From: Candidatus Versatilivorator sp.
Lineage (GTDB): Bacteria > Acidobacteriota > Terriglobia > Versatilivoradales > Versatilivoraceae
Length of the DNA stretch: 64,000 nt
Direction of reading: 5' to 3'
NCBI GenBank assembly: GCA_965207735.1
Contig: OZ242296.1
Span: forward strand, 1,760,001 to 1,824,000
Within the stretch, counting starts at the first letter, position 1; the number at the start of each line of letters is the position of its first letter. Below the pieces are notes generated by a model that searched no databases, was not told the origin of the DNA, and saw only the letters and a program-made list of their open reading frames with translations. Positions 1 to 64,000 of the stretch are shown here, in pieces. The position numbers and the translations under genes are program-made.

Positions 1-1082
1 AGATGCTCTCCGATTACGAGACCGATGGCGTCGAGTTGAATCTGACCTCGGCCATGCCCTATTGCCGGTTTAGTGAAGTCGACCGGCTGGCCCCACAGCT
101 CACCCAATGGCTGCGGGACCTGCGCCGAGTGGCCGACCGGGCTCGGGACCGTCAGAAACGTCCCAAGCCGATCTACCTGCGCATTCCGGCTCATCCCGAT
201 GCCTGGAAACTGGTGGGATACGAGGTCGGCCTGTGGGTCTCGGAAAAACTGGTGGACGGGCTCTTCTGCGAGAGCAGCTTCACCGAGGAAGAAGGCGTGG
301 ACCAGGACGTCGATCTGGCCCCGGTGGCGGCCTTGGCACGCGGCACCCAATGCCGGGTTTACTACGCCTTCCACACCAACCTTTATCGGCAATTCGCGCG
401 CAGCGCCACCCCGGCCATGATTTGGGCCGCCGCCGCCAACGCTTACGGCCAGGGCGCCGACGGCTTCGCCATCGCCGACCATGTCTGGGCTCCCAACGGA
501 TGGCCCTGGACCCCGCGGGAGCATGAAGCGCTGCGCCTGCTGGGGCACCCCGAGCTTCTGGCCCAGTCCGACAAGCACTACCTGGTGCGCTCCGACATCC
601 GGGACGAGGCTACGGCCGGCTGGTTGCCCGGAAGGAAGATTCAGCTCCCCAGGGAGCTGGATCCCGGAGAATCCCACCGGGTGACGTTCCGGGTCGCCGA
701 CGACCTACAGCACTGGCGCCGATTGGGGCGGGTCAAGTCCGTGGTGCTGCGAGTCCGTTTCCGGGACATCCTCCCCCACTACGACAGGGTCGAGGTCAAC
801 CTCAACGAGCAGAAGCTGCCCGATTCCATTCTCCGGAAGGTGGACATGACCTACCGGCTGGTGGATCAGCAGTCCAGCACCCATTCCATCACGCCCTACG
901 GCTATGCCTACGACTTCCATCTCGACCCCGCCCGCTACCCCAGGAGAGGCCGAAACCGGTTGAGGGTCAAGCTCCTCAGGCGAGACCCCCACATCGTCGG
1001 CCGGCTGGCCCTGGTGCGGGTCGACTGCCGCATCCAGTATCGACGCCATCGACACTTCGAAGACCAACCCATCGAATATTGA
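1..1082 (+). CDS. Glycoside hydrolase-like (family 10-like TIM barrel) protein with C-terminal beta domain, 5'-truncated by window edge
   Basis: Open frame from the edge; DGVELNL segment resembles the DG(I/V)ELD motif of GHL10-like proteins; typical codon style. Confidence 0.5.
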   Translation, partial: MLSDYETDGVELNLTSAMPYCRFSEVDRLAPQLTQWLRDLRRVADRARDRQKRPKPIYLRIPAHPDAWKLVGYEVGLWVSEKLVDGLFCESSFTEEEGVDQDVDLAPVAALARGTQCRVYYAFHTNLYRQFARSATPAMIWAAAANAYGQGADGFAIADHVWAPNGWPWTPREHEALRLLGHPELLAQSDKHYLVRSDIRDEATAGWLPGRKIQLPRELDPGESHRVTFRVADDLQHWRRLGRVKSVVLRVRFRDILPHYDRVEVNLNEQKLPDSILRKVDMTYRLVDQQSSTHSITPYGYAYDFHLDPARYPRRGRNRLRVKLLRRDPHIVGRLALVRVDCRIQYRRHRHFEDQPIEY

Positions 1083-1107
1083 ACGACTGCGGAAGGATTT
1101 CTGGCGG

Positions 1108-2559
1108 TTACAGGAGGATTGCCTGCGGCACCTCGCCGGCGACATCCGTGAGACGGAAATCGCGCCCGGCGTGGCGGTAGGTGAGCCTGGTGTGGTCCAG
1201 CCCCATCAGGTGGAGCACGGTGGCGTGAAAATCGTTGAAGGTCATCTTGTTTTCCACGGCATACCAGCCGAACTCGTCGGTGGCGCCGTAGCGAATCCCG
1301 GGCTTGATCCCGCCGCCCGCCATCCAGATGGTGAACCCGGTGGGGTTGTGGTCGCGCCCGTCCTTTCCCTGCACCGCGGGTGAGCGCCCGAACTCGGTGC
1401 CGAAGATGACCAGGGTGTCCTCCAGCAACCCGCGGCTCTTGAGGTCCTTGAGCAATCCCGCGATCGGCTTGTCGACCTTGAGGGCGTTCTTCTGGTGATT
1501 CTCCCGCAACTTGGAATGCTGATCCCAGTAGTTTCTGGGATAGCTGTGCGACACCTGCACGAAACGCACTCCCCGCTCGGCCAGGCGCCGGGCCAGCAGG
1601 CACTGGCGCCCATACTCGTCGGTGGGCTCCACTCCGATGCCGTAGAGATCCAGGGTGCGCTTGGACTCCCTGGAGAAATCCAGGGCTTCGGGGGCGTGGC
1701 GCTGCATGCGAAAGGCCAGCTCGAAGGCCTGGATGCGGGCTTCCAGCCGGGCATCGTAAGCGATCGAGCCGAGATGCCGCCGGTTCCAGGCCCCCATCAG
1801 GTCGAGCTGCCGGCGTTGCACCGCGAGGTCCCTCCCCTCGGCCTTCAGATTGGGGATTTTCCCCTGGACGAACTGGGTGGCTCCATCGCCGATCCCCGTT
1901 CCCTGGTAGACCGCGGGCAGAAACGCCGACCCGAAATTCTGACCCCCGCCATGGATGTAGGGAGGCGAAATATTGATAAATCCGGGGAGGTTGTGGTTGT
2001 CGGTTCCCAGGCCGTAGAGGATCCAGGATCCCATGCTCGGCCGGATCAGGATTCCATCCCCGGTGTGGAGCTGCAGGGCGGCGCCGCCGTGAGAGACAAA
2101 GTCGCCCGTCATGGAATGAATCATGCAGAGGTCATCCACACAGGTGGCGATATGGGGGAAGAGAGCGCTCACCGGTTGGCCGCATTCCCCGTACCGGCGG
2201 AATTCCCAGGGAGACTTCAACAGGTTTCCCGTCTCGGCGAAGGTGATCTCGGGCTTGGGAAACGGCAAGGGCTTACCGTTCATCTCCGTCAGCTTGGGCT
2301 TGGGATCGAAGGTGTCGATGTGGGAGACGCCGCCATGCAGAAACAGGAAGATGACCCGCTTGGCCCTGGGTCGGAAATGGGTTGGCTTCGGCCCGAGAGG
2401 ATTGAGATCCCGAGATGGAGTCTGCGCGTCCCGAGCCTCCAGCGAGGACAATCCGGCGAAGGCCAGGTACCCGAAGCCGCAGGCGGCCCGACGCAACAGA
2501 TCGCGCCGGGAAAGCGGTCCGGGCTGGAAAGCCGGGGGGACTGTCGAAGGGTCGCTCAT
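1108..2559 (-). CDS. DUF1501 family protein (Tat-like signal)
   Basis: SRRDLL; AKRVIFLFLHGGVSHIDTFDPKP; LLARRLAERGVRFV; TEFGRSP; GRDHNP; start placed at ATG 2559. Confidence 0.92.
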   Translation of the reverse strand: MSDPSTVPPAFQPGPLSRRDLLRRAACGFGYLAFAGLSSLEARDAQTPSRDLNPLGPKPTHFRPRAKRVIFLFLHGGVSHIDTFDPKPKLTEMNGKPLPFPKPEITFAETGNLLKSPWEFRRYGECGQPVSALFPHIATCVDDLCMIHSMTGDFVSHGGAALQLHTGDGILIRPSMGSWILYGLGTDNHNLPGFINISPPYIHGGGQNFGSAFLPAVYQGTGIGDGATQFVQGKIPNLKAEGRDLAVQRRQLDLMGAWNRRHLGSIAYDARLEARIQAFELAFRMQRHAPEALDFSRESKRTLDLYGIGVEPTDEYGRQCLLARRLAERGVRFVQVSHSYPRNYWDQHSKLRENHQKNALKVDKPIAGLLKDLKSRGLLEDTLVIFGTEFGRSPAVQGKDGRDHNPTGFTIWMAGGGIKPGIRYGATDEFGWYAVENKMTFNDFHATVLHLMGLDHTRLTYRHAGRDFRLTDVAGEVPQAILL

Positions 2560-2591
2560 GCCGGTAATTTCGAGAAGAAAAAGCTCCGTTC

Positions 2592-5500
2592 TCACTCAAT
2601 ATACATGAATTCATTGAGGCCGAACAGTAGCTGGCAATAACTGGCCCAGGCCTCCTGCCGGCCCTCCGCGCCCTCGGCCTCGCCCGAGCCCCGTGTCCGA
2701 GAGTAGGCTGCCAGGTAGGCCAGTGCTTGCTCGGTCTCCCGGTCGGAGGGGGGGCGGGCCAAAACCTTACGATGGGCCAGCTCCACCCGTTTCCGGTCAT
2801 CGGCGCCCTCCCGGGAGAGCAGGTTCTCAGCGAAATGGCGAGCCTGCTCCAGCACGAAAGGGCTATTCAAAAGGAACAGTGCCTGCGGAGCCACGGTGGA
2901 GTCGCCGCGCCTGCTGGTTACGGCGTTGGAACCGGCAAAGTCGAAGAGCTGGAACATGGGAAAGATCTGATTCCGGACCACCGGGAGGTAGAGGCTGCGG
3001 CGCCCGCTCCGGTAGGCGTCGAAGCCATAGCCCCCCTTCCCCGCCGAGAACAGGCCGCGGTAGTAGTCGTCCACCGCGGACTTGCCCTTGTAGTCGAAGA
3101 TGGACCCGCCCATGGCCCGCTCCAGCCTGCCGCTGAGGGCCAAGATGGCATCGCGCAGGGCTTCCGCCTCCAGGCGGCGGCGCGGGAACCTCCAGAGCAG
3201 GCGGTTGCCGGCATCCGCAACCTCGGCGGCGGGGTTGGAAACGCCGCTCTGCATCCGGTAGACGCTGGAGTTCAGGATCAGCCGGTGCAACTGCTTGACG
3301 GACCATCCCGACTCCATGAAATAGGCCGCCAATCGATCCAGCAACTCCGGATGAGAGGGCCGCTCCCCCAGGGTTCCGAAGTTGTCGCTGCTGGCCACCA
3401 GGCCGGTTCCGAAATGCCACTGCCAGATCCGGTTGACCATCACCCGCGCCGTCAGGGGGTTGTCGGGGCGGGCAATGAACCGCGCCAGCTCCAGGCGGCC
3501 GCTCTGGTCGCTGTCGACGATCCCGTTATGACCCCGATCCAGGATCTGAAGAAAACGACGGGGGACCAACTTGCCGGGATTGTGGTGGTTTCCGCGGACC
3601 AGGATCCGCATGGGAGCCGCGCCTCCATCCTTGACCGCCATCACCGTCAGCGGGTCCCGCGGCGGTCTGGAACAGTCCCCGGCCGCAAACACTTCCACTT
3701 CCGCCATATGCAGATAGGAGGTCTCTTCTTCCCGGGGCCCCAGCAGTTCCACCCGCACGATCCGGCCGGTGGTTCCCGGGGGCGGACAAATGCGAAATCC
3801 CTCGGCCGGGGTCGGAAACTCCTCGGCATCCGGACCCTCGGGGAAAAAGGTCTGATTCCACACCTCCTGTCGCTGGTCGGTCAGCACCGAGACCCGAAAG
3901 TTGGAAAGGCGCTTGAATTCGGCATCCACGCGATTCCACAAGACCACCATGCCTATGGGACCGCTTTCGGCCAGCTTCACCTCCCACCAGGGGCTGGCGT
4001 CTCCCTCGTCGGTCTCCTGGCGGTTGTTGAAGACCCCGTCGATCGCCTTGTCGGGGGTGGCCTCGCACCTGGTGCTGGACTGGCTGGCCTCGCCCAAGGG
4101 AGCCAGGCTGGGCGCGGGAGCGGGAAACCGTTCCGGGTACCGCTTGCGCAGCTCGCTCATCAGGGGCCATTCCTGCCACTTGGAGGCGAACTCCAGATCG
4201 GCCATGGTCCGGGTGCCCTTGAAGATGGCGGCCAGGGAGTAGTAGTCGGCGGTGGGGATGGGGTCGAACTTGTGGTCGTGGCAGCGGCTGCAGGCCAGGG
4301 TCAGGCCCAGGAAGGTGCGCCCTGTAACGTCGATCTGCTCATCGGCCACGTCCAGAATGAACTTCTTCTTGTCCTGCTCCGCCAGGGCCTTGGGACCCAG
4401 CACCAGGAACCCGGTAGCCACCATCCGGTCGCGGAAGGCCCGCCAGTCGGCGTCTCCCGAAAGGAGGTCGCCGGCAAGCTGCTCCAGAATGAATCGATCG
4501 TAGGGCTTGTCCTGGTTGAAGGCCCGCACCACGTAATCGCGGTAGCGGTAGGCATAGCGCATGATGTAGTTGCCGTCATGGGCGGTGGTGTCGGCATAGC
4601 GGACCACGTCCAGCCAGTGGCGGGCCCAGCGCTCGCCGTAGTGCGGCGAGTCCAGCAGGCGCTCCACCAGGTTCTCGTAGGCCTGGGGCAAGGGGTCATT
4701 GACAAAGGCTTCGACCTCCACGGGCTCCGGAGGCAGACCCAGCAGGTTGAAGTAAAGCCGGCGAATCAGTCTCCGGCGGTCCGCGGCGGGAGCCGGCCGC
4801 AGACCCTCGGCCTCCAGCTTGGCCAGGATGAACCGGTCCAGCCAGGTGCGGGGCCACGCCCGGTCCTCTACTGCCGGAGGCTCGCTGAGAGTCACGGGCT
4901 GGAAGGCCCAAAAGGATTTTTCTTCCTCGGTGAACTCGGCAACGGTCTCCGCCGGGTTCCAGGGAAGCAGGATGTCGTATTTTTCCCCCAGGTAGGCCTC
5001 CACCGACCGCCGCTCCGCCTCGGTGCGGGCGGTGTCGTAGAGAATCACTTCCGCCAGGTCGCCGCGGAACGAGATCCGGCCGGCGGTAACCTGGTTCAGC
5101 AGGGCCTGGACAGCCGGAAAACCCTCCGACTCTCGCCCGTTGAGGTACAAGCGGGTAGCGCCGTCCCCGATCCCCGGGTGGCGGGTCATGGCGATGATCC
5201 AGGGGCGGTTGCCGCCCGGCACGGCGCCGCTCCCCCCTGCCCCGCCAGTCCTGTCTACGGGTTCAAACCGGGCCACCGCAAGAACGGTCCCGACAGCATC
5301 CGAATCCTTGGCAAGAAGGACATCCGGACCCAGCAGTCGGCTCCGTCCCTCGAACCTGAGGGCCGGCTTGCCGTGCACCCGGCTTTCGGCAATCCATTCC
5401 GGCGCCGCGGCGCCGTCCGGCAGCTCCTCCGCGGCGGCAACCTTCCAGTGGTTGCCGCGCCCGCTGGCATCCTGCCAGGCCTTGAGGGTCTCGTCCTCCT

Positions 5501-5990
5501 TGAGCTGGATGGCGTCGGCCTTCAGCCAGACCTGCAGCTTGGCCTCCAACTCAGCGTCAGCGGGGGAGCGCGCGACCACGCCGCTCTGCCGCTCCATTGC
5601 CTGCTTGCGGACAGCCCGGGGCCGTGGCCAGACGGCGCCGTCTCGGACCCACTGCTCCAGGGCCGTGATCCGACTCTCCGACAGAGGTCCGGTGGGAGGC
5701 ATCTGCAGGTCCCCGGCACCCCGCACCAGCTGGATGAGGCGACTCCGATCCACCTTCCCCGGCACCACCGCCGGACCCGACTGACCCCCCTGACGCAGAA
5801 ACTCGGCCGAATCCAGGCGCAGCCCTCCCTGCTGCAGCCTGGGCCCGTGGCACACCTGGCAGTGCTCCACCAGCAGGGGGCGGATCTGCTTCTCGAAGAA
5901 TTCGATCCGGGCAGGATCGGATTCTTGACCCGAGGCGGCGACCGTGACCGCCGCCATCAGGAAGGGCAGGAGAAGGAAACGAATCAGCAT
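2592..5990 (-). CDS. PSD1 / planctomycete cytochrome c protein (PSCyt1 + DUF1549 + DUF1553) with inserted LamG-like and F5/8-like domains
   Basis: FFEKQIRPLL..CQVCH; GERWARHWLDVVRYAD; CSRCHDHKFDP; ARVMVNRIWQWHFG; PSHPELLD; RRLEAEALRD; insert PWWEVKL..LWNR..LHMAEVEVF. Confidence 0.92.
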   Translation of the reverse strand: MLIRFLLLPFLMAAVTVAASGQESDPARIEFFEKQIRPLLVEHCQVCHGPRLQQGGLRLDSAEFLRQGGQSGPAVVPGKVDRSRLIQLVRGAGDLQMPPTGPLSESRITALEQWVRDGAVWPRPRAVRKQAMERQSGVVARSPADAELEAKLQVWLKADAIQLKEDETLKAWQDASGRGNHWKVAAAEELPDGAAAPEWIAESRVHGKPALRFEGRSRLLGPDVLLAKDSDAVGTVLAVARFEPVDRTGGAGGSGAVPGGNRPWIIAMTRHPGIGDGATRLYLNGRESEGFPAVQALLNQVTAGRISFRGDLAEVILYDTARTEAERRSVEAYLGEKYDILLPWNPAETVAEFTEEEKSFWAFQPVTLSEPPAVEDRAWPRTWLDRFILAKLEAEGLRPAPAADRRRLIRRLYFNLLGLPPEPVEVEAFVNDPLPQAYENLVERLLDSPHYGERWARHWLDVVRYADTTAHDGNYIMRYAYRYRDYVVRAFNQDKPYDRFILEQLAGDLLSGDADWRAFRDRMVATGFLVLGPKALAEQDKKKFILDVADEQIDVTGRTFLGLTLACSRCHDHKFDPIPTADYYSLAAIFKGTRTMADLEFASKWQEWPLMSELRKRYPERFPAPAPSLAPLGEASQSSTRCEATPDKAIDGVFNNRQETDEGDASPWWEVKLAESGPIGMVVLWNRVDAEFKRLSNFRVSVLTDQRQEVWNQTFFPEGPDAEEFPTPAEGFRICPPPGTTGRIVRVELLGPREEETSYLHMAEVEVFAAGDCSRPPRDPLTVMAVKDGGAAPMRILVRGNHHNPGKLVPRRFLQILDRGHNGIVDSDQSGRLELARFIARPDNPLTARVMVNRIWQWHFGTGLVASSDNFGTLGERPSHPELLDRLAAYFMESGWSVKQLHRLILNSSVYRMQSGVSNPAAEVADAGNRLLWRFPRRRLEAEALRDAILALSGRLERAMGGSIFDYKGKSAVDDYYRGLFSAGKGGYGFDAYRSGRRSLYLPVVRNQIFPMFQLFDFAGSNAVTSRRGDSTVAPQALFLLNSPFVLEQARHFAENLLSREGADDRKRVELAHRKVLARPPSDRETEQALAYLAAYSRTRGSGEAEGAEGRQEAWASYCQLLFGLNEFMYIE

Positions 5991-6182
5991 GGCGATTCCC
6001 TAACCGAAAATGGATGAATGCTGTCGCCGTTGTGCAACTCAACCCGAACCCCGGGTAGCAACCGGAGCCCCAGCTTGGGCGGCAATGCGGGGGAGTGGCG
6101 CCCGCTCCCCAAAACCGCCTGAAACAAACCCGTCGCCGGGTGGCGGGAGACCGGTTCAAAGTCACGCATGAGTAGATTGTCT

Positions 6183-6420
6183 ATTAACATCGATGCACAG
6201 GATGCACAGGATTTTTTCTGGAAACGGCTGGCTTGTAGTCCTCGACATCCGTATCGCTTTGGGTAAAGCGTTTGAATTCGAGAAAGGGTGCAGGCCGGCT
6301 TTCAGAGAAGTCGCCCGCCGGATGCCCCCACCTCGCCATCGGGAGGACACCCCCCGGGAGCGCGGGCGTCCCGCCCTCATCCTCTCCCTTTCGTGCCAAT
6401 TCGTGTCCATTGGTGGTTTT
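6183..6420. repeat. Composite intergenic repeat: half of module B + module E (REP-like GC motif) + ttcgtgtccattggtggtt motif
   Basis: attaacatcgatgcacaggatgcacaggatt matches 43020 and 63113; 6297-6418 matches parts of 56669-56852. Confidence 0.85.
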
Positions 6421-6550
6421 TTTCCTCTATGCCTTTCGGTCTCAGGCGTGGCCTCACCAGGTATTTTATACCAAAGCAGGCTTCCATCCCGATGTGTGGC
6501 GATCTCGGAGAGGGCGGCGCAACTGCAGTTGGCGCAGCTCAACCCGCTTT

Positions 6551-7999
6551 TTAGGGTGATACTCGGGCACAGACCAATTCCTTTTGGCTGCGAACGTAGA
6601 CGTCCTGGCCGGAAAAGGCCGGGTGAGCCCAAACAGGCGCGTCGCCCCCTTCGATGATCTTTACCCGCCCCCGGTCTTCGAACCCTTCAGGAGTCAGGTT
6701 CAGCAAGACCAGTTCACCCACGGCGTTGACGGCCACGGCCGATCCCCCGCCATTGGTGCCGGAACGGCCTTCCCCTGCCCATACCAGCGCCGCGTGGGGG
6801 TTCCGCCCCCTGGGGGTCAGGCGGTGCTCGTCGGACCAGACCACCTTCCCGCTGGGCCAATGGATGCACAGCAGGCCGTCCCGCTTGTCCAGAACGTAGA
6901 GGTGATCTCCGGACCAGAGCGGCGTCGACATCAGGCAGCTCAACCTGCGTGACCGCCACAGCTCCTCAGGACCGTGACCGTACTGCAAGCTGCAGGCCAG
7001 GGCTCCGTCCCAGTAACCCGACACGAACAACCGGCTACCGTCGAACACCGGTGAAATGATGGCCACGTCATAGCTGCTGGTTCGGAAGGGCACCCCCCAG
7101 ATTTCCTCTCCCGTCCGCGGGTCGAGAGCCACCAGGCGATCGGCCGTCCACACCAAAAGCTGCTCGGTTGATCCGACCCGGGCCATGACCGGCGAGGAAT
7201 ACCCGGGGCGATCCTCCAGGGCGCGCCAGCGCTCCCTGCCGGTCCGGCGGTCCAGGGCCACCACGGTGGCGCCGGGCTCCCCTCCGGCCTGCAGGTAGAC
7301 CAGGTCCCTAACCACCAGAGGCGAGGCGGAGTGTCCCCAGACAGGTTGTTTCCCGCCGAAGCGTTTCTGAAGATCCAGGCTCCAGCGCGGCTTGCCGTCT
7401 GAAAGGCGGAGACAGGAGACCCGACCGACGGCCCCCAGGGTAAAGACCTCTCCGCCATCGACCGCGGGGGTGGCCCGCGGCCCCTTGCCCCAATCCAGGT
7501 CCCCGTAAGGCGCCGGATAACCGTGGGTCCACAGCAGGGAGCCGTCTTTCCGGTTCAGACAGACCACCCGTTCCTCTTCCCCGGTCCCTGCCCGGTCCAT
7601 GGTCAGCACCCGATCTCCGGTTACCACCACACCCGAAAACCCGCCGCCGACTTCCGTGCTCCAGAGCTTCTTGACCGCACCCGGTTCCAGCCGCCTCGGC
7701 AGTTGGACCGAGGACCACACCCCGGCCCGGCCGGGACCCCGCCACTGAGGCCAATCCCGGGAATCTTCGGCCGAGATCGACAGGCCCCGGCCCAAGACAA
7801 GCACCGCGAACCATCCGGCTGCAAGGACCAGACCCAACTTTCGCCGGCTCCACCTCGGACGGGCCAAGGCCAAGCGCCGCCGAAACGGCTGCCGCAATCC
7901 GAACCCGCCAAAGGTGGGAAGACGGCAGATACTTGGGACTGAGAGGAAGGTCTTCATCCGTGGACACGGCTCCCGGCAGGATTTCGGGACGAGGCTCAT
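6551..7999 (-). CDS. PQQ-binding-like beta-propeller repeat protein (BamB-like); true start probably downstream
   Basis: DWPQWRGPGRAG; GPRATP; GYSSPV; VWAHPAFS..VYVRSQKELVC. Confidence 0.85.
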   Translation of the reverse strand: MSLVPKSCREPCPRMKTFLSVPSICRLPTFGGFGLRQPFRRRLALARPRWSRRKLGLVLAAGWFAVLVLGRGLSISAEDSRDWPQWRGPGRAGVWSSVQLPRRLEPGAVKKLWSTEVGGGFSGVVVTGDRVLTMDRAGTGEEERVVCLNRKDGSLLWTHGYPAPYGDLDWGKGPRATPAVDGGEVFTLGAVGRVSCLRLSDGKPRWSLDLQKRFGGKQPVWGHSASPLVVRDLVYLQAGGEPGATVVALDRRTGRERWRALEDRPGYSSPVMARVGSTEQLLVWTADRLVALDPRTGEEIWGVPFRTSSYDVAIISPVFDGSRLFVSGYWDGALACSLQYGHGPEELWRSRRLSCLMSTPLWSGDHLYVLDKRDGLLCIHWPSGKVVWSDEHRLTPRGRNPHAALVWAGEGRSGTNGGGSAVAVNAVGELVLLNLTPEGFEDRGRVKIIEGGDAPVWAHPAFSGQDVYVRSQKELVCARVSP

Positions 8000-8085
8000 G
8001 CTATTTCAGTTCAAAATGGAAAGCAACGGGTTGAAACCATCCCGGGGAGGCGCGAAAATCTTGTGACGCCAGAGTCGTAGGGTAT

Positions 8086-8217
8086 ACCGGTTTTCTACGT
8101 ATCGAACATGGACGCACAGAATAGACAGGACAAACAGCTTTTCTTAGTGGCCCTTCGTGGCCCTTCGTGGTCCTTCGTGTAACTTCGTGGATAACTCTCT
8201 TTTCTTTTGTTTCAAAA
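8086..8217 (-). repeat. Composite repeat: module F / B end + A-type (ccttcgtgg)n end
   Basis: Reverse complement of 8086-8138 matches 56882-56935; ttagtggcccttcgtgg..cttcgtggataactctcttttcttttg matches the unit A end. Confidence 0.8.
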
Positions 8218-8218
8218 A

Positions 8219-10810
8219 ATGCTGAAACCCAACCCTCTTTACCGCCTGTCGAGGTTGACTGCCATCTTGCTGCAGGTCGTGGCGCTACAGGTATTTGCTC
8301 AGCAGACTGACAGCCAGGAAGAACAAGCTCAATCGGAACAGAAGGAGGAAGAATCCGAGCTCCTCGAAGTCATCACGGAGGAGATCGTCGTCATCGGCAG
8401 TCGCGCCAAGCCGCGCTCGGTCACGAAGTCAATGGTGCCGGTGGACGTCATTACCTCTCAGGACTTCAGCAGCCAGGGAGATGCCGACTTGAGCAACCTG
8501 CTGCGTACGCTGGCGCCGTCCTACAACGTCAACACCCAACCCATCAGCGACGCCTCCACCATCGTGCGACCGCTCAGCCTGCGAAACCTGGCCCCCGACC
8601 ACACCCTGGTGCTGGTCAACGGCAAACGGCGCCATCGCGCGGCCGTCATCCACTGGGGTGGGAACGGCCTGGCCACTGGCGCCCAAGGCCCGGACCTTTC
8701 GGTGATTCCCGCCATCGCTCTACGCCAGGTCGAGGTGCTGCGTGATGGCGCTTCCGCTCAGTACGGTTCGGATGCCATTGCGGGTGTGATGAACTTCCAA
8801 CTCAAGGACGCCCGCGAGGGTGGCGCCGTTGAGGTGCGAACCGGCGCCTACGCCGCCGGTGACGGCGAAAGCTGGAGCGTCGCCGGCAACATGGGTCTAC
8901 CTTGGGGCCAATTCGGCTTTCTGAATCTCAGCGGTGAGTTCACCACCAGCAAACCGACCGACCGCAGCCTGCAGCGGGCCGATGCCGCAGCGCTGATTTC
9001 CCGGGGAAACACCAACGTTCGCAACCCGGCCCAGATCTGGGGTTCACCCGACATCGACGACGATGTCAAGCTGTGGGCCAATTTTGGGAACGTGTTCGGA
9101 AGCACGCAGTTTTACGGTCATGCCAACTATGCCGGGAAGAAAGTTACCGGCGGCTTCTTCTTCCGCAATCCCAATACACGCGGTGGCGTGTTCAGCACCG
9201 ATGGCGGCCAGACGCTCCTCATCGGCGACCTGCTGGACGCGACCGACGGCGTGCTCGACGGCTCGGCCGGCTGCCCCGAGGTTCGCGTCGTCGACCACGT
9301 GCCGGATCCGGCGGCGCTCAAGAGAGTCTTGGAAGACCCCAACTGCTTCTCCTTCCAGGAGCGCTTTCCCGGAGGCTTCACCCCCCAATTCGGTGGCGAG
9401 ACGCTGGATGCCTCACTGGTGGGCGGCTTCCGCGGCCAGGCCGGAAACGATATCGACTGGGACGTCAGCCTCAGCGCCGGCAGCAACGAAGCCGACTTCT
9501 TCATCTTCCACACGGTGAATGCGTCGCTCGGACCCGACTCGCCCACCGATTTCGACCCCGGCAAGTACACCCAGAGGGAGCTGAACTTCAACCTCGACCT
9601 TTCCTACGCGCTGAGCCGCAAAACCAACCTGGCCGGTGGCTTCGAATGGCGCAATGAACAGTTCGAGATCGGCATCGGCCAGCTCGACTCGTTCCGAATC
9701 GGCCCCCTGGCTCCCCAGGGATTCAGCGCTACCTCCAATGGCTTTCCCGGCTTCAGCGACATTGCGGCCGGCAAATGGAATCGATCCAACTATGCCGTCT
9801 ACGGTGACCTCGAGTTCCAGGGAGACGACGATGCCTGGACTGCCGGCGGCGCGCTGCGCTTTGAGGATTTCCAGGGTTTCGGTGGAACCTTGAATGGCAA
9901 GGTCGCGGCTCGTCTCCGACTGGTAGAGGCCTTCTCCCTGCGTAGCAGTCTGAGCACCGGCTTCCGTGCTCCCACACCCGGACAGTCGAACGCGTTCAAC
10001 GTATCGACCCAATTCGATCTTGCGCTCATGGATTTGGTCAACAACGGAACCATTCCGTCAACCTCTGCAGTCGCCGGGCTGAGAGGCGGCAATCCCCTGC
10101 AACCGGAGAGGTCGCGGAATTTCGCCTTGGGCGGAATCCTGGAACGGGGACCGTTCACACTGACCGCGGACCTCTTCCGCATCGACGTGGACGATCGCCT
10201 GGCCTTGACTCAGCTTTTCAGTTTGAGGGCGGAGGAGGTTGACGACCTGGTCGCCGAAGGAGTCACCAGCGCCTCCAACCTGCAAAACTTCCGCTTTTTC
10301 ACCAACGACTTCGCAACCAGGACCGCCGGACTGGATATGATCGCGACATGGACCCCACCACGGCTGGGCGGGCGCACCGACTTCAGCTTTCTTCTGAATC
10401 ACACCGATACGAAGGTGACGGACTTCAATCCCGACACCCTCAGCCAAAGGCGGCTTCGTTCGCTGGAGGAAGAACTTCCGGAGACCCGGTACAGCTTCAC
10501 CGTCAACCACAAGGCGCGGGAGGACAAACTGCGGCTACTCGGCAGGTTCAGCTATTACAGCAGTTGGTTCGACTTCGACAACTCACACACGTCGGCAGGA
10601 AAACACCTGCTGGATCTGGAGTTGGCCTACTCCTTCAGACGGAACATCACTTTTGCAATCGGCGGCCGGAACGTCTTTAACACCTACCCGGACGAAAACC
10701 CGATAGCACTGAGCGTCGGCGAGCGGTACAGCGAGTACTCCCCCTTCGGATTCAACGGCGCCTACTACTACGCCCGTCTCAGCTATTCCTTCGGTTCCGC
10801 TTTCAGATAG
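8219..10810 (+). CDS. TonB-dependent receptor
   Basis: TonB box EEIVVIGSR; plug LRNLAPDHTLVLVNGKRRH; VEVLRDGASAQYGSDAIAGVMN; C-terminal GAYYYARLSYSF. Confidence 0.95.
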   Translation: MLKPNPLYRLSRLTAILLQVVALQVFAQQTDSQEEQAQSEQKEEESELLEVITEEIVVIGSRAKPRSVTKSMVPVDVITSQDFSSQGDADLSNLLRTLAPSYNVNTQPISDASTIVRPLSLRNLAPDHTLVLVNGKRRHRAAVIHWGGNGLATGAQGPDLSVIPAIALRQVEVLRDGASAQYGSDAIAGVMNFQLKDAREGGAVEVRTGAYAAGDGESWSVAGNMGLPWGQFGFLNLSGEFTTSKPTDRSLQRADAAALISRGNTNVRNPAQIWGSPDIDDDVKLWANFGNVFGSTQFYGHANYAGKKVTGGFFFRNPNTRGGVFSTDGGQTLLIGDLLDATDGVLDGSAGCPEVRVVDHVPDPAALKRVLEDPNCFSFQERFPGGFTPQFGGETLDASLVGGFRGQAGNDIDWDVSLSAGSNEADFFIFHTVNASLGPDSPTDFDPGKYTQRELNFNLDLSYALSRKTNLAGGFEWRNEQFEIGIGQLDSFRIGPLAPQGFSATSNGFPGFSDIAAGKWNRSNYAVYGDLEFQGDDDAWTAGGALRFEDFQGFGGTLNGKVAARLRLVEAFSLRSSLSTGFRAPTPGQSNAFNVSTQFDLALMDLVNNGTIPSTSAVAGLRGGNPLQPERSRNFALGGILERGPFTLTADLFRIDVDDRLALTQLFSLRAEEVDDLVAEGVTSASNLQNFRFFTNDFATRTAGLDMIATWTPPRLGGRTDFSFLLNHTDTKVTDFNPDTLSQRRLRSLEEELPETRYSFTVNHKAREDKLRLLGRFSYYSSWFDFDNSHTSAGKHLLDLELAYSFRRNITFAIGGRNVFNTYPDENPIALSVGERYSEYSPFGFNGAYYYARLSYSFGSAFR

Positions 10811-10995
10811 TCGTCCCCCCGCCCTGCCGGGCGGATCATCCGAGAGTGAAACAACCAGAAATCGACCATCCCTTCGCGACCTTGGTACCCCGTCGCGGTC
10901 AACCTCAGCGCCTTCGTGCCCCTTCGTCGTTCTTCGTGCCCCTTCGTGGAAATGTCTTTTTCTTTTGTCTTTTTTCGGTTGTTTCAGGCAAGCCG
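10801..10995 (-). repeat. Unit A repeat (~182 bp), single copy
   Basis: Close reverse complement of 42567-42752; bounded by tttcagatag and ttgtttcaggcaagcc. Confidence 0.92.
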
Positions 10996-11037
10996 AATTC
11001 CATGCCTTCGGTCTGAAGGCCCAGGGGAACAGCCCAC

Positions 11038-11910
11038 CTATCCCTCCACCGGTTCGGTGCCGGCTATTGTCGTGCGGTGCATCACCCGGCGTTCGGCGCC
11101 GTGATCGAAGGGGATCACCACGTGGATGCACCAGCGGTTGTCCCACATCAGGACGTCGTGGGGCCGCCAGCGATGCCGGTAGACAAAACTGTCCTGGGTG
11201 GCCCAGGCCATCAGCTCGTCGACGAGCTGCCTGCTTTCGGCCTGGCCCAGCCCCAGGATGCGCTCCATGTAGGTGGCGCTGACGTAGAGCGAGAGACGCC
11301 AGCCGGCGGACGGCCGTCCCGGAGCCGGCGGGGGGTGGTCCACCGGCGGCACCTGAGCCACCTCAGCCGGATCCATGGGAGGGAGTTGGCGCAGTTGGCG
11401 GGAGAATTGAAAACTGTGGCGGGCCTTGAGCCCTGCGATTCTCGCTTTCAACTCCCCGGGCATTGTCTCGTAGGCGTGGCACATGTTGGCGAACAGGGTG
11501 TCGCCTCCTTTGCTGACCACTTCGATGGCATGAAGCACCGCCCCCCTGCTGGGTATTCGCCGGTAGCTGCTGTCGGTGTGCCAGACGCAAATCAGCGTAC
11601 TGTAGCGGGCACCGGGGGAATCGACCGGCCGGATGCGGTTGTCCTCGCCCACGTTGGTGACGCGGAAGATCTCCGGGACCGCCTGGGAACGGTTTGCCGC
11701 CTGGGGAAAGATCTCCAGGGACCCGAAATGGCGGCTGAAGGCGACCTGCTGCTCATCGGTTATCGCCTGCCGCCGGAAGAGCAGCACGCCGTAACGACTC
11801 CAGGCGCCCTTGATGGCTTCCACGGTGGACTGGTCGAGAGGCCCGGCCAGATCGACCCCGGTGACTTCAGCCCCGATCAACGGATGCAGCTTCCTGAGAC
11901 GAATGGGCAT
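11038..11910 (-). CDS. TauD/TfdA family Fe(II)/2-oxoglutarate dioxygenase
   Basis: IGAEVTGVDL; WHTDSSY (HxD); GGDTLFAN; WDNRWCIH; RVMHRTT. Confidence 0.9.
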   Translation of the reverse strand: MPIRLRKLHPLIGAEVTGVDLAGPLDQSTVEAIKGAWSRYGVLLFRRQAITDEQQVAFSRHFGSLEIFPQAANRSQAVPEIFRVTNVGEDNRIRPVDSPGARYSTLICVWHTDSSYRRIPSRGAVLHAIEVVSKGGDTLFANMCHAYETMPGELKARIAGLKARHSFQFSRQLRQLPPMDPAEVAQVPPVDHPPPAPGRPSAGWRLSLYVSATYMERILGLGQAESRQLVDELMAWATQDSFVYRHRWRPHDVLMWDNRWCIHVVIPFDHGAERRVMHRTTIAGTEPVEG

Positions 11911-11939
11911 TTCCGGGCTCCTGGCTTGCTCGACCCGGC

Positions 11940-13373
11940 TCAGGCCGTCAGCCCGAAGGAGTACAGCCGGGAGTTCCGCAGATAGAACTTGAGGCGGATA
12001 ACCTTCCCTTTCAGGCTTCCCAGGGAGGACTGGCGCCAGGTCACCGCGTGGCGGACCGCGTCGCTGTCAAAAACGGCGCAGTCGATCTTGCCGAAACCCG
12101 GGTACTGGGTCCCCTCGCCGTCCAGGACGGCCACGGCCACCAGGCCGCCGCGGGCCTGGGCGTTGATTTCGAGCGAGTCCCCCTCGCAGGTAAACGGCCG
12201 GGTGACCAGGGTCCCCATGTCTTCGCCGGCGTCCACCGAGGCAAACCCGTCCAGCCTCAGCTTGGCCAGGCAGATGGGACCGCTTCGTCCGGTGGGACCG
12301 TGCTCGATGGCGGAAGGAGAATAGTAGAACCATAGCTCATCACCCACCCTGACCGGAGCATTGGCCATGTACACCTCACCCGAGTCGATGCTCCCGGGCG
12401 GTCCGTTGGGGATGAAAGGCTTGCGGTCACCGAGGCGCGCCCACCGAATACCGTCCCGGCTGGCGGCAAGCTGGATGTCGATGGTTCCGAAGAAGCGGAT
12501 ATGGGGTTCCTCCGGAGGGGTATGGTAGGCCTCAAGCTGTCCGATATAGAGACCCTCATACTTGAAGACCGGCATTTGGTAGAACTGCAGGCCCGGGGGA
12601 TCCTGCTCGTCGGGGACCACGACCTCCTGGGGAAGGCTCCAGTGGATGAAGTCCTCGCTGACCGCACGCCCGATCCGACGGGTCGGATCGCCCTCGTGAA
12701 CAGAGGGGCGGCAATAGGCCACGTACTGGCGGTGGCTCTCGTCCCAACCCAGCAGGGTGTGGGAGTCGCTGGCCCGGGTGATCACCGGGTTGCCCGGATG
12801 TTTGGTCCAGTTCAGGCCGTCGGGTGAGAAGGCAACCGAAACACCGTCCCCCTCATTGGAGGTACCATCGGGATCGCGGGACTCGTAGAACAGGGATTTG
12901 TACAGACGGGCCGGATCGGGGTCGCGCGGGTCCCGGATGACGTTGCCTCCGGCGGCGTTCACCAGCACCAGGTTGTTGTCCCGGGAGCCTTCGTACTCGA
13001 CCAGGCCCAGGTTGGGCCGTTCCCAGAAAATACCGTCGTTCGAGGTTGCGTAGGCCATGCTGTAGAGTAGCTGTTCGGGGTCGAACCCCATGAACCCCCA
13101 CCTGGTCTCATTCCGTTTGCCCATGGGGGTGACACCCATGTTCCCCAATCCCGTATACCACATGCGGAAACGGCCGGTTTCCTCCTCCCGCCAGACCGTG
13201 CCATACAGCTCCAATCGGCCTTCCCAGGGATAGAGGGGAAACATGAGGGGATTGCCGGCATACTTGGCGGGCTGGTTCAGGGTGCGGCGCAAGTTCCGGG
13301 TCTCCTCCACGATCCATTCATCGATGAAGAGCTGCCGGCTGTTTCCCACTTCGAGCACTGTCGTATTCGTCAT
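11940..13373 (-). CDS. Five-bladed beta-propeller glycoside hydrolase-like protein
   Basis: RQLFIDEW; YATSNDGIFWERPNLG; SPDGLNW; LAKLRLDGFAS; IRLKFYLRNSRLYSF; start at ATG 13373. Confidence 0.7.
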   Translation of the reverse strand: MTNTTVLEVGNSRQLFIDEWIVEETRNLRRTLNQPAKYAGNPLMFPLYPWEGRLELYGTVWREEETGRFRMWYTGLGNMGVTPMGKRNETRWGFMGFDPEQLLYSMAYATSNDGIFWERPNLGLVEYEGSRDNNLVLVNAAGGNVIRDPRDPDPARLYKSLFYESRDPDGTSNEGDGVSVAFSPDGLNWTKHPGNPVITRASDSHTLLGWDESHRQYVAYCRPSVHEGDPTRRIGRAVSEDFIHWSLPQEVVVPDEQDPPGLQFYQMPVFKYEGLYIGQLEAYHTPPEEPHIRFFGTIDIQLAASRDGIRWARLGDRKPFIPNGPPGSIDSGEVYMANAPVRVGDELWFYYSPSAIEHGPTGRSGPICLAKLRLDGFASVDAGEDMGTLVTRPFTCEGDSLEINAQARGGLVAVAVLDGEGTQYPGFGKIDCAVFDSDAVRHAVTWRQSSLGSLKGKVIRLKFYLRNSRLYSFGLTA

Positions 13374-13426
13374 AAGGGAGCTCCGATCATCTTCCCGGGA
13401 ACTGGCGCCATTGTTCCCGTTTCCGT

Positions 13427-14446
13427 TCAATTAAAGGCCAGGGGAAGGATCCAGGAGGCGAACTTCCCCACCTCGTAGGTGTCCAGGGGCTCCAGCATCC
13501 CCCGTTCATCGATCCGATAGCTGGACAGCCGGCCCGACTCGTCGCTGCCGGCAAAAAAGAAGCGTCCATCCGTGGTAATGCCCAGGGTCCGAGGGATCGG
13601 CTGGCTGGGGACCCAACCCAGCGGCGAAAGCAATCCGGTGTCTTCATCCACGGCAAGGGCGGCGATGCTGTTGTGACCGCGGTTGGAGACGTAGACGGCC
13701 TTCCCCTCGGGGTGGACCCGGACCGAGCCGGTACTGTTCTTGCCCTGGAATCCTCCGCGGGGAAGGGTCGGCAGGGACTGAAGCAGGGCAAGGCTGCCGC
13801 TGGAAGGGTCCAGGCGATAGGCGCCCACGCTGGAGGACTGCTCCTCGTTCGCATACACCACCCTCCCGGAAGGATGGAACGCCAGGTGCCGGGGCCCGCG
13901 ACCCGGCGTGGTTGCAATTCTGGGGATCCGCGACGGGCGCAGACTGCCGCTGGAGGGGTCAAAGTGAAACTGGTGAATGGTGTCTGTGGGAGCCACGTGC
14001 GGGACAAAGGCATAGCGGTTGGACGGATCGGTCAAGATGGAGTGAGCGTAGATCTCGGTGACTCGCTGGTCGCAGGCAGGGCCCCGCACGGCGCCGTCAT
14101 TTCCGATCGGATGAACCGTCACCATTCCGGCAATCAGATAGGAGGCCAACAGAAAGCGCCCGCCGCGGTCGGTGACCACGTAGCAGGCATCGGCTTCCAG
14201 TTCCACTTCGCCGATCTGGGTCACATCCCCGCTGGCGGGGTCGATGCGAAAGCTGGCCACCCCACTGTAGGATTCGCTCCGAAGCTGCTGGTAGAGATAT
14301 CGCTGACCAGGATCGGCGCAGAGCTGGTAGGGACGGGCCGACAACTGGATCTGCCTGTTCAGCCGGAGCTTGCCGGAGGCTGCATCCATCCCGAAGATCA
14401 GGAATTTCCGCTCGTCGATCAGGGGAACGTATAGGTAGCTGGGCAT
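13427..14446 (-). CDS. Lactonase family (6-phosphogluconolactonase-like) beta-propeller
   Basis: GPRHLAFHPSG..YANE; VYVSNRGHNSIA; start at ATG 14446. Confidence 0.9.
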   Translation of the reverse strand: MPSYLYVPLIDERKFLIFGMDAASGKLRLNRQIQLSARPYQLCADPGQRYLYQQLRSESYSGVASFRIDPASGDVTQIGEVELEADACYVVTDRGGRFLLASYLIAGMVTVHPIGNDGAVRGPACDQRVTEIYAHSILTDPSNRYAFVPHVAPTDTIHQFHFDPSSGSLRPSRIPRIATTPGRGPRHLAFHPSGRVVYANEEQSSSVGAYRLDPSSGSLALLQSLPTLPRGGFQGKNSTGSVRVHPEGKAVYVSNRGHNSIAALAVDEDTGLLSPLGWVPSQPIPRTLGITTDGRFFFAGSDESGRLSSYRIDERGMLEPLDTYEVGKFASWILPLAFN

Positions 14447-14454
14447 GGTTATTC

Positions 14455-16194
14455 TTATCTTAGCAAGGTCAGACCGACAAGTCTTTCCGGGGGCGGACGT
14501 GTGAACAGGAAGCTGGCCAGGTAACCCACCAGCAGGTTCAACACCATGCTCAGCACTGGAATCCACATCCAGCTGATGGGCTCATGGGCCACCGTCACCA
14601 CTCCACCTTCCTTTTCCAGTAAGTAGAACAGCTCTCCGTTTCTTATCTCCCATCGGCGCCCCTCTTCCCGGACCAACACGGCCGCATCGCTCCTGACCAC
14701 GATTCCATGGGTCCTGAACCTCCCTGCCAGCCTCCTGGAGATCGCACCCTTGTCCAAACCCTCCGGGATACCTGACTCCACTGCGAACAGAGTCGTCTTG
14801 TTGAGGAAGGGCTGAACCATGGGCGGCAAGCCGTTGAACCCAAGCGACAAGGCGATGGCCGCCACCGCACCGCACAGGACACCTGGGGTATTGACCCTCT
14901 TGGACAAGATGCCCAACACGAAAAACGCAGCGATGGGAGCCGAAACCAGACTCGTCAGCCGCGTGAAATGTTCCCCGGCGGTGCCTCTCTGCTGGTCGTA
15001 TTGAGAGAGCGCAAACCCCAGCAAGACCAGTCCAAACCCCAGCGTGAGCAGCTTGGCCACCCTGACGTAATGGTCCTCGGATCGGTTCGGCTCCAGATAG
15101 CGCCGGTAGAAGTCATTGTTGGTGACGTTGCTCATGGAGTTCAGGGCCGAGTCGAATGTCGACATGAGGGCCGCCAGCACCCCTCCCATCACCAGGCTGC
15201 GCATGATCAGCGGCAGGTTCAGCAGAACAAAGTGGGGAAGCACCATGTCGGGATGGGTGATTTGCCGCTTCAGTTCCGGATGCTGGGAGTAGTAGGCCAC
15301 GAATCCCCAGGCCACCGGCACCGTGAACAGGACAAAACCGTAGCCGGTGACGGCGTTGGCCAGCAAGGCCTTGAACATGGTGCGCCTGTCCCTGGTGGCG
15401 TGCATGCGCTGCACCGTTATCTGATTGGTTCCAAACGCCAGAGCTCGTACTACCGAGCCGGACAGCAATACCCAGAGGGTCCCCTCCACCGCCATGCTCC
15501 ATTCATGGGAAATGAGCTTGGTGTGGGGATGGCCGGTGCGCTCGGAAATTTGATTCGAGGCCAGGGTCCAGATCTCTATCGGGTCGAAGTAGGTCAGAAG
15601 AACGATGGCGATCATGAGGTAGCCGCCCACAAAGACCACGTACTGGACCACATCGGTCCAGATGACGGCCCTCATCCCGCCCAGCACGGTATAGAAGGCG
15701 CCCAGCAGCCCGATGACCAGCAGGCACAGCCGCCCGTCGAAACCGCTCACCGATTCAAATCCCTTGGAAGCCGCGACCAGGCCGGTGGAGAGCCAGAAGA
15801 CGGTATAGATGATGAACAGCATGGCGCCGATCGAGCGGACGGCGGGATGAAACCGTTTCTCCAGGTATTCGTAGATCGACAGCACTCGCAGGCGCGCCCA
15901 GATGGGAACCCAGAGGGCAGCGGTCGGAAGAACCATCAGGAACTCGATCAAGCCCCCCGTAATGGAGCTGCGGGTGTCCCGTTCGAAGATCCAACCGGGA
16001 AGAGCCAGGTAGCTGATCGGACTCAGGTGGGTTGCAATCAGCGAGATGCCCACCGCCCACCAGGGCAGATTGCCGCCGGCGTGAAAGTACTCCTTGAGGC
16101 TCTTCTGCCGGCCTGAGAAGAGGATGCCCATGACCACCATCGAGGCCAGGTAGATCCCGATCACCAGGTAGTCGAAGATGGAGAACTTGTCCAT
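14455..16194 (-). CDS. Sodium:solute symporter (SSS) family transporter
   Basis: PWWAVGISLIAT; SIYEYLEKRF; YTVLGGMRAVIWTDVVQ; AALMSTFDSALNS; start at ATG 16194. Confidence 0.93.
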   Translation of the reverse strand: MDKFSIFDYLVIGIYLASMVVMGILFSGRQKSLKEYFHAGGNLPWWAVGISLIATHLSPISYLALPGWIFERDTRSSITGGLIEFLMVLPTAALWVPIWARLRVLSIYEYLEKRFHPAVRSIGAMLFIIYTVFWLSTGLVAASKGFESVSGFDGRLCLLVIGLLGAFYTVLGGMRAVIWTDVVQYVVFVGGYLMIAIVLLTYFDPIEIWTLASNQISERTGHPHTKLISHEWSMAVEGTLWVLLSGSVVRALAFGTNQITVQRMHATRDRRTMFKALLANAVTGYGFVLFTVPVAWGFVAYYSQHPELKRQITHPDMVLPHFVLLNLPLIMRSLVMGGVLAALMSTFDSALNSMSNVTNNDFYRRYLEPNRSEDHYVRVAKLLTLGFGLVLLGFALSQYDQQRGTAGEHFTRLTSLVSAPIAAFFVLGILSKRVNTPGVLCGAVAAIALSLGFNGLPPMVQPFLNKTTLFAVESGIPEGLDKGAISRRLAGRFRTHGIVVRSDAAVLVREEGRRWEIRNGELFYLLEKEGGVVTVAHEPISWMWIPVLSMVLNLLVGYLASFLFTRPPPERLVGLTLLR

Positions 16195-16356
16195 GAGCGG
16201 AAGCATACAACACTTCATCCATGGCAAACGAGGTTGGGGAAGCGTAGCCGCATTTCTCACCGGGGGTGAGAACATGGCTCCAGATTTTCACTTTCAGCAC
16301 GCGCTCGCGACTGACGAGCGTAACCGGTATCGCGTTCGAAAAAGCCTATGCGCGCC

Positions 16357-16937
16357 TCAGGCAAGCCGGGCCCCCGCCGTGCCAGGCGGATCATTCAGAG
16401 GAGAAACAGCCAGCTGTTTGCGTTTTGGAAAGAGACAGGATTAATAGGACCAGAGGCCGCTGCACGGGACGCTGACTGGGAATCGGGGCGTTGGGCACGG
16501 CCAAGGCCCGCCACGGGGAAGATCAATCGAGAAGGACTAAGAATTGAACATGGATGCACAGGATGCACAGGATGCACAGGACGAGAGCTTCCTGCACCAG
16601 AAGCCAACTCGGGCGATGATCCGGTGCGGATTTGCAGATTCCCGGCAGTAGAAGCCAGCCGTTTCCTGAAGAATCCTGTGAATCCTGTGCATCGATGTTA
16701 ATGATCTCCTTAAATCACGATGGGGTCGGAAGCCCCCCACTGGCTCCGCCGCGGTCCTTGTTGCTTCTTCGCGGACAAATCCTCTTTGTCCCTTGTGTCC
16801 TTCGTTGACCCCCTTGCCGACCTTCGCCCCATCCCTCTTGAGCCTTCTCCAGCGCCTTGGTGGACCTTCGTCGTCCTTCGTGTGTCTTCGTGGATTCCTC
16901 TTTTTCTTTTTTCTTTTTCGGTTGTTTCAGACAAGCC
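16357..16937 (-). repeat. Composite repeat: A end + C (16396-16542) + B (16543-16702) + D (16703-16813) + A-type end
   Basis: 16357-16813 is a near-identical reverse complement of 42907-43355; C-B also at 26772-27060. Confidence 0.92.
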
Positions 16938-17132
16938 AAGCCGCGCCCGGGCTTAGCTGAAACCGGAGATGGGCGCGCCTTTGACCCTCCCTGTCGGGCC
17001 GTGATAGGCTTCGCGACGAAAACCGGTCAAGGGGCGCTCCTTGGCCTCCATCCCAACGCAAATGTGGCTTACCGGGAGATTCCACGGCGGTGGCGCCGGT
17101 AGCCCGGCCGGCCGCCTCGACCCAACACCCCC

Positions 17133-18545
17133 ATGCCTGAAGAACGTTCTGACCCGTCGACTCGACAACGCCGCAACGGTGAACTCCTGCTCAGCCGGCG
17201 GAGATTTCTGGCCGCCGGCACGGGCGGCCTGGTTGCAGCTGCGGGGGCGTTGACCCCCAATATGGCGGCGCTGGCGGCAAAGCGCACCTCGGATTCTGTC
17301 CACGGACGCATTACCATCACCGACATCGAGGCTCACGACATCAAGCTGGACTATCTCGACTGGCTCCACTACGAATTGAATCACTTCTACGGTCCCACCC
17401 GTCGAACCGTCTACGTGGTGCATACCGACAAGGGTTTCTACGGACTGGGGGAGGGCCGCAGGGAACCCGAGGACGTGCTGCAGAAATACATCGGCACCAG
17501 TCCCTTCGACTGGGTCGGAGACGAGACTTCCGTCCCCATGGTCAAGGCCATGTACGATCTGATGGGCAAGGCGGCCGGGGTCCCCGTCTACAAGCTCTTC
17601 GGCCAGCGCTACCGCCGCTGGGTGCCCGTCGGCTCCTGGACGGTCTCCACCCACCCCTCGGAGATGGCCGATGCCGTCCGGAACTATGCGGCCATGGGCT
17701 ACACCTGGATGAAGTACCACCTATCGCCCTTCGAGAACGTATTCGATCAACTCGAGGCCATGGAGCAGGTGGCTCCCCCGGGTTTCAAGCTTCAGTTCGA
17801 CCTCACCCGCTTCCACCACTACGGGCACAACCCCGACCTGGTGGAGAGGGTGGCGCGCTCGCCGATCGCCGGCTCCTTCGAGGACCCCCTGGATACCACC
17901 GACGTCGACGCCTACATCGACCTCCGCAAACGCATCCGCCTACCGATCCTGATCCACGGCAGCAAATTCAACCACAGCTTCGACGTGCTGCGCCGCGCCG
18001 CCGACGGCTACATCATCGGGCACCACAAGCTGGGGATGATCCTGCAACGGGCCGGACTGTTCGCGGCAGCCGGCGTACCCTTCATGATCCAATGGGTCGG
18101 CGGCCACATCACCCGGGCCATGACCACCCATATGCAGGCCGCCTTCAAGACCGCCAGCCTGCACTTCCACTGCGACGCCGAAACCTGGAAATCGGACGTG
18201 GTCAAGGAGCGGCTGGAGCCTATCAACGGATTCCTGCGAGTGCCGGAGCGGCCCGGGCTGGGGGTCACCCTCGATCGTGAAGAACTGGAGCGCCTCAAGC
18301 ACAACAACCCGCCGGAGCAGCCCCCCTATATCCTCAAGACCCGTTTCCGCAACGGCACCACCATGTACAACATCATGAGCCCCGAGAAGTCCCACTTCAT
18401 GGTTCTGCCTAATCGTTGGCGCCTGATGCCCATGAGCTTCGATTGGCCCGTCTCCAGCCAGTATTGGGACGACGACGGATCCGAGGAGTACCGAGCCATG
18501 TTCCGGCGGCTGCAGACCGAAGAAATGGTGTTCCGAAAGGAATGA
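17133..18545 (+). CDS. Enolase-superfamily (mandelate racemase/MLE-like) protein with Tat signal
   Basis: SRRRFL; VHTDKGFYGLGE; AMYDLMGKAAGVPVYKLFG; VPERPGLGVTLD. Confidence 0.88.
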   Translation: MPEERSDPSTRQRRNGELLLSRRRFLAAGTGGLVAAAGALTPNMAALAAKRTSDSVHGRITITDIEAHDIKLDYLDWLHYELNHFYGPTRRTVYVVHTDKGFYGLGEGRREPEDVLQKYIGTSPFDWVGDETSVPMVKAMYDLMGKAAGVPVYKLFGQRYRRWVPVGSWTVSTHPSEMADAVRNYAAMGYTWMKYHLSPFENVFDQLEAMEQVAPPGFKLQFDLTRFHHYGHNPDLVERVARSPIAGSFEDPLDTTDVDAYIDLRKRIRLPILIHGSKFNHSFDVLRRAADGYIIGHHKLGMILQRAGLFAAAGVPFMIQWVGGHITRAMTTHMQAAFKTASLHFHCDAETWKSDVVKERLEPINGFLRVPERPGLGVTLDREELERLKHNNPPEQPPYILKTRFRNGTTMYNIMSPEKSHFMVLPNRWRLMPMSFDWPVSSQYWDDDGSEEYRAMFRRLQTEEMVFRKE

Positions 18546-18835
18546 TCGCTACCGGCAATCCGCCCAGACGCCTGGAGATTACCCGCCGGGACGGGGGGTG
18601 CATGACCTGCTACCACTGGCCGGGTCCAGGTCCTTCATTGCTGCTCATCCCGGTACTGGAGCTGTGGGGTGACCGCAACCGGCCCCGCCCCAGCCGCCGG
18701 CAGATGAGAATTCCGGAGCGGCCCAACATCCAGTTGCAATGGATGGCCGGAGCCTCCCATTCGCTTCCGCTGGAGAGACCGCAAGAGGTTGCCGAAGCGA
18801 TCAACCGATTCGTCTTTTCCCTGGACGGTTCCTAA
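18542..18835 (+). pseudogene. Internally deleted alpha/beta hydrolase (97 aa)
   Basis: N-terminal ..GPGPSLLLIP joins directly to C-terminal VLELWGDR..GASHSLPLERPQEVAEAINRF; no GxSxG region; ATG overlaps upstream stop. Confidence 0.65.
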
Positions 18836-18868
18836 CCCACATTTTTCAAGGAGCGCCGGATTTCGTCC

Positions 18869-20557
18869 ATGAACGACTTGCCACAGCCTACAACCCGCAG
18901 AAGCTTCCTGCACACCGCATCGATGGCCGGGGCCGGCCTGTGGGCAGGCCAGGCAGCCTGCCGGACCGATTCCGATCCCGGGACGGAACCCGACGGCGCC
19001 CCGCCATCCAGCCGATTCGACTGCGTGGTCGTGGGAGGATCCCCCGGAGGAATTGCCGCGGCCGTGACCGCCGCGCGCATGGGACGCTCGGTGGCTCTGG
19101 TGGAGGAAAACGCCCACCTGGGCGGCATGTCCGCCAGCGGCCTGGGCAAGAGCGACATCGAGAACCGTGCGGCCATACGGGGGTTTTTCGCCGAATTCGT
19201 TGAGCGTATCCACCGGCACTACCTGGATAAGTACGGTCCCGACTCGGAAAACGTCCGCTTGTGCCGGAAGGGCTACTATTACGAGCCCTCGGTGGCTGAA
19301 GCCACCTTCGACAGGATGGTGGAAGAGCAGTCCTCCATCAGCCTGCTGAAGTCCCACCGCTTCCAGTCCACCATCACTCGAGAGGGAACCGCATGCGGGG
19401 TGGCGGTCCAGGACCGTCGAACCGGCGTTCAAAAACGACTGTCGGCCCGGCTGGTGATCGACGCCACCTACGAAGGAGACGCCTATGCCTCCGCCGGGGC
19501 CCGCTATCGGTTGGGCCGGGAATCCCGGGATGAGTTCGGGGAACCCCACGCCGGGGTGATCTATTTCGACTACCGCAAGCGGGTGTTTTTGCCGGGGTCC
19601 ACCGGTGAGGGAGACCGGCGCCTGCCGGCCTACACCTACCGCCTCTGCCTGACCACTGACCCCGACAACGCACACCCCTTGAGCGAACCGCCCCTCGACT
19701 ACGACCGTTCCCCTTACCTGGGCTACTTCGAAGACCTCAAGGAGGGGCGCCTGGCCGGACCCAAGCGCTTCAAGCTGGGCCGAGGCTACTTTCCGGACCA
19801 TTTCAACACGCTGGTACGCGCCCTGTCCGTGTCGGAGATTCCCAACCTCAAAACGGATGTGAACATGAATCCCCGGCCTCTGGGATTTCCCTTCGCCGAG
19901 GAGAACCAGGGCTATGTGGAGGGGAACCGGGAGGTCCGGCGGGAGATCCGGACCAGGATCCGCAACCTGACGCTGGGCCTGCTGTGGTTCCTGCAGCAGG
20001 ATACGGAGGCGCCTCCGGCCCATCGCCGCATAGCCCAGCAGTATCACCTGCCCCTGGACGAGTTCACCGACAACGGGCACTTTCCCTTTCAGCTCTACGT
20101 CCGCGAGGCGCGCCGCCTGGTCGGCCTGTACACGTTGACGGAACTGGATGTCAGCCGGAACCAGGCCAGGCCGGAGGCCGGCCGCTTCGAGGATGCGGTG
20201 GCCGTGGGCGAGTTTCCCGTCGACAGCTTTCCGGTGCGCAAGCGCCAGCCCGGTGACACGACCGTACTGGAGGGATATTTATACATGCTGGAAAACACCC
20301 GGCCCTATCAGATCCCCTATCGCATCATGATTCCGGAGCAGGTCGACGGACTGATCGTCCCGGTGGCTGCCTCCACCAGCCACGTGGCTTACTCCTCGAT
20401 CCGCACGGAACCGACCTGGATGGCGCTGGGTCAGGCCGCCGGCGTTGCCGCCCACCTGGCCCTGGAGCACCGTCTCCAGCCGCGCCAGGTGCCGGTCGGC
20501 CGGCTCCAGGAAATCTTGCGCCGCCAGGGACAGGTGCTGGATCTGGAATACTCCTGA
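18869..20557 (+). CDS. FAD-dependent oxidoreductase (FAD_oxidored family), Tat signal
   Basis: TRRSFL; VVVGGSPGGIAAA; IDATYEGD; LYVREARRL; PYQIPYR; SHVAYSSIRTEP. Confidence 0.9.
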   Translation: MNDLPQPTTRRSFLHTASMAGAGLWAGQAACRTDSDPGTEPDGAPPSSRFDCVVVGGSPGGIAAAVTAARMGRSVALVEENAHLGGMSASGLGKSDIENRAAIRGFFAEFVERIHRHYLDKYGPDSENVRLCRKGYYYEPSVAEATFDRMVEEQSSISLLKSHRFQSTITREGTACGVAVQDRRTGVQKRLSARLVIDATYEGDAYASAGARYRLGRESRDEFGEPHAGVIYFDYRKRVFLPGSTGEGDRRLPAYTYRLCLTTDPDNAHPLSEPPLDYDRSPYLGYFEDLKEGRLAGPKRFKLGRGYFPDHFNTLVRALSVSEIPNLKTDVNMNPRPLGFPFAEENQGYVEGNREVRREIRTRIRNLTLGLLWFLQQDTEAPPAHRRIAQQYHLPLDEFTDNGHFPFQLYVREARRLVGLYTLTELDVSRNQARPEAGRFEDAVAVGEFPVDSFPVRKRQPGDTTVLEGYLYMLENTRPYQIPYRIMIPEQVDGLIVPVAASTSHVAYSSIRTEPTWMALGQAAGVAAHLALEHRLQPRQVPVGRLQEILRRQGQVLDLEYS

Positions 20558-20604
20558 ACCGGACCGGCGTCCAGCGAATCGTCACCAACCCACGGGTGGT
20601 TCCG

Positions 20605-22053
20605 ATGCCCCGCGGCTATTTTCGTTACCAATCGTTGGAGGAGTTGGACCAGGCGGCCCGTCAGCTCGGGCTGGACCTGCGCCTGGAACCCGACACCCGG
20701 CGCGTCAGCAGCCTGCTGGGACGGCCGGTCCCAATCGGCCACTACCGCGCCGGCAACTCCCTGGCCATCCATCCCATGGAGGGGTGCGACGGCACCCCCC
20801 TCGGCGAGCCGGGTGACCTCACCTACCGGCGATACGATCGATTTGCCCGAGGCGGAGCCAAGCTGATCTGGTTCGAGGCTACTGCCGTGGTCCCGGAAGG
20901 CAGGGCCAATCCCAGGCAGTTGCTGCTCAACCAGGCCAACGCCAAGTCCGTGCAGTCGCTGTTGGATCGAACCCTGGCGGCTCACCGGGAGGTCCATGGA
21001 TCGGTGGACGACCTGGTAGTGGTCTTGCAACTGACCCATTCAGGCCGCTACAGCCATCCTCGGCCCCTACTCTGCCACCACCACCCCATCCTGGACCGGC
21101 TGACCTACCTGGACGGTTCCAGGCGAGTGCCTCTGCCCGCGGATTACCCACTGATGGACGATGCCTCCATCGAACGGCTGGAAGACGCCTACGCCCGGGC
21201 CGCGGGCCTGGCCGCCGCCATCGGGTTTCACGGGATCGACATCAAGCTGACCCACGGCTACTTCGGCAATGAACTGCTGGGGGCCAAGACCAGGAAGGGC
21301 CGCTACGGAGGAGGTCTGCACAACCGGACTCGTTTTCTCAGAAACGCGATCGAAAAAATCAAGGCCGCCACCCACAAACAGTTCCTGCTGGCTTCCCGGA
21401 TCGGAGTCTTCGACGGGCTCCCCTACCGAGCCGGAACAGACAACGGACGGGCTGAGCCCTGGCCCTGTTCCCTGCCCTACCGCCACGGGTTCGGTGTCCA
21501 CGAACAGAGACCTCAGGAACCCGATCTCACCGAACCCAAGCGGGTGATCGCCCTTCTGAAGCAATCGGGGGTGGGCCTGGTCAACGTTTCCATGGGAAAT
21601 CCCTACACCAACCCCCACATCGGGCGCCCCTTCGAAAAGCCCGACGAGGGCAACTACCAGACCCCGGAGCATCCCCTTATCGGGGTGGACCGGCACTTCA
21701 GGCTGTGCGGGGAAATTCAGCAGGCCTTCCCCGACCTGCCCATCGTGGGCACCGGCTACAGTTGGCTGCAGCACTGGCAGCACCACGCCGGGGCGGCCAA
21801 CCTCCGGGACGGCTTGGCCACGATCATGGGCATCGGACGGGGAGCCCTGGCCTATCCCGATCTGCCCACCGACATCCTGACACGAGGGACCCTGAATCCG
21901 GCCACCACCTGCAAGACCCTGACCTTCTGCACCTATCTCATGCGCCAGAAAACCCATCCCTGGGGCCAATACCCCACCGGCTGCCCCCCTTTCGACAAGG
22001 AGGTCTATGGGCCCGTCATCAAGGAAGCCCGATCCCGAAAGCGGCGAGGTTAG
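20605..22053 (+). CDS. NADH:flavin oxidoreductase (Old Yellow Enzyme family)
   Basis: NSLAIHPMEGCD; LQLTHSGR; GFHGIDIKLTHGY; YGGGLHNRTRF. Confidence 0.9.
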   Translation: MPRGYFRYQSLEELDQAARQLGLDLRLEPDTRRVSSLLGRPVPIGHYRAGNSLAIHPMEGCDGTPLGEPGDLTYRRYDRFARGGAKLIWFEATAVVPEGRANPRQLLLNQANAKSVQSLLDRTLAAHREVHGSVDDLVVVLQLTHSGRYSHPRPLLCHHHPILDRLTYLDGSRRVPLPADYPLMDDASIERLEDAYARAAGLAAAIGFHGIDIKLTHGYFGNELLGAKTRKGRYGGGLHNRTRFLRNAIEKIKAATHKQFLLASRIGVFDGLPYRAGTDNGRAEPWPCSLPYRHGFGVHEQRPQEPDLTEPKRVIALLKQSGVGLVNVSMGNPYTNPHIGRPFEKPDEGNYQTPEHPLIGVDRHFRLCGEIQQAFPDLPIVGTGYSWLQHWQHHAGAANLRDGLATIMGIGRGALAYPDLPTDILTRGTLNPATTCKTLTFCTYLMRQKTHPWGQYPTGCPPFDKEVYGPVIKEARSRKRRG

Positions 22054-22061
22054 TTCTGGAC

Positions 22062-23228
22062 CTACTCCTTCTCCAAAACCCAGCGCACGGCTCCCATGTG
22101 GTAGCGCTGGTGCTGGGGAACCCGGTTGCTGTAGTAGGCGGTCAGCAGGGTTCCGTCCTCCATCTGGACGGTCGAGGGATATCCGCCATCGGTGGTTTCT
22201 TCAAGGTTGACGATCCGGGTGGGACGATCCCAGGTCCGGCCTTCGTCCTCACTGGTGCGGTAGCCGATGCCGTGGTGCCCTTTCTCCCGAATCCCGTAGG
22301 TCAGCAGGATGCGCCCATCGGCCATCTCCAGCAGGTGGGCCGGATGGTGCCCGGGAAGCGTCAGGAGCCCCGACCTTACCCAGCGTTTCCCCTCGTCTTC
22401 CGAGACATAGAGCGCCAAGTGGCCGTCGGCGTGACTCCGGGAGGCAGCCAGCCAGCGATCAGGGCCCAGCCGCAACAGGGCCGTCTCGTTGTAGTCATGG
22501 GGCGCTATCTTGACGGCTTCGCCCCAACTCCGTCCGTCGTCCCGACTGAACAAGACGAAGGCGTTGGCTGCCCCTGGAATCTCATGGTAGAAGCTGGCCG
22601 CCAGCAGTTTTCCTTCTCCCTGAACGATGTCTCCAAAAGGAATCAGAAAATCCACCCCCTCCGGCAACTGCACCGCGGAGGATCGACTCCAGCTCCCGCC
22701 GCCGTCCGATGACCGCGCCACCAGCGTGGGCAGGATCTTTTCCCGGAAATCCCGGCCGCCCCATCCCGAGGCCAGCACCACCAGGGATCCGTCATGGGCC
22801 AGTCCGGCGGCCACGTTCATCCGGTTGCTTTCCCCCTCGTGAACGGCCGGGTTGCCCTGTTTTTCCCAGAGGCGGCCGTCCCGGCTGGACCAGCACTCCA
22901 CATCGCCGACGTCCAACCCGTGATAGGGCCGGTTGAAGATGGTCGCCACCACGCTCCCGTCCGGCATCAGGGTCAGGTTGGGCCAGGCACAGACGTTGTC
23001 GATGGCCACGAATCGTTCAGTTCCCTGGTGGAAGACGCCAAGCAACTGCCAGAGGAGGCCGCAGGCCAATCCAATGCCGACGCGACGCGGCCACGCCGCT
23101 CCGGATCGGATCGCGAGCGGCCTGGTCCAACCAGGCCTCGACGCCCGGGACCTTGTTTCTGCCGACATGATTTTGGTCGTATGGATCCGACTTGGCGGTT
23201 TGGGACGCGGTCGTGAGATGGGAAACAT
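22062..23228 (-). CDS. Sialidase-like / BNR (Asp-box) repeat protein; start uncertain
   Basis: Asp boxes SSDGGGSW, SRDDGRSW, SEDEGKRW, SEDEGRTW; DGGYPS..DGTLLTAYY. Confidence 0.85.
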   Translation of the reverse strand: MFPISRPRPKPPSRIHTTKIMSAETRSRASRPGWTRPLAIRSGAAWPRRVGIGLACGLLWQLLGVFHQGTERFVAIDNVCAWPNLTLMPDGSVVATIFNRPYHGLDVGDVECWSSRDGRLWEKQGNPAVHEGESNRMNVAAGLAHDGSLVVLASGWGGRDFREKILPTLVARSSDGGGSWSRSSAVQLPEGVDFLIPFGDIVQGEGKLLAASFYHEIPGAANAFVLFSRDDGRSWGEAVKIAPHDYNETALLRLGPDRWLAASRSHADGHLALYVSEDEGKRWVRSGLLTLPGHHPAHLLEMADGRILLTYGIREKGHHGIGYRTSEDEGRTWDRPTRIVNLEETTDGGYPSTVQMEDGTLLTAYYSNRVPQHQRYHMGAVRWVLEKE

Positions 23229-23289
23229 GGTGACGTTGACCTCCGTCGTTCGATGGGTTATTACCTGCTCCTGAACCCCTCCCGTGACT

Positions 23290-23320
23290 ACTCTTCACTC
23301 TTCACTCTTCACTCTTCACT
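23290..23320. repeat. Heptamer tandem repeat (ACTCTTC)4 overlapping the recD2 stop
   Basis: actcttcactcttcactcttcactcttcact; recD2 TGA at 23316-23318. Confidence 0.9.
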
Positions 23321-25577
23321 CGACACTTGCCTTCGGTTGTACCTTGGAGGCCGCGCCACCCTGCAGCCGGCTGAGAAGTCCGGAATAGCGGCGCTCCTGC
23401 TTGTCATTCCTGACCGCCATGTGCAGTGCCCGGGCTTGCCCAATGACCACCACCAGCTTCTTTCCACGAGTGATCCCAGTGTAGATCAGATTGCGTTGAA
23501 GCAGCAGATATTGCTGCATAGCCAGGGGAATGACCACCACCGGGAATTCCGAGCCCTGGCTCTTGTGGATGGAGATGGCAAACCCTGGAGAAAGCTGGTC
23601 CAGTTCGTTGAAGTCGTAAGTCACCTTCTGACTCTCGAATCGGATGGCCACACCCTTGTCCAGCGGGTCGACCATTTCTATGCGGCCCATGTCTCCGTTG
23701 AAGACATTCTTGTCGTAGTTGTTCTCCATCTGAATGACCTTGTCCCCGACACGGAATATCCATCCGAACTTCTCGATCTCCGCCCGTCCCGGACGAGCGG
23801 GGTTGAGTAGATCTTGCAGCCCCCGGTTCACCTCCCGGGCACCCAGCGACCCGCGATGCATGGGACAGAGCACCTGGATGTCCCGGATGGCGTCGACACC
23901 CAGTCGTCCGGGGATCCTTTCCTGGATCAACCTCGACATCAGCCCTGTGATCTGCTCCGGATCCTCCCTCTCCAGAAAGTAAAAGTCCGAGTCGGGAGCA
24001 TTGCCCGAGACCGGAGACGGCGCCTTGCCGTGATTGACCTCGTGAGCGGTAGTGATGATCCGGCTGTCTCTCGACTGACGAAAGACTTCTTTCAACCGAA
24101 CCACCGGCACCACCCCGCTGGCGATCGCGTGGTGCAGAACCATCCCCGGCCCCACCGAGGGAAGCTGGTCCACATCTCCAACCAGAATCAGCGAGCCGCC
24201 GGGGGGATGGGCAGCCAGCAGATGGCTCATGAGCGGGACGTCCAGCATGGAACATTCGTCGACCACCAACAGATCGCATTGCAGGGGATTTCGCCGGTTC
24301 CTGGCGAATCGACCCGTGGCCGGATTGACCTCGAGCATACGGTGGATGGTCTTGGCCTCCATTCCAGTAGCCTGGGAAAGCCGCTTGGCGGCCCGGCCCG
24401 TGGGAGCGCACAACAGGCATTTCACTTTCTTGGCTCTGAGAATCATCAGGATCGAGTTCATCAGGGTGGTCTTGCCCACTCCAGGTCCACCCGTAATCAC
24501 CAGAACCCGGTGCCTCAAGGCCTGGACCAGAGCCTCTCTCTGACTTTCCGCCAGGATCTTGCCCGAGCGCTGCTGGCACCAGGCAATGGCCTTTTCCAGG
24601 TCGATCGGAGGATAGTTGGCGGAAGTCCGGGCCAACCGGCTGATCCTGCCGGCAATGACTTTTTCGGCGCTCGCCAGGTGCGGCAAAAAGACCAGGGCTT
24701 CCCCCTCCAGGCTTTCCTGCAGCAGTTGTCCTTGAGCAATCATCCAGGCCAGGGCTTCTTCCACGATTGATTCAGCGATTTCAAGGATCTTTACGGCCTC
24801 CTGGTGAAGCTGGGAGGCAGGAAGCGCACAGTGGCCGTTCTGGGTCGCTTCCAGCAGAACGTGGTTGAGACCGGCCCGCGCCCGTAGGGCCGAGTCCCGC
24901 GAGATTCCGACATTGGCGGCAATCTGGTCGGCCGTCTTGAACCCCACACCCGGGATGTCCTGGCTCAACCTGTAGGGATTCTCCCGGACCTGGGCCACGG
25001 CATTCGACCCATAGGTTCTGTAGATTCGGGTCGCCCTTCGGGTTCCGACCCCGTGAGAGTGAAGGAAGAGCATGATTTCCCGGATGGCCTTCTGATCCGA
25101 CCAGGCCTGAGTGATGCGCCTCCTGCGACCCGGACCGATCCCTTCGACGGCTTCCAGGCAAGCAGGGTGCTCCTCGATGATTTCAAAGATCTCCTTCCCG
25201 AATTTCTGTACCAGCTTTCGGGCGTATACCCGTCCGATGCCTTTGACCATACCGCTAGCCAGGTACTTTTCGATGCCTTCAGCCGTGGTGGGCGGGATAC
25301 ACCGGAGCTGGTCGGCCTTGAACTGGCGCCCGTGGTTCTTGTCGATGACCCAGGCGCCTTCGGCGTTGAGCCACTCTCCGGAGTTGACGGTCGGGGCCGA
25401 CCCCACCACGGTCACCAGGTCCCGTTGCCCCCTGACCTTGACCTGAAGCACGCAGAAACCGTTCTCCTCGCTGAAGAAGGTCACCCGCTCAATGGCGCCT
25501 TCGAGTCGGTCAGAAACCGACGGGGGCGAAGCTCCCGGCTCCGATCGTCCCTTTTTCCCAGATGGAGATAATGGCAT
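23316..25577 (-). CDS. recD2: ATP-dependent RecD-like DNA helicase RecD2
   Basis: VKGIG HhH; GVGFKTADQIA; Walker A GGPGVGKT; VVDECSM; LVGDVDQLPSVG; SIHKSQGSEF; LIYTGITRGK. Confidence 0.95.
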   Translation of the reverse strand: MPLSPSGKKGRSEPGASPPSVSDRLEGAIERVTFFSEENGFCVLQVKVRGQRDLVTVVGSAPTVNSGEWLNAEGAWVIDKNHGRQFKADQLRCIPPTTAEGIEKYLASGMVKGIGRVYARKLVQKFGKEIFEIIEEHPACLEAVEGIGPGRRRRITQAWSDQKAIREIMLFLHSHGVGTRRATRIYRTYGSNAVAQVRENPYRLSQDIPGVGFKTADQIAANVGISRDSALRARAGLNHVLLEATQNGHCALPASQLHQEAVKILEIAESIVEEALAWMIAQGQLLQESLEGEALVFLPHLASAEKVIAGRISRLARTSANYPPIDLEKAIAWCQQRSGKILAESQREALVQALRHRVLVITGGPGVGKTTLMNSILMILRAKKVKCLLCAPTGRAAKRLSQATGMEAKTIHRMLEVNPATGRFARNRRNPLQCDLLVVDECSMLDVPLMSHLLAAHPPGGSLILVGDVDQLPSVGPGMVLHHAIASGVVPVVRLKEVFRQSRDSRIITTAHEVNHGKAPSPVSGNAPDSDFYFLEREDPEQITGLMSRLIQERIPGRLGVDAIRDIQVLCPMHRGSLGAREVNRGLQDLLNPARPGRAEIEKFGWIFRVGDKVIQMENNYDKNVFNGDMGRIEMVDPLDKGVAIRFESQKVTYDFNELDQLSPGFAISIHKSQGSEFPVVVIPLAMQQYLLLQRNLIYTGITRGKKLVVVIGQARALHMAVRNDKQERRYSGLLSRLQGGAASKVQPKASVE

Positions 25578-25626
25578 GTCTTCTCGAGCCCCCTTTCGCG
25601 CAGCCACCCGGCTGCAAGAGTTGATT

Positions 25627-25705
25627 AAGGACACGAAGGGAAAAAGTCATCCACGAAGGGTCACGAAGGATGGCGGAGAGACAGGAAGAAAAACTCAAGG
25701 GAAAA
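25627..25705 (+). repeat. Degenerate fragment of the unit A end
   Basis: gacacgaagggaaaaagtcatccacgaagggtcacgaagg resembles aaaagacttatccacgaagggacacgaag. Confidence 0.6.
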
Positions 25706-25762
25706 TGAGTTTGTTGGCCGCCGAGCGCCGGCAGGTGCTGCGCTCTTGCTCAAACGCTGAGG

Positions 25763-26215
25763 TCAAGAAGCCGGCGGCCGGTCATGGAACGGGTCCCGCC
25801 GGTCGAGTTCGGGGAACAAGGAAAAGTCGCGGTCCCGGGTAAGCAGGAATTCAACGCCGTGGGCGATACAGATCGCCGCAATCCGAGCGTCGTGCACGAT
25901 GGCTCCCCGTACTCGCGGACGCTGAACCAAGGCGCCCAGGATCTCCAAGAAATCATCCGTCTCACCGAGAAGGCGATTGCCTGGCGATGCCGCCCAGGCT
26001 TCGAGTTGCTGCCAGGCATGTTGCGGTGGAGTGGCTGCTTCCCTCCAGATTCGGTGATTTGTCACCACGCTTAGAAACTCGTAGCAGCATGGCCAGGGAA
26101 TCGCCCAAACCCTGTCTCCTTCAGCCAACGCCCGCAAAACCTCACGGGCTGCCTCGTGCAATCTTGACTCCCTGCGGTGGGCGTAGACAAGCAAGTTCGT
26201 ATCGACTGCAATCAA
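25763..26215 (-). CDS. vapC: Type II toxin, VapC/PIN ribonuclease
   Basis: MIAVDTNLLVYA; EFLSVVT; HDARIAA; LLTRDRDF. Confidence 0.92.
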   Translation of the reverse strand: MIAVDTNLLVYAHRRESRLHEAAREVLRALAEGDRVWAIPWPCCYEFLSVVTNHRIWREAATPPQHAWQQLEAWAASPGNRLLGETDDFLEILGALVQRPRVRGAIVHDARIAAICIAHGVEFLLTRDRDFSLFPELDRRDPFHDRPPAS

Positions 26216-26460
26216 TGTCTCTCCGGCTCACCGTAGATCATTCCACGCAGATCCTGCCACGAAAAAGCCTCCAGCGGGTCGGCAGCCTCTGGATCTCCGG
26301 TGCTCAGATCCGGCAACCGGTACCGGTTCCGTGACTCAGGCAGGGAGAGCAGTTGCCGGAGGCCCTCCTCCACCACGGAACGCAACGAACACCCTTTTTT
26401 CCTGGCGCGCTGTTTGGCGCGTGCCAGCAACTCGTCATGGATATCAATCGTCGTCTTCAT
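26212..26460 (-). CDS. vapB: Type II antitoxin, VapB (RHH-like)
   Basis: MKTTIDIHDELL..SLRSVVEEGLR; 4-nt overlap with vapC. Confidence 0.88.
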   Translation of the reverse strand: MKTTIDIHDELLARAKQRARKKGCSLRSVVEEGLRQLLSLPESRNRYRLPDLSTGDPEAADPLEAFSWQDLRGMIYGEPERH

Positions 26461-26465
26461 GAGAG

Positions 26466-26502
26466 CCATACTAGCAATATTAAATAGTATGGGCAACCCA
26501 TA
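26466..26502 (-). promoter_or_regulatory. Putative vapBC autoregulatory operator
   Basis: AT-rich patch with overlapping inverted repeats ccatacta/tagtatgg and tatggg-caa-cccata directly upstream of vapB. Confidence 0.5.
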
Positions 26503-26549
26503 TTCAAAATCGCCGGCCAAGTCACCTTTCCTGTCAAGAACCGGCAAAC

Positions 26550-27312
26550 TCTGACAAGTGTCGCCCCCGCTCTGTCGTGCGGATCATAAGAGAGTGAAAC
26601 TATCAGAAATCGACCAATCCCTTCGCGACCTTGGTATCCCGTTACGGTTCACCTCAACGCCTTAGTGGCCCTTCGTCGTTCTTCGTGCCCCTTCGTGGAA
26701 AAGTCTTTTTCTTTGTCTTTTGTCGGTTGTTTCAGGCAAGCCCGGCCCCCGCCGTGCCAGGCGGATCATTCAGAGGAGAAACAGCCAGCTGTTTGCGTTT
26801 TGGAAAGAAATAGGACCAGAGGCCGCTGCACGGGACGCTGACTGGGAATCGGGGCGTTGGGCACGGCCAAGGCTCGCCACGGGGAAGATCAATCGAGAAG
26901 GACTAAGAATTGAACATGGATGCACAGGATGCACAGGACGAGAGCTTCCTGCACCAGAAGCCAACTCGGGCGATGATCCGGTGCGGATTTGCGGATGTCC
27001 AGGACTGCAAGCCAGCCGTCTTCAGAAAAAATCCTGTGCATCCTGTGCATCCATGTGAATAAACCAACTACCCATGCTTGACCTTGAGCCGGTCTCCAGC
27101 CACCCGGCGCCCGGGTTGTTTCAGACAAGTCCCGCCCCCGCCCTGGTGTGCGGATCATACATAGAGTGAAACAATCAGAAATCGATCAACCCTTCGCGAA
27201 CTTGGTACCCCGTCGCGGCCAACCTCAGCGCCTTAGTGTCCCTTCGTCGTTCTTCGTGCCCCTTCGTGGATAAGTCTTTTTTCTTTTGTCTTTTTCGGTT
27301 GTTTCAGACAAG
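26550..27312 (-). repeat. Composite repeat: A + A end + C + B (26909-27060) + linker + A
   Basis: Junction cores at 26550, 26732, 27121, 27304; A periods 182 and 183 bp. Confidence 0.93.
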
Positions 27313-28818
27313 GATTTCGCGAACGACCCTGGGTTCGAAGTTGAAGGTGATCTTTTCCCTGAGCCCGCTGCGTTCGAAGAAGAGTTCTTCGTGGTGCAGG
27401 CCCAGCAGGTGCAGAATGGTGGCGTGCAGATCCTCGATGCTCACCGGGTTCTCCACCGCCCGATAGCCGAATTCGTCGGTGGCCCCGTAGACCGTTCCTC
27501 CCTTGACTCCCCCACCGGCCATCCAGAGGCTGAAGCCCCGGGGATTGTGGTCCCGGCCGGCCACACCCTGTTTGGGCATGATCTGGGCGATAGGATGGCG
27601 CCCGAACTCGCCGGCCCAGATCACCAGGGTGCTGTCCAGCAGTCCCCGCTCTTTCAAGTCCGCCAGCAAAGCGGCCACCGGCTGATCGGTTCGGTCGCAA
27701 CAGGACCTCAGGTCGGCCTCCAGGTGGGAATGGGAGTCCCAGATCTGGCTGTTCACGCATACCTGCACGTAGCGGACGCCGCGCTCCACCAGGCGCCGGG
27801 CCATGATGCAACGGCGGCCGTAGTTGTCGGGACCGGGGTTCACATGGGTCTTTCCCACCACCGCCGGCTTTCTGCCGACGCCATACATCTCCAGGGTTGT
27901 GGGGCTTTCCCGGGACAAGTCCAGCGCATCGGTAGCTTCCAGCTGCAGGCGTGCGGCCAACTCATAGCTGGCGATGCGGGCATCCAACTCGGGTAGCCCC
28001 GGACGGTCCCTCCGGTGGATCCGGTCGAGCTGCTGGCGGAGATGGGTCCCCATCCTCACCAGCGCGGTCGGCTCCTCGACCTCGGGGCGCAGATTCAGCA
28101 AGGGTTCTCCCACCGAGCGCAAGCGCGTCCCCTGGTAGATGGGAGGCAGAAACCCCGACTGCCAGTTGGCGATGCCGTTGATTGGCAGGCCCTGGGGATC
28201 ATCCAGCACCACGAAGGCCGGCAGGTTCCGGTTCTCGGTTCCCAGTCCGTACACCACCCAGGCCCCCAGGGTCGGCAGGCCCGGCAGCATGCGCCCCCCC
28301 TGAAACTTGTAGAGCGCCGCCGGATGGGCCGGACTGGTGGTGTGCATGGACCGGATGACGGCGATGTCGTCCACCCGCCGGGCGATATGGGGCATGGCCT
28401 CGGACACCCAGGTGCCGGACTGGCCGTGCTGGGCAAACTTGAAGGGACTACGCAACAACCCGCCGGCCTGCTGAGGCGACGGCACATCCACGGCCACCTG
28501 GTCGAAATAGGGCTCTCCGTGGTGCTTGTCCAGCATCGGTTTGGGGTCCAACAGATCCATGGGACTGGGGCCGCCATTCATGAACAGCAGAATGACCGAC
28601 TTGGCCTTGGTCTCGAAATGGGGCTTCCTGGGAGCGACATCGTAGATTCGGCCGCGGCCGGGAGCCGGTGACTCGGACCTGCCCGCCAGGCTGGACATGC
28701 CAAAGAGGTCCCGCGTTAGCAGGTGGGTAAGGGCTACCCCGTAGATGCCGTCGGAGACTCGCCCGAAGAAATGGCGGCGGGTCATGGACCGAGTTGATCG
28801 GTGGCGTGCTTGTTTCAC
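27304..28818 (-). CDS. DUF1501 family protein
   Basis: TRRHFF; AKSVILLFMNGGPSPMDLLDPKP; ARRLVERGVRYV; GEFGRHP; GRDHNP. Confidence 0.92.
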   Translation of the reverse strand: MKQARHRSTRSMTRRHFFGRVSDGIYGVALTHLLTRDLFGMSSLAGRSESPAPGRGRIYDVAPRKPHFETKAKSVILLFMNGGPSPMDLLDPKPMLDKHHGEPYFDQVAVDVPSPQQAGGLLRSPFKFAQHGQSGTWVSEAMPHIARRVDDIAVIRSMHTTSPAHPAALYKFQGGRMLPGLPTLGAWVVYGLGTENRNLPAFVVLDDPQGLPINGIANWQSGFLPPIYQGTRLRSVGEPLLNLRPEVEEPTALVRMGTHLRQQLDRIHRRDRPGLPELDARIASYELAARLQLEATDALDLSRESPTTLEMYGVGRKPAVVGKTHVNPGPDNYGRRCIMARRLVERGVRYVQVCVNSQIWDSHSHLEADLRSCCDRTDQPVAALLADLKERGLLDSTLVIWAGEFGRHPIAQIMPKQGVAGRDHNPRGFSLWMAGGGVKGGTVYGATDEFGYRAVENPVSIEDLHATILHLLGLHHEELFFERSGLREKITFNFEPRVVREILV

Positions 28819-28830
28819 GGTTGCGCGGGT

Positions 28831-31800
28831 TCAGTCGATATAGACAAAGGCTGCCGAATTATAGAGCGTGTGGGCCAACTTGGCCAACACCCGCTGCCGC
28901 TCCCGGCTCCGGTTCCCCAATTCCTTCCAGGCGCTCCGAACTGACCGCAGGCTCAACCGCCGCTCTTCAGCAGTGGGCGGCCGGCTGAACACCTTCCAGT
29001 AAAGGTGTTCCACCTGGGCTTCCAGGCTGTCGCCCGCTTCCGTTTCCACCCGCTGCGCCAGGGTGGAGGCCAGCCGGCGGATGGTGGCGTCGTTGAGCAG
29101 GTGAAGAGCCTGCGGGGCCACGGTGGACTGGGCCCTTTCGGTGCAATTCGGATTCATGGTGGGATAGTCGAACAGGTCCAGGGTCGTGGGGCTGTTCATG
29201 CGCAGTTGCCGAATATAGATGCTCCGCCGCCATCCCCGTTCCCCCTCGTAGGCAGTGGAAAGCCCATCGGCTCTCACGAAAACCGGAGCGGGGGGACCGT
29301 AGGGAGTCTCATCCAGGCGACCGCTGATCCAGAGCAGGCTGTCGCGGAGGGCTTCTCCGTCCAATCTCTTCAGCGGCCACCGGGACAGGAGCCGGTTTTC
29401 GGGGTCCAACCGTTCCTGCTCGGGACCGACCCTGGAGGACTGGCGGTAGGTTCTGGAGGTCATCATCAACCGGTGAAGGGCCTTCATGCTCCAGCCTCGA
29501 TTCATGAACTCCACCGCCATCCAGTCCAGCAGCTCCGGATGGGTGGGACGGGCGCCTGACCGGCCGAAATTCCCCAGGGTCTCGACGATTCCCCGGCCAA
29601 AGTGGTAGCGCCAGATCCGATTGACCATCACGCGGGAAGTCAAGGGATGGTTCCGATTCACCAGCCACTTGGCCAGGGCCAGCCGCCGTCCGGTCTTTTT
29701 GGATCCCGGCCAGGGGGGCTCTACCTGAAAAGGGGTTCTGCCGTCGGTCAGCACCGAGGGCACCCCCGGCCCTACCAGCCGGCCTGGGCTTAAGAAGTCT
29801 CCCCGCTGGAGCAGATAGGTGGGCGAGGGAGCCCCACGGTCCCAGAGCGCCCGAATGCGTGGTTCCGGCTCCTGCCTGTATTGCAGCCAGGCGATCTTCC
29901 GCTCCAGACTCTGTGCCTCCCGGCGGTAGACGGCATCCCGTTCCTTCAACTCGTTGGAAGTGACGGTCAACAGTTGCTCATACTCCTTGGCCAGTGATTT
30001 CTGCCTGCTGTCCCGACCCTCCTCCGGAGTCTTCAGCAACTGCCTCAGGTCCTGGGCCAAGACGGGGGCAAGCTGATCCAACCGCTCTGCCAGAACGCTG
30101 TCACTCAAGTCCTTGCCCTTTTCCTCCAACGCCTGCTGCAGTTCCTTGACCTGCTCTTCCAGGACCTCGTTGCCGGCTTTGCGCTCCTTCTCCTGCTCCA
30201 GCAGGCGCATGGGATTGGTCATTGGAGGCACGTAGGGCAGGACCCGCTGCTCGAATTTCACCACCTCGCTGATGGGAGTTCCCGCCAACCAGTCGAACTC
30301 GTCCAGAGCCCCCTTCAGGAGATCGGCCAGCCGGAAGTAGTCACGCTGGGGAATGGGATCGAACTTGTGGCTGTGGCAGCGCGCGCATTGGAGCGTCATT
30401 CCCAGTATGCCGGTCCCCAGGATCTCGATCTCATCGGCGATAACGTCGAACCGGTCCTCCACGAAGCTGAGCTCGAAGCCGGTGCTGTCGGGCCCCATGC
30501 GCAGGAAGCCGGTGGCGATCAGGTTGTCGACCATCTCCCGGGTAATCACCGGAGATGTCTCGTAGTCGACCAACTCGTCTCCGGCGATCTGCTCCATGAG
30601 AAAACGGTCATAGGGTTTATCGGCGTTGAGGGATCGGATGACATAGTCCCGATACCGCCAGGCATACTTCCTGGCCGGTCCGTTGGCATTGACCTTTCCG
30701 CCCTCGTGGTCGGAATATCCGGCCACGTCCAGCCAGTACCGTCCCCAGCGCTCCCCATAGCGGGGAGACTCCAACAAGCGGTCGATGAGCCTTTCGTAGG
30801 CCCGCGGATGCCGATCCTCCAGGAATCGCCGGACCTCGGCCGGTTCCGGAGGGAGCCCGGTCAGGTCGAAAGTGGCTCGCCGGATCAGGGTCAGCCGATC
30901 GCCTTCAGCTGACAGCGACAATCCCCGGGCTTCCAGAGCTCGCAATACAAAGGCGTCTATGGGATTGTTTACCTGATCCCCATGCTTCACCGGAGGGGGC
31001 TTGACCTGCCTGGGTGGCTGGAAGGCCCAGAACTGGCGGTCCTGGTCGCTCACCAGAGGATCGGGCCCGGTGCCGGCAACGTCGGGTTTGATGTCCTCTT
31101 CCGGAGCGCCCTGCTGAATCCACTGCCGCAGCCTCTCCAGGTCGGAATCCGACACGGGTGTTACCCCGACTTCGAAGAGCCGCTTCTTGGGCGGCATCTT
31201 CCCAGAACGGATCATCTCCACCATCAGGCTCTGGCCCGGCTTTCCGGGAGTCAGCGCCGGCCCCGATTTCCCGCCCCGGATCATGGAGGCCCGACTCCTG
31301 AGATCGAGGTCATTGCCCTGACGGCGCAGCCCGTGACAAGTAGTGCAGTGGCGCAGCAGGATCGGGATCACGTCGTGCTGGTTGAGTGCCTGGGTTGCGG
31401 CGTCCTCTTCCGGCCCGCTCGCCAGGCCGGTTTCGATCCAGTCCTTGATGGTTGCCCTTTGCGCCTCCGCAAGCCCTCCCTCCAGATCGGGTGGCATCGA
31501 ACCGCTTTCGACCAACCGGTAGAGCTTGCTCTCCGCCGGCCGTCCAGGCACGACCACCGGACCCGATTCGCTTCCTTTCAGCAGGCTGGAGAGGTGGCTG
31601 AGATCCAGCTCCTTCATCATCAACTCCTCCCCGTGGCAGCGCAGGCAGTGTTCCTCGAAGACGGGGAGAATCTTCTCCTGGAAGGACTTCTCCCGGGCCG
31701 ACAGTTCCCCGCTGCCGGTCTGGGCGAAAGCGGCTCCGGGCAAAGAGGTCCAGAAGAAAAGACCCAGGCTCAGGAACAGGCCCGCGGCCCTTGTCGGACG

Positions 31801-31833
31801 GTTTCTTGTTGCCTGGGGAGAAAAAAGATTCAT
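28831..31833 (-). CDS. PSD1 / planctomycete cytochrome c protein with two N-terminal cytochrome c domains
   Basis: CLRCH, CTTCH, CARCHSHKFDP; GERWGRYWLDVAGY; RVMVNRIWRYHFG; PTHPELLD. Confidence 0.92.
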   Translation of the reverse strand: MNLFSPQATRNRPTRAAGLFLSLGLFFWTSLPGAAFAQTGSGELSAREKSFQEKILPVFEEHCLRCHGEELMMKELDLSHLSSLLKGSESGPVVVPGRPAESKLYRLVESGSMPPDLEGGLAEAQRATIKDWIETGLASGPEEDAATQALNQHDVIPILLRHCTTCHGLRRQGNDLDLRSRASMIRGGKSGPALTPGKPGQSLMVEMIRSGKMPPKKRLFEVGVTPVSDSDLERLRQWIQQGAPEEDIKPDVAGTGPDPLVSDQDRQFWAFQPPRQVKPPPVKHGDQVNNPIDAFVLRALEARGLSLSAEGDRLTLIRRATFDLTGLPPEPAEVRRFLEDRHPRAYERLIDRLLESPRYGERWGRYWLDVAGYSDHEGGKVNANGPARKYAWRYRDYVIRSLNADKPYDRFLMEQIAGDELVDYETSPVITREMVDNLIATGFLRMGPDSTGFELSFVEDRFDVIADEIEILGTGILGMTLQCARCHSHKFDPIPQRDYFRLADLLKGALDEFDWLAGTPISEVVKFEQRVLPYVPPMTNPMRLLEQEKERKAGNEVLEEQVKELQQALEEKGKDLSDSVLAERLDQLAPVLAQDLRQLLKTPEEGRDSRQKSLAKEYEQLLTVTSNELKERDAVYRREAQSLERKIAWLQYRQEPEPRIRALWDRGAPSPTYLLQRGDFLSPGRLVGPGVPSVLTDGRTPFQVEPPWPGSKKTGRRLALAKWLVNRNHPLTSRVMVNRIWRYHFGRGIVETLGNFGRSGARPTHPELLDWMAVEFMNRGWSMKALHRLMMTSRTYRQSSRVGPEQERLDPENRLLSRWPLKRLDGEALRDSLLWISGRLDETPYGPPAPVFVRADGLSTAYEGERGWRRSIYIRQLRMNSPTTLDLFDYPTMNPNCTERAQSTVAPQALHLLNDATIRRLASTLAQRVETEAGDSLEAQVEHLYWKVFSRPPTAEERRLSLRSVRSAWKELGNRSRERQRVLAKLAHTLYNSAAFVYID

Positions 31834-31858
31834 GGGAGCCTTCAGCGGGGCGAGCCCT

Positions 31859-31973
31859 GGCTTGTTTGGAACAAACGAAAAAAGACAAAAGAAAAAGAGT
31901 TATCCACGAAGGGCCACTAAGGCGTTGAGGTTAACCGCGACGGGATACCAAGGTCACGAAAGGATTATCGATT
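31859..31973 (+). repeat. Unit A, left part (interrupted by IS)
   Basis: ggcttgtttggaacaaacgaaaaaagacaaaag..aggattatcgatt; continues at 33461. Confidence 0.9.
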
Positions 31974-33460
31974 GAGCCTTTTGCAAAATTCGGAATCGGG
32001 CATGACATTGGGCTGGCAACAGTGATGTTCCGGCGGTGACTACCCAGCTGCAAAGACCCTTTTGAAGGAAAAAGCCCGAATCTGATGGCCGGATGGCCAG
32101 CGGTCGCCGGACGCAGGCACAGCTTACCCTCTCCCGGCCTTGAGGCGGGCGAACCTGCTGTGCGGTTGGGGGTGGCAACCCGGTCTTCAGAGCGTCAGGC
32201 GCATCAACTGATCCACCGTCAGGGCCAGAATGCCGAACATCAGGTGGCACCTCACCTTGTCGGGGCCGCGAACCCTCACCTGCCTCCCGCCAAACTCCTC
32301 CTTGAGCCGTCCGTTGACCCGCTCCACCGTCGAGCGTTCCCGGTAGCGCCGCGCCTCGGGAGTCACTTGGCCGATACAGCGCCGGGCCAGTGCCTCCCGC
32401 TTCCGCTCGGCTTTCAAGGTAGCTCTTCGGCGGGGGTTGACGTCAATAATCGGCACATGCCCCAGCTTCTCACTGAAGGCCCGGATCTCCGGCGCATCGT
32501 AGGCGCTGTCCATCAAGTCGTAGAGACTCTCGACCCGCCTTGCCGTCAGCGTCGCCAGCGGAATGGCTGCCTGAGAGTCATGCACCGAGGCCGAGGTCAG
32601 CAGACAACTGACCGGAATCCCGCCGTCAATGGCGTCGAGGTGTAGCTTGTAGCCGGTCCAGCTCTCCTGATGCCCCTTGGCGTTGCGCTTGACGCCGATG
32701 TCGCAGGCCTTGGGCAACTCCTTCAACATTTCCTCCAGCGTCATCGACCCCTGCCGCTCCAGCCGGCTCAACCGCTTGGGCCGTCGCTCGCCCTTCGGCG
32801 GCCGGCCCCGCCGGCGTTTCCGCTTGGCCTCCGGCGCAGCCTTGGCCGCTGGCTTTTCCCGTCCCGCAATCGCCGTCGAGTCCCTCGACACATGCCCCGC
32901 CAAGTGGCCCTTCAGCGTCTCCTCCAGCAATGCCTCGTGCAAACGCCCCGGCAGGTCGCTCTCAGCGAATTCCGCAAAGGCCCGCGAGAAGGTCGACTCG
33001 CTCGGTACCTCCCACGCCCTCTCCCAGCCGCACAGCCGCCGCAGCCTCCCCTCACTCCTCAGCCGCTCCACCAATCCCCGCGTGGTCGCCACCTCCAGCA
33101 TCGACTTCGCCAGATAGGCTCGCGCCAGCACTGCCCGATCCTCCAGCGGCCGGCCACGCCAGCCCCGACTGTAAGGCAGCAACTCCTCCACCCGCACCAA
33201 CTCCAATACCTGCACCAGCCGCTGGTAACGCTCTCCCAGAGGCCCCAAAACTTCCTCCAGCAGGGGAAACAGCTCTCGTTGAAACCGGAACCAGTGTCGT
33301 GATAGGGTTTCCCTAAGGGGCAAGTTCCACCTCCGTTCATCATGTGGTTCAGACACCTTCATGATACAACAGACAGTGGTCTTGCCCCTCCTTCCACCTG
33401 CCCTCCTTGATCTTTCCCCACGTGAAAATTCCCGCTATCTGCGAATTTTGCAAAAGGCTC
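31974..33460 (-). mobile_element. Insertion sequence, 1487 bp, IS5/IS1182-like
   Basis: Perfect 19-bp TIRs gagccttttgcaaaattcg (31974-31992, 33442-33460); GATT duplicated at 31970-31973 and 33461-33464. Confidence 0.95.
32187..33362 (-). CDS. DDE transposase (DUF772-like N-terminus + DDE_Tnp_1-like core)
   Basis: VPSESTFSR; RDSTAI; GYKLHL; SVHDS; MDSAYD; YRERSTVERVNGRLK. Confidence 0.93.
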   Translation of the reverse strand: MKVSEPHDERRWNLPLRETLSRHWFRFQRELFPLLEEVLGPLGERYQRLVQVLELVRVEELLPYSRGWRGRPLEDRAVLARAYLAKSMLEVATTRGLVERLRSEGRLRRLCGWERAWEVPSESTFSRAFAEFAESDLPGRLHEALLEETLKGHLAGHVSRDSTAIAGREKPAAKAAPEAKRKRRRGRPPKGERRPKRLSRLERQGSMTLEEMLKELPKACDIGVKRNAKGHQESWTGYKLHLDAIDGGIPVSCLLTSASVHDSQAAIPLATLTARRVESLYDLMDSAYDAPEIRAFSEKLGHVPIIDVNPRRRATLKAERKREALARRCIGQVTPEARRYRERSTVERVNGRLKEEFGGRQVRVRGPDKVRCHLMFGILALTVDQLMRLTL

Positions 33461-33528
33461 GATTTCCAATTGTTTCACTCTATGTATGATCCGCCCGGCA
33501 GGGCGGGGGCCTCGCTTACCTGTAACAA
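33461..33528 (+). repeat. Unit A, right part
   Basis: gatttccaattgtttcactctatgtatgatccgcccggcagggcggggg..cttacctgtaacaa. Confidence 0.9.
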
Positions 33529-33654
33529 CGCCTGGGTTCGAATGAAGGGGAACCGATTGAGGGGTATTCTACAACGGGCACAGAGTTACACCCTACAATT
33601 CCCAGCGTCTGGTCTCGGTGCCGAGCATGAGTCAACCGCTGATTTAACTGCATA

Positions 33655-33897
33655 ATTAACATGGATGGACAGGATATACAGGATTTCTAATTGATGGGTC
33701 TGCACAGAATGCTCCGGGACTAAAGTTCTCTCCCCCCTCGAGTGCGACCGTTACCATTTCTTCAACAAGGATTCCAAAACCCGTTCCCATGGCCATGGAT
33801 CACCTCGAACGAGCACCCGATCATCGAGCGAGTCCGCTTCCTGCGCAACAGCTTCTCATTCTGTTTATCCTGTCCATCCTGTATATCCATGTTCAAT
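33655..33897 (-). pseudogene. Relic GxxExxY (PD-(D/E)XK nuclease family) cassette with terminal inverted repeats
   Basis: From ATG 33890: MDIQDGQDKQNEKLLRRKRTRSMIGCSFEVIHGHGNGF, then ES in a shifted frame; IRs at 33655-33684 and 33867-33897. Confidence 0.7.
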
Positions 33898-33995
33898 AAG
33901 TAGAAAACCAGTTCAACGGGACATTGTCCTTTTCCCGAAAGGCCATGGACCTCCGTTGTTTCACCCTCGAATGATCCGCCCCGTCGTGGGGGGGC
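33861..33995 (+). repeat. Module F (B end + linker + A end)
   Basis: Aligns along its length with 56883-57016. Confidence 0.8.
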
Positions 33996-34116
33996 GAGCC
34001 ATAACTCAATTGTAAAGAACTCCATCCGCCTCCGCCAGAAAACCAGGCCAACCTCCTGTTCGCCCTGGTCCTGGTGGCGATGTACTGGAGCACGTAGAAA
34101 GGGTTGCGCGGCAGCG

Positions 34117-35421
34117 CTACTCGGCCGCGTCTTCGCCGCGGGCGTGCGCCCGCTCGCGGGCGCTCGGGTTGACGGATGGACGGAATGGAACCTCGCACAC
34201 CCGCGCGGGGTCCGACCGTCCCGGTTCACTGGCGTAGTCGTCGGGCAGCCGGACCCGCAGCTCGGTCCCGACCGCGGACTTGCCGAGCGGCACGTAGCCG
34301 AGGGCGATGTTGCAGCCGATCTCGGGGGCGTGCCAGGGCGAAGTCAGGTACCCGATCGGGTCGCCGCCGGCGGCGTCCGAGACCAGCCAGAAGTCCGGCG
34401 CATAGTCGTCGATCGGCTTGCCGCCCAGCCTCATGCCCACCATGACCATCTTGAACGGCGGTCTGCCGGCCTCGATCTCGGCCCGCATCCGTTCGAGGGC
34501 CGCCCGCCCGATGTAGTCGCCCCTTTTCTTGCGCGGCACCTGATAGGCCAGGTTGCACTGGAACGGCACCGTCTCATGGTCCATGTCCTGGCCCCAGGAC
34601 AGGATGCCGGCCTGGATGCGGCGCTGATGGCCGGGGGCGATGACCATCAGTTGGTGGGGTTCCCCCGCCTCGAGCACCGCGCTCCACAGCCTTTCGGCGT
34701 GCAGGGTCGCATCCCGCAGATAGATTTCGTAGCCCTTCTCGCCCGAGAAGCCGGACTGGGAGACGACGACCGAACAGCCCCCGATCTCCGCTTCCAGGAG
34801 GCCGTAATAGGGGATATCCCGGACCGCGCCGCCGACCAGATCGGCCATCAGGGCGAGCGACTTCGGCCCCTGTATCTGCACCGGGCAAACATCGATCTCG
34901 TCGATCTCCACGTCCATGCGCAAACCAACGTTGACGCCCTTCAACCAGTACAGCAGGTCCGAGTCGGCCAGCGAGAACCAGAACTCGTTGCGCGAGAGGC
35001 GCAGCAGCACCGGGTCGTTCAGGATGCCGCCCTTCTCGTTGCAGAGGATGACGTAGCGCGCGCTCATCGGCTCGATGAGGGTGGCGTCGCGGGTGATGAC
35101 GTAGTCGACGAACCGCTCGGCATCGGTGCCGGCGACCCGGATCTGCCGTTCGACCGCCACGTTCCACAGCGTGACGTGCCGGGTCAGGGCCTCGTGCTCG
35201 GCCGCGGCGCCGCCATCCTCGGGCCGGACGTAGCCGCGCGGATGGTACACGCGGTTGTAGACCGTGGCCCGCCAGCACCCCGCGGCATGGGACAGATGCC
35301 AGTAGGGCGACTTCCGCACGCGAGTGGAGATGAGCAGTTCGGTGGGGGTGAAGCCACTCTGGCGCAGGTTGATCGGTACGATGCGGTCGGATTGGTCGAC
35401 GCCGCGCGGCTGACCGCTCAT
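34117..35421 (-). CDS. GcvT-family aminomethyltransferase (DmdA-like THF-dependent demethylase)
   Basis: RVRKSPY; LWNVAVERQI; GGILNDPVLLRL; IQGPKS; SGFSGEKGYEIY; RRIQAGILSWG; AGGAG RBS before ATG 35421. Confidence 0.88.
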   Translation of the reverse strand: MSGQPRGVDQSDRIVPINLRQSGFTPTELLISTRVRKSPYWHLSHAAGCWRATVYNRVYHPRGYVRPEDGGAAAEHEALTRHVTLWNVAVERQIRVAGTDAERFVDYVITRDATLIEPMSARYVILCNEKGGILNDPVLLRLSRNEFWFSLADSDLLYWLKGVNVGLRMDVEIDEIDVCPVQIQGPKSLALMADLVGGAVRDIPYYGLLEAEIGGCSVVVSQSGFSGEKGYEIYLRDATLHAERLWSAVLEAGEPHQLMVIAPGHQRRIQAGILSWGQDMDHETVPFQCNLAYQVPRKKRGDYIGRAALERMRAEIEAGRPPFKMVMVGMRLGGKPIDDYAPDFWLVSDAAGGDPIGYLTSPWHAPEIGCNIALGYVPLGKSAVGTELRVRLPDDYASEPGRSDPARVCEVPFRPSVNPSARERAHARGEDAAE

Positions 35422-35578
35422 GGCTCCTCCCGTCGCATCCTTGCGAACCAGCATCCGGCAGTCGTTTGCAGGAGCGGGACGGACTGCATTATCATGCACA
35501 ATTCGGGCTGCGGTCAACCGTTCAGGGCCGCTATCGAGGGACGGCCGGCGGCCCGGTATCGTCGTGCACAACCGGGAG

Positions 35579-38131
35579 ATGAAATTGAAAGCGTTCAACA
35601 AGAGCAGCACGGTCCGGAGCGCCGCGCCGACGCGGGCAAGTATCGCCGTGATCGGCGCCGGCATCGTCGGCAACTGCCTGGTTGCTCATCTGGCCGAGCT
35701 CGGTTGGCGCGACCTGCTGCTCATCGACAAGGGGCCGCTGCCCAAGCCCGGGGGCTCGACCGGCCACGCCTCGAACTTCATCTTTCCGACCGACCACAAC
35801 CGCGAGATCGCGATGCTGACCCTGGACAGCCAGCGCCAGTACCAGGCGCTCGGCGTCAACACCACCTGCGGCGGCATCGAGGTGGCGCGCACCGAGGCCC
35901 GCATGGAGGAATTGCGCCGGCGCATGACCTCGGCGCGGGCCTGGGGCATCGAGGTCGAACTGCTGTCGTCGGCCGAGGTCGTCGCCAAGGCCCCGTTCGT
36001 GAACGGCGACGTGATCCGGGGCGGCTTCTACACGCCCAGCGCGTCGGTGGTCGACTCGGTCCGGGCGGGTACGATCATGCGGGAGCGGGCGCAGGCAAAG
36101 GGCGTGCTCACGGTGCTGGACAACACCGAGGTCACCGGACTCGAGGTGACCCGCCCGCCCATCGGCCGCCCGCGCATCCGCGCCGTGGTTACCGCGGACG
36201 GGGCGATCGAGGTCGAGCAGGTGGTGATCGCCTGCGGGGTCTGGAGCCCACGCCTCGCCGCCATGGCCGGCGCCACCATTCCCCTTGCGCCGGCCGTGCA
36301 CCAAATGGCCAACCTCGGCCCGATCGACCTTCTGCACCGGACCGGCAACGAGATCGGCTTTCCCATCGTGCGCGACATGGACACGTTCATGTATGAGCGG
36401 CAGAGTGAGGACGTGATGCAGGTCGGCTCCTACGCCCATCGGCCCATTCTGGTGCATCCCGACGACATTCCGTCGCTGGCCGAGGCCGAGCGTTCGCCCA
36501 CCGAGTTGCCGTTCACCTCCGGCGACTTCGCACCGCAGCTCGAACACGCCCGCGAGATCATGGGCGGGCTGCTGGCCGGGTCCGAGATGGGATACGCGGT
36601 CAACGGCCTGCTGTCCCTGACCCCCGACGCGCAGCAGGTGCTGGGGGAGACAGCCGAGGTGGAGAAGCTCTGGTCGGCCGCGGCCGTCTGGGTCAAGGAA
36701 GGCCCGGGCACGGCGCGGCTGGTCGCGGAGTGGATCACCTACGGCTACCCGCGCCTATGCGATCCGCACGGGTCCGACGTCACCCGATTCTATCCCCACG
36801 AGCGGACTGTGCAGCACATTCGCCAGCGCTGCCGCGAGCACTTCAACAAGACCTACGGCATTGTGCATCCGCGCGAGCAGTGGGCGTCGGCGCGCGGCAT
36901 GAAACGGGCGCCGTTCCATGACCGGACCGCCGCCCTGGGTGCCGAATTCCACGAGGCGCGCGGCTGGGAACGCCCCCAGTGGTACGCGAGCAACGCCGAT
37001 CTGGTTTCGCGCTACGGGGTTTCGGACCGACCCCACGAATGGGACCGTCGCTGGTGGTCGCCCATCATCGACGCGGAACACCTCCACTTGCGGGAGAAAG
37101 TGGGCATCGTCGATCTGAGTGGGTTCCAGATCTTCGACGTGTCCGGACCCGATGTGACACCCTACCTCGAAGGGCTGACGGTGAACCGTTGCAACCGTCC
37201 CGCCGGCCGCTGCATCTACACGCCGCTGCTCACTCCGGAGGGTGGCATCCGAGCCGATCTCACCATCCAGCGGCTCGCCGATGATCGGTTCCGCATCGTT
37301 ACCGGTGCCTTCGACGGCGCGCGCGACGAGGTCTGGTTCCGCCGGCATCTGCCCACTGACGGCTCCGTGCTGTTCGAGAACCTGTCGCCTGCGCTTTGCA
37401 CTCTCGGCGTGTGGGGTCCGGACGCCGGCGCACTGCTCTCCACCATCACCGACACGCCGCTCTCCCAAGCGGCCTTCCCCTACGGCACGCTGCAGGAGGC
37501 GATCGTCGGCGGCGTGCCGGTAACGATGCTGCGCATCTCGTACGTGGGCGAGAACGGTTGGGAGATCTATGCCGGCATGCCGCACGGCCTGCATCTGTGG
37601 GACGCGGTGCTGGAGGCCGGCTGCGCATTCGACGCCCGGCCGGTGGGCATGGGGGTGTACGGCGGCACCGGCCGCCTGGAGAAGGGATACGCGCTCATGG
37701 GCGCGGATCTCGACTCGGAGCACTCACCGGTCGAGGCCGGTCTGGGGCCGGCCCGCGTGAAAGACGCGGACTTCATTGGCAAAAACGCCTATCTGCAGGC
37801 GCGCTCGGCGGGACCCGTGGCCAAGCTGTGCACGCTGACCATGGACACCCACGACGATGGGTCGGGGCTGAGGCGCTTTCCCACCGGCGGCAACGAGCCG
37901 ATCCTCACTGCAGACGGCGCGCGCATCGTCGATGCCCGCGACCGGGAGTCGCGGGTAACCTCCGCCGGCATGGGACCTTCCGTCGGCAAGTATCTCCTGC
38001 TCGCCTATCTGCCGACCGAGCACGCGGCGCCCGGCACCAGACTGCAGGTGCTGTACATGAACAGAGCCTATCCGGTGACGGTGGCCGCCGCGCCCGTATT
38101 CGATCCCGGGAACACCCGGATGAAAGCCTAG
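35579..38131 (+). CDS. Dimethylglycine/sarcosine dehydrogenase-like flavoprotein (DAO + GcvT domains)
   Basis: IGAGIVG; GGSTGHAS; NGLLSLTPD; GWERPQWY; RISYVGENGWEIY; RLEKGY; FDPGNTRMK. Confidence 0.92.
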   Translation: MKLKAFNKSSTVRSAAPTRASIAVIGAGIVGNCLVAHLAELGWRDLLLIDKGPLPKPGGSTGHASNFIFPTDHNREIAMLTLDSQRQYQALGVNTTCGGIEVARTEARMEELRRRMTSARAWGIEVELLSSAEVVAKAPFVNGDVIRGGFYTPSASVVDSVRAGTIMRERAQAKGVLTVLDNTEVTGLEVTRPPIGRPRIRAVVTADGAIEVEQVVIACGVWSPRLAAMAGATIPLAPAVHQMANLGPIDLLHRTGNEIGFPIVRDMDTFMYERQSEDVMQVGSYAHRPILVHPDDIPSLAEAERSPTELPFTSGDFAPQLEHAREIMGGLLAGSEMGYAVNGLLSLTPDAQQVLGETAEVEKLWSAAAVWVKEGPGTARLVAEWITYGYPRLCDPHGSDVTRFYPHERTVQHIRQRCREHFNKTYGIVHPREQWASARGMKRAPFHDRTAALGAEFHEARGWERPQWYASNADLVSRYGVSDRPHEWDRRWWSPIIDAEHLHLREKVGIVDLSGFQIFDVSGPDVTPYLEGLTVNRCNRPAGRCIYTPLLTPEGGIRADLTIQRLADDRFRIVTGAFDGARDEVWFRRHLPTDGSVLFENLSPALCTLGVWGPDAGALLSTITDTPLSQAAFPYGTLQEAIVGGVPVTMLRISYVGENGWEIYAGMPHGLHLWDAVLEAGCAFDARPVGMGVYGGTGRLEKGYALMGADLDSEHSPVEAGLGPARVKDADFIGKNAYLQARSAGPVAKLCTLTMDTHDDGSGLRRFPTGGNEPILTADGARIVDARDRESRVTSAGMGPSVGKYLLLAYLPTEHAAPGTRLQVLYMNRAYPVTVAAAPVFDPGNTRMKA

Positions 38132-38137
38132 CCCCCG

Positions 38138-38326
38138 CCGGGCAACCGGCACCTGCCCTGCTGGGCGGATTATTCGAGAGTGCAACAATTGGAATCGACC
38201 ATTCCTTCGCGAGCTTGGTATCCCCTCGCGGTTAACCTCGACGCATTAGTGCCCCTTCGTCGTTCTTCGTACCCCTTCGTGGATCACTCTTTTTCTTTTG
38301 TCTTTTTTCGTTTGTTTCAGGTAAGT
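38138..38326 (-). repeat. Unit A repeat, single diverged copy
   Basis: gcggattattcgagagtg..cttcgtggatcactctttttcttttgtcttttttcgtttgtttcaggtaag. Confidence 0.88.
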
Positions 38327-38334
38327 CCGCCGGG

Positions 38335-39810
38335 CTAGGCCGAGGGCCGATCGAGCAGCTCATGCACCACCTTGGCTCCGGTCACCGGGTAGTCGGTCGG
38401 GGTCTCGTCTCGACCGTGGTGGAGATAGCTCAGCTTCTGGTGGTCCACTCCCAGTTGGTGCAGCACGGTGGCCTGCAGATCGGGCACGCTCACTCGGTCC
38501 TGCACGGCCCGATAGCCGAACTCGTCGGTGGCCCCATGGGCGTAGCCGGCCTTGAATCCCCCGCCCCCAAGCCAGAGGGTAAAGGCGTTGCGATTGTGGT
38601 CTCGCCCCATCCCGTTCTGGGAGACCGGCAGCCGTCCGAATTCTCCGCACCACATCACAATCACGCTGTCCAGCAATCCCCGGCCCTGGAGGTCTCTCAC
38701 CAGGCCTTCGACCGGCAGCTCCGTCCTGGCGGCAATGGCTTCGATCTCGTTTCGGGTGTTGGTGTGGCTGTCCCAGGGCTGGGTGGAGGGCTTGGCCGGT
38801 GGGAAGACCTGAACGAAGCGCACTCCGGCCTCCACCAGGCGCCGGGCCATCAGCAGTCGGGTCCCGTAGCTGGAGGTCTCCGGGATGTCCAGTCCGTAGA
38901 GCTGCTTGGTGGCCGCCGACTCGCGGGAGTGGTCCAGGACCTCCCCGGCCGCCAACTGCATCCGCGCCGCCAGCTCATAGTTGCGAATGCGCGTTTCCAG
39001 ATCGGAGTTGTGGGGAAAGTCGACTCGATGCCGCTGGTTGAGCTTCGCCAGAAAGTCCAGCTGGTCTCTTCGCGACTGGCCGGCCACCGGACGGGCGGGA
39101 TGCAGATCCAGGACGGCGGAACCCCGGGAACTGAATTCCGTGCCTCGATAGAGGGATGGCAACCAGCCGTTCTCCCACAACAGGGCGGCGCTGGTGCCGT
39201 AGCCTTCGGGGTCGCGCAAGACGATGTAGGCCGGGAGGTTCTGGTTCTCGGTCCCGAGAGCGTAGCTGATCCAGGCCCCCAGGGTGGGCCTGCCCGGAAA
39301 GATCTTGCAGGTCTGAAGCATGACCAGGGCTTCGGTGTGGTTGTTGTGCTCGGTGTGCATGGAGCGCACGAAGCAGAGGTCGTCCACCATGGAAGCCGTG
39401 TGGGGGATGGCGTTGGAGAGCTCGATCCCGGACTGCCCGCGAGGCGCAAACTCGAAGGGGCTGCCCAGCAGCAGGTTGGCTTCGCTGCCAGGCTGAAAGG
39501 TCTCCACCTTTTCGGCATGCCGCTTTCCGGATCGCTTCTGCAGTTCCGGCTTGGGATCGAACAGATCCATCTGGCTGGGTCCGCCGTTTTGCATGAGTTG
39601 AATCACGGCACGGGCCCGCGGCTGGATATGGGGCCGCCTGGGCAAGAGATTGGGACCGTCTGCGGAAGAGGAACGCCCGGCGGCCGGCTCCGCCTGCAGC
39701 AGGTGGGCCAAGGCCATACCGCCGAATCCCAGCCCCGACCTGTGCAGGAACTCCCGCCGCGACCAGGAGCCTTCCTGCCAAGGAGAAACGTCTGTTTTCT
39801 TATCCCACAT
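38335..39810 (-). CDS. DUF1501 family protein
   Basis: SRREFL; GGPSQMDLFDPKP; ARRLVEAGVRFV; GEFGRLP; GRDHN. Confidence 0.92.
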   Translation of the reverse strand: MWDKKTDVSPWQEGSWSRREFLHRSGLGFGGMALAHLLQAEPAAGRSSSADGPNLLPRRPHIQPRARAVIQLMQNGGPSQMDLFDPKPELQKRSGKRHAEKVETFQPGSEANLLLGSPFEFAPRGQSGIELSNAIPHTASMVDDLCFVRSMHTEHNNHTEALVMLQTCKIFPGRPTLGAWISYALGTENQNLPAYIVLRDPEGYGTSAALLWENGWLPSLYRGTEFSSRGSAVLDLHPARPVAGQSRRDQLDFLAKLNQRHRVDFPHNSDLETRIRNYELAARMQLAAGEVLDHSRESAATKQLYGLDIPETSSYGTRLLMARRLVEAGVRFVQVFPPAKPSTQPWDSHTNTRNEIEAIAARTELPVEGLVRDLQGRGLLDSVIVMWCGEFGRLPVSQNGMGRDHNRNAFTLWLGGGGFKAGYAHGATDEFGYRAVQDRVSVPDLQATVLHQLGVDHQKLSYLHHGRDETPTDYPVTGAKVVHELLDRPSA

Positions 39811-42469
39811 GGAGAAACTCGTTGCTGTTCAGAATCATCTGGCACAAGCTGGCCAGAGCCTCGAGATCGGCGGCCTCCCGGCCCGCCTCGGTTGCCGGAC
39901 GGCGCCTGACCTCCCGTTCCAGCAGTTCCCGGCTCCAGGCCAGCTCCTCCCGGCTGGGTACTCTGGCCAGAGCCAACCGAAAGGCCAGCTCGATTCTCGT
40001 GTCCGCGTCCCGGGCCAACTGCGACACTCGCCCGGCAAAGAACCGGGCCTGTTCCAGGAGGAAAGCGTCGTTCAACAGGACCAGGGTCTGCAGCACCGCC
40101 GCCGACGTCGCCCTCCGGGCGCAGTTCATCGACAACTTGGGCTGGTCGAAGACGCTCAACAGGGTCAGGTTGTAGTTCCTGCGACCCACCAGGTAGAGAC
40201 TCCTCCTCCAGCGGTCGCCCGGATGGGCCAGATCCGGCTCCGACACCGTCACCATGCCGTCGGCTCGCCCGTCCAGGCGGATGGGCGCCCCCCCCATGGT
40301 ACGGCTCAGCTTGCCGCTGACGGTCATGATGGAGTCCCGGATAACCTCGGACTCCAGGCGGCGCAAGGGCATCCTCCACAGTAGTTGGTTGCCTGGATCC
40401 TTGCTCATGCCCATCCTGGCACGTTGCCTGTCACCCGCGGATTCGTCGGGGCCGGGCAAGCGTGACCGCTGCCGATAGGCGGTGGAGGTCACCAGCAGCC
40501 GCACCAAAGGCTTGACCTGCCAGCCGCCGCTCACAAAGCCATCCGCCAACCACTCCAGCAGCTCCGGATGGGTGGGACGGGCTCCGTTGCGTCCCAGATT
40601 GTCGGAAGTGGCCACAATGCCCTCTCCAAACAAGCGTTGCCAGACACGATTGACCCGGACGCGAGCCACCAGGGCGGCGGCCCTGGAACCGGGCTCCGTC
40701 AAACGCTTGGCCAGCGCCAGCCGCCGGCCGCTGGTCTGGCCGACCGCCCCGTTTTCCTGCAGCAGGCCCCCCCCAGCGGGATCGGCGAGCACTGCCGGCA
40801 TCCCCGGCTCCACCTCCGGCCCCGGAGTGAGATAGTTCCCCCGGATCAGAAAGTAGGTCGGCAGCGGCTGTCCGGTGTCCACGGTGGGCTGCAGGGTGCC
40901 GTAGGTCCGGCGGTGTCGTTCCAGGGAGGCGATCCGGCTCTTGAGACGCGACGCCCTTGCCAGCTCCTCCGAGTTCAAGAGGGCCTGGATCTGCTCTTCC
41001 GACGGCATGACCACCGGCTCGAACTTCTCCTTGAGGTAGCGCTGCGCCGGCCGCAACTCGTTTTCAAAGGACTTGAGCGCGATCCTCAAATCCTCCCGGA
41101 TCACCTCGGGGACCTGGGCCAGCCGTTCTTCCATCAGGCGCTGTCTATAGGGATGATAGAGGGCATTGAGCTTGCGGCGGAAAGGCTTGATCCGAAGGTC
41201 CAGCCGGCGGTTGGCGCGATCGATGGACTCCTTCTCCAGCGGCGAGGCCTCGGGCAGAGACCGCTCATCGGGTTGCAGCCACTGCTGGGGGTTGTAGGCC
41301 GGCGTGAAAACGGCCGTCAACCGGTAGTAGTCCAACTGGGAAATGGGGTCGTACTTGTGGTCGTGGCACTGGGCGCAGCCCACGGTGAGCCCCATCACGT
41401 TGCTGGCGACGGTCTGAACGGTGCGCTGCAGGACCCCGTAGCGAATGTCGGGGGTGTTGAGCACATCCTGGTTGGTGTCGTCGGCGGCAACTCTGAGAAA
41501 GCCGGTGGCCTTCAGCAGGCGGCTCATGGCGGGACTGAGCTCCGGCGCCGCGCGCCAGTCCACCATCTCGTCTCCGGCCAACTGCTCGGTGAGAAAACGG
41601 TCGTAGGGCTGGTCCCGGTTGATGGCATCGATGACATAGTCCCGGTACTTCCATTTTCCGGGAACGCCCAGCGGCTGCTTGCCGGTCACAAAGTCGTTAT
41701 CGCCGCCCAGAGTGTCGGTATATCCGGCCTCGTCCAGCCAATGACGGCCCCAGCGCTCCCCGAAATGAGGGGAAGCCAACAGACGTTCCACCAGCTGCTC
41801 ATAGGCCACCGGGGAACCGTCGGCCAGGAAGGCGTCCACCTCCTCCGGCCCCGGGGGCAAGCCGATCAGGTCCAGATAGAGGCGCCGCATCAGGAAGAGG
41901 CGGTCGGCATCGGCCGAGAACCCGATCCCTTTTTCCTCCAGCTTCTCCAGCAGAAAGCCATCCACCGGGGTGCGCACCCGCTCTGCTTGGCGAACCCGCG
42001 GCGGTTCCGGCGCCACCAGATTTCGAAAGGCCCAGAAATCCCGGTCCGCCCGGGAAAGGGGCGGTGGCTGGATCTTTATCTGGCGGCGCCGGTCGCCCGC
42101 CCGGTCCGGAGCCTGGTAGAACTTGAGGGTGGGAGCTCCGGCACCGATCCAGCGGCGAATGACTTCGATGTCCTCACCGGAGGGTTTCTTCTGTCCGGCC
42201 GGAGGCATGGACCCGTCCACCAGGCGCTTGTAGATCAGACTGGCGTCGGGCGAATGCTTCACCAACCCGGCTCCACTGGCCCCGCCCTTCTCGATGAGCA
42301 GCGGGTTGGTCAGATCCAATCCGCCCATGGGCTCCAGCGACCCGTGGCAGTGGGTGCAGTAACTCGACAGGATCGGCAGGACCTCCGATTCGAACTGAGG
42401 GATGGATTGAGCCGATGCAGGCCCGGGAATTAACAGCAGAAGGACCGGCAGCCACAGCCGCATACGCAT
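39800..42469 (-). CDS. PSD1 / planctomycete cytochrome c protein
   Basis: CTHCH; GERWGRHWLDEAGY; CAQCHDHKYDP; PTHPELLE; RRLESEVIRD; start placed at ATG 42469. Confidence 0.92.
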   Translation of the reverse strand: MRMRLWLPVLLLLIPGPASAQSIPQFESEVLPILSSYCTHCHGSLEPMGGLDLTNPLLIEKGGASGAGLVKHSPDASLIYKRLVDGSMPPAGQKKPSGEDIEVIRRWIGAGAPTLKFYQAPDRAGDRRRQIKIQPPPLSRADRDFWAFRNLVAPEPPRVRQAERVRTPVDGFLLEKLEEKGIGFSADADRLFLMRRLYLDLIGLPPGPEEVDAFLADGSPVAYEQLVERLLASPHFGERWGRHWLDEAGYTDTLGGDNDFVTGKQPLGVPGKWKYRDYVIDAINRDQPYDRFLTEQLAGDEMVDWRAAPELSPAMSRLLKATGFLRVAADDTNQDVLNTPDIRYGVLQRTVQTVASNVMGLTVGCAQCHDHKYDPISQLDYYRLTAVFTPAYNPQQWLQPDERSLPEASPLEKESIDRANRRLDLRIKPFRRKLNALYHPYRQRLMEERLAQVPEVIREDLRIALKSFENELRPAQRYLKEKFEPVVMPSEEQIQALLNSEELARASRLKSRIASLERHRRTYGTLQPTVDTGQPLPTYFLIRGNYLTPGPEVEPGMPAVLADPAGGGLLQENGAVGQTSGRRLALAKRLTEPGSRAAALVARVRVNRVWQRLFGEGIVATSDNLGRNGARPTHPELLEWLADGFVSGGWQVKPLVRLLVTSTAYRQRSRLPGPDESAGDRQRARMGMSKDPGNQLLWRMPLRRLESEVIRDSIMTVSGKLSRTMGGAPIRLDGRADGMVTVSEPDLAHPGDRWRRSLYLVGRRNYNLTLLSVFDQPKLSMNCARRATSAAVLQTLVLLNDAFLLEQARFFAGRVSQLARDADTRIELAFRLALARVPSREELAWSRELLEREVRRRPATEAGREAADLEALASLCQMILNSNEFLHVG

Positions 42470-42564
42470 GGTGGAACCCAGGGAAACCGTTGTCGTCTGA
42501 AGCCATATTATCCGAGGGATTCGGCAGCCGGTCAAGAGCCCGGATTGGGGACGACCGGAAAGCG

Positions 42565-43535
42565 TGCCTGAAACAAACGAAAAAAGACAAAAGAAAAAGA
42601 CTTATCCACGAAGGGACACGAAGAACGACGAAGGGGCACTAAGGCGCTGAGGTTGGCCGCGACGGGGTACCAAGGTCGCGAAGGGATGGTCGATTTCAGA
42701 TTGTTTCACTCTCGAATGATCCGCACGGCAGGGCGGGGGCCCGGCTTGCCTGAAACAACCGAAAAACGACAAAAGACAAAGAAAAAGACTTATCCACGAA
42801 GGGGCACGAAGAACGACGAAGGGCCACTAAGGCGCTGAGGTTAACCGCGACGGGGTACCAAGGTCGCGAAAGGATTGTCGATTTCTGATTGTTTCACTCT
42901 CGAAAAGGGGGGTCAACGAAGGACACAAGGGACAAAGAGGATTTGTCCGCGAAGAAGCAACAAGGACCGCGGCGGAGCCAGTGGGGGGGCTTCCGACCCC
43001 ATCGTGATTTAAAGAGATCATTAACATCGATGCACGGGATTCACAGGATTCTTCAGGAAATGGCTGGCTTCTAATGCCGGGAATCCGCAAGTCCGCACCG
43101 GATCTTCGCCCGAGTTGGCTTCTGGTGCAGGAAGCTCTCGTCCTGTTAATCCTGTGCATCCATGTTCAATTCTTAGTCCTTCTCGATTGATCTTCCCCGT
43201 GGCGGGCCTTGGCCGTGCCCAACGCCCCGATTCCCAGTCAGCGTCCCGTGCAGCGGCCTCTGGTCCTATTAATCCTGTCTTTTTCCAAAACGCAAACAGC
43301 TGGCTGTTTCTCCTCTGAATGATCCGCACGGCAGGGCGGGGGCCCGGCTTGCCTGAATCAACCGACAAGAGACAAAAGAAAAAGACATTTCCACGAAGGG
43401 ACACGAAGAACAACGAAGGGACACTAAGGCGCTGAGGTTGACCGCGACGGGGTGCCAAGGTCGCGAAGGGTTGATCGATTTCTGATAGTTTCACTCTCGT
43501 ATGATCCGCACGACAGGGCGGGGGCGACACTTGTT
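42565..43535 (+). repeat. Largest composite repeat: A + partial A + D + B (43020-43170) + C + A end + A
   Basis: Junction cores at 42567, 42749, 43352, 43534; A period 182 bp. Confidence 0.95.
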
Positions 43536-43616
43536 AGCAATTGATAATCCCCGGGCGACTCATTGAGCCGCGAAGCGGCGGCAGCAGGTAGCCGTGGGCG
43601 TGAGCCCATGGAAAGG

Positions 43617-45005
43617 TTAACCCAGCATCTCCGGCGTGATTTCCTTGCCCAGCAGGAAGTGTTTACGGTCCGGATACCACAGGATCTGCTTGCCTCCGGC
43701 ATAACTCATGGCCCCGTAGAAGGACAGCCAGGTTCTGCCACCCTCGGGCCCGCCGTTTCCCGGGCCCACCGCGACGTTTTCGGCATCGCAAAACACCTTG
43801 GGCTGGCTGAACCAGATGGGCTGATGGGCCTTGGGCTGGAACTCCCCGACGGCATAGAACATGGGAGCCCGGCGGGCGCCCATGTCGCCCGGCCCCTTGG
43901 CGCCGTAGCCGGTCCCGTCATGGTTCTGGAAGAAAAGGATGTAGCGGCCGTCCAGGAGCCGGTAAAGCGGGGCCGTATTCTTGGGATGGGGCATGAAGCG
44001 GCCCTGGTCGCGGATGCGCAGCGCTTCCGACTTCCGCCAGACCCGGCCGTCGGAATCTTCCGAAACGGAATACCAGACGTTGCCGGTGATGGTCCGCATG
44101 GCGGCAAACAGCCGCCCATCGGGCAGAAGCACGACCGCCGGCTCCTCGCCCAGGCTGTAGCCGCGGCTGCGGTGGGGCTCGAAGGGACAGGGCACTGAAA
44201 CCGAATCCCCCTCCGGGAGCCAGGTGAGCTTGAGGTCCTTGGGGTGGGGGCCGTCGTCGAGGTTGTCGAATCGAACGAATTCCGACCGGGAGTCGGGGTA
44301 CCATCCGGCGGGGCCGTTGGCCATGGGAAAGCGGCTCAAGCTGCTCCAGCGGGTAAACCCGAGCAGCGTGCGATCCTTGGAATCCCGAATGGATTGCTGC
44401 CAGAAGATCAGGTTTTTCTGCATCTTGGGATCGGGGTGGTCGTACCTGGGACGCCGCCGGACCTCCAGGTCGGCTCCCTCCTGCCAGGTGTGGCCGTCAT
44501 CGTCCGAGTAGATGCAGCGCTGCAGCGAGGTGATGGTGTAGGACATGTCGGTGACGCCCGTGTGCTTGTTGAACAGCAGGTAGATGCGACCGCTGCGGCT
44601 CACCAGCGGAACGGCAAAGGCCGCCGTAAACCCCGGGTGGTCGGTGGGGCCGACAATGGTTTCCGGTGCAGTCCAGGTCACCCCGCCGTCCTGGCTCCGC
44701 GAGGCCACGGTACGGTAGTCGCGGGACATCTCGTAGGCTCCCTGGCTCCAGGTCGCCAGCAGGTCCCCCTTGGGGGTCTCCACCACGACGAGATGCTCGT
44801 TGTCCCCATCGTCTGCGAGCGGTTCCGGAGGCAGGTAGAGCACATAGTCAGGCTGGGTGCGCTTCCACTCGTCGGTATAGCAGCGTTGCTGCCCGGCCCC
44901 GGCTCCCGAGCCGGACTCTTTGCTCCAGGAGACCCCTGGACTTGCGGCGCCCCCGGCCATCACCGGCACCGCGGCCAACGACTTGATGAGCTCTCGTCGA
45001 TTCAT
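43617..45005 (-). CDS. Sialidase-like / BNR repeat protein, Tat signal
   Basis: MNRRELIK; SQDGGVTW; SDDDGHTW; YPDRKHFLLGK. Confidence 0.85.
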   Translation of the reverse strand: MNRRELIKSLAAVPVMAGGAASPGVSWSKESGSGAGAGQQRCYTDEWKRTQPDYVLYLPPEPLADDGDNEHLVVVETPKGDLLATWSQGAYEMSRDYRTVASRSQDGGVTWTAPETIVGPTDHPGFTAAFAVPLVSRSGRIYLLFNKHTGVTDMSYTITSLQRCIYSDDDGHTWQEGADLEVRRRPRYDHPDPKMQKNLIFWQQSIRDSKDRTLLGFTRWSSLSRFPMANGPAGWYPDSRSEFVRFDNLDDGPHPKDLKLTWLPEGDSVSVPCPFEPHRSRGYSLGEEPAVVLLPDGRLFAAMRTITGNVWYSVSEDSDGRVWRKSEALRIRDQGRFMPHPKNTAPLYRLLDGRYILFFQNHDGTGYGAKGPGDMGARRAPMFYAVGEFQPKAHQPIWFSQPKVFCDAENVAVGPGNGGPEGGRTWLSFYGAMSYAGGKQILWYPDRKHFLLGKEITPEMLG

Positions 45006-45203
45006 CCTCTTCCTCCCACCGGTTCCCCAAGATTTGTCACTGCTATAAATGCCTCATCCACCCTTTCGGCCCGCCCTGCCAGCCGCCGGCGTTCAGAAAG
45101 TATAGTCCAATCGCGGGGCTCCCTGCACTGCTTTGATTCCAATTGGAGCCGGAGGCCAGCGACCGGTGAATATGGGGCTCATCTAGTGTCCTGTGACAGA
45201 ACA

Positions 45204-45632
45204 CTAGGTCAACGGATTCTTCCAACGCAACTCATCAAATCGGCCGAAATCCAAATCGTTGGAAAAGAGCGTGTAGCCGTGCTCGATGGCATAGGCTGCC
45301 AGGTGAGCGTCCGTGGTCAGTCCAGATCCGCCCGGAACCGATCGAAGCAACCCGGACAGAATGGGCCAATGGCGACCCGTGGGTGCAAGCAATCTGACAT
45401 TGGGCTGTGCGAGCCAGCTCTCTGCAATATCCAGCGCTTCGCCCACATCGAGGGGGGAATTAAAAACGCGACGGTTAGTGGTGAGGCGGACAAAACCCAG
45501 CAGGCTGGCGTAACACAGCCCAACCGGTTGGTCCGACGAAAGAACTCCTTCCCACCAGCGGCGCGCTCGGGCATGGAATGGACTGGCCGCGTCCACCGCA
45601 TAAACCAGAAGATTGACATCGGGAAGAATCAT
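45204..45632 (-). CDS. vapC: Type II toxin, VapC/PIN ribonuclease
   Basis: MILPDVNLLVYA; GFVRLTTN; TDAHLAA; SNDLDFGRF..WKNPL. Confidence 0.93.
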   Translation of the reverse strand: MILPDVNLLVYAVDAASPFHARARRWWEGVLSSDQPVGLCYASLLGFVRLTTNRRVFNSPLDVGEALDIAESWLAQPNVRLLAPTGRHWPILSGLLRSVPGGSGLTTDAHLAAYAIEHGYTLFSNDLDFGRFDELRWKNPLT

Positions 45633-45640
45633 TGGCGCGG

Positions 45641-45898
45641 CTAATCCTCCCGTTCCCAGCGCTCCTCAGTCTCAAGCTCGTCAACCAGCTGGTTAAGCTT
45701 CACCGGGTCAAATCCCGGCCGCAGGCCCAATTTGCGCACCCTTGTGCGATACTTCTTCGCCTGCGGACGCTCCTGCCGGCTTTGCAGCCCCTCCCGCAAA
45801 AGGGAATTTATGACGCGCTTCAGCGAGTAACCATGGCGCCGCCGCTTTTCTTGGATTTGGGCTGCGAGATCATCGTCAATGGTGAGTGTAGTACGCAT
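45641..45898 (-). CDS. vapB: Type II antitoxin, VapB
   Basis: MRTTLTIDDDL..SLKRVINSLLREGL; directly upstream of the PIN gene. Confidence 0.88.
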   Translation of the reverse strand: MRTTLTIDDDLAAQIQEKRRRHGYSLKRVINSLLREGLQSRQERPQAKKYRTRVRKLGLRPGFDPVKLNQLVDELETEERWERED

Positions 45899-45945
45899 CA
45901 CTGCATCATATAGAATGTGATATTTGATGTCAATGATGTCATTCC
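45895..45945 (-). promoter_or_regulatory. Putative vapBC operator
   Basis: AT-rich patch with gcatca x2 facing tgatgtca x2. Confidence 0.45.
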
Positions 45946-46143
45946 TGGTATGCATCCAGTTGCCGGATCAACGGGCTTGCTCGAGATCTTTGCCTCAGAC
46001 TCTCCTGTCTTCCCGGCCCAGATCCCCCCAAAAGCCGGTTGAGACCCATGGTTCGAGGCGGTACACTATCGGCCCCGGACACGCCTGGGGATTCTGTCCT
46101 GACACAGCCCCGGCCGTCTTGCTCCACCGAAAGGAATTTCGAC

Positions 46144-47112
46144 ATGGGATCTCGCATACTGCTGGTTCTCTCCGCGTGCCTGCTCCTGACAGGCGCCGCC
46201 GCCTGCCGAAGCCCGCAGCCTCCTTCCGAATGGTCCTTCGGCATCATCGGAGACCTGCCCTACGCACCGATGGAGGAACCGCAGTTTGAAAACCTCATCG
46301 ACGCCATGAACCGGGAGGACCTGGCCTTTGTGATTCACGTGGGCGACTTCAAGGGACAGAACGATCCCTGCGGTGACGACATCTACAAACACCGCCTGGA
46401 GCAGTTCAACCGCTTCAGTCATCCCTTCATCTTCGTCCCCGGCGACAACGAATGGACCGACTGCCACAAACCGGAAACGCCTTCCGATCCCCTGGAGCGT
46501 TTGGCCTTCCTTCGCAAGGTCCTCTATCCCACCGACCGGACCCTGGGGCAGACCAGTTTTGAGCTGGAACGTCAAAGCAGCTCGCCCGCCTTTGCCAGCT
46601 TCAGGGAGAACAGCCGCTGGAACCGGTCAGGCGTCCTCTTCGCCACCCTGCACGTGGTGGGAAGCAATGACGGATTCGGCCGCTGGCCGGAGGGAGACCG
46701 GGAGCATGCCCAGCGCCGGGCCGCCAACCGGGCCTGGATGGAGGCCGCCTTCCGCCTGGCCGCCGCGGACCGCTATCGGGCGCTGATGCTGGTTATCCAC
46801 GGCAACCCCCGCTTCGACCTGCCCCCGGGAGATTCGCGGCGCTCCGGCTTCGAGGATTTTCTAGGCTCCCTGGAGGCCGAAATGCTGGCCTTTTCCAAGC
46901 CGGTGGTCCTGGTGCATGGAGACACCCACTACTTCAGAATCGACAAACCCCTGCGGAACTCCGAGACCCGCCGCCGAATCGTCCACCTCACCCGGGTGGA
47001 ATCCTTCGGGGTTCCCGATGTCCACTGGCTGCGGGCGACGGTTCAGGAAGCCAACCCCAACGTCTTCGTCTTCGATCCGGTGTTGCTGTCGACCGATCGG
47101 GAGGAACCATGA
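46144..47112 (+). CDS. Calcineurin-like metallophosphoesterase, probable lipoprotein
   Basis: GDLPY; IHVGDFK; PGDNEWTDC; VHGDTH; signal ending AAAC. Confidence 0.85.
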   Translation: MGSRILLVLSACLLLTGAAACRSPQPPSEWSFGIIGDLPYAPMEEPQFENLIDAMNREDLAFVIHVGDFKGQNDPCGDDIYKHRLEQFNRFSHPFIFVPGDNEWTDCHKPETPSDPLERLAFLRKVLYPTDRTLGQTSFELERQSSSPAFASFRENSRWNRSGVLFATLHVVGSNDGFGRWPEGDREHAQRRAANRAWMEAAFRLAAADRYRALMLVIHGNPRFDLPPGDSRRSGFEDFLGSLEAEMLAFSKPVVLVHGDTHYFRIDKPLRNSETRRRIVHLTRVESFGVPDVHWLRATVQEANPNVFVFDPVLLSTDREEP

Positions 47113-48518
47113 GTTCGGCGGACATCGGTTACGCCAGCCTGACGCAACAGGCAGAGTGGATCCGCACCAAAGCGCTTTCGCCGGTTGAGATCCTGGAGGC
47201 CCACCTGCAACGGATACAATCTCTCAACCCCTCGCTGAGAGCCATTGTCACCCTGGCGGATGGAAGCCGGGGGCGTGCCCGCCAGGCCGAAGCCGCCCTG
47301 ATGAGGGGCGAGCTGTCGGGACCCCTGCACGGTGTCCCCTTCACCGCCAAGGACTGTTTCGACACTGCCGGAGTCCGAACCACCCGCGGATCGAAATTGT
47401 TCGAGAGCCGCGTTCCTGCCGAGGACGCCACCGCTGTACGCCGCCTCAAGCAGGCCGGAGCTATCCTGTTGGGCAAAACCAATCTCCCCGAATTCGCTCT
47501 GTGGTCCGAGACCTCCAACGAGGTGTTCGGCCAGACCGTGAATCCGTGGAACGCCGACAGGACAGCCGGAGGCTCCAGCGGCGGCGAGGTGGCCGCGGTT
47601 GCTGCTGGATTGTCGCCGCTCGGAATCGGCACCGACCTGGGAGGCTCCAACCGGCTGCCCTCTCACTACTGCGGCATCGTGGGCTTCAAGCCCACTCAGG
47701 GCCGCATTCCCATCACCGGCCAGTTCCCGGAGGTGATGTCCCGCCATCTGCACGTGGGTCCCCTGACCCGCACCGTCCGGGACGCTGCCCTGGCGCTTTC
47801 GGTGCTGCTGGGACCCGATGGTCGCGACCCCTACGCCGTTCCGGTTCCGGCGCCCGACCGCATACCCTGGGACGCACCGTTGCCGCCGCTGAAGATCGGG
47901 TATTTTCCCGAGGGCCCCTTCGCACCCGTGGCCACGACCATTCAAGAGACCGTTACCCGGGCAGCCGGCAAGCTGGAGGAGCTGGGGTGCCGGCTGCAGC
48001 TTGTGGCCCTGGAAAGGTGGAAGCGATCCAAGCCCATCGAGATGGTAATGACACTGCTGGTGGCCGAGGCCGCTCACTACTTCGAGCCGGTCGTGGCCGG
48101 CAGGAAGGACCGGTTGGCGCCCTCGGTGCAACGGCTGCTGGATACTCCCCCGCCCGCTATCGCCGACTACGTGGCGGCCCTGGCCGGTTGCGAGCAGCTT
48201 CGGGTCGACCTGATGCAGCACTTCTCCAACCATGACCTGCTGCTGCTGCCGACGGCTCCGGTCACGGCCCACCCCCACGACGCCGTCAGCCTGGAGGTGG
48301 ACGGCCAGACGGTCCCGGCCGCTCACGCGGCCGCGATAACCCCGGCCTTCGGGATCACCGGTTCACCGGCAATCTCGGTCCCCTTCGGACTGAGCCCGGA
48401 CGGCCTCCCCATCGGAGTCCAACTGGTGGCCCGCCATTTCGAGGAAGCCACCCTCCTTCGCGCGGCAGCGGCCCTGGAATCGGCCGCTTCCCTGAAGACC
48501 CGCCGGCCTCCACTCTGA
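47109..48518 (+). CDS. Amidase signature family protein
   Basis: GPLHGVPFTAKD; GKTNLPE; GGSSGG; GTDLGGSNRLP; GLPIGVQL. Confidence 0.93.
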   Translation: MSSADIGYASLTQQAEWIRTKALSPVEILEAHLQRIQSLNPSLRAIVTLADGSRGRARQAEAALMRGELSGPLHGVPFTAKDCFDTAGVRTTRGSKLFESRVPAEDATAVRRLKQAGAILLGKTNLPEFALWSETSNEVFGQTVNPWNADRTAGGSSGGEVAAVAAGLSPLGIGTDLGGSNRLPSHYCGIVGFKPTQGRIPITGQFPEVMSRHLHVGPLTRTVRDAALALSVLLGPDGRDPYAVPVPAPDRIPWDAPLPPLKIGYFPEGPFAPVATTIQETVTRAAGKLEELGCRLQLVALERWKRSKPIEMVMTLLVAEAAHYFEPVVAGRKDRLAPSVQRLLDTPPPAIADYVAALAGCEQLRVDLMQHFSNHDLLLLPTAPVTAHPHDAVSLEVDGQTVPAAHAAAITPAFGITGSPAISVPFGLSPDGLPIGVQLVARHFEEATLLRAAAALESAASLKTRRPPL

Positions 48519-48530
48519 AGAGGCATCCCG

Positions 48531-49457
48531 ATGAAGCCCATCCTGGTGATCGGAAGTCTGAACATGGACTTCGTGGTTCAGACCGAAACACTCCCCCTGC
48601 CCGGAGAAACCATCAAGGGAAGGGATTTCAGCATGATCCCCGGCGGCAAGGGGGCCAACCAGGCCGTGGCTGCCGCCAGGCAGGGCGGACGCGTCCGCAT
48701 GGTGGGCCGGGTGGGACAAGACGAGTTCGGCCGCACCCTGACCGAGGGGCTCGCCTCCGCCGGCGTCGACGCAGGCCAGGTGCGGGCCACTGCCGGGGTG
48801 GCCACCGGCGTGGCCCTCATTCTGGTGGAGCGGGAGGGACAGAACCAGATCACCATTGCCGGCGGCGCCAACGACCGCCTGGAGGCCACCGATCTGGAAC
48901 CGGCTTTCCAGGACTTCATTGGGGGTATCGTTCTGCTGCAACTGGAGTCGCCCCTGCGGACGGTCGAGGCCGCCGCTCGACTGGCCCGGCAGCGAGAGGG
49001 AAAGACTATTCTGGATCCCGCTCCGGCAGCCGCCCTGCCCCCGACCCTGTTACGCAACCTGGATTTCCTGACTCCCAACGAGACCGAGGCGCTATTGCTG
49101 CTGGGAGAGCCGCCCGGAGAGATTCGCCTGGAGGATGCCCCCTCCCTGGGCCGCCGCCTGCTGGATCTGGGGCCGGCCACGGTGGTTCTCAAACTGGGAG
49201 ACAAGGGCGCCTGGGTGGTCAACCGAGACCTGAGCCGCCACTTTCCGGCCTATTCGGTCGAGGCGGCCGACGCCACCGCCGCCGGAGATACCTTCAACGG
49301 CGCCCTGGCGGCCAGCCTGGCCGAGGGAGGATCCCTGCCCCAGGCCATCGGCTTCGCCAATGCCGCCGCCGCCCTCTCGGTGACCCTGCCGGGAGCGCAA
49401 GCCTCCATTCCTTCCCGCAGCCAGGTCGATCGCTTCCTGGGCGAGCATCGAGGCTGA
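48531..49457 (+). CDS. rbsK: Ribokinase (PfkB family)
   Basis: GSLNMD; GGKGANQAVAAAR; LQLE; TPNETE; AAGDTFNG; GAQASIP. Confidence 0.88.
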   Translation: MKPILVIGSLNMDFVVQTETLPLPGETIKGRDFSMIPGGKGANQAVAAARQGGRVRMVGRVGQDEFGRTLTEGLASAGVDAGQVRATAGVATGVALILVEREGQNQITIAGGANDRLEATDLEPAFQDFIGGIVLLQLESPLRTVEAAARLARQREGKTILDPAPAAALPPTLLRNLDFLTPNETEALLLLGEPPGEIRLEDAPSLGRRLLDLGPATVVLKLGDKGAWVVNRDLSRHFPAYSVEAADATAAGDTFNGALAASLAEGGSLPQAIGFANAAAALSVTLPGAQASIPSRSQVDRFLGEHRG

Positions 49458-49614
49458 CGGCTGCTCATCCGCCGGCCACGTCGCTTGCGGCAGCGCCGAA
49501 TTCACCCCACCCCCAAAGCTACGCCGGCGTCCGCCCCCTACCGCAACCGACGCACGCCGGCGGTTACCGCCACGGCGCACAAGACCTTCGCCTGACGGCT
49601 TGGCTTGTGCGAAC

Positions 49615-49962
49615 CCCCCACAGCATCAGCCTTCGCCATCCAGCGCTGCCGTTCGGAGGCGCCGCGAATGCCCCCCACCGCATCAGCCTTCGCCATTCGG
49701 CTCGGCTTCTGCGACTCCCCCTCAAGGGGGGAGTGATAGGTACAAACCGGTAACATCCTTTACATAATAAACCGGGAACATGGTTTACACCCCGCCCGGG
49801 AATCGAGCAAGGCGCCCCATGCAAGCCTCAAGTATCACTCCCCCCTTGAGGGGGAGTCGGAGAGACAAGGGCTCCGCCCGCAGTCGATCCGGAGGGGGGC
49901 ATTCGCGGCGTCGCGAGGGGGCCCGCCCGCAGTCGAGACGGAGGGGGGCCAACGCGGCGCCC
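49615..49962. repeat. Palindromic repeat complex with a perfect 27-bp inverted pair
   Basis: cgactccccctcaaggggggagtgata (49712-49738) and its exact reverse complement (49833-49859); flanking direct repeats gcatcagccttcgccat x2 and ccgcccgcagtcga..ggaggggg x2. Confidence 0.85.
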
Positions 49963-50159
49963 CGTAAGTGAATACCACCCGTCAGGGCAAGTGCGCCAAG
50001 GCAGCGTCCGCGTGGCGCAAGCCTCACAATCATGCTGAACATCTACCTCGCCCGGGGCTGCTATACTATCGCTATCGGACATTGGAAACGTGGGGACGCA
50101 AAGCCGGCGGCGTTGCCGGCGTTCATGAGGTGCGGACCCGGTTCCGGGGTCGATCTCTC

Positions 50160-52040
50160 ATGAACCCTCATCGCCGTCTCTTGCCTGCCATTGCCGGACT
50201 AGTACTGGCTCTGGGCGGAGTCCCGTCGACGGCCCAGACCGTCCCGGAATACCAGCAGCAGGCGGAGCAGCTGCGCCAATACCACCAGGTCGAGGAGGCC
50301 ATCGGGGTGCTCCAGGACGGTTTGGAGAGGCACCCCGGCGAGCCCCGTCTGCTCCTTCCCCTGAGCCTGCTCCTGGTCGAATCCGGGAGAGCGGGCGAAG
50401 CCGAGGAGCATCTTCAGCAGGTCTTGTCGTTGCAGCCGCTGGACCCTGAAACCCACCGCAGCCTGGGGGAGGCCTATCTGCGGCAGGGCCGGCTTCCCCA
50501 GGCAATCCGCCACTTTCAACAATCCATCCGGCTCAGGAACAGCGACGAGAGGGTCCACTATCGCCTGGCCTTCCTTTTCCTGATCCAGGAACGTCTGGAT
50601 CTGGCAGTAGAACACACCCGTCGCGCCATCGAGATCGACCCCGGCGAGCCCCGATTTCGCGTGCTCTATTCCATGCTGCTGGGAATCCAGGGACACGAGG
50701 AAGACTCCTATGAGCAACTCAGGATCGCCCGCCGGTTGGCCCCCGCCGATGCGTCCATCCTCTTCCGGCTGAGTGAGAAGGAGCGTGCCGCCGGCCGCAC
50801 CGCCGCCGCCCTGGAATCGCTGAAGCTGGCTTCCGGGGTGGACCCCGAGAACCCCCTCTATCACTCCGAGCTGGCCCACCTCCACGGCCAACTGGGGCAG
50901 GATCGGGAGGCGGCCGAAGCCGCCCGCAAGGCGGGGCAGCTCTACCAGGCCTTCGAGGATTACATCGAGGCCCTGAATCTGATGGGCCGGGGGAAGACTC
51001 TCCAGGCTCTGCCTCTTCTGGAGCCGGCCGTGCAACGCCACCCGGAATTCACCAGCGGCAGCCTCTTGCTGGCAGACGCCTATCAGCGGCTGAAACGGCC
51101 GCAACCCGCCCTGCAGCTCTACCTCCAAATCCTGGAAAGGGATCCCTCCAATACCAAGGCCATGCAGGAGGCCACCTGGATCCTGGCCGGCCGGTCCGAC
51201 TTCGGCTCGGCCCTGCGCATCCTGGCCGAGGTTCCCCAGGCCCATCTCAACCAGTCGCTGATCGAAGCCTACTGGAAACAGGATCAGCAACAGCCTGCCG
51301 CCGCCCTGGAGCGGTTTCGCCAAGTGGAAAGCAGGAATCCGTTGAACCCGGGCCTGTTGCAATGGATCAGCTACTGTCTCTACACCCAGGGCCAGAAAGA
51401 GGAAGCCCTGAGAGTTCTGAGGAAGGTAGCCGACCTTCGACCGGAAGACGCCGGTGTCGAGCGGAGAATCGGGGAGATCGAGCTGGAAGGCCGCCGCGAG
51501 ACGGCGTTCGGCCACATGGAGACCAAGAACTGGGAGGCTGCGCTGGCAGCCTTCCGCGACCTGGCCGGGGAGACCGAAACCGGCGAGCGCCGGGCCTCCT
51601 ATCAGCTCCACCTCGCCTACTGCCATCAGCAGCTGGGCCAGCTGCGCCAGGCGGCCCGGGCCTACACCAGCGGCCTGCGGTCCCACCCGGGAGCGCATTG
51701 GGCCCGGCTGAACCTGGCCTCGACGCTCTACCGGCTCTCCCGCTTCCGGGAGGCCGTCGAACAGTGGGAACGACTTCCCGCCCCCTCCAAGACCGCCCCG
51801 ATCTATTTCCAGTTGGGAATCTGCTACCTCCACCTGGACCGCTACGACCGGGCCGAGACGGCGTTCCGCCGGTCGCTGGAGAAAGGCAACCGCTCCCCCC
51901 AACTGCTCTACAACCTGGGAACCACCCTGCTGCGAAGTTTCAAGACCCCCGAGGGCTGGGCTCTGATTAGACGTTCAGCCGCCGCCAACTATCCGCCCGC
52001 CCTTGCCCTTCTCAGACGGGCCGGCCTGACCGGGCGCTAG
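50160..52040 (+). CDS. Tetratricopeptide repeat protein with signal peptide
   Basis: Many 34-aa A/L/Y/G helical repeats (e.g. THRSLGEAYLRQGRLPQAIRHFQQSIRL). Confidence 0.88.
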   Translation: MNPHRRLLPAIAGLVLALGGVPSTAQTVPEYQQQAEQLRQYHQVEEAIGVLQDGLERHPGEPRLLLPLSLLLVESGRAGEAEEHLQQVLSLQPLDPETHRSLGEAYLRQGRLPQAIRHFQQSIRLRNSDERVHYRLAFLFLIQERLDLAVEHTRRAIEIDPGEPRFRVLYSMLLGIQGHEEDSYEQLRIARRLAPADASILFRLSEKERAAGRTAAALESLKLASGVDPENPLYHSELAHLHGQLGQDREAAEAARKAGQLYQAFEDYIEALNLMGRGKTLQALPLLEPAVQRHPEFTSGSLLLADAYQRLKRPQPALQLYLQILERDPSNTKAMQEATWILAGRSDFGSALRILAEVPQAHLNQSLIEAYWKQDQQQPAAALERFRQVESRNPLNPGLLQWISYCLYTQGQKEEALRVLRKVADLRPEDAGVERRIGEIELEGRRETAFGHMETKNWEAALAAFRDLAGETETGERRASYQLHLAYCHQQLGQLRQAARAYTSGLRSHPGAHWARLNLASTLYRLSRFREAVEQWERLPAPSKTAPIYFQLGICYLHLDRYDRAETAFRRSLEKGNRSPQLLYNLGTTLLRSFKTPEGWALIRRSAAANYPPALALLRRAGLTGR

Positions 52041-52049
52041 CGAGTCCGT

Positions 52050-52101
52050 GCCTCAAACCGAAAAGCCAAAATAAAGACCTCCACGAAGGGACACGAAAAA
52101 C
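52050..52101 (+). repeat. Short degenerate unit A end
   Basis: gcctcaaaccgaaaagccaaaataaagacctccacgaagggacacgaa. Confidence 0.65.
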
Positions 52102-52881
52102 ATGGAGAATATAGCCATGCCGCCGGTGGAAATACGCACCACCCAAACCATCCTGTCTCTGGATGCCGAGGGCCGGGACCGAGCCGCCCTCTGGTTTCCG
52201 GAATTGGTCGAGATCGGGGACACCGGAGAACGACCGGTATTCTTCGACGGTCCGTCCCCCTGCCCCGCCTGGCAATCCCGGGACGGCTCGACCCTGGGTT
52301 ACACGGTCGAGATCCCGGGTAGTCTGGCCATCGACGCCAGCATCCGGTCACACCCGCCCGGATTCGACCTCAGCCTCGAGCTCACCAACGCAAGCCCGCG
52401 GGACTGGAAGCAGGTGATTGCCGCCGTTTGCCTGCAACTGACGCCGGCAGCCTCCTTTCTGGATCTGACCAGGGAACGGACCGGCTGCGTTTGCGGCGGA
52501 CGGGTGCGGTCCTTCGCCGAAATGAAGACCATCGGAGGGCGCCCCGTTTACCTGTTTTCATTCGTCCGCGACCACACCCCCCAGAAGCTGCACGGGGACC
52601 CCACCCGACCCGGAGCCAAGTGGAGCCACACGGTCGAGCACCCCGACGACGGATTCCTGTGGGTAAGCGCCGCCGGTTCCAACCGGACGCTCTGGATGGG
52701 TTGGGACGACAGCCAGTTCCTTCAGAGCAACATCACCCCCGCCTACGGATGTGTCCACTCCAATCCCTTCTTCGGCGATCTGGCTTCAGGAGAATCGGTT
52801 CGCAGGAGAGGCCGGATCGCCGTGCTGGACGGCAGCCCCAAGGAGGCCCACCGGGACTTTCTGAGAGAGTTCGGCGGGTAG
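52102..52881 (+). CDS. Hypothetical protein (beta-rich)
   Basis: 259-aa ORF with typical codon style; no recognised motif. Confidence 0.65.
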   Translation: MENIAMPPVEIRTTQTILSLDAEGRDRAALWFPELVEIGDTGERPVFFDGPSPCPAWQSRDGSTLGYTVEIPGSLAIDASIRSHPPGFDLSLELTNASPRDWKQVIAAVCLQLTPAASFLDLTRERTGCVCGGRVRSFAEMKTIGGRPVYLFSFVRDHTPQKLHGDPTRPGAKWSHTVEHPDDGFLWVSAAGSNRTLWMGWDDSQFLQSNITPAYGCVHSNPFFGDLASGESVRRRGRIAVLDGSPKEAHRDFLREFGG

Positions 52882-53122
52882 TGGAGCCTGCAATAGTCGC
52901 CCAATTCCAGACGCAGAGAAAGCGGGTTGCGTCGCACAAGAGATCTTAGTAGGTCAGGACGGTGCTGTCCCCCACCGACCAAAGTCCCCCTTGCCGCACA
53001 GTGCTCAATGAGATTAAAATGTCGGGTTGATCCCGGCGGTTCGGAGGGTCTTCCGCTGGTCCTGTGCCGGCCTTCTTCCCGGATGCCGGCCGGCCCTAAT
53101 GTGGCAATTCCAAGGAGAAACC

Positions 53123-53926
53123 GTGCACTTCACCCAGGAACAAATCGAATTCTTCCAAGCTAACGGATATCTGCTGGGCCCCCGGGTGCTGTCGGAGGCC
53201 CGGATCGCGGAGTTGAAGCAGCGCATCCAGGGCATCCTGGACGGCAGCGTCTCCTTTCCCCAGCTCTACAAGGGAGAAACGGTGGAAAAGTCCGATGCCA
53301 AGGGTCAGTTGCCTTCGGTGAAGGTCGTCAACCTTTCCCGCCACGACTCGGTGTTTCGCAAGGTTCTAGGCAACGAGGCCGTCAGCACTCTGGCCCACGA
53401 CCTCATGGAAGGGCCGGTACGGCTCTGGGAAGACCAGATGATCTACAAGCCGCCCTTCGACCGCGAGACCACGCTGGGGTGGCACCAGGACTACACCTAC
53501 TGGAACCACGTCTATCCTTCGGACCTGGCCACCTGCTGGATCGCCATCGACGATGCCACCGTCGACAATGGCTGCATGTACGTGGTTCCGGGAAGTCACC
53601 GCTGGGAGCTGGATTACTCCCGCGAGGACGTGGACGTGACCGACCCGGAGTGGCTCCTGAAGCGCTCCGATCTACCCGCCAAAGTGGAACCGGTGGCCTG
53701 TGAAGTGCCGGCCGGCCACTGCCATTTTCACCACTGCAGAACCTTTCACGGCTCCTACGGCAACAAGACCGACAACCCCCGGCGGAGCTACGTCATGCAC
53801 CTGATGCCGGGAAATATCCGCCGCGGCGGCGATGACTGGAACGACCGCATGGCCTCGGTGGAGGGAGTGGCCGTGGGAGAGATCGTAAAAGGCCCCAGCT
53901 ATCCGGAATTGCCGGTTTCGGCTTAG
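53123..53926 (+). CDS. Phytanoyl-CoA dioxygenase (PhyH) family
   Basis: AAGGAG RBS + GTG; WHQDYTYW; WIAIDDATVDNGCMYVVPGSH; HGSYGN..RR. Confidence 0.92.
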   Translation: MHFTQEQIEFFQANGYLLGPRVLSEARIAELKQRIQGILDGSVSFPQLYKGETVEKSDAKGQLPSVKVVNLSRHDSVFRKVLGNEAVSTLAHDLMEGPVRLWEDQMIYKPPFDRETTLGWHQDYTYWNHVYPSDLATCWIAIDDATVDNGCMYVVPGSHRWELDYSREDVDVTDPEWLLKRSDLPAKVEPVACEVPAGHCHFHHCRTFHGSYGNKTDNPRRSYVMHLMPGNIRRGGDDWNDRMASVEGVAVGEIVKGPSYPELPVSA

Positions 53927-55206
53927 TCCTCAATATTCCTCCACTCCAACTGCAGGAATTTGAAGGGCTTGTCCCCGAGCACCTTGTATCCGTGCTTGAC
54001 GAAGCGGGGCGTGAAGATGATGTCTCCGGGGCCGACCTCGCGCTCGAACTCGCCCACCTCCCACAGCGCTTTGCCCTCCAGCACGATTTCGATCTGCTCC
54101 ATGTCCGGATGGTAGTGGACAGGGGTGTTGCCCCCAGGGGCGTACTGCACCAGGGCGATGATCGCCGATTCCGAGTTGATCTGCGGTGCGAGAAAGGTCA
54201 CCTGTGAAATGCCGAAGTGCCCTCCGGCTGCCTCGGCGCTGATTTGCTGGATAGGATGGGTCTTTTCGGAGATCACGTACCCCACCGGCTCCGCCACCGC
54301 CACATCCAGGGCTCCGCTCCCGTCGAGATCCAATCCCTTCTTGGCCCTTGGCCACCAACGGGTAAAGCCTCCCAGATTGAACTTGAGTCGGGATACGGTG
54401 TGAGGGTTGGCCTTGCCGTTGGCGACGAACAGTTCCCCCGAAGCCGTGAAGTCCAGACCGCTGGGAGATTTCAGCGTCGGATTCTTGACGGGGTCTCCCG
54501 CCACCAACTCCCCCTCGCTCAACAGAACGCGGTGAAGCTGGTCAGTGGCGGCATCGGCAATGAAAGCCTCGCCCCAAGGGCTTTCGGCAGCGCCTGTCAG
54601 TTCACCTCCCGACAGAACCAGGGCGGTTCGGGGACCGCCCGCCAGGGACTCTCCCGACTTGTCGGTGAGCTGGTAGACGTGATCGCCGGAAATCCCGAAG
54701 ACCCGGCCCTGCAACACGAACACATCCCGGTAGGTGCTCCCCGTCATCTTTCCGAACTTGTCCTTCACGGGATCTCGACGGGGTGCGCTGTTCCAGTCCT
54801 TGAAGTACATATGGCTCCGTTGGCGGAAGGTCTCGTCAAGATTCGGGTCTTCAAGGAGCCGCCCGCTCAGACCGGCACGGTCCCCCGGATTGCCGTCGTA
54901 GAGCCTGAGCCGGTCGGCGGCCGGGTCGTAGACCAGCCGGCCCCTCAGGTGCCGCTGGCGGTCGTATACCGAGAGGATATTGCCCCGCTTCATGGCAATT
55001 GAGGCGGCAGGAAAGATGCCTGGGAAATCCTGGTCGCTGTAGGAAGCCACCTGCTTGACCTCGTCCTGCTTGTCTCTGATCTTGTACTGGACGATCTCCC
55101 CCTCGTTCTTGAGGATAAAGATCCGCTCCGTGGCCAGACAGGGCAACAGGGTGAAGAGCAGCAGCGGCAACCCCAACAGCGGGGTCCTCAGGGTGCGTAT
55201 TGTCAT
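53923..55206 (-). CDS. Secreted beta-propeller-like protein with C-terminal cupin domain
   Basis: Signal peptide; NHL-like SPSGLDFTASGELFVAN; cupin HYHPDMEQ..GDIIFTPRFVKHG. Confidence 0.7.
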   Translation of the reverse strand: MTIRTLRTPLLGLPLLLFTLLPCLATERIFILKNEGEIVQYKIRDKQDEVKQVASYSDQDFPGIFPAASIAMKRGNILSVYDRQRHLRGRLVYDPAADRLRLYDGNPGDRAGLSGRLLEDPNLDETFRQRSHMYFKDWNSAPRRDPVKDKFGKMTGSTYRDVFVLQGRVFGISGDHVYQLTDKSGESLAGGPRTALVLSGGELTGAAESPWGEAFIADAATDQLHRVLLSEGELVAGDPVKNPTLKSPSGLDFTASGELFVANGKANPHTVSRLKFNLGGFTRWWPRAKKGLDLDGSGALDVAVAEPVGYVISEKTHPIQQISAEAAGGHFGISQVTFLAPQINSESAIIALVQYAPGGNTPVHYHPDMEQIEIVLEGKALWEVGEFEREVGPGDIIFTPRFVKHGYKVLGDKPFKFLQLEWRNIED

Positions 55207-55289
55207 CGATTCCTCCATTCCTTTGGTTGTTCCGGAGACACGGGCAATGCCCCGACTCCATGTCATTCGGGGCAAGCCAGTCGGAAAAT

Positions 55290-56168
55290 CTAGCGAAATT
55301 GCAGCCGGGCCCACTCCTCGGCGCTCCGCACGGCGCGCTCCGGCCGGCTCCGGCTGCGGGCGATGTGTCCCTGGTCCTGGCGCAGGGTCGGTTGGCGGGC
55401 GTCCTGATAGCGCCAGTCCAGGTTCCAGCGAACCGTCCGGCTGCGATTGGGCAAGCCCTGGTGAAACAGCAGATTGCTGAACAGCACCATGTCCCCCGGG
55501 TCCAGCTCGATGGATACGGCCTTCTCGAATAAGGGCGTATACCTGGGGTCGACGATCTCCAGGTAGTAGCGTCGGCTGACGTGGGGCACCACCCCCAGCT
55601 TGTGGCTGCCCGGGACGAACTGCATGCAGCCGTTCTCCTCCCGCGCCGGCACCAGCGGCGACCAGACATTGAGCATTCGCAACTCCACCACGTCATCTTC
55701 CTGTACAGCGTCACTAGTGTGCACGAAGTGGGTGTAGCCCCCGTCCTGGTGCCACCAGATGCGAGTGCCCTCCCAGTCGGGGAGCTTGGGACGCACGGTG
55801 TAGTTGGGATAGAGGCGAATCTCGCCGCCCAAGACCGACTCGACCAGGTCGAGGAGCTCCGGATGAAAAAAATAGCCGAAGATGCCGGGCAAGTGCAGTT
55901 CGCGGCGGAAGCTTTGGGGCGCCCGGTCCAGGCAGTCCCGGAACAGCCGGTAGATCCGGGTGTCGAAGGGCTCGTCTGCAAAGGAGGACTGGACCCGTCC
56001 CTCCCGAATCAACCCGGCAGCCAGTTGGTCGACCAGCCCGTTGAGATCGGCCCGGGCATCGGCCACCACTTGCGGTTCCACCAGACCCCGCAGGACGACA
56101 TATCCCTCCTCGTCCAGTTGCTTTCTTAACCCAGATTGCATGAGGTCATTGGAGCGGGCTTGGGGCAC
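55290..56168 (-). CDS. Phytanoyl-CoA dioxygenase (PhyH) family
   Basis: WHQDGGY; NGCMQFVPGSH; GDMVLFSNLLFHQGLPN..RWNLDWRY. Confidence 0.92.
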   Translation of the reverse strand: MPQARSNDLMQSGLRKQLDEEGYVVLRGLVEPQVVADARADLNGLVDQLAAGLIREGRVQSSFADEPFDTRIYRLFRDCLDRAPQSFRRELHLPGIFGYFFHPELLDLVESVLGGEIRLYPNYTVRPKLPDWEGTRIWWHQDGGYTHFVHTSDAVQEDDVVELRMLNVWSPLVPAREENGCMQFVPGSHKLGVVPHVSRRYYLEIVDPRYTPLFEKAVSIELDPGDMVLFSNLLFHQGLPNRSRTVRWNLDWRYQDARQPTLRQDQGHIARSRSRPERAVRSAEEWARLQFR

Positions 56169-56265
56169 AGACAGACTCCCAGGAGCAAGCAGGGATCATA
56201 GAGTAAATGGGTGGATAAATAAAGAAGGCCGGCGAGGATCGCCGCAGTCGATCGCGGCAAAAAAT

Positions 56266-57026
56266 ACTTGCCTGAAACAAACGACAAGAGACAAAAGAAA
56301 AAGACTTATCCACGAAGGGGCACGAAGAACGACGAAGGGACACTAAGGCGCTGAGGTTAACCGCGACGGGGTGCCAAGGTCACAAAGGGATTATCGATTT
56401 CTGATTGTTTGACTCTCGAATGATCTGCACGGCAGGACAGGGGCCGGCTTGCCTCAAACAGACGAAAAAAGACAAAAGACAAAGAGTTATCCACGAAGAG
56501 ACACGAAGAACGGCGAAGGGCCACTAAGGCGCTGAGGTTTACCGCGACGGCATACCAAGGTCACAACGGGATGGTCGATTTCTGGTTGTTTCACTCTCGT
56601 ATGATCCGCCCGGTACGGCGGCGGCCGGACTCGCGGACAAAACGGGAGTTTTCCAAAAGGCGCCCGTCGGCTTTCAGAGAATTCGCCCCCCCGGATACCC
56701 TCCATCGCACCATCGGGACGCCCGCGCTCCCGGGTGGCATTCTCCCCTGACGCCGTGACACCAACGTCACAATATTGCAGAAGCGCCCGGGCGCCGCTCG
56801 TCATTGACCGAGCTCCATCCCTATTCGTCCCCATTCGTGTTCATTGGTGGTTCGTCTTCATTTCCAAAACCAAAACGGCTGGCTGTTTATCCTGTCTATC
56901 CTGTGCATCCATGTTCAATCAGTAGAAAACCGGTTTTGCACGACAGTGCCCTTGTTCCCGATAGGACATGAAGATGCGTTGTTTCACTCTCGTATGATCC
57001 GCCCGTCGTGGGGGGCGGGACTTGTC
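56266..57026 (+). repeat. Composite repeat: A + A + E + F
   Basis: Junction cores at 56271 and 56452 (181-bp period); E at 56669-56852; F at 56883-57016. Confidence 0.92.
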
Positions 57027-57153
57027 CCCAAGAACCGGCGCCCGTGCGGTCACACCCGATGCCATCGTGATATGGTAGGAGCGGACGGCGTCCGACGACG
57101 ATCAGTTCCACCATCGATTCCAGCCGGTCACATCCAAAAGAACCCCAGGAGCC

Positions 57154-57945
57154 ATGCCAGTGAGAAAGAGCAAAGTCTTGAAAAAATTCCGCAGCGGCAA
57201 GTTCGCCCGGATCTGCGGAATGGGACACTTCCTTCCCTTCTTCATTCGCCACGCCGCCCACTCTCGATACGACGGGATCTGGTTCGACCTGGAACACCGA
57301 GCCATGAACGACAGAGAAGTGCAGTCCATTCTGGCCCTGTGTCAGCTCCACGATATCGATTGCATGATCCGTCCCTCCACCCGGGAACCCGCTCGCCTGT
57401 ACCGGTACCTGGAAGAGGGAGCCGCCGGCTTCATGTTTCCCTTTGTCAACAACGCCCAGGTCGCCAGGCAACTGGTCCGGGCGGTCAAGTTTCCACCTGT
57501 GGGCGACCGTGGAGTCGACGGGGCGGGAATGGATGCAGACTACACCCTGGCTGCCTGGACGCCGGGGAGCGACTACTGTGGGGAAGCCAACCGCGAGACC
57601 TTCATCCTGGCACAAATCGAGACCCCTGAGGCGCTGGAAAACGTGGAAGAAATCGCTGCCGTGGAGGGGATCGACTGTCTCTTCGTGGGTCCCGCCGATC
57701 TCACCCGTCGCATGTCCAGCTTGCCCGGGAACAAGCCGTTCGTTCTGGATGACGCCGTCCAGCGAGTGGCTGAGGCCGCCAGCCAAGCCGGCAAGGCCTG
57801 GGGGGTCACTGTGCCCTCTCTGGAGGCCTTGGCAAAATACCGCAGGATGGGAGGCCAGGTGATGCCCTGGGGAGGAGACTATTTCCTGGTCGGGGTCCTG
57901 GACCAATGCCGCCGGGACCTGGATGGAGTCCTGGAACCGGAATAG
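57154..57945 (+). CDS. HpcH/HpaI aldolase family
   Basis: WFDLEH; VKFPPVGDRG; AQIETPEALENVEEIAAVEGIDCLFVGPADL. Confidence 0.92.
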   Translation: MPVRKSKVLKKFRSGKFARICGMGHFLPFFIRHAAHSRYDGIWFDLEHRAMNDREVQSILALCQLHDIDCMIRPSTREPARLYRYLEEGAAGFMFPFVNNAQVARQLVRAVKFPPVGDRGVDGAGMDADYTLAAWTPGSDYCGEANRETFILAQIETPEALENVEEIAAVEGIDCLFVGPADLTRRMSSLPGNKPFVLDDAVQRVAEAASQAGKAWGVTVPSLEALAKYRRMGGQVMPWGGDYFLVGVLDQCRRDLDGVLEPE

Positions 57946-57954
57946 GGCCTCCCC

Positions 57955-58899
57955 TCAGCGCACGAACCAGCGGGCCGCGCAGCGCACCTGGCTCTTTTGA
58001 AACTGGAGGGTGTAGGGATTGACCAGCCAGCGGGCCAGGTAGCCGTCGGTGCGGGCCAGCACCCAGCCGAAATCCCAGCCCTTGCTCCGGTATCGGATCG
58101 GAATGGAGGGCTTGACCCGGACCACGGGTTGGGCCGCCCCCCACAGCCGCTTCTGCTCGGTATAGTAGTAATTGGGGCCCACGTGAACGAATACCTCGTG
58201 GGCCATGGCCTTTGCCGGGTCATCGGCCAGGTCGGCGCACAGACCCCGAAGCGCCACCTTGACATCCCGGCCGCGGGCGCATTCCCTGGCCAGATCCTCT
58301 ACAGAACCGGACACAACCGTGCCGTCCTCGGTGTGAGAGAGGACCTCTTCCCAGACGTCCAGCACATGGAAGCCGTAGGACTCGAAGTCATAGACAAAGT
58401 TCTGGCTGGGGGCGTTGGTGCCCGCATCCCAGTCGTCGATGCGGTGGGTGTTGGGATCGGAACCCTGATCGTACGGCGGTGAGGACCCCGGCAGGCCTTC
58501 GTCGGGCTTGCCGTCCAGGTAGGGCCGGGCGATGGCCTGAAGGCCGTTCTGGTTGTACATGAAGAACGACATGGAGGCCCTGGGTCCAAAGCCGTCCTCC
58601 ACCAGTCCCACCGGCTGCCTGAGATTCATGATTCCGGCCGTCCAGCGATCTTCCAGCAGATAGGTCACCCGAAAGTCGGAGACTTCCTGAACCAGTTCGG
58701 GATTGTCGGAGTCCCGGTCCACGTGCTCGTTGTGCCGGAACTCGGTATAGATTCTGAGATCGGCGCCCCGCCGGATGGCGTCAGCCAAGGCTTTCTCGCT
58801 GCCCGCCACCGGCTGGCGCTGCTTGTCCAGGGAGAGAGCCAGTCTCCAGCGGTTGCCTTCCGGCGGCGACTGCTCCCTTGAATCGGTATTCTCGACCAT
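57955..58899 (-). CDS. Hypothetical protein with an internally duplicated domain
   Basis: WRLALSLD..AGSEKALADAIRRGADLRI and WEEVLSHT..SGSVEDLARECARGRDVKV; start at ATG 58899. Confidence 0.75.
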   Translation of the reverse strand: MVENTDSREQSPPEGNRWRLALSLDKQRQPVAGSEKALADAIRRGADLRIYTEFRHNEHVDRDSDNPELVQEVSDFRVTYLLEDRWTAGIMNLRQPVGLVEDGFGPRASMSFFMYNQNGLQAIARPYLDGKPDEGLPGSSPPYDQGSDPNTHRIDDWDAGTNAPSQNFVYDFESYGFHVLDVWEEVLSHTEDGTVVSGSVEDLARECARGRDVKVALRGLCADLADDPAKAMAHEVFVHVGPNYYYTEQKRLWGAAQPVVRVKPSIPIRYRSKGWDFGWVLARTDGYLARWLVNPYTLQFQKSQVRCAARWFVR

Positions 58900-58979
58900 G
58901 GGTCTTGACCTTTCCTGTTTTGAAGAATGGTTGGTGTCGATGACGGCCAGTTTCAGGAAGTAACCTCCCCCTACTGAAT

Positions 58980-60557
58980 TCACTCCCGGTGCCTCAGGGG
59001 ACGACCGGGAAACCGGTCCAGCAGCTTCCCCTCCCGCAGCGCCCACTCGCCGTTCACCAGAAGGTGGTGAATGCCTCGGGGGGTATGGCGAGGGTCCATG
59101 TAGTCGGCACGGGTGCCGATCCGATCCGCATCGAATACCGTCACGTCGGCCCAGCATCCGGGGGCCAGCAACCCTCGCCGTTCCAGCTTGAATCGGCGGG
59201 CCGGCAGCGCCGTCGATTTGCGCACCGCCTCTTCGACCGTGAACCAGCCTTTCTCGCGAACGAATTCTCCAAACAGGGTCGGATAGGTTCCAAAAGTCCG
59301 AGGATGGGGATTCCCCTCGGTGTAGACGCCGTCGGTGATGATGGAGGTCAGCGGGTGACTCAACACCTTGCGTAGATTTTCTTCCGACTGGTTGAAGGAA
59401 ACTATCATCAGGGAGGCCCGGGTCTCCTGCAGCAGATCCAGGGCTGTTTCCACTCCGGAACGGAGGCGTTCCTCGGCCACCTGTTGAATGGTCCTGCCGA
59501 CGAGGGCCTGGTGGATCGTCGCCCGCGCCGATGCGATCCATTGGTGGCCCCCCTCCCGGACCGATGCAATCAACAGGTTCTCCCAGCCGTTGCCCAGGTT
59601 GGCCTCGGTCTCATCCGCGATCCTGGCCCGAGTGTCCTTGTCGGACAGCCGCTCCAGCAAGCGCTCGGTTCCCCCCTCCAGGGCCCAGCTCGGCAGAACC
59701 TGAGTCAAATGGCAGGATCCCGCCAGATAGGGATAGGCATCGATCCCCACGTCCACACCGTCCCCCAGGGCCTGATCCACCAGGTGCAGCACCGCATCCA
59801 TCTTTTCCCAGTTCTTTCGGCCCACCGTCTGCAGGTGGGAAAGCTGAACCGAGACCCCGGTCTCCCGTCCCAGGTTGAGGGCCTCCTCCACGGCCTCCAG
59901 GATGTGAAACTTGTAGTCCCGTAGATGAGTGGTGTAGAAGGCGCCGTATCCGTGAACGACCTTGCAGAGACGGACCAGTTCGGCGAAATCCCCGTAGCTG
60001 CTGGGGGCTTCGTTCAAGCCGGTGGAGAACCCGATCGATCCCTGCTCCAGGCAGGAGGACAACCTCCGCTCCATCCGGCGCCACTCCGCCGAATCCAGCC
60101 CGGCCGCCTTGATCCCGCAGACGTTGGCCCTGAGAGTGGCGTGGCCGGTGAGAGCCGCCACGTTGGTGCGGCTGCCGGTCTTCTGCAGGTCATCGAAGTA
60201 GGCGGCCGCATCGGTCCAGGCCCGCGAACCCCTCCTGTCGAACAGGTCGAAACTGGGAACCAGCTTCTCCGAGGGCAACTTGGGAAAGAGGGAAAACCCG
60301 CAATTGCCGACGACTTCGCTGGTAACCCCTTGCAGGACCTTCTCTGGGCGGTGTTCCAGCACCTCCAGGTCGCTGTGGCTGTGTACGTCGATGAAACCGG
60401 GCGTGACCGTGAGCCCGGAGCAGTCCACCACCTCCATGTCCGGCCCGGCGGTGACCGCGCCCACCTCCCGGATTCGGCCGCCTTGGATCAGGACCGACGC
60501 CTCCCTGCCGGGGCTGCCGCTGCCATCCACCACCCTTCCGTTGGACAAGAGAATCAT
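58980..60557 (-). CDS. D-aminoacylase / N-acyl-D-amino acid deacylase
   Basis: PGFIDVHSHSD; VVGNCG; HLRD; DAYPY; HPRTFGTYP; ADVTVFD. Confidence 0.92.
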   Translation of the reverse strand: MILLSNGRVVDGSGSPGREASVLIQGGRIREVGAVTAGPDMEVVDCSGLTVTPGFIDVHSHSDLEVLEHRPEKVLQGVTSEVVGNCGFSLFPKLPSEKLVPSFDLFDRRGSRAWTDAAAYFDDLQKTGSRTNVAALTGHATLRANVCGIKAAGLDSAEWRRMERRLSSCLEQGSIGFSTGLNEAPSSYGDFAELVRLCKVVHGYGAFYTTHLRDYKFHILEAVEEALNLGRETGVSVQLSHLQTVGRKNWEKMDAVLHLVDQALGDGVDVGIDAYPYLAGSCHLTQVLPSWALEGGTERLLERLSDKDTRARIADETEANLGNGWENLLIASVREGGHQWIASARATIHQALVGRTIQQVAEERLRSGVETALDLLQETRASLMIVSFNQSEENLRKVLSHPLTSIITDGVYTEGNPHPRTFGTYPTLFGEFVREKGWFTVEEAVRKSTALPARRFKLERRGLLAPGCWADVTVFDADRIGTRADYMDPRHTPRGIHHLLVNGEWALREGKLLDRFPGRPLRHRE

Positions 60558-60570
60558 CGGGGTCTCCTCC

Positions 60571-61539
60571 TCAGCGCTTGAAGAAGAAATTCTCGGCCGT
60601 CTTCACCAGTATCTGGTCCTTGTCGCTTTCGCTCAGGAAGTCGGCGTGATCCTGAATCAGGGCCACCGCGGCCCCAAAGGTGTTTGGGGGCTCGAGCGCC
60701 TGAAGGGGACAGTCGCTTTCCCACATGCAGCGTTCGGGACCGAAGGCCTCCACCACCCGGCGGATGAGCGGAAGCTGTTCCAGGTAAGGAGGCTTCTTGG
60801 CCCCCAGCGCATAGAAGGCACCGACCTTCACCATCACGGCAGGGTGCTTGGCCATGGCGCACAGGGCGGTAATCTCTTCTTCGGGGAAAGTCCCCCGCCT
60901 TCCGATCAGACAGAGGTGATCGATGATGACCGGGGTCTGCGGATGGCGCCGGCACATGCGGTCCAACTCGGGCAGGTCGGGAGGCGACATCAGGAAGCTG
61001 AGGGCCAGGCGGTGGTCGGCCGCGGCCTGGAACATCCTCTCGTACCCCTCATGGTCGAGCCAGCGCGGCCCGTCACCCAGGCGCGGCCGGGTGCTTTTTC
61101 CCCGAATGCGGAAGGCCAGGATGCCTCCCCGGGCCAGGGACACCATGGTCCTGTCGGGTCGGGCCAGACTGACATCGGTCACCGCCGGGACGATCCCCGT
61201 CCCCACGAAGTTCTCGGGCTGGGCGGCGATGATGTCCAGAATATAGCTGTGGTCCAACCCGTACCAGGTCATCTGGATCAAGTTGGTGCGACGGACCCCC
61301 TGGGGCCGGCTGTGGCGGGCCAGGTCCTCCGGAGTAAAGCTGGGAAACCAGAAGTCCTTCTTGCTGAAGCCCGGCGCCAGGGGATATTTCTCGGTATCCG
61401 GAGTCCACACGTGGACGTGGGCGTCCACGATATCGGTCCGCTTGCCTGGAGCGGCAGCCGCGGGCGTTGGCCTGCCGGCCGCCAGCAACGCCAGGCCGGC
61501 GCCCGATACCAGCAATTCTCTACGGGTGATTTCTTTCAT
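60571..61539 (-). CDS. Amidohydrolase family 2 protein, Tat signal
   Basis: TRRELL; VDAHVHVW; IIDHL; FGPERCMWESDCP. Confidence 0.9.
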   Translation of the reverse strand: MKEITRRELLVSGAGLALLAAGRPTPAAAAPGKRTDIVDAHVHVWTPDTEKYPLAPGFSKKDFWFPSFTPEDLARHSRPQGVRRTNLIQMTWYGLDHSYILDIIAAQPENFVGTGIVPAVTDVSLARPDRTMVSLARGGILAFRIRGKSTRPRLGDGPRWLDHEGYERMFQAAADHRLALSFLMSPPDLPELDRMCRRHPQTPVIIDHLCLIGRRGTFPEEEITALCAMAKHPAVMVKVGAFYALGAKKPPYLEQLPLIRRVVEAFGPERCMWESDCPLQALEPPNTFGAAVALIQDHADFLSESDKDQILVKTAENFFFKR

Positions 61540-61619
61540 CGTGACCTCATGGTTTGGCAGGACTGTCTTTATCTGAACCCGGAGTCCAGGAGACCGAGAC
61601 CGGTCCGCAGCAAGGCAGG

Positions 61620-62759
61620 CTACCCCTTCTTTGCCGCCTTTGTCACGGCCTCGGTGTAGGCAGCGCCAGCGGCATTCAGGCTCCGGAGGGCTTCCTCGGG
61701 CAGGGTGATCCGGGTTCCCGCGAAATTGTCGGAAACGTGCTCCGGCTTCTCGGCTCCGGCCAGCACGCTGGTGACCTCGGGATGGCTCAAAACCCAGGCC
61801 ACGCACACCTGGGGTCGGGTGACCCCCAATTCATTGGCGACCGCGTCCAGCGCCTCTATGGGACCCTGCAACGGGGATCCCTCCGGGACTTCCCGGCCCG
61901 GGGCCAAGCGTCCTTCCCCCAGGGGGCTGAAGGTCAACAGGCCCAGGTTGCCCCGGCGAATCAGGGGAAACAGCTCCTGCGCCATGAAGTCCTTTCGCTC
62001 GGCGGCTACCAGGTTGTAGTAGTCCTCCAGCCCGGCAATGGGGCTCTTGCCCTCCCGCTTCCCCAACTCGATCAATTCCCCCACCTGACGGGCCAGGTGG
62101 TTTGAAACCCCCCAGTAGCGGATCTTGCCGGCTTTGACCAGTTCGTCCAGGCTGTCGGCGAGCTGCTCCATGTGCTCGGCTGTCGGGACATCGGCCGGAG
62201 GAGAATCCGCATCTTCCCTCGGCGTCCGCTCATCAGGTGAATGCAACAGGTATAGATCGATGTAATCCGTCCCCAGGCGCTTGAGGCTCCCCTCCGCTTT
62301 ACGGAACAAAACGTCGCGAGTAAAGACCAGCCTTTCCGATTCGGGGCCATCCACGGGCGCAGCCTTGGTGCAGACAACCACCTGGTCTCGCCTTCCGGCC
62401 ATGGCTTTGCCCAGAACCGTTTCAGAACCGCCCCAACCGTAGGCCTCGGAGGAGTCGAAGAAGTTGACGCCGATGTCGATGCAATGGCGCAGGATGCTCA
62501 GCCCCTCCGGATCATCGGCCTTTCGGCTTACCTTGCGAAAGGCGGTTCCCTGGCACAACCTGGACACGTAGAGATCGGTGTGCCCGAACCTCACCAGGTG
62601 GGAGGGCCGCTCAACCGCCGGCTCTTGGGGCGGAGCCGACTCGCACCCGGACAGATTGCCCAGCAACACCCCTCCGGCGGCCGTGCCACAGGTTTTCAGA
62701 AAGTCACGGCGATCCAGGAAAGAGGAGGCAAACGGCGAGAACCGGGAAATGACCGGCAT
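61620..62759 (-). CDS. Aldo/keto reductase, Tat(-lipoprotein) signal
   Basis: DRRDFLK..LSGC; FFDSSEAYG; SLKRLGTDYIDLYLLH; GKIRYWGVSN; SPLGEG. Confidence 0.92.
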   Translation of the reverse strand: MPVISRFSPFASSFLDRRDFLKTCGTAAGGVLLGNLSGCESAPPQEPAVERPSHLVRFGHTDLYVSRLCQGTAFRKVSRKADDPEGLSILRHCIDIGVNFFDSSEAYGWGGSETVLGKAMAGRRDQVVVCTKAAPVDGPESERLVFTRDVLFRKAEGSLKRLGTDYIDLYLLHSPDERTPREDADSPPADVPTAEHMEQLADSLDELVKAGKIRYWGVSNHLARQVGELIELGKREGKSPIAGLEDYYNLVAAERKDFMAQELFPLIRRGNLGLLTFSPLGEGRLAPGREVPEGSPLQGPIEALDAVANELGVTRPQVCVAWVLSHPEVTSVLAGAEKPEHVSDNFAGTRITLPEEALRSLNAAGAAYTEAVTKAAKKG

Positions 62760-62969
62760 GGCATGATCCTTTCGTCTCTTGGCTGCTGCCGCCCGGGAAG
62801 GAAGTCTGGCGGGAGCGGGAGCGCGGTTGGCTTCAAGTCGCTGCTCCTGAGGGAAGACACTCAAGAGTGAGCGCTATTCTCTACCGGCGTCTAAGGCGGG
62901 TCAAGTATGAACGGTCAGTGTAAAGGGTCAGGTCGGGACCCGGAAAGGAGGCAACGCTGCAAAACCACA

Positions 62970-63272
62970 AGGGGGAAAAGAGTTATCCACGAAGTTTCAC
63001 GAAGGGCCACCAAGGGGTTGCAGAAGAATCAAGAGCGATCCGCCAAGGGTTGGAAAGGGCCACCAAGCGAGACGGACTTGCTTCAATGGCACGCACAGCC
63101 GTTCAATGGACAATTAACATCGATGCACAGGATCCACAGGATTTTTTCGGGAAACGGCTGGCTTGCAATCCCGGGCATCCGCAAATCCGCACGGGATCAT
63201 CGCCCGAGCCGGCTTCTGGTGCAGGAAGCTCTCGTCCTTTTTATCCTGTGCATCCTGTGCATCCATGTTTAT
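62970..63272 (+). repeat. Composite repeat: A-type end + complete module B (63113-63272)
   Basis: gaaaagagttatccacgaag..; attaacatcgatgcacaggat..atcctgtgcatcctgtgcatccatgtttat. Confidence 0.9.
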
Positions 63273-63361
63273 AAAAAAAGATATCGGTCCCCGGAGGCAT
63301 ACCCTCCCGCCCATCCACGGTCCCGATACCACCAACCGGTGTTAGCCCCGCCCCCGAGCAC

Positions 63362-63398
63362 AAAAAAAGGCAGTCAGGGCGTTGGCCCTGACTGCCTT
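63362..63398 (-). terminator. Rho-independent terminator
   Basis: aaggcagtcagggc-gttg-gccctgactgcctt hairpin followed by a T run on the minus strand, just after the receptor stop. Confidence 0.9.
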
Positions 63399-63422
63399 GG
63401 GTCCTTCGAAAACGCCTGGGAT

Positions 63423-64000
63423 CTAGAAGCCGATGCGAGCGCGTAAAGTGATCGTGCGGCTCCCTCCTCCGCTGCGAACGATGCCAAAGTTCGGATCGGC
63501 GACATTGGTACTGGCCCCGCTGGAATTGGCGTGGTTCAACAGGTTGCGGACGTAGGCTTCGAGCTTGAAGTAGGGACTCTGCTCCAGGGAGGGAATCAGC
63601 TTCCACTCCTTGAAGATGTTGAGGTTGAGGTCCCACCGGTTGGGATGTCTCAGGGCTCCACGAGGAGCTGTCCCGTAGCGGCTCTCGGGCGGCAGCTCAA
63701 AGCAACCCCGATTCCAGAGCTGCCCTCTCCCCTCGAAGCCGGTGTCGTTGGGATCGCAGCCTCCCACCAGGTCGGGCCGGGCGCCGTCCCCACGGAGCTT
63801 GAGGGCGGGATGGTCTCCGCCGCTGAAGGTTGGAATAAACCTGCCGCGTCCACCGGTTCTGAATTCAGGGACAAACGTCCAGTCACCGATCAGGTGATGG
63901 AGCCAGGTCGAGGCGCCGGAAGCGAACTGCTGTCCCTTTCCAAACGGCATCGGCACCACCGCCACCCAGCGGGAGGCAAGATCGGGGACGCCCGCCTGCC
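63423..64000 (-). CDS. C-terminal part of an Oar-like TonB-dependent receptor (truncated by window edge)
   Basis: ARPDLVG; YGTAPRGAL; KLEAYVRNLLNHAN; NFG..SRTITLRARIGF. Confidence 0.85.
   Translation of the reverse strand, partial: QAGVPDLASRWVAVVPMPFGKGQQFASGASTWLHHLIGDWTFVPEFRTGGRGRFIPTFSGGDHPALKLRGDGARPDLVGGCDPNDTGFEGRGQLWNRGCFELPPESRYGTAPRGALRHPNRWDLNLNIFKEWKLIPSLEQSPYFKLEAYVRNLLNHANSSGASTNVADPNFGIVRSGGGSRTITLRARIGF

Follow-up and report, generated by a model that had tools for sequence, protein, structure and literature searches.

Stacked modules in the window

The window (the whole 64,000-nucleotide stretch of Candidatus Versatilivorator sp. DNA that was analysed) contains repeat loci assembled from modules with common left and right ends, most often a gene-less repeat, unit A. 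The features are as follows:

10811..10992, + strand: single unit-A mini-element, in the IS110 orientation, with cargo between its ends
10811-~10853: left end of this copy, made up of 8 nt, a hairpin, the ATCATCC site and the GAAAC repeat
~10977-10992: right end of this copy, finishing in the AG core
16366..16935, + strand: longer module, bounded by the same two ends, whose cargo is a mosaic; its left target, TCAGGCAAG, occupies 16357-16365
26559..27312, + strand: three stacked modules, namely unit A (26559-26740), a 389-bp module (26741-27129) and unit A (27130-27312)
31861..33998, - strand: stack of two modules: a short unit A (33514 to 31861), interrupted by a nested DDE insertion sequence, and a module of ~480 bp (about 33998 to 33515) whose outer core is degenerate
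31974..33460, - strand: the nested IS5/IS1182-like DDE insertion sequence, with its ORF at 32187-33362
38146..38325, + strand: older, degenerate unit-A copy
42563..43529, - strand: three stacked modules, namely unit A (43529-43348), a 603-bp mosaic module (43347-42745) and unit A (42744-42563)
43530..43611, - strand: target-side repeat module; left target CTAACAAG at 43530-43537
56267..57020, - strand: three stacked modules, namely a 391-bp module (57020-56630), unit A (56629-56448) and unit A (56447-56267)

The left target/core of the 10811..10992 copy (AGATAG) overlaps the stop codon of a TonB-dependent receptor gene. The 3' part of the 603-bp module is itself unit A, the outer core of the adjoining unit A (42744-42563) is mutated to ACG, and the right end of the 391-bp module is degenerate. 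The target-side repeat module, whose type recurs as a landing site at other loci, includes a match to the Rfam family Acido-Lenti-1 (43566-43611); this is the sole Rfam match in the window, and no match at gathering score lies inside the unit. The DDE insertion sequence has 15-bp terminal inverted repeats and a 4-bp GATT duplication and is unrelated to the unit. Being a nested passenger, its transposase was rejected as the mobilizer.

All unit copies listed in an earlier, sequence-only reading of this DNA were found where it had placed them, and its core-to-core spacing was reproduced: 182 bp at 10810-10992, 26558-26740, 42563-42745 and 43348-43530, 183 bp at 27129-27312 and 181 bp at 56267-56448. 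Its supposed fragments at 8140, 25627, 52050 and 62970, by contrast, showed no element ends in the end scan and are part of a free family of 10-mer repeats (of these motifs across the genome, 157 have a right end at a distance of 60 nt or less and 272 do not).

A genome-wide blastn search with the unit returned 337 matches, 169 of them at least 150 nt long, and unit sizes fall into classes of 159–169, 176–184 and 189–191 bp. The 14-nt right-end motif occurs 280 times in the genome but only twice in each of two mononucleotide-shuffled genomes. Because the 9-mer alone is not enriched in the window (27 observed vs 25.6 expected with one mismatch allowed; 9 exact), the signal resides in the whole right end. 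The genome-wide end scan parsed 173 left-to-right modules at 99 loci, which comprise 27 cargo clusters plus 14 minimal modules of ~60 bp and include 108 unit-A copies and 10 copies of the helper element described below. Most unit copies are old (median identity of 88 per cent). Twelve of the 13 congeneric genomes, among them several single-contig ones, contain the unit, which is therefore not an assembly artefact; it is absent from all 17 more distant genomes searched.

An IS110 element with the same ends

The sequence-only reading had recognized no insertion-sequence architecture in the unit and had noted that no cognate enzyme lies in the window. The second observation stands, but the first was mistaken: both unit ends are the ends of an IS110 element, which we call the helper and which has ten copies elsewhere in the genome (97.7–100 per cent identity over 1.2 kb; for example, G000:C1:2478436-2480112, where G000 is this genome). 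Its 464-aa protein matches Pfam DEDD_Tnp_IS110 and Transposase_20, both above cut-off, and NCBIfam NF033542 with 215.6 bits (cut-off 140). The recombinase gene is intact and has the DEDD and serine residues (D32/E80/D117/D120/S352), that is, the DEDD RuvC-like domain and the Tnp domain with catalytic serine that mark an IS110 member. IS621 is the best structural match of the predicted structure, a model of moderate quality (pLDDT 69, pTM 0.43) in which the extra ~130 residues are unreliable.

Unit A aligns to the helper at its two ends only (left end of about 45 nt, 76–82 per cent identical). Thus confined to the ends, the alignment reveals in unit A no sRNA homologous to the helper 5' region of the kind represented by Ssr9. 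Multicopy, without a transposase and with both ends of a cognate IS110, unit A has the make-up of an IS110-dependent MITE. The classical MITE with terminal inverted repeats was rejected, as the inverted repeats are sub-terminal and asymmetric; the apparent duplication is a target equal to the donor end, and two empty sites keep the left variant only.

Seven of the 12 unit-bearing congeners, including single-contig G009 and G011, lack a helper match at E<=1e-40, and helper loss must be assumed in them; neither unit nor helper was found in G001. A plasmid search yielded only relatives below 60 per cent identity and no named ISPpu9. In the tree, row L179, a long branch from a mis-translated sequence, was disregarded. 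Contigs from metatranscriptomes (four runs from three studies) cover the helper 5' RNA region, the gene and unit A, although such contigs cannot show transcription, strand or ends.

Junctions and empty sites

All nine parsed helpers sit directly on the right end of another module, and all 116 internal junctions read right end then left end. Of 134 left flanks, 54 match the predicted guide (see below) at 6 or 7 of 7 positions; among 2000 random sites, 117 do. The right flanks show no constraint, with 144 of 150 being unique and hairpins not in excess.

In a gap-based comparison with congener G002, 4 of 21 flagged gaps are precise empty/filled pairs, the others being imprecise, composite or repeat artefacts. 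The clean empty alleles carry one core and miss exactly the interval from left end to right end. The earlier view of the loci as hybrid recombination junctions rather than target-site duplications was right. In three precise pairs the two cores differ; two retain the left (target-side) variant, as predicted, and one the right. At the 42550 and 38130 loci, the empty alleles of more distant congeners have no full core. The 9-mer that the sequence-only reading took for the core needs to be divided: the crossover is the AG dinucleotide only, at both ends, and the 9-mer belongs on one side to the element, as its right end, and on the other to a target that resembles it.

That reading had also suggested integration of a circular or concatemeric unit. 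The concatemer part found no support, in that tandem neighbours (88.5 per cent identical in 44 pairs) are no closer than all pairs (88.4 per cent), which argues for serial insertion. Fourteen of the 108 units have a twin of at least 99 per cent identity at another locus. One contig of run X3 is without the helper at its site and keeps the flank and the unit end (28-nt side). End-to-end joints number zero among those listed in eight contig sets, a count that is no evidence of absence as contigs drop rare forms.

A predicted bridge RNA and its guides

The consensus of the RNA predicted 5' of the helper gene, built from 21 homologues, is a three-way junction with two internal loops. In it, 96.3 per cent of cells are paired and 16 of 36 pairs are changed on both sides; slid controls reach 30–58 per cent, and none of 500 shuffles scores as high. 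The structured two-loop non-coding end is a property of the 21 homologues together, a single helper sequence folding no better than shuffles (z +1.03).

The predicted target guide equals the left flank plus AG in 19 of 25 dereplicated homologues, the donor guide equals the element's right end perfectly in 17 of 19, and in 15 of 23 a third guide reproduces the sequence of the site behind the hairpin of the left end. In 50,000 permutations, none of the three guide-DNA covariation scores was ever reached; the set used 31 of 66 homologue loci (25 after dereplication, with 35 dropped for want of a parsable anchor), and related sequences within it are not independent. Read as a second donor guide, the third guide has the sense of the left donor guide and matches the distal left-end site. 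In all nine parsed helpers of G000, the donor guide agrees with the right end of its own copy, and the target-guide purine agrees with the landing site in only six of nine. The commonest left-end site in G000 is ATCATAC (125 of 250) and not ATCATTC (80), the one that fits the third guide of the resident helper.

The canonical four-guide geometry, with right guides that pair with the top strand beside the core, was not found. Neither a right-target guide nor a target hairpin was detected in the G000 right flanks (p = 0.64 and 0.91; no k-mer excess). For the third guide, no perfect intramolecular complement occurs among 29 RNAs (best 4–6 of 7).

Proposed mechanism

As read from the sequences, both predicted guides are converged on AGRCAAG in this lineage, so each insertion likely recreates a target. 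Head-to-tail stacking is likely because the predicted target guide aims at the elements' own right-end sequence. We consider it highly probable that unit A is a gene-less element mobilized in trans by the IS110 recombinase and a predicted bridge RNA, and that convergence of the target guide of this RNA on its donor guide lets the unit recreate its own target and stack head to tail.

The recombinase-RNA complex would form a circle by joining the right end to the left end at the AG core. This circle would insert 3' of AGRCAAG, a sequence that mostly follows a weak TTTC-like motif, with almost no requirement on the right side. The new right junction would again read TTTCAGRCAAG, so that no other genomic site would be as good a target. 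Whatever DNA lies between a left and a right end (7 bp to 2.7 kb) could ride along, giving rise to mosaics. In the case of unit A, the cargo was likely captured from the repeat family that flanks a GxxExxY nuclease pseudogene, with which the unit body aligns at 82 per cent over 94 nt. GxxExxY was rejected as the mobilizer: the best PDDEXK_3 match is a broken gene whose frame holds a stop, and it accounts for the cargo, not for the ends.

More speculatively, with the chances about evenly divided, the donor may be recognized as one strand folded back on itself, in which the sub-terminal inverted repeats would form an outer stem, a 13x15-nt bubble would hold both donor-guide sites and the left-end hairpin would be the cap. 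The suggestion comes from the third guide, which covaries with a left-end site on the same strand as the donor guide. Against it, both strands fold about equally well in folding tests, with modest z-scores (-0.7 to -3.9), and ISPpu9 minicircles still formed when the A-box hairpin was mutated. We found no fold-back donor for guide pairing in the literature searched. A still wider reading, to which we give slightly less than an even chance, is that the bridge RNA of this clade grips both donor halves on one strand in an attC-like stem-bubble-hairpin and that in this lineage drift of the target guide onto the donor guide has made the system a self-feeding cassette stacker. In such a stacker, a 45-bp left end and a 16-bp right end would suffice to make the DNA between them mobile and each insertion would rebuild the landing site, yielding an integron-like array assembled by an RNA-guided recombinase.

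Alternative explanations

REP, BIME and REPIN mosaics are intergenic, modular, hairpin-rich and lineage-specific, and the modules described here resemble them in this. Unit A could be a host repeat of the REP/BIME kind that spread by other means (for example, linked to RAYT or GxxExxY), with IS110 only targeting its end. IS110 elements such as ISPpu9 do target REPs, every parsed helper lies on a module end, the unit body resembles the GxxExxY repeats, and units persist in genomes where no helper is detectable. However, the units also bear the IS110 left end, which a mere target would not need, the 14 minimal modules consist of little beyond the two ends, and empty sites lose precisely what lies from left end to right end. 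The modules are bounded by IS110 ends, unlike those of REP/BIME/RAYT systems, and the genome's single Y1 transposase (RAYT-like) gene is flanked by its own, different REP; membership in such a system was thus rejected. We regard this explanation as very unlikely. It is a little less probable again that the ends derive from IS110 but today's mosaics are mostly the work of host homologous recombination or gene conversion among old, immobile copies. The age of most copies fits this view, as do orthologous G002 loci with common outer ends and differing internal modules, the many module boundaries that fall inside cargo rather than at cores, and the one empty site that retains the right-hand core, as a direct-repeat deletion could leave. 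It sits poorly with precise insertions into unique DNA that retain the left core, with near-identical helpers each on a different module end, with the 14 near-identical twins at unlinked loci and with the uniform order of the 116 internal junctions. Host recombination probably contributes to the shuffling of cargo, but it does not explain the junctions.

The least probable explanation, which the evidence largely refutes, treats unit A as a non-autonomous rolling-circle (IS91/Helitron-like) element nicked after CTTG and ending at a hairpin plus CTNN, its tandems being replication concatemers. The opposite strand does start after CTTG and end in a GC hairpin plus a CT-containing tetranucleotide, and IS91-type genes occur in 3 of 13 congeners. 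Yet the IS91-like elements of those congeners have unrelated ends, tandem neighbours are no closer than random pairs, and the genome does have an IS110 with these ends and with guides that fit. A search for a Y2 transposase, whose controls were silent but which detected the family in congeners, gave none in G000.

Comparison with known systems

The closest known case in the published accounts consulted is MITEPpu9/ISPpu9 of Pseudomonas putida KT2440 (PMC12288879), where ISPpu9 is described as mobilizing a gene-less module as circles. Compared by end anatomy and layout, the two systems share an AG core, a ~43-bp left box with a hairpin 6–8 nt from the core, a 16-bp right box, a short inverted repeat at the same offsets (Table S2 there) and a gene-less module (ssr9 in MITEPpu9) that occurs alone, beside the transposase gene and in tandem (PMC12288879). 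They differ in target (host REP for ISPpu9, the element's own right end here) and in diversity (eight copies of one kind carrying an sRNA, vs 173 parsed modules with many cargo types); the available text of the ISPpu9 study maps no guides (PMC12288879).

As described for IS621 and ISCro4 (PMC11208160, PMC13626964; PDB 8wt6, 9t56), the helper combines DEDD and serine recombinase features with a 5' non-coding RNA containing two guide loops, with a dinucleotide core and with an absence of target duplication. Its protein is longer than IS621 (464 aa vs 328 in the IS621 chain; 17–19 per cent identity), its RNA has the core-containing guide on the 3' strand in both loops, no right-target guide was detected for it, and its second donor guide matches, on the strand of the first, a site that lies 20–36 nt inside the left end. 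Repeated insertion into occupied sites, units beside IS110 transposases, cargo capture and absence of target immunity are also reported for expanded IS110 loci with tandem non-coding units; unlike theirs, the units here keep both ends, regenerate the target and lie dispersed genome-wide away from the transposase (bioRxiv 10.64898/2026.08.14.744561). Single-strand excision and half-match recombination are reported for IS621 and CazIS110-1 (bioRxiv 10.64898/2026.08.31.748434; 10.1101/2025.10.25.684509). Single-stranded circles of this kind would provide the intermediate proposed here, and one-sided matches the loose right-target rule; the consulted portions of those reports describe no stem-bubble-hairpin donor for guide pairing.

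Bridge recombinases are under development for genome editing, and whether one or two strands are moved and what target length is needed are debated. In this genome, about 250 end junctions from one clade are preserved as a natural record. They point to a target rule of 7–9 nt on one side only, to ends that can be as short as 45 and 16 bp, and to cargo of 7 bp to 2.7 kb. Through guide convergence, an insertion could regenerate its own target, whereas a recent preprint reports that IS110 insertion does not do so. A fold-back donor, if true, would assign a function to the palindrome of the left end, which the ISPpu9 study, in its available text, leaves unexplained (PMC12288879), and its guide could be missed by pipelines that, judging from the methods described, search only 25 nt from the core (bioRxiv 10.64898/2026.10.21.760802). 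IS110 ends have also built part of the REP/BIME-like mosaic DNA in these Acidobacteria.

Unit A and the modules of G000

Unit A, a gene-less mini-element of ~182 bp, is a real feature and very probably an IS110-dependent miniature element, of a known kind and on an unusual scale. Within the window, the coordinates that the sequence-only reading gave for its copies proved correct when checked against the sequence; the short "fragments" it also listed carry no element ends in an end scan and are members of a free 10-mer repeat family. The genome (G000) is a single contig of 5.26 Mb with 61.9 per cent G+C. One unit used as a blastn query returned 337 matches in it (169 of at least 150 nt), and a 14-nt end motif occurs in 280 copies, compared to 2 and 2 in two shuffled genomes. 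The unit is present in 12 of 13 congeners and in none of 17 more distant genomes, and an Rfam search matched it to no family.

Defining a module as any DNA from a left end to a right end, we found 250 left and 274 right end motifs in G000 and parsed 173 modules at 99 loci, 43 of which hold two to six modules. The modules comprise 108 copies of unit A, 14 minimal modules, 10 helpers (see below), and 25 clusters of other cargo, part of which are units A split by introns or other insertion sequences. The first unit in the window has as its landing site (10803–10810) the stop codon of a gene for a TonB-dependent receptor; the gene remains intact. Genes encoding PIN domains, including one that has a VapB-like partner, adjoin or lie near mosaic loci (window 25763–26547 and 45204–45632). 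An Rfam match to Acido-Lenti-1 falls inside a repeat module (window 43530–43611) found about 20 times as a left-end landing site, and this "sRNA" family may therefore be a REP-like repeat.

Empty sites

According to the sequence-only reading, a single core at an empty site would support site-specific integration. Comparing G000 with ~2.1 Mb of the congener G002, and with 16 stretches from other congeners, flagged 21 gaps, of which 4 are precise and 17 are imprecise, composite, or repeat artifacts. The empty allele has one core in all four precise pairs, and its variant is that of the left core in two and of the right core in one, the fourth being uninformative. At window loci 42550 and 38130, more distant congeners lack a full core. 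One contig from sequencing run X3 joins a flank to a unit end with the helper absent, a weak case with 28 nt on one side.

The helper element and its recombinase

Pairing all left and right ends across G000 revealed long modules. One class, the helper, is 1669/1681 bp long and has ten copies of 97.7–100 per cent identity. The helper and unit A align only over ~45 nt at the start and 16 nt at the end; the middle of unit A resembles repeats that flank a broken GxxExxY gene (82 per cent identity over 94 nt). The helper carries a 464-aa open reading frame (ORF), in the reading direction of TCAGRCAAG, that exceeds the curated thresholds of the two IS110 Pfam domains and of NCBIfam NF033542. The best matches of the recombinase, by sequence and by fold, are IS621 and ISCro4. 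Residues D32, E80, D117, D120, and S352 are present, all except D120 being invariant among 11 homologs. The recombinase (G000:C1:2478462–2479853) is ~130 residues longer than that of IS621, and the extra part, which is helical, might contact a DNA hairpin or inverted repeat. Transposases with 78–98 per cent identity were found in records whose titles name Terriglobia or Candidatus Versatilivorator. We detected the helper in 5 of 13 congeners; G001 has neither helper nor unit, and G009 and G011 have units with no helper detected.

Target and donor guides of the predicted bridge RNA

Among 66 homologous loci examined from genomes and metagenomes, 31 have a parsable RNA anchor and 30 of these a left end; dereplication left 25 elements for guide covariation. 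The consensus of 21 RNAs (RNAalifold) is a three-way junction with two internal loops. Changes on both sides were found in 16 of 36 counted pairs, a number reached by 0 of 500 shuffles, in a test that leans favorable because the structure was derived from the same alignment.

The 3' strand of the first loop (target guide) equals the left flank plus the AG core in 19 of 25 elements, and in 17 of 19 the 3' strand of the second loop (donor guide) is identical to the right end, with 0 of 50,000 permutations as high in either case. A cross control is far weaker (3/20 perfect; 572/20,000 permutations). The base after the core also follows the RNA in 19 of 25 elements (57/20,000 permutations).

Targets differ among relatives. 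One 79 per cent-identical sister subfamily (L099–L107) has a different target guide, lies in (CAGTGRT)n heptamer arrays, and has ~70-bp mini-elements of its own. In homologs L175, L179, and L182, the target resembles the T-arm and 3' end of a tRNA, and the left end restores the bases that follow the target.

Likely self-targeting and stacking

In G000, the target and donor guides both read AGRCAAG. Since the nearest relatives keep the donor guide and have other target guides, the tree suggests that this equality is derived in this lineage. All nine parsed helpers (of ten copies) are located on the right end of another module, and each has a donor guide that fits the right end of that same helper; the target-guide purine agrees in six. 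Left flanks with six or seven of seven guide matches number 54 of 134, compared to 117 of 2000 random sites. Right flanks are unconstrained (144/150 unique), with a weak C bias at +1 and +2 and no hairpin excess in G000. Tandem neighbors are 88.5 per cent identical, compared to 88.4 per cent for random pairs, and for 14 of the 108 units a twin of at least 99 per cent identity exists elsewhere. It is likely that convergence of the guides regenerates the target.

There is precedent for the kind of element: MITEPpu9/ISPpu9 is a gene-less IS110 module found alone, beside its gene, and in tandem (PMC12288879). A 2026 preprint reports tandem non-coding units at IS110 loci whose target is not regenerated by insertion (bioRxiv 10.64898/2026.08.14.744561). 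The mainly open-access literature that we searched contains no description of guides converging on the end of their own element, nor of a fold-back donor (a single donor strand folded on itself for guide pairing). Relative to that literature, the likely target regeneration and the distal same-strand donor guide described next are apparently new.

A third guide and a possible folded donor

In 15 of 23 elements, the 5' strand of the donor loop equals the 7 nt directly behind the hairpin of the left end (0/50,000 permutations as high; 25/50,000 with one row per distinct guide). In four rows (L093, L135, L149, and L182) the match is off by one base. On the tree, this third guide shows at least five concerted RNA–DNA changes. 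The third guide of L099–L107 fits the commonest left-end variant of G000 (125/250), a sequence match that may point to a former helper.

The third guide and the left donor guide have the same sense and would therefore both pair with a single DNA strand, although within the RNA loop they occupy antiparallel strands; folding of the junction strand would fit this arrangement. Left ends are 32–42 nt long (19–21 nt without the hairpin), a constancy partly imposed because the far end of the hairpin was searched only in a 6-nt range, and in 23 of 24 the hairpin begins 7–8 nt away from the core. By eye, the minimum-energy fold has a sub-terminal stem in 20 of 24 modeled junctions; z-scores are of modest size, and folding is equally good for the other strand. 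We give recognition of a folded donor by the bridge RNA roughly even chances.

According to PMC12288879, the A and B boxes of ISPpu9 have a spacing equal to that of the ends here (Table S2), and mutation of its hairpin left minicircle formation intact, which would limit any role of the hairpin to integration. Two preprints report single-stranded circles, for IS621 and CazIS110-1 (bioRxiv 10.64898/2026.08.31.748434; 10.1101/2025.10.25.684509).

Cargo and other mobile elements

G000 also contains the following elements:
Window 31974–33460, IS5/IS1182-like DDE element with 15-bp terminal repeats, nested in unit A and below all NCBIfam cut-offs
G000:C1:4519442–4521617 (L051) and 1406216–1408393, group II intron-like elements whose ORF resembles a reverse transcriptase, identified by eye
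G000:C1:2248430–2251612 (L012), broken GxxExxY/PDDEXK_3 gene with inward-pointing 10-mer arrays on both sides
G000:C1:2225708–2228938 (L011), RAYT-like Y1 gene accompanied by its own REP array

The repeat motif of the DDE element occurs 120 times in G000, 17 of them directly after unit-like sequence. Both intron-like elements are inserted at the identical position in the 10-mer block of unit A, and long modules of the intron type form one cluster of five. The 10-mers around the GxxExxY gene are those that fill unit A, and their arrays are placed like REPs around a RAYT gene. The REP of L011 is also found as cargo in IS110-bounded modules. G001, G009, and G011 carry Y2 transposase genes of the IS91 family, preceded by an ORF (L017–L028); their elements have inverted repeats in sub-terminal position, and the right end bears a long, imperfect palindrome.

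Follow-up and report, generated by a model that had tools for sequence, protein, structure and literature searches.

Gene-less derivatives of a GxxExxY nuclease cassette in Candidatus Versatilivorator are probably cargo of IS110-derived mini-elements

The short inverted-repeat elements (called B here) scattered through a 64,000-nt stretch of a Candidatus Versatilivorator sp. genome (the window; positions 1760001-1824000 of the genome that we call G000) are probably passengers. With a probability that we put at roughly 70%, most B copies are cargo of mini-IS110 elements, a few of them of DDE ends instead, and were likely moved by the transposases of those carriers, the GxxExxY protein probably having been unneeded in recent times. 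The initial annotation had described B as a MITE-like element that lost a GxxExxY gene yet kept spreading, and had read this as a hint that GxxExxY proteins mobilise their own cassette. Continued spread after gene loss is borne out by young copies in genomes that have no intact gene, but the hint is not supported for the recent spread, in which the young copies are passengers.

The four B elements, three half-elements and one longer relic of the window lie where the initial annotation had placed them (Table 1), the inverted arms consist of a variable number of 9-mers, and the short B peptides translate as it had given them. The folding of B2 is strong (z = -6.0, with 0 of 200 shuffles equally stable), and its neighbourhood is a run of mini-elements in tandem. 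The proposed resemblance of the B peptides to the GxxExxY N-terminus was recovered with a custom profile built from 74 out-of-genus relatives (relic 28.7, B1 14.1, B2 12.7, B4 6.9 and the half-element at 6183 6.7 bits, with maxima of at most 1.1 bits for shuffled peptides), but the NCBIfam library HMMs detected none of the four short peptides.

Table 1. B elements, partial derivatives and associated carriers in the window (positions counted from its first letter).
Feature	Position	Strand	Description
B1	16543..16702	+	160 bp; ~28 codons from the start and ~13 from the end of the GxxExxY cassette, between a left and a right arm
B2	26909..27060	+	152 bp; between IS110 left end 26761-26785 and right end 27115-27129
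B3	43020..43170	-	151 bp; between IS110 left end 43303-43327 and right end 42745-42759
B4	63113..63272	-	160 bp; free-standing, old; same site in 9/12 relatives; interior inverted in G010
Longer derivative, relic class	33656..33897	-	codons 1-~35 plus a piece from mid-gene; enclosed by IS110 ends 33957-33979 and 33515-33529
Half-element	6183..6282	-	3' end of GxxExxY gene and right arm
Half-element	8101..8135	+	left arm alone; fused to arm sequence from a second family of GxxExxY cassettes
Half-element	56883..56921	-	left arm alone, 66 nt behind IS110 left end 56980-57002
B1 carrier, non-autonomous, IS110-derived	16357..16935	+	left-end motif 16386-16410, right end 16921-16935; whole unit missing at empty site
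DDE transposase (DDE_Tnp_1 + DUF772)	32187..33362	-	1 of 43 identical copies; its terminal repeats are a second carrier of B at other sites in the genome

Sequence alignment identifies B as an internal-deletion derivative of a hairpin-flanked GxxExxY cassette, of which ~95 bases at the start and ~60 at the end were kept. With the arms removed, a split local alignment placed the B interiors on nt 38-94 and 415-453 of the 486-bp cassette, with scores of 38-48 against shuffle maxima of 27-35 (300 shuffles each); this test was used in place of global alignment with free gaps, which gave unstable junctions. Longer size classes retain other pieces of the gene and G011 has further junctions, so the deletion occurred several times. 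Searching for genes by arms spaced 360-420 nt apart returned tandem B copies only, the spacing being too short.

Matches to the GxxExxY family were found in all 13 same-genus genomes (Ca. Versatilivorator, Terriglobia), and the expectation of intact genes with the same inverted repeats held for six relatives (G003, G005, G006, G008, G012 and G013), where an intact gene lies between arms of the B type in a cassette of 486-504 bp. It failed for the genome of the window, in which we found no intact gene and three fragments, the longest tblastn match covering 57 aa. All six owners have the gene in single copy at one site, between gspF, identified by Pfam, and a gene that we take, from the usual order of the operon, to be gspE; G001 has a diverged GxxExxY copy at a different site. 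The gspE-gspF gap holds two derivatives in tandem in the genome of the window, is 5-6 bp long in G004 and G007 and 41 bp in G001, and otherwise contains tandem arrays that vary from genome to genome, with unrelated repeats in G009 and G010. A 5' flank shared at this site was dropped as a candidate for native chromosome, as it resembles a degenerate IS110 left end.

The parent gene scores 146.7 bits with NCBIfam TIGR04256 (cut-off 35) and 137.8 bits with Pfam PF13366 (cut-off 22). G23, E26, Y29, D65, E75 and K77 are invariant in 49/49 sequences, and the gene is under purifying selection, with dN/dS of 0.06-0.28 (21 pairs). The structural model (pLDDT 95) matches Cas4 SSO0001 (E 1e-4, TM 0.61) and also resembles lambda-type exonucleases and Hjc; a search of the PDB found no sequence relative. 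Fold and conservation together point to a PD-(D/E)XK nuclease. Other GxxExxY subfamilies have other arm words.

Across the genome the arm motif occurs 128 and 131 times on the two strands (259 in all), as against 3-4 times per strand in three shuffles, and these arms form 87 inward-facing pairs, with 85 arms unpaired. Two pairs shorter than 100 bp were dropped, leaving a family of 85 copies: 58 of 132-170 bp (B), 21 of 192-217 bp and six of 226-236 bp. Flanking repeats run well beyond the arms; they stop within 15 nt of both arms in only 4/87 pairs. On the left the arms adjoin 33 flank classes, 25 of which occur once, and on the right 32, with 28 occurring once. Left and right classes combine freely, and the presence of arms next to some 30 classes suggests that something once placed arms at many sites. 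At the arm tips of the 85 copies there was no excess of direct repeats that would mark a target-site duplication: repeats of 4, 5, 6 and 8 nt were found at 22, 5, 2 and 1 copies, compared with 29.9, 9.7, 2.9 and 0.5 for mismatched pairs. The abundance of B does not track ownership of an intact GxxExxY gene: by exact pattern, the six owners have 22-111 copies each and six genomes lacking the gene 26-62, with four in G011 and none in G001.

The commonest outer ends around B (283 left and 275 right, with none in one shuffle) are those of a 1.65-kb IS110 element present in the same genome in ten full copies, whose transposase scores 220 bits with NCBIfam (cut-off 140). The repeat that the initial annotation had termed module A is thus a non-autonomous IS110, with both ends in common with the full element. 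An IS110 end in the same orientation lies within 450 nt of 51 of the 85 copies (both ends in 26, the left in 11, the right in 14), against 1.8% of 5000 random sites, and spacing from the carrier ends is fixed at 60 and 66 nt in dozens of copies. DDE terminal repeats flank eight of the remaining 34; the DDE element itself, with 43 identical copies, is best matched by IS1182/IS5 models, at scores below their cut-offs. An IS110 end was also present on 20 of 21 copies in G007 and G012, at 20 loci chosen from 80 pattern matches by likeness to carried copies. Carried copies are the younger ones: median identity to the nearest copy is 0.92 (IS110) and 0.98 (DDE) as against 0.78 in 26 free copies, and a neighbour of at least 95% identity exists for 19/51, 7/8 and 2/26 of them, respectively, both of the free exceptions having carrier-type flanks. 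The prediction that B occurs independently of its neighbouring repeat modules therefore held for the 24-26 of the 85 copies that have no carrier end nearby and are older, but failed for the young copies, whose carriers derive from IS110 or DDE elements.

Filled and empty sites suggest what moved. At the B1 site, G002 lacks the entire carrier and retains one copy of the core that flanks both ends of the filled site, and in a contig from another study (run X5) exactly 570 bp are absent (16357-16926), again with a single core; L257 has the same arrangement. What was gained or lost at B1 is thus a 570-bp unit with IS110 ends as its limits, the ten other relatives being too different at this site to add to its polarity. 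A copy in G005 (L244) is bounded by DDE ends and, relative to the empty site in the genome of the window, shows a 4-bp duplication. The initial annotation had anticipated filled/empty polymorphisms, and 26 pairs were counted by hand at loci with orthologues where at most 31 nt were left on the empty side, part of this sample having been picked by likeness to carried copies; at least six are bounded by carrier ends (B1, L244, L250, L257, L066 and L471), about 19 by neither boundary, in mixed repeat patches, and just one by the arms of B itself. That one (G000:5017285 versus G002, relic class) is unpolarised and could be a deletion or an insertion, and no clean arm-bounded empty site was found at five free-standing sites in five relatives or at one in a single relative. 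Inversions between the arms were seen at two loci, in the interior of B4 in G010 and in the gspE-gspF unit in contigs of two studies.

Based on this analysis we can propose a rough sequence of events. A cassette would have entered the genus and lost its interior by deletion, and the deleted copies would have come to sit between IS110 ends. The IS110 recombinase, named "RNA-guided" in NCBIfam, would then act with its RNA in trans, excising the mini-element and reinserting it at a short shared core, and may move anything that lies between a left end of ~50 nt and a right end of ~15 nt. In IS110 elements, guide segments of a bridge RNA encoded in the non-coding end match donor and target; the 267-nt left end here has three 7-nt matches to the junction, a raw count to which chance may contribute. 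Recombination inside B would shuffle its left and right flanks and flip its interior, and the older free copies are likely relics of an earlier phase of spread. Weighing against the carrier reading are the free copies, the many flank classes, the events that end at neither boundary and the two interior inversions. It should also be noted that a search at E 1e-30 found no IS110 gene in 8 of 13 relatives, including three with closed genomes, and mini-ends are present in several of these.

The intact cassette itself is likely mobile, because the same arms bracket this subfamily in many phyla at more than 20 unrelated sites. Outside the genus, 80 loci were kept from 204 confirmed and 77 were scored: a B-type arm is present at one or both ends in 67 and at both in 43, an inverted-repeat score of at least 14 was reached at 53 (against 0 of 418 control placements), and the IS110 left end occurs at two. 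Neighbouring genes, scanned in 62 of 147 stretches, belong to more than 20 unrelated families and mostly share the orientation of the cassette. One restriction-modification gene end precedes 27 of the 80 cassettes. A survey of this gap at 80 homologous hsdR-hsdM loci, nine of them lacking one gene, found it empty in 45 of 71 readable operons and filled in 26, with no clean arm-bounded filled/empty pair. Five inserts there had been labelled GxxExxY; four encode another protein and the fifth has different arms.

These observations allow a broader reading, which we hold only tentatively: hairpin-flanked GxxExxY cassettes may form an undescribed class of mobile element, in which a PD-(D/E)XK nuclease of ~120 residues would recognise subfamily-specific 9-mer arms and move a unit of ~480 bp into the intergenic gaps of co-transcribed genes in different phyla, with B as the gene-less form, spread first by the nuclease and later taken over by IS110 mini-elements. 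Carriers do not account for the ~24 older free copies, for the inversions between arms at two loci or for the spread of intact cassettes across phyla.

It seems improbable that the GxxExxY nuclease itself, by recognising its own arms, has moved intact cassette and B alike in trans, with the carriers as a late layer. The cross-phylum linkage of arms to this subfamily, the scarcity of the IS110 left end at those cassettes and their varied neighbours would fit, as would invariant D65, E75 and K77, the low dN/dS, the gap of just 5-6 bp in two relatives, the inversions bounded by arms and the single deletion or insertion that meets both arms. However, linkage of arms and protein is also expected from simple co-inheritance, young B copies arose in genomes without an intact gene of the same subfamily, and each of the six owners has one copy at one site. 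Moreover, no target duplication was found at the arm tips, and the modelled fold suggests an exonuclease or resolvase type rather than a transposase.

We consider it similarly doubtful that B was spread mainly by host recombination, with gene conversion between arms, template switches in hairpins and a build-up of copies in intergenic gaps that tolerate repeats; REP-type tyrosine transposases may have helped, and this genome has one partial Y1 match. Freely combined flanks, a gspE-gspF gap filled differently in each genome and the predominance of mixed repeat patches among the 26 events speak for it, but recombination alone would explain neither the exactness of empty sites at the ends of IS110 and DDE elements nor the fixed spacing from the carrier ends.

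Target-site duplication is a criterion for classical MITEs. Like the MITEs of DDE elements, as described in the available parts of the literature, B is short, non-coding and multicopy, has terminal inverted repeats and stems from internal deletion of a gene-bearing unit; it differs in showing no target duplication, in a moving unit that usually exceeds the arms (motion bounded by its own repeats was seen in 1 of 26 pairs, unpolarised) and in a parent gene that is not a DDE transposase, the only gene found between the arms being PDDEXK_3. The carrier has its precedent in MITEPpu9 and the layout of a gene between repeats in TIRtrons. ISPpu9 of Pseudomonas putida belongs to the IS110 family, and MITEPpu9, a non-autonomous element with IS110 ends and, as passenger, an sRNA gene in eight copies, is found in tandem with the full element; its modular movement with the transposase in trans was proposed in the available parts of that report (PMC12288879). 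The B carrier likewise has IS110 ends and a passenger, but has ~280 end pairs with GxxExxY remnants. In REPtrons and TIRtrons, from what is accessible of their description, RAYT/TIRYT genes for HUH tyrosine transposases lie between inverted repeats (PMC3733652). The B cassette shares with them a single gene between inverted repeats that double as a dispersed repeat family; it differs in that the gene between its arms encodes a PD-(D/E)XK protein and no HUH tyrosine transposase was found there, the arm contains the start codon, and parts of the gene persist in the repeat.

The GxxExxY/PDDEXK_3 family (TIGR04256, PF13366), to which the parent of B belongs, is listed as of unknown function with multiple transfers, and the accessible portion of that listing is silent on flanking repeats, derivatives and mobility (PMC3424549). 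One published mention of GxxExxY concerns a Cas4 adjoining a reverse transcriptase. We found no description of hairpin-flanked GxxExxY cassettes in the literature consulted, which lay mostly outside subscription papers and came without supplements. An intact gene with its own arms and several deletion derivatives make a matched test set for a protein family whose function is unknown, and the same genus offers other GxxExxY subfamilies with other arms for comparison. The case also carries a warning: many gene-less copies need not mean that GxxExxY is a transposase, because here the copies hitchhike. The carrier is of interest by itself, with ~280 natural mini-IS110 end pairs in one chromosome enclosing varied cargo of a few hundred bases, including pieces of two or more GxxExxY cassette families.

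Arms of several GxxExxY families accumulate in mini-IS110, the non-autonomous IS110 element that carries B, the deletion derivative of a GxxExxY cassette. The arms of a second cassette family (L024, L025 and L001) match the commonest interior of the mini-IS110, or module A, with 73-90% identity over 50-100 nt. In G012, a genome of the same genus, the carriers contain a third arm word that, compared by eye, resembles that of L028 and L029. G005, also of this genus, holds 111 B copies by exact-pattern count, including a large young subfamily lying 59 nt upstream of an IS110 right end.

In the full IS110, the left end is a structured non-coding stretch of 267 nt; comparing it with the end junction gave a raw count of three 7-nt matches. 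One of the three varies between genomes, at the same position at which the core varies. This left end is a candidate bridge RNA.

In restriction-modification operons a methylase gene lies 3' of the cassette, and a 9-mer resembling the beginning of that gene stands 17 nt past the right arm in 21 of the 51 IS110-carried copies, against a background of 0.17%; outside the genus this 9-mer occurs at 2 of 43 non-operon sites. Since the IS110-carried copies with the 9-mer share one ancestor, they count as a single hint that the cassette may have moved together with a short 3' tail. At L304 and L309, the right arm of the cassette itself contains the methylase start codon.

Coordinates of features in the window and in the full IS110
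Feature	Location	Length
Methylase-start-like 9-mer region after right arm	window 27061-27085	
Module A interior with second-family arm match	window 10809-10995	
Module A interior with second-family arm match	window 26564-26740	
Module A interior with second-family arm match	window 42562-42930	
Module A interior with second-family arm match	window 56266-56634	
Full IS110 non-coding left end	L043:330-596 = G000:2818829-2819095	267 nt

The gap between hsdR and hsdM serves as a general insertion site: 26 of 71 readable operons among L377-L456 have small inserts there, and these belong to several kinds unrelated to one another. GxxExxY genes also form tandem arrays (G014:C59:287495-288799, G017:C4:160000-161317 and L007), with periods of ~477 and ~484 bp. 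Finally, at L044 (G000:1405900-1408800) and four similar sites, mini-IS110 elements enclose, at a hairpin, a reverse-transcriptase gene, which from its motifs we take to be of the group II intron type.
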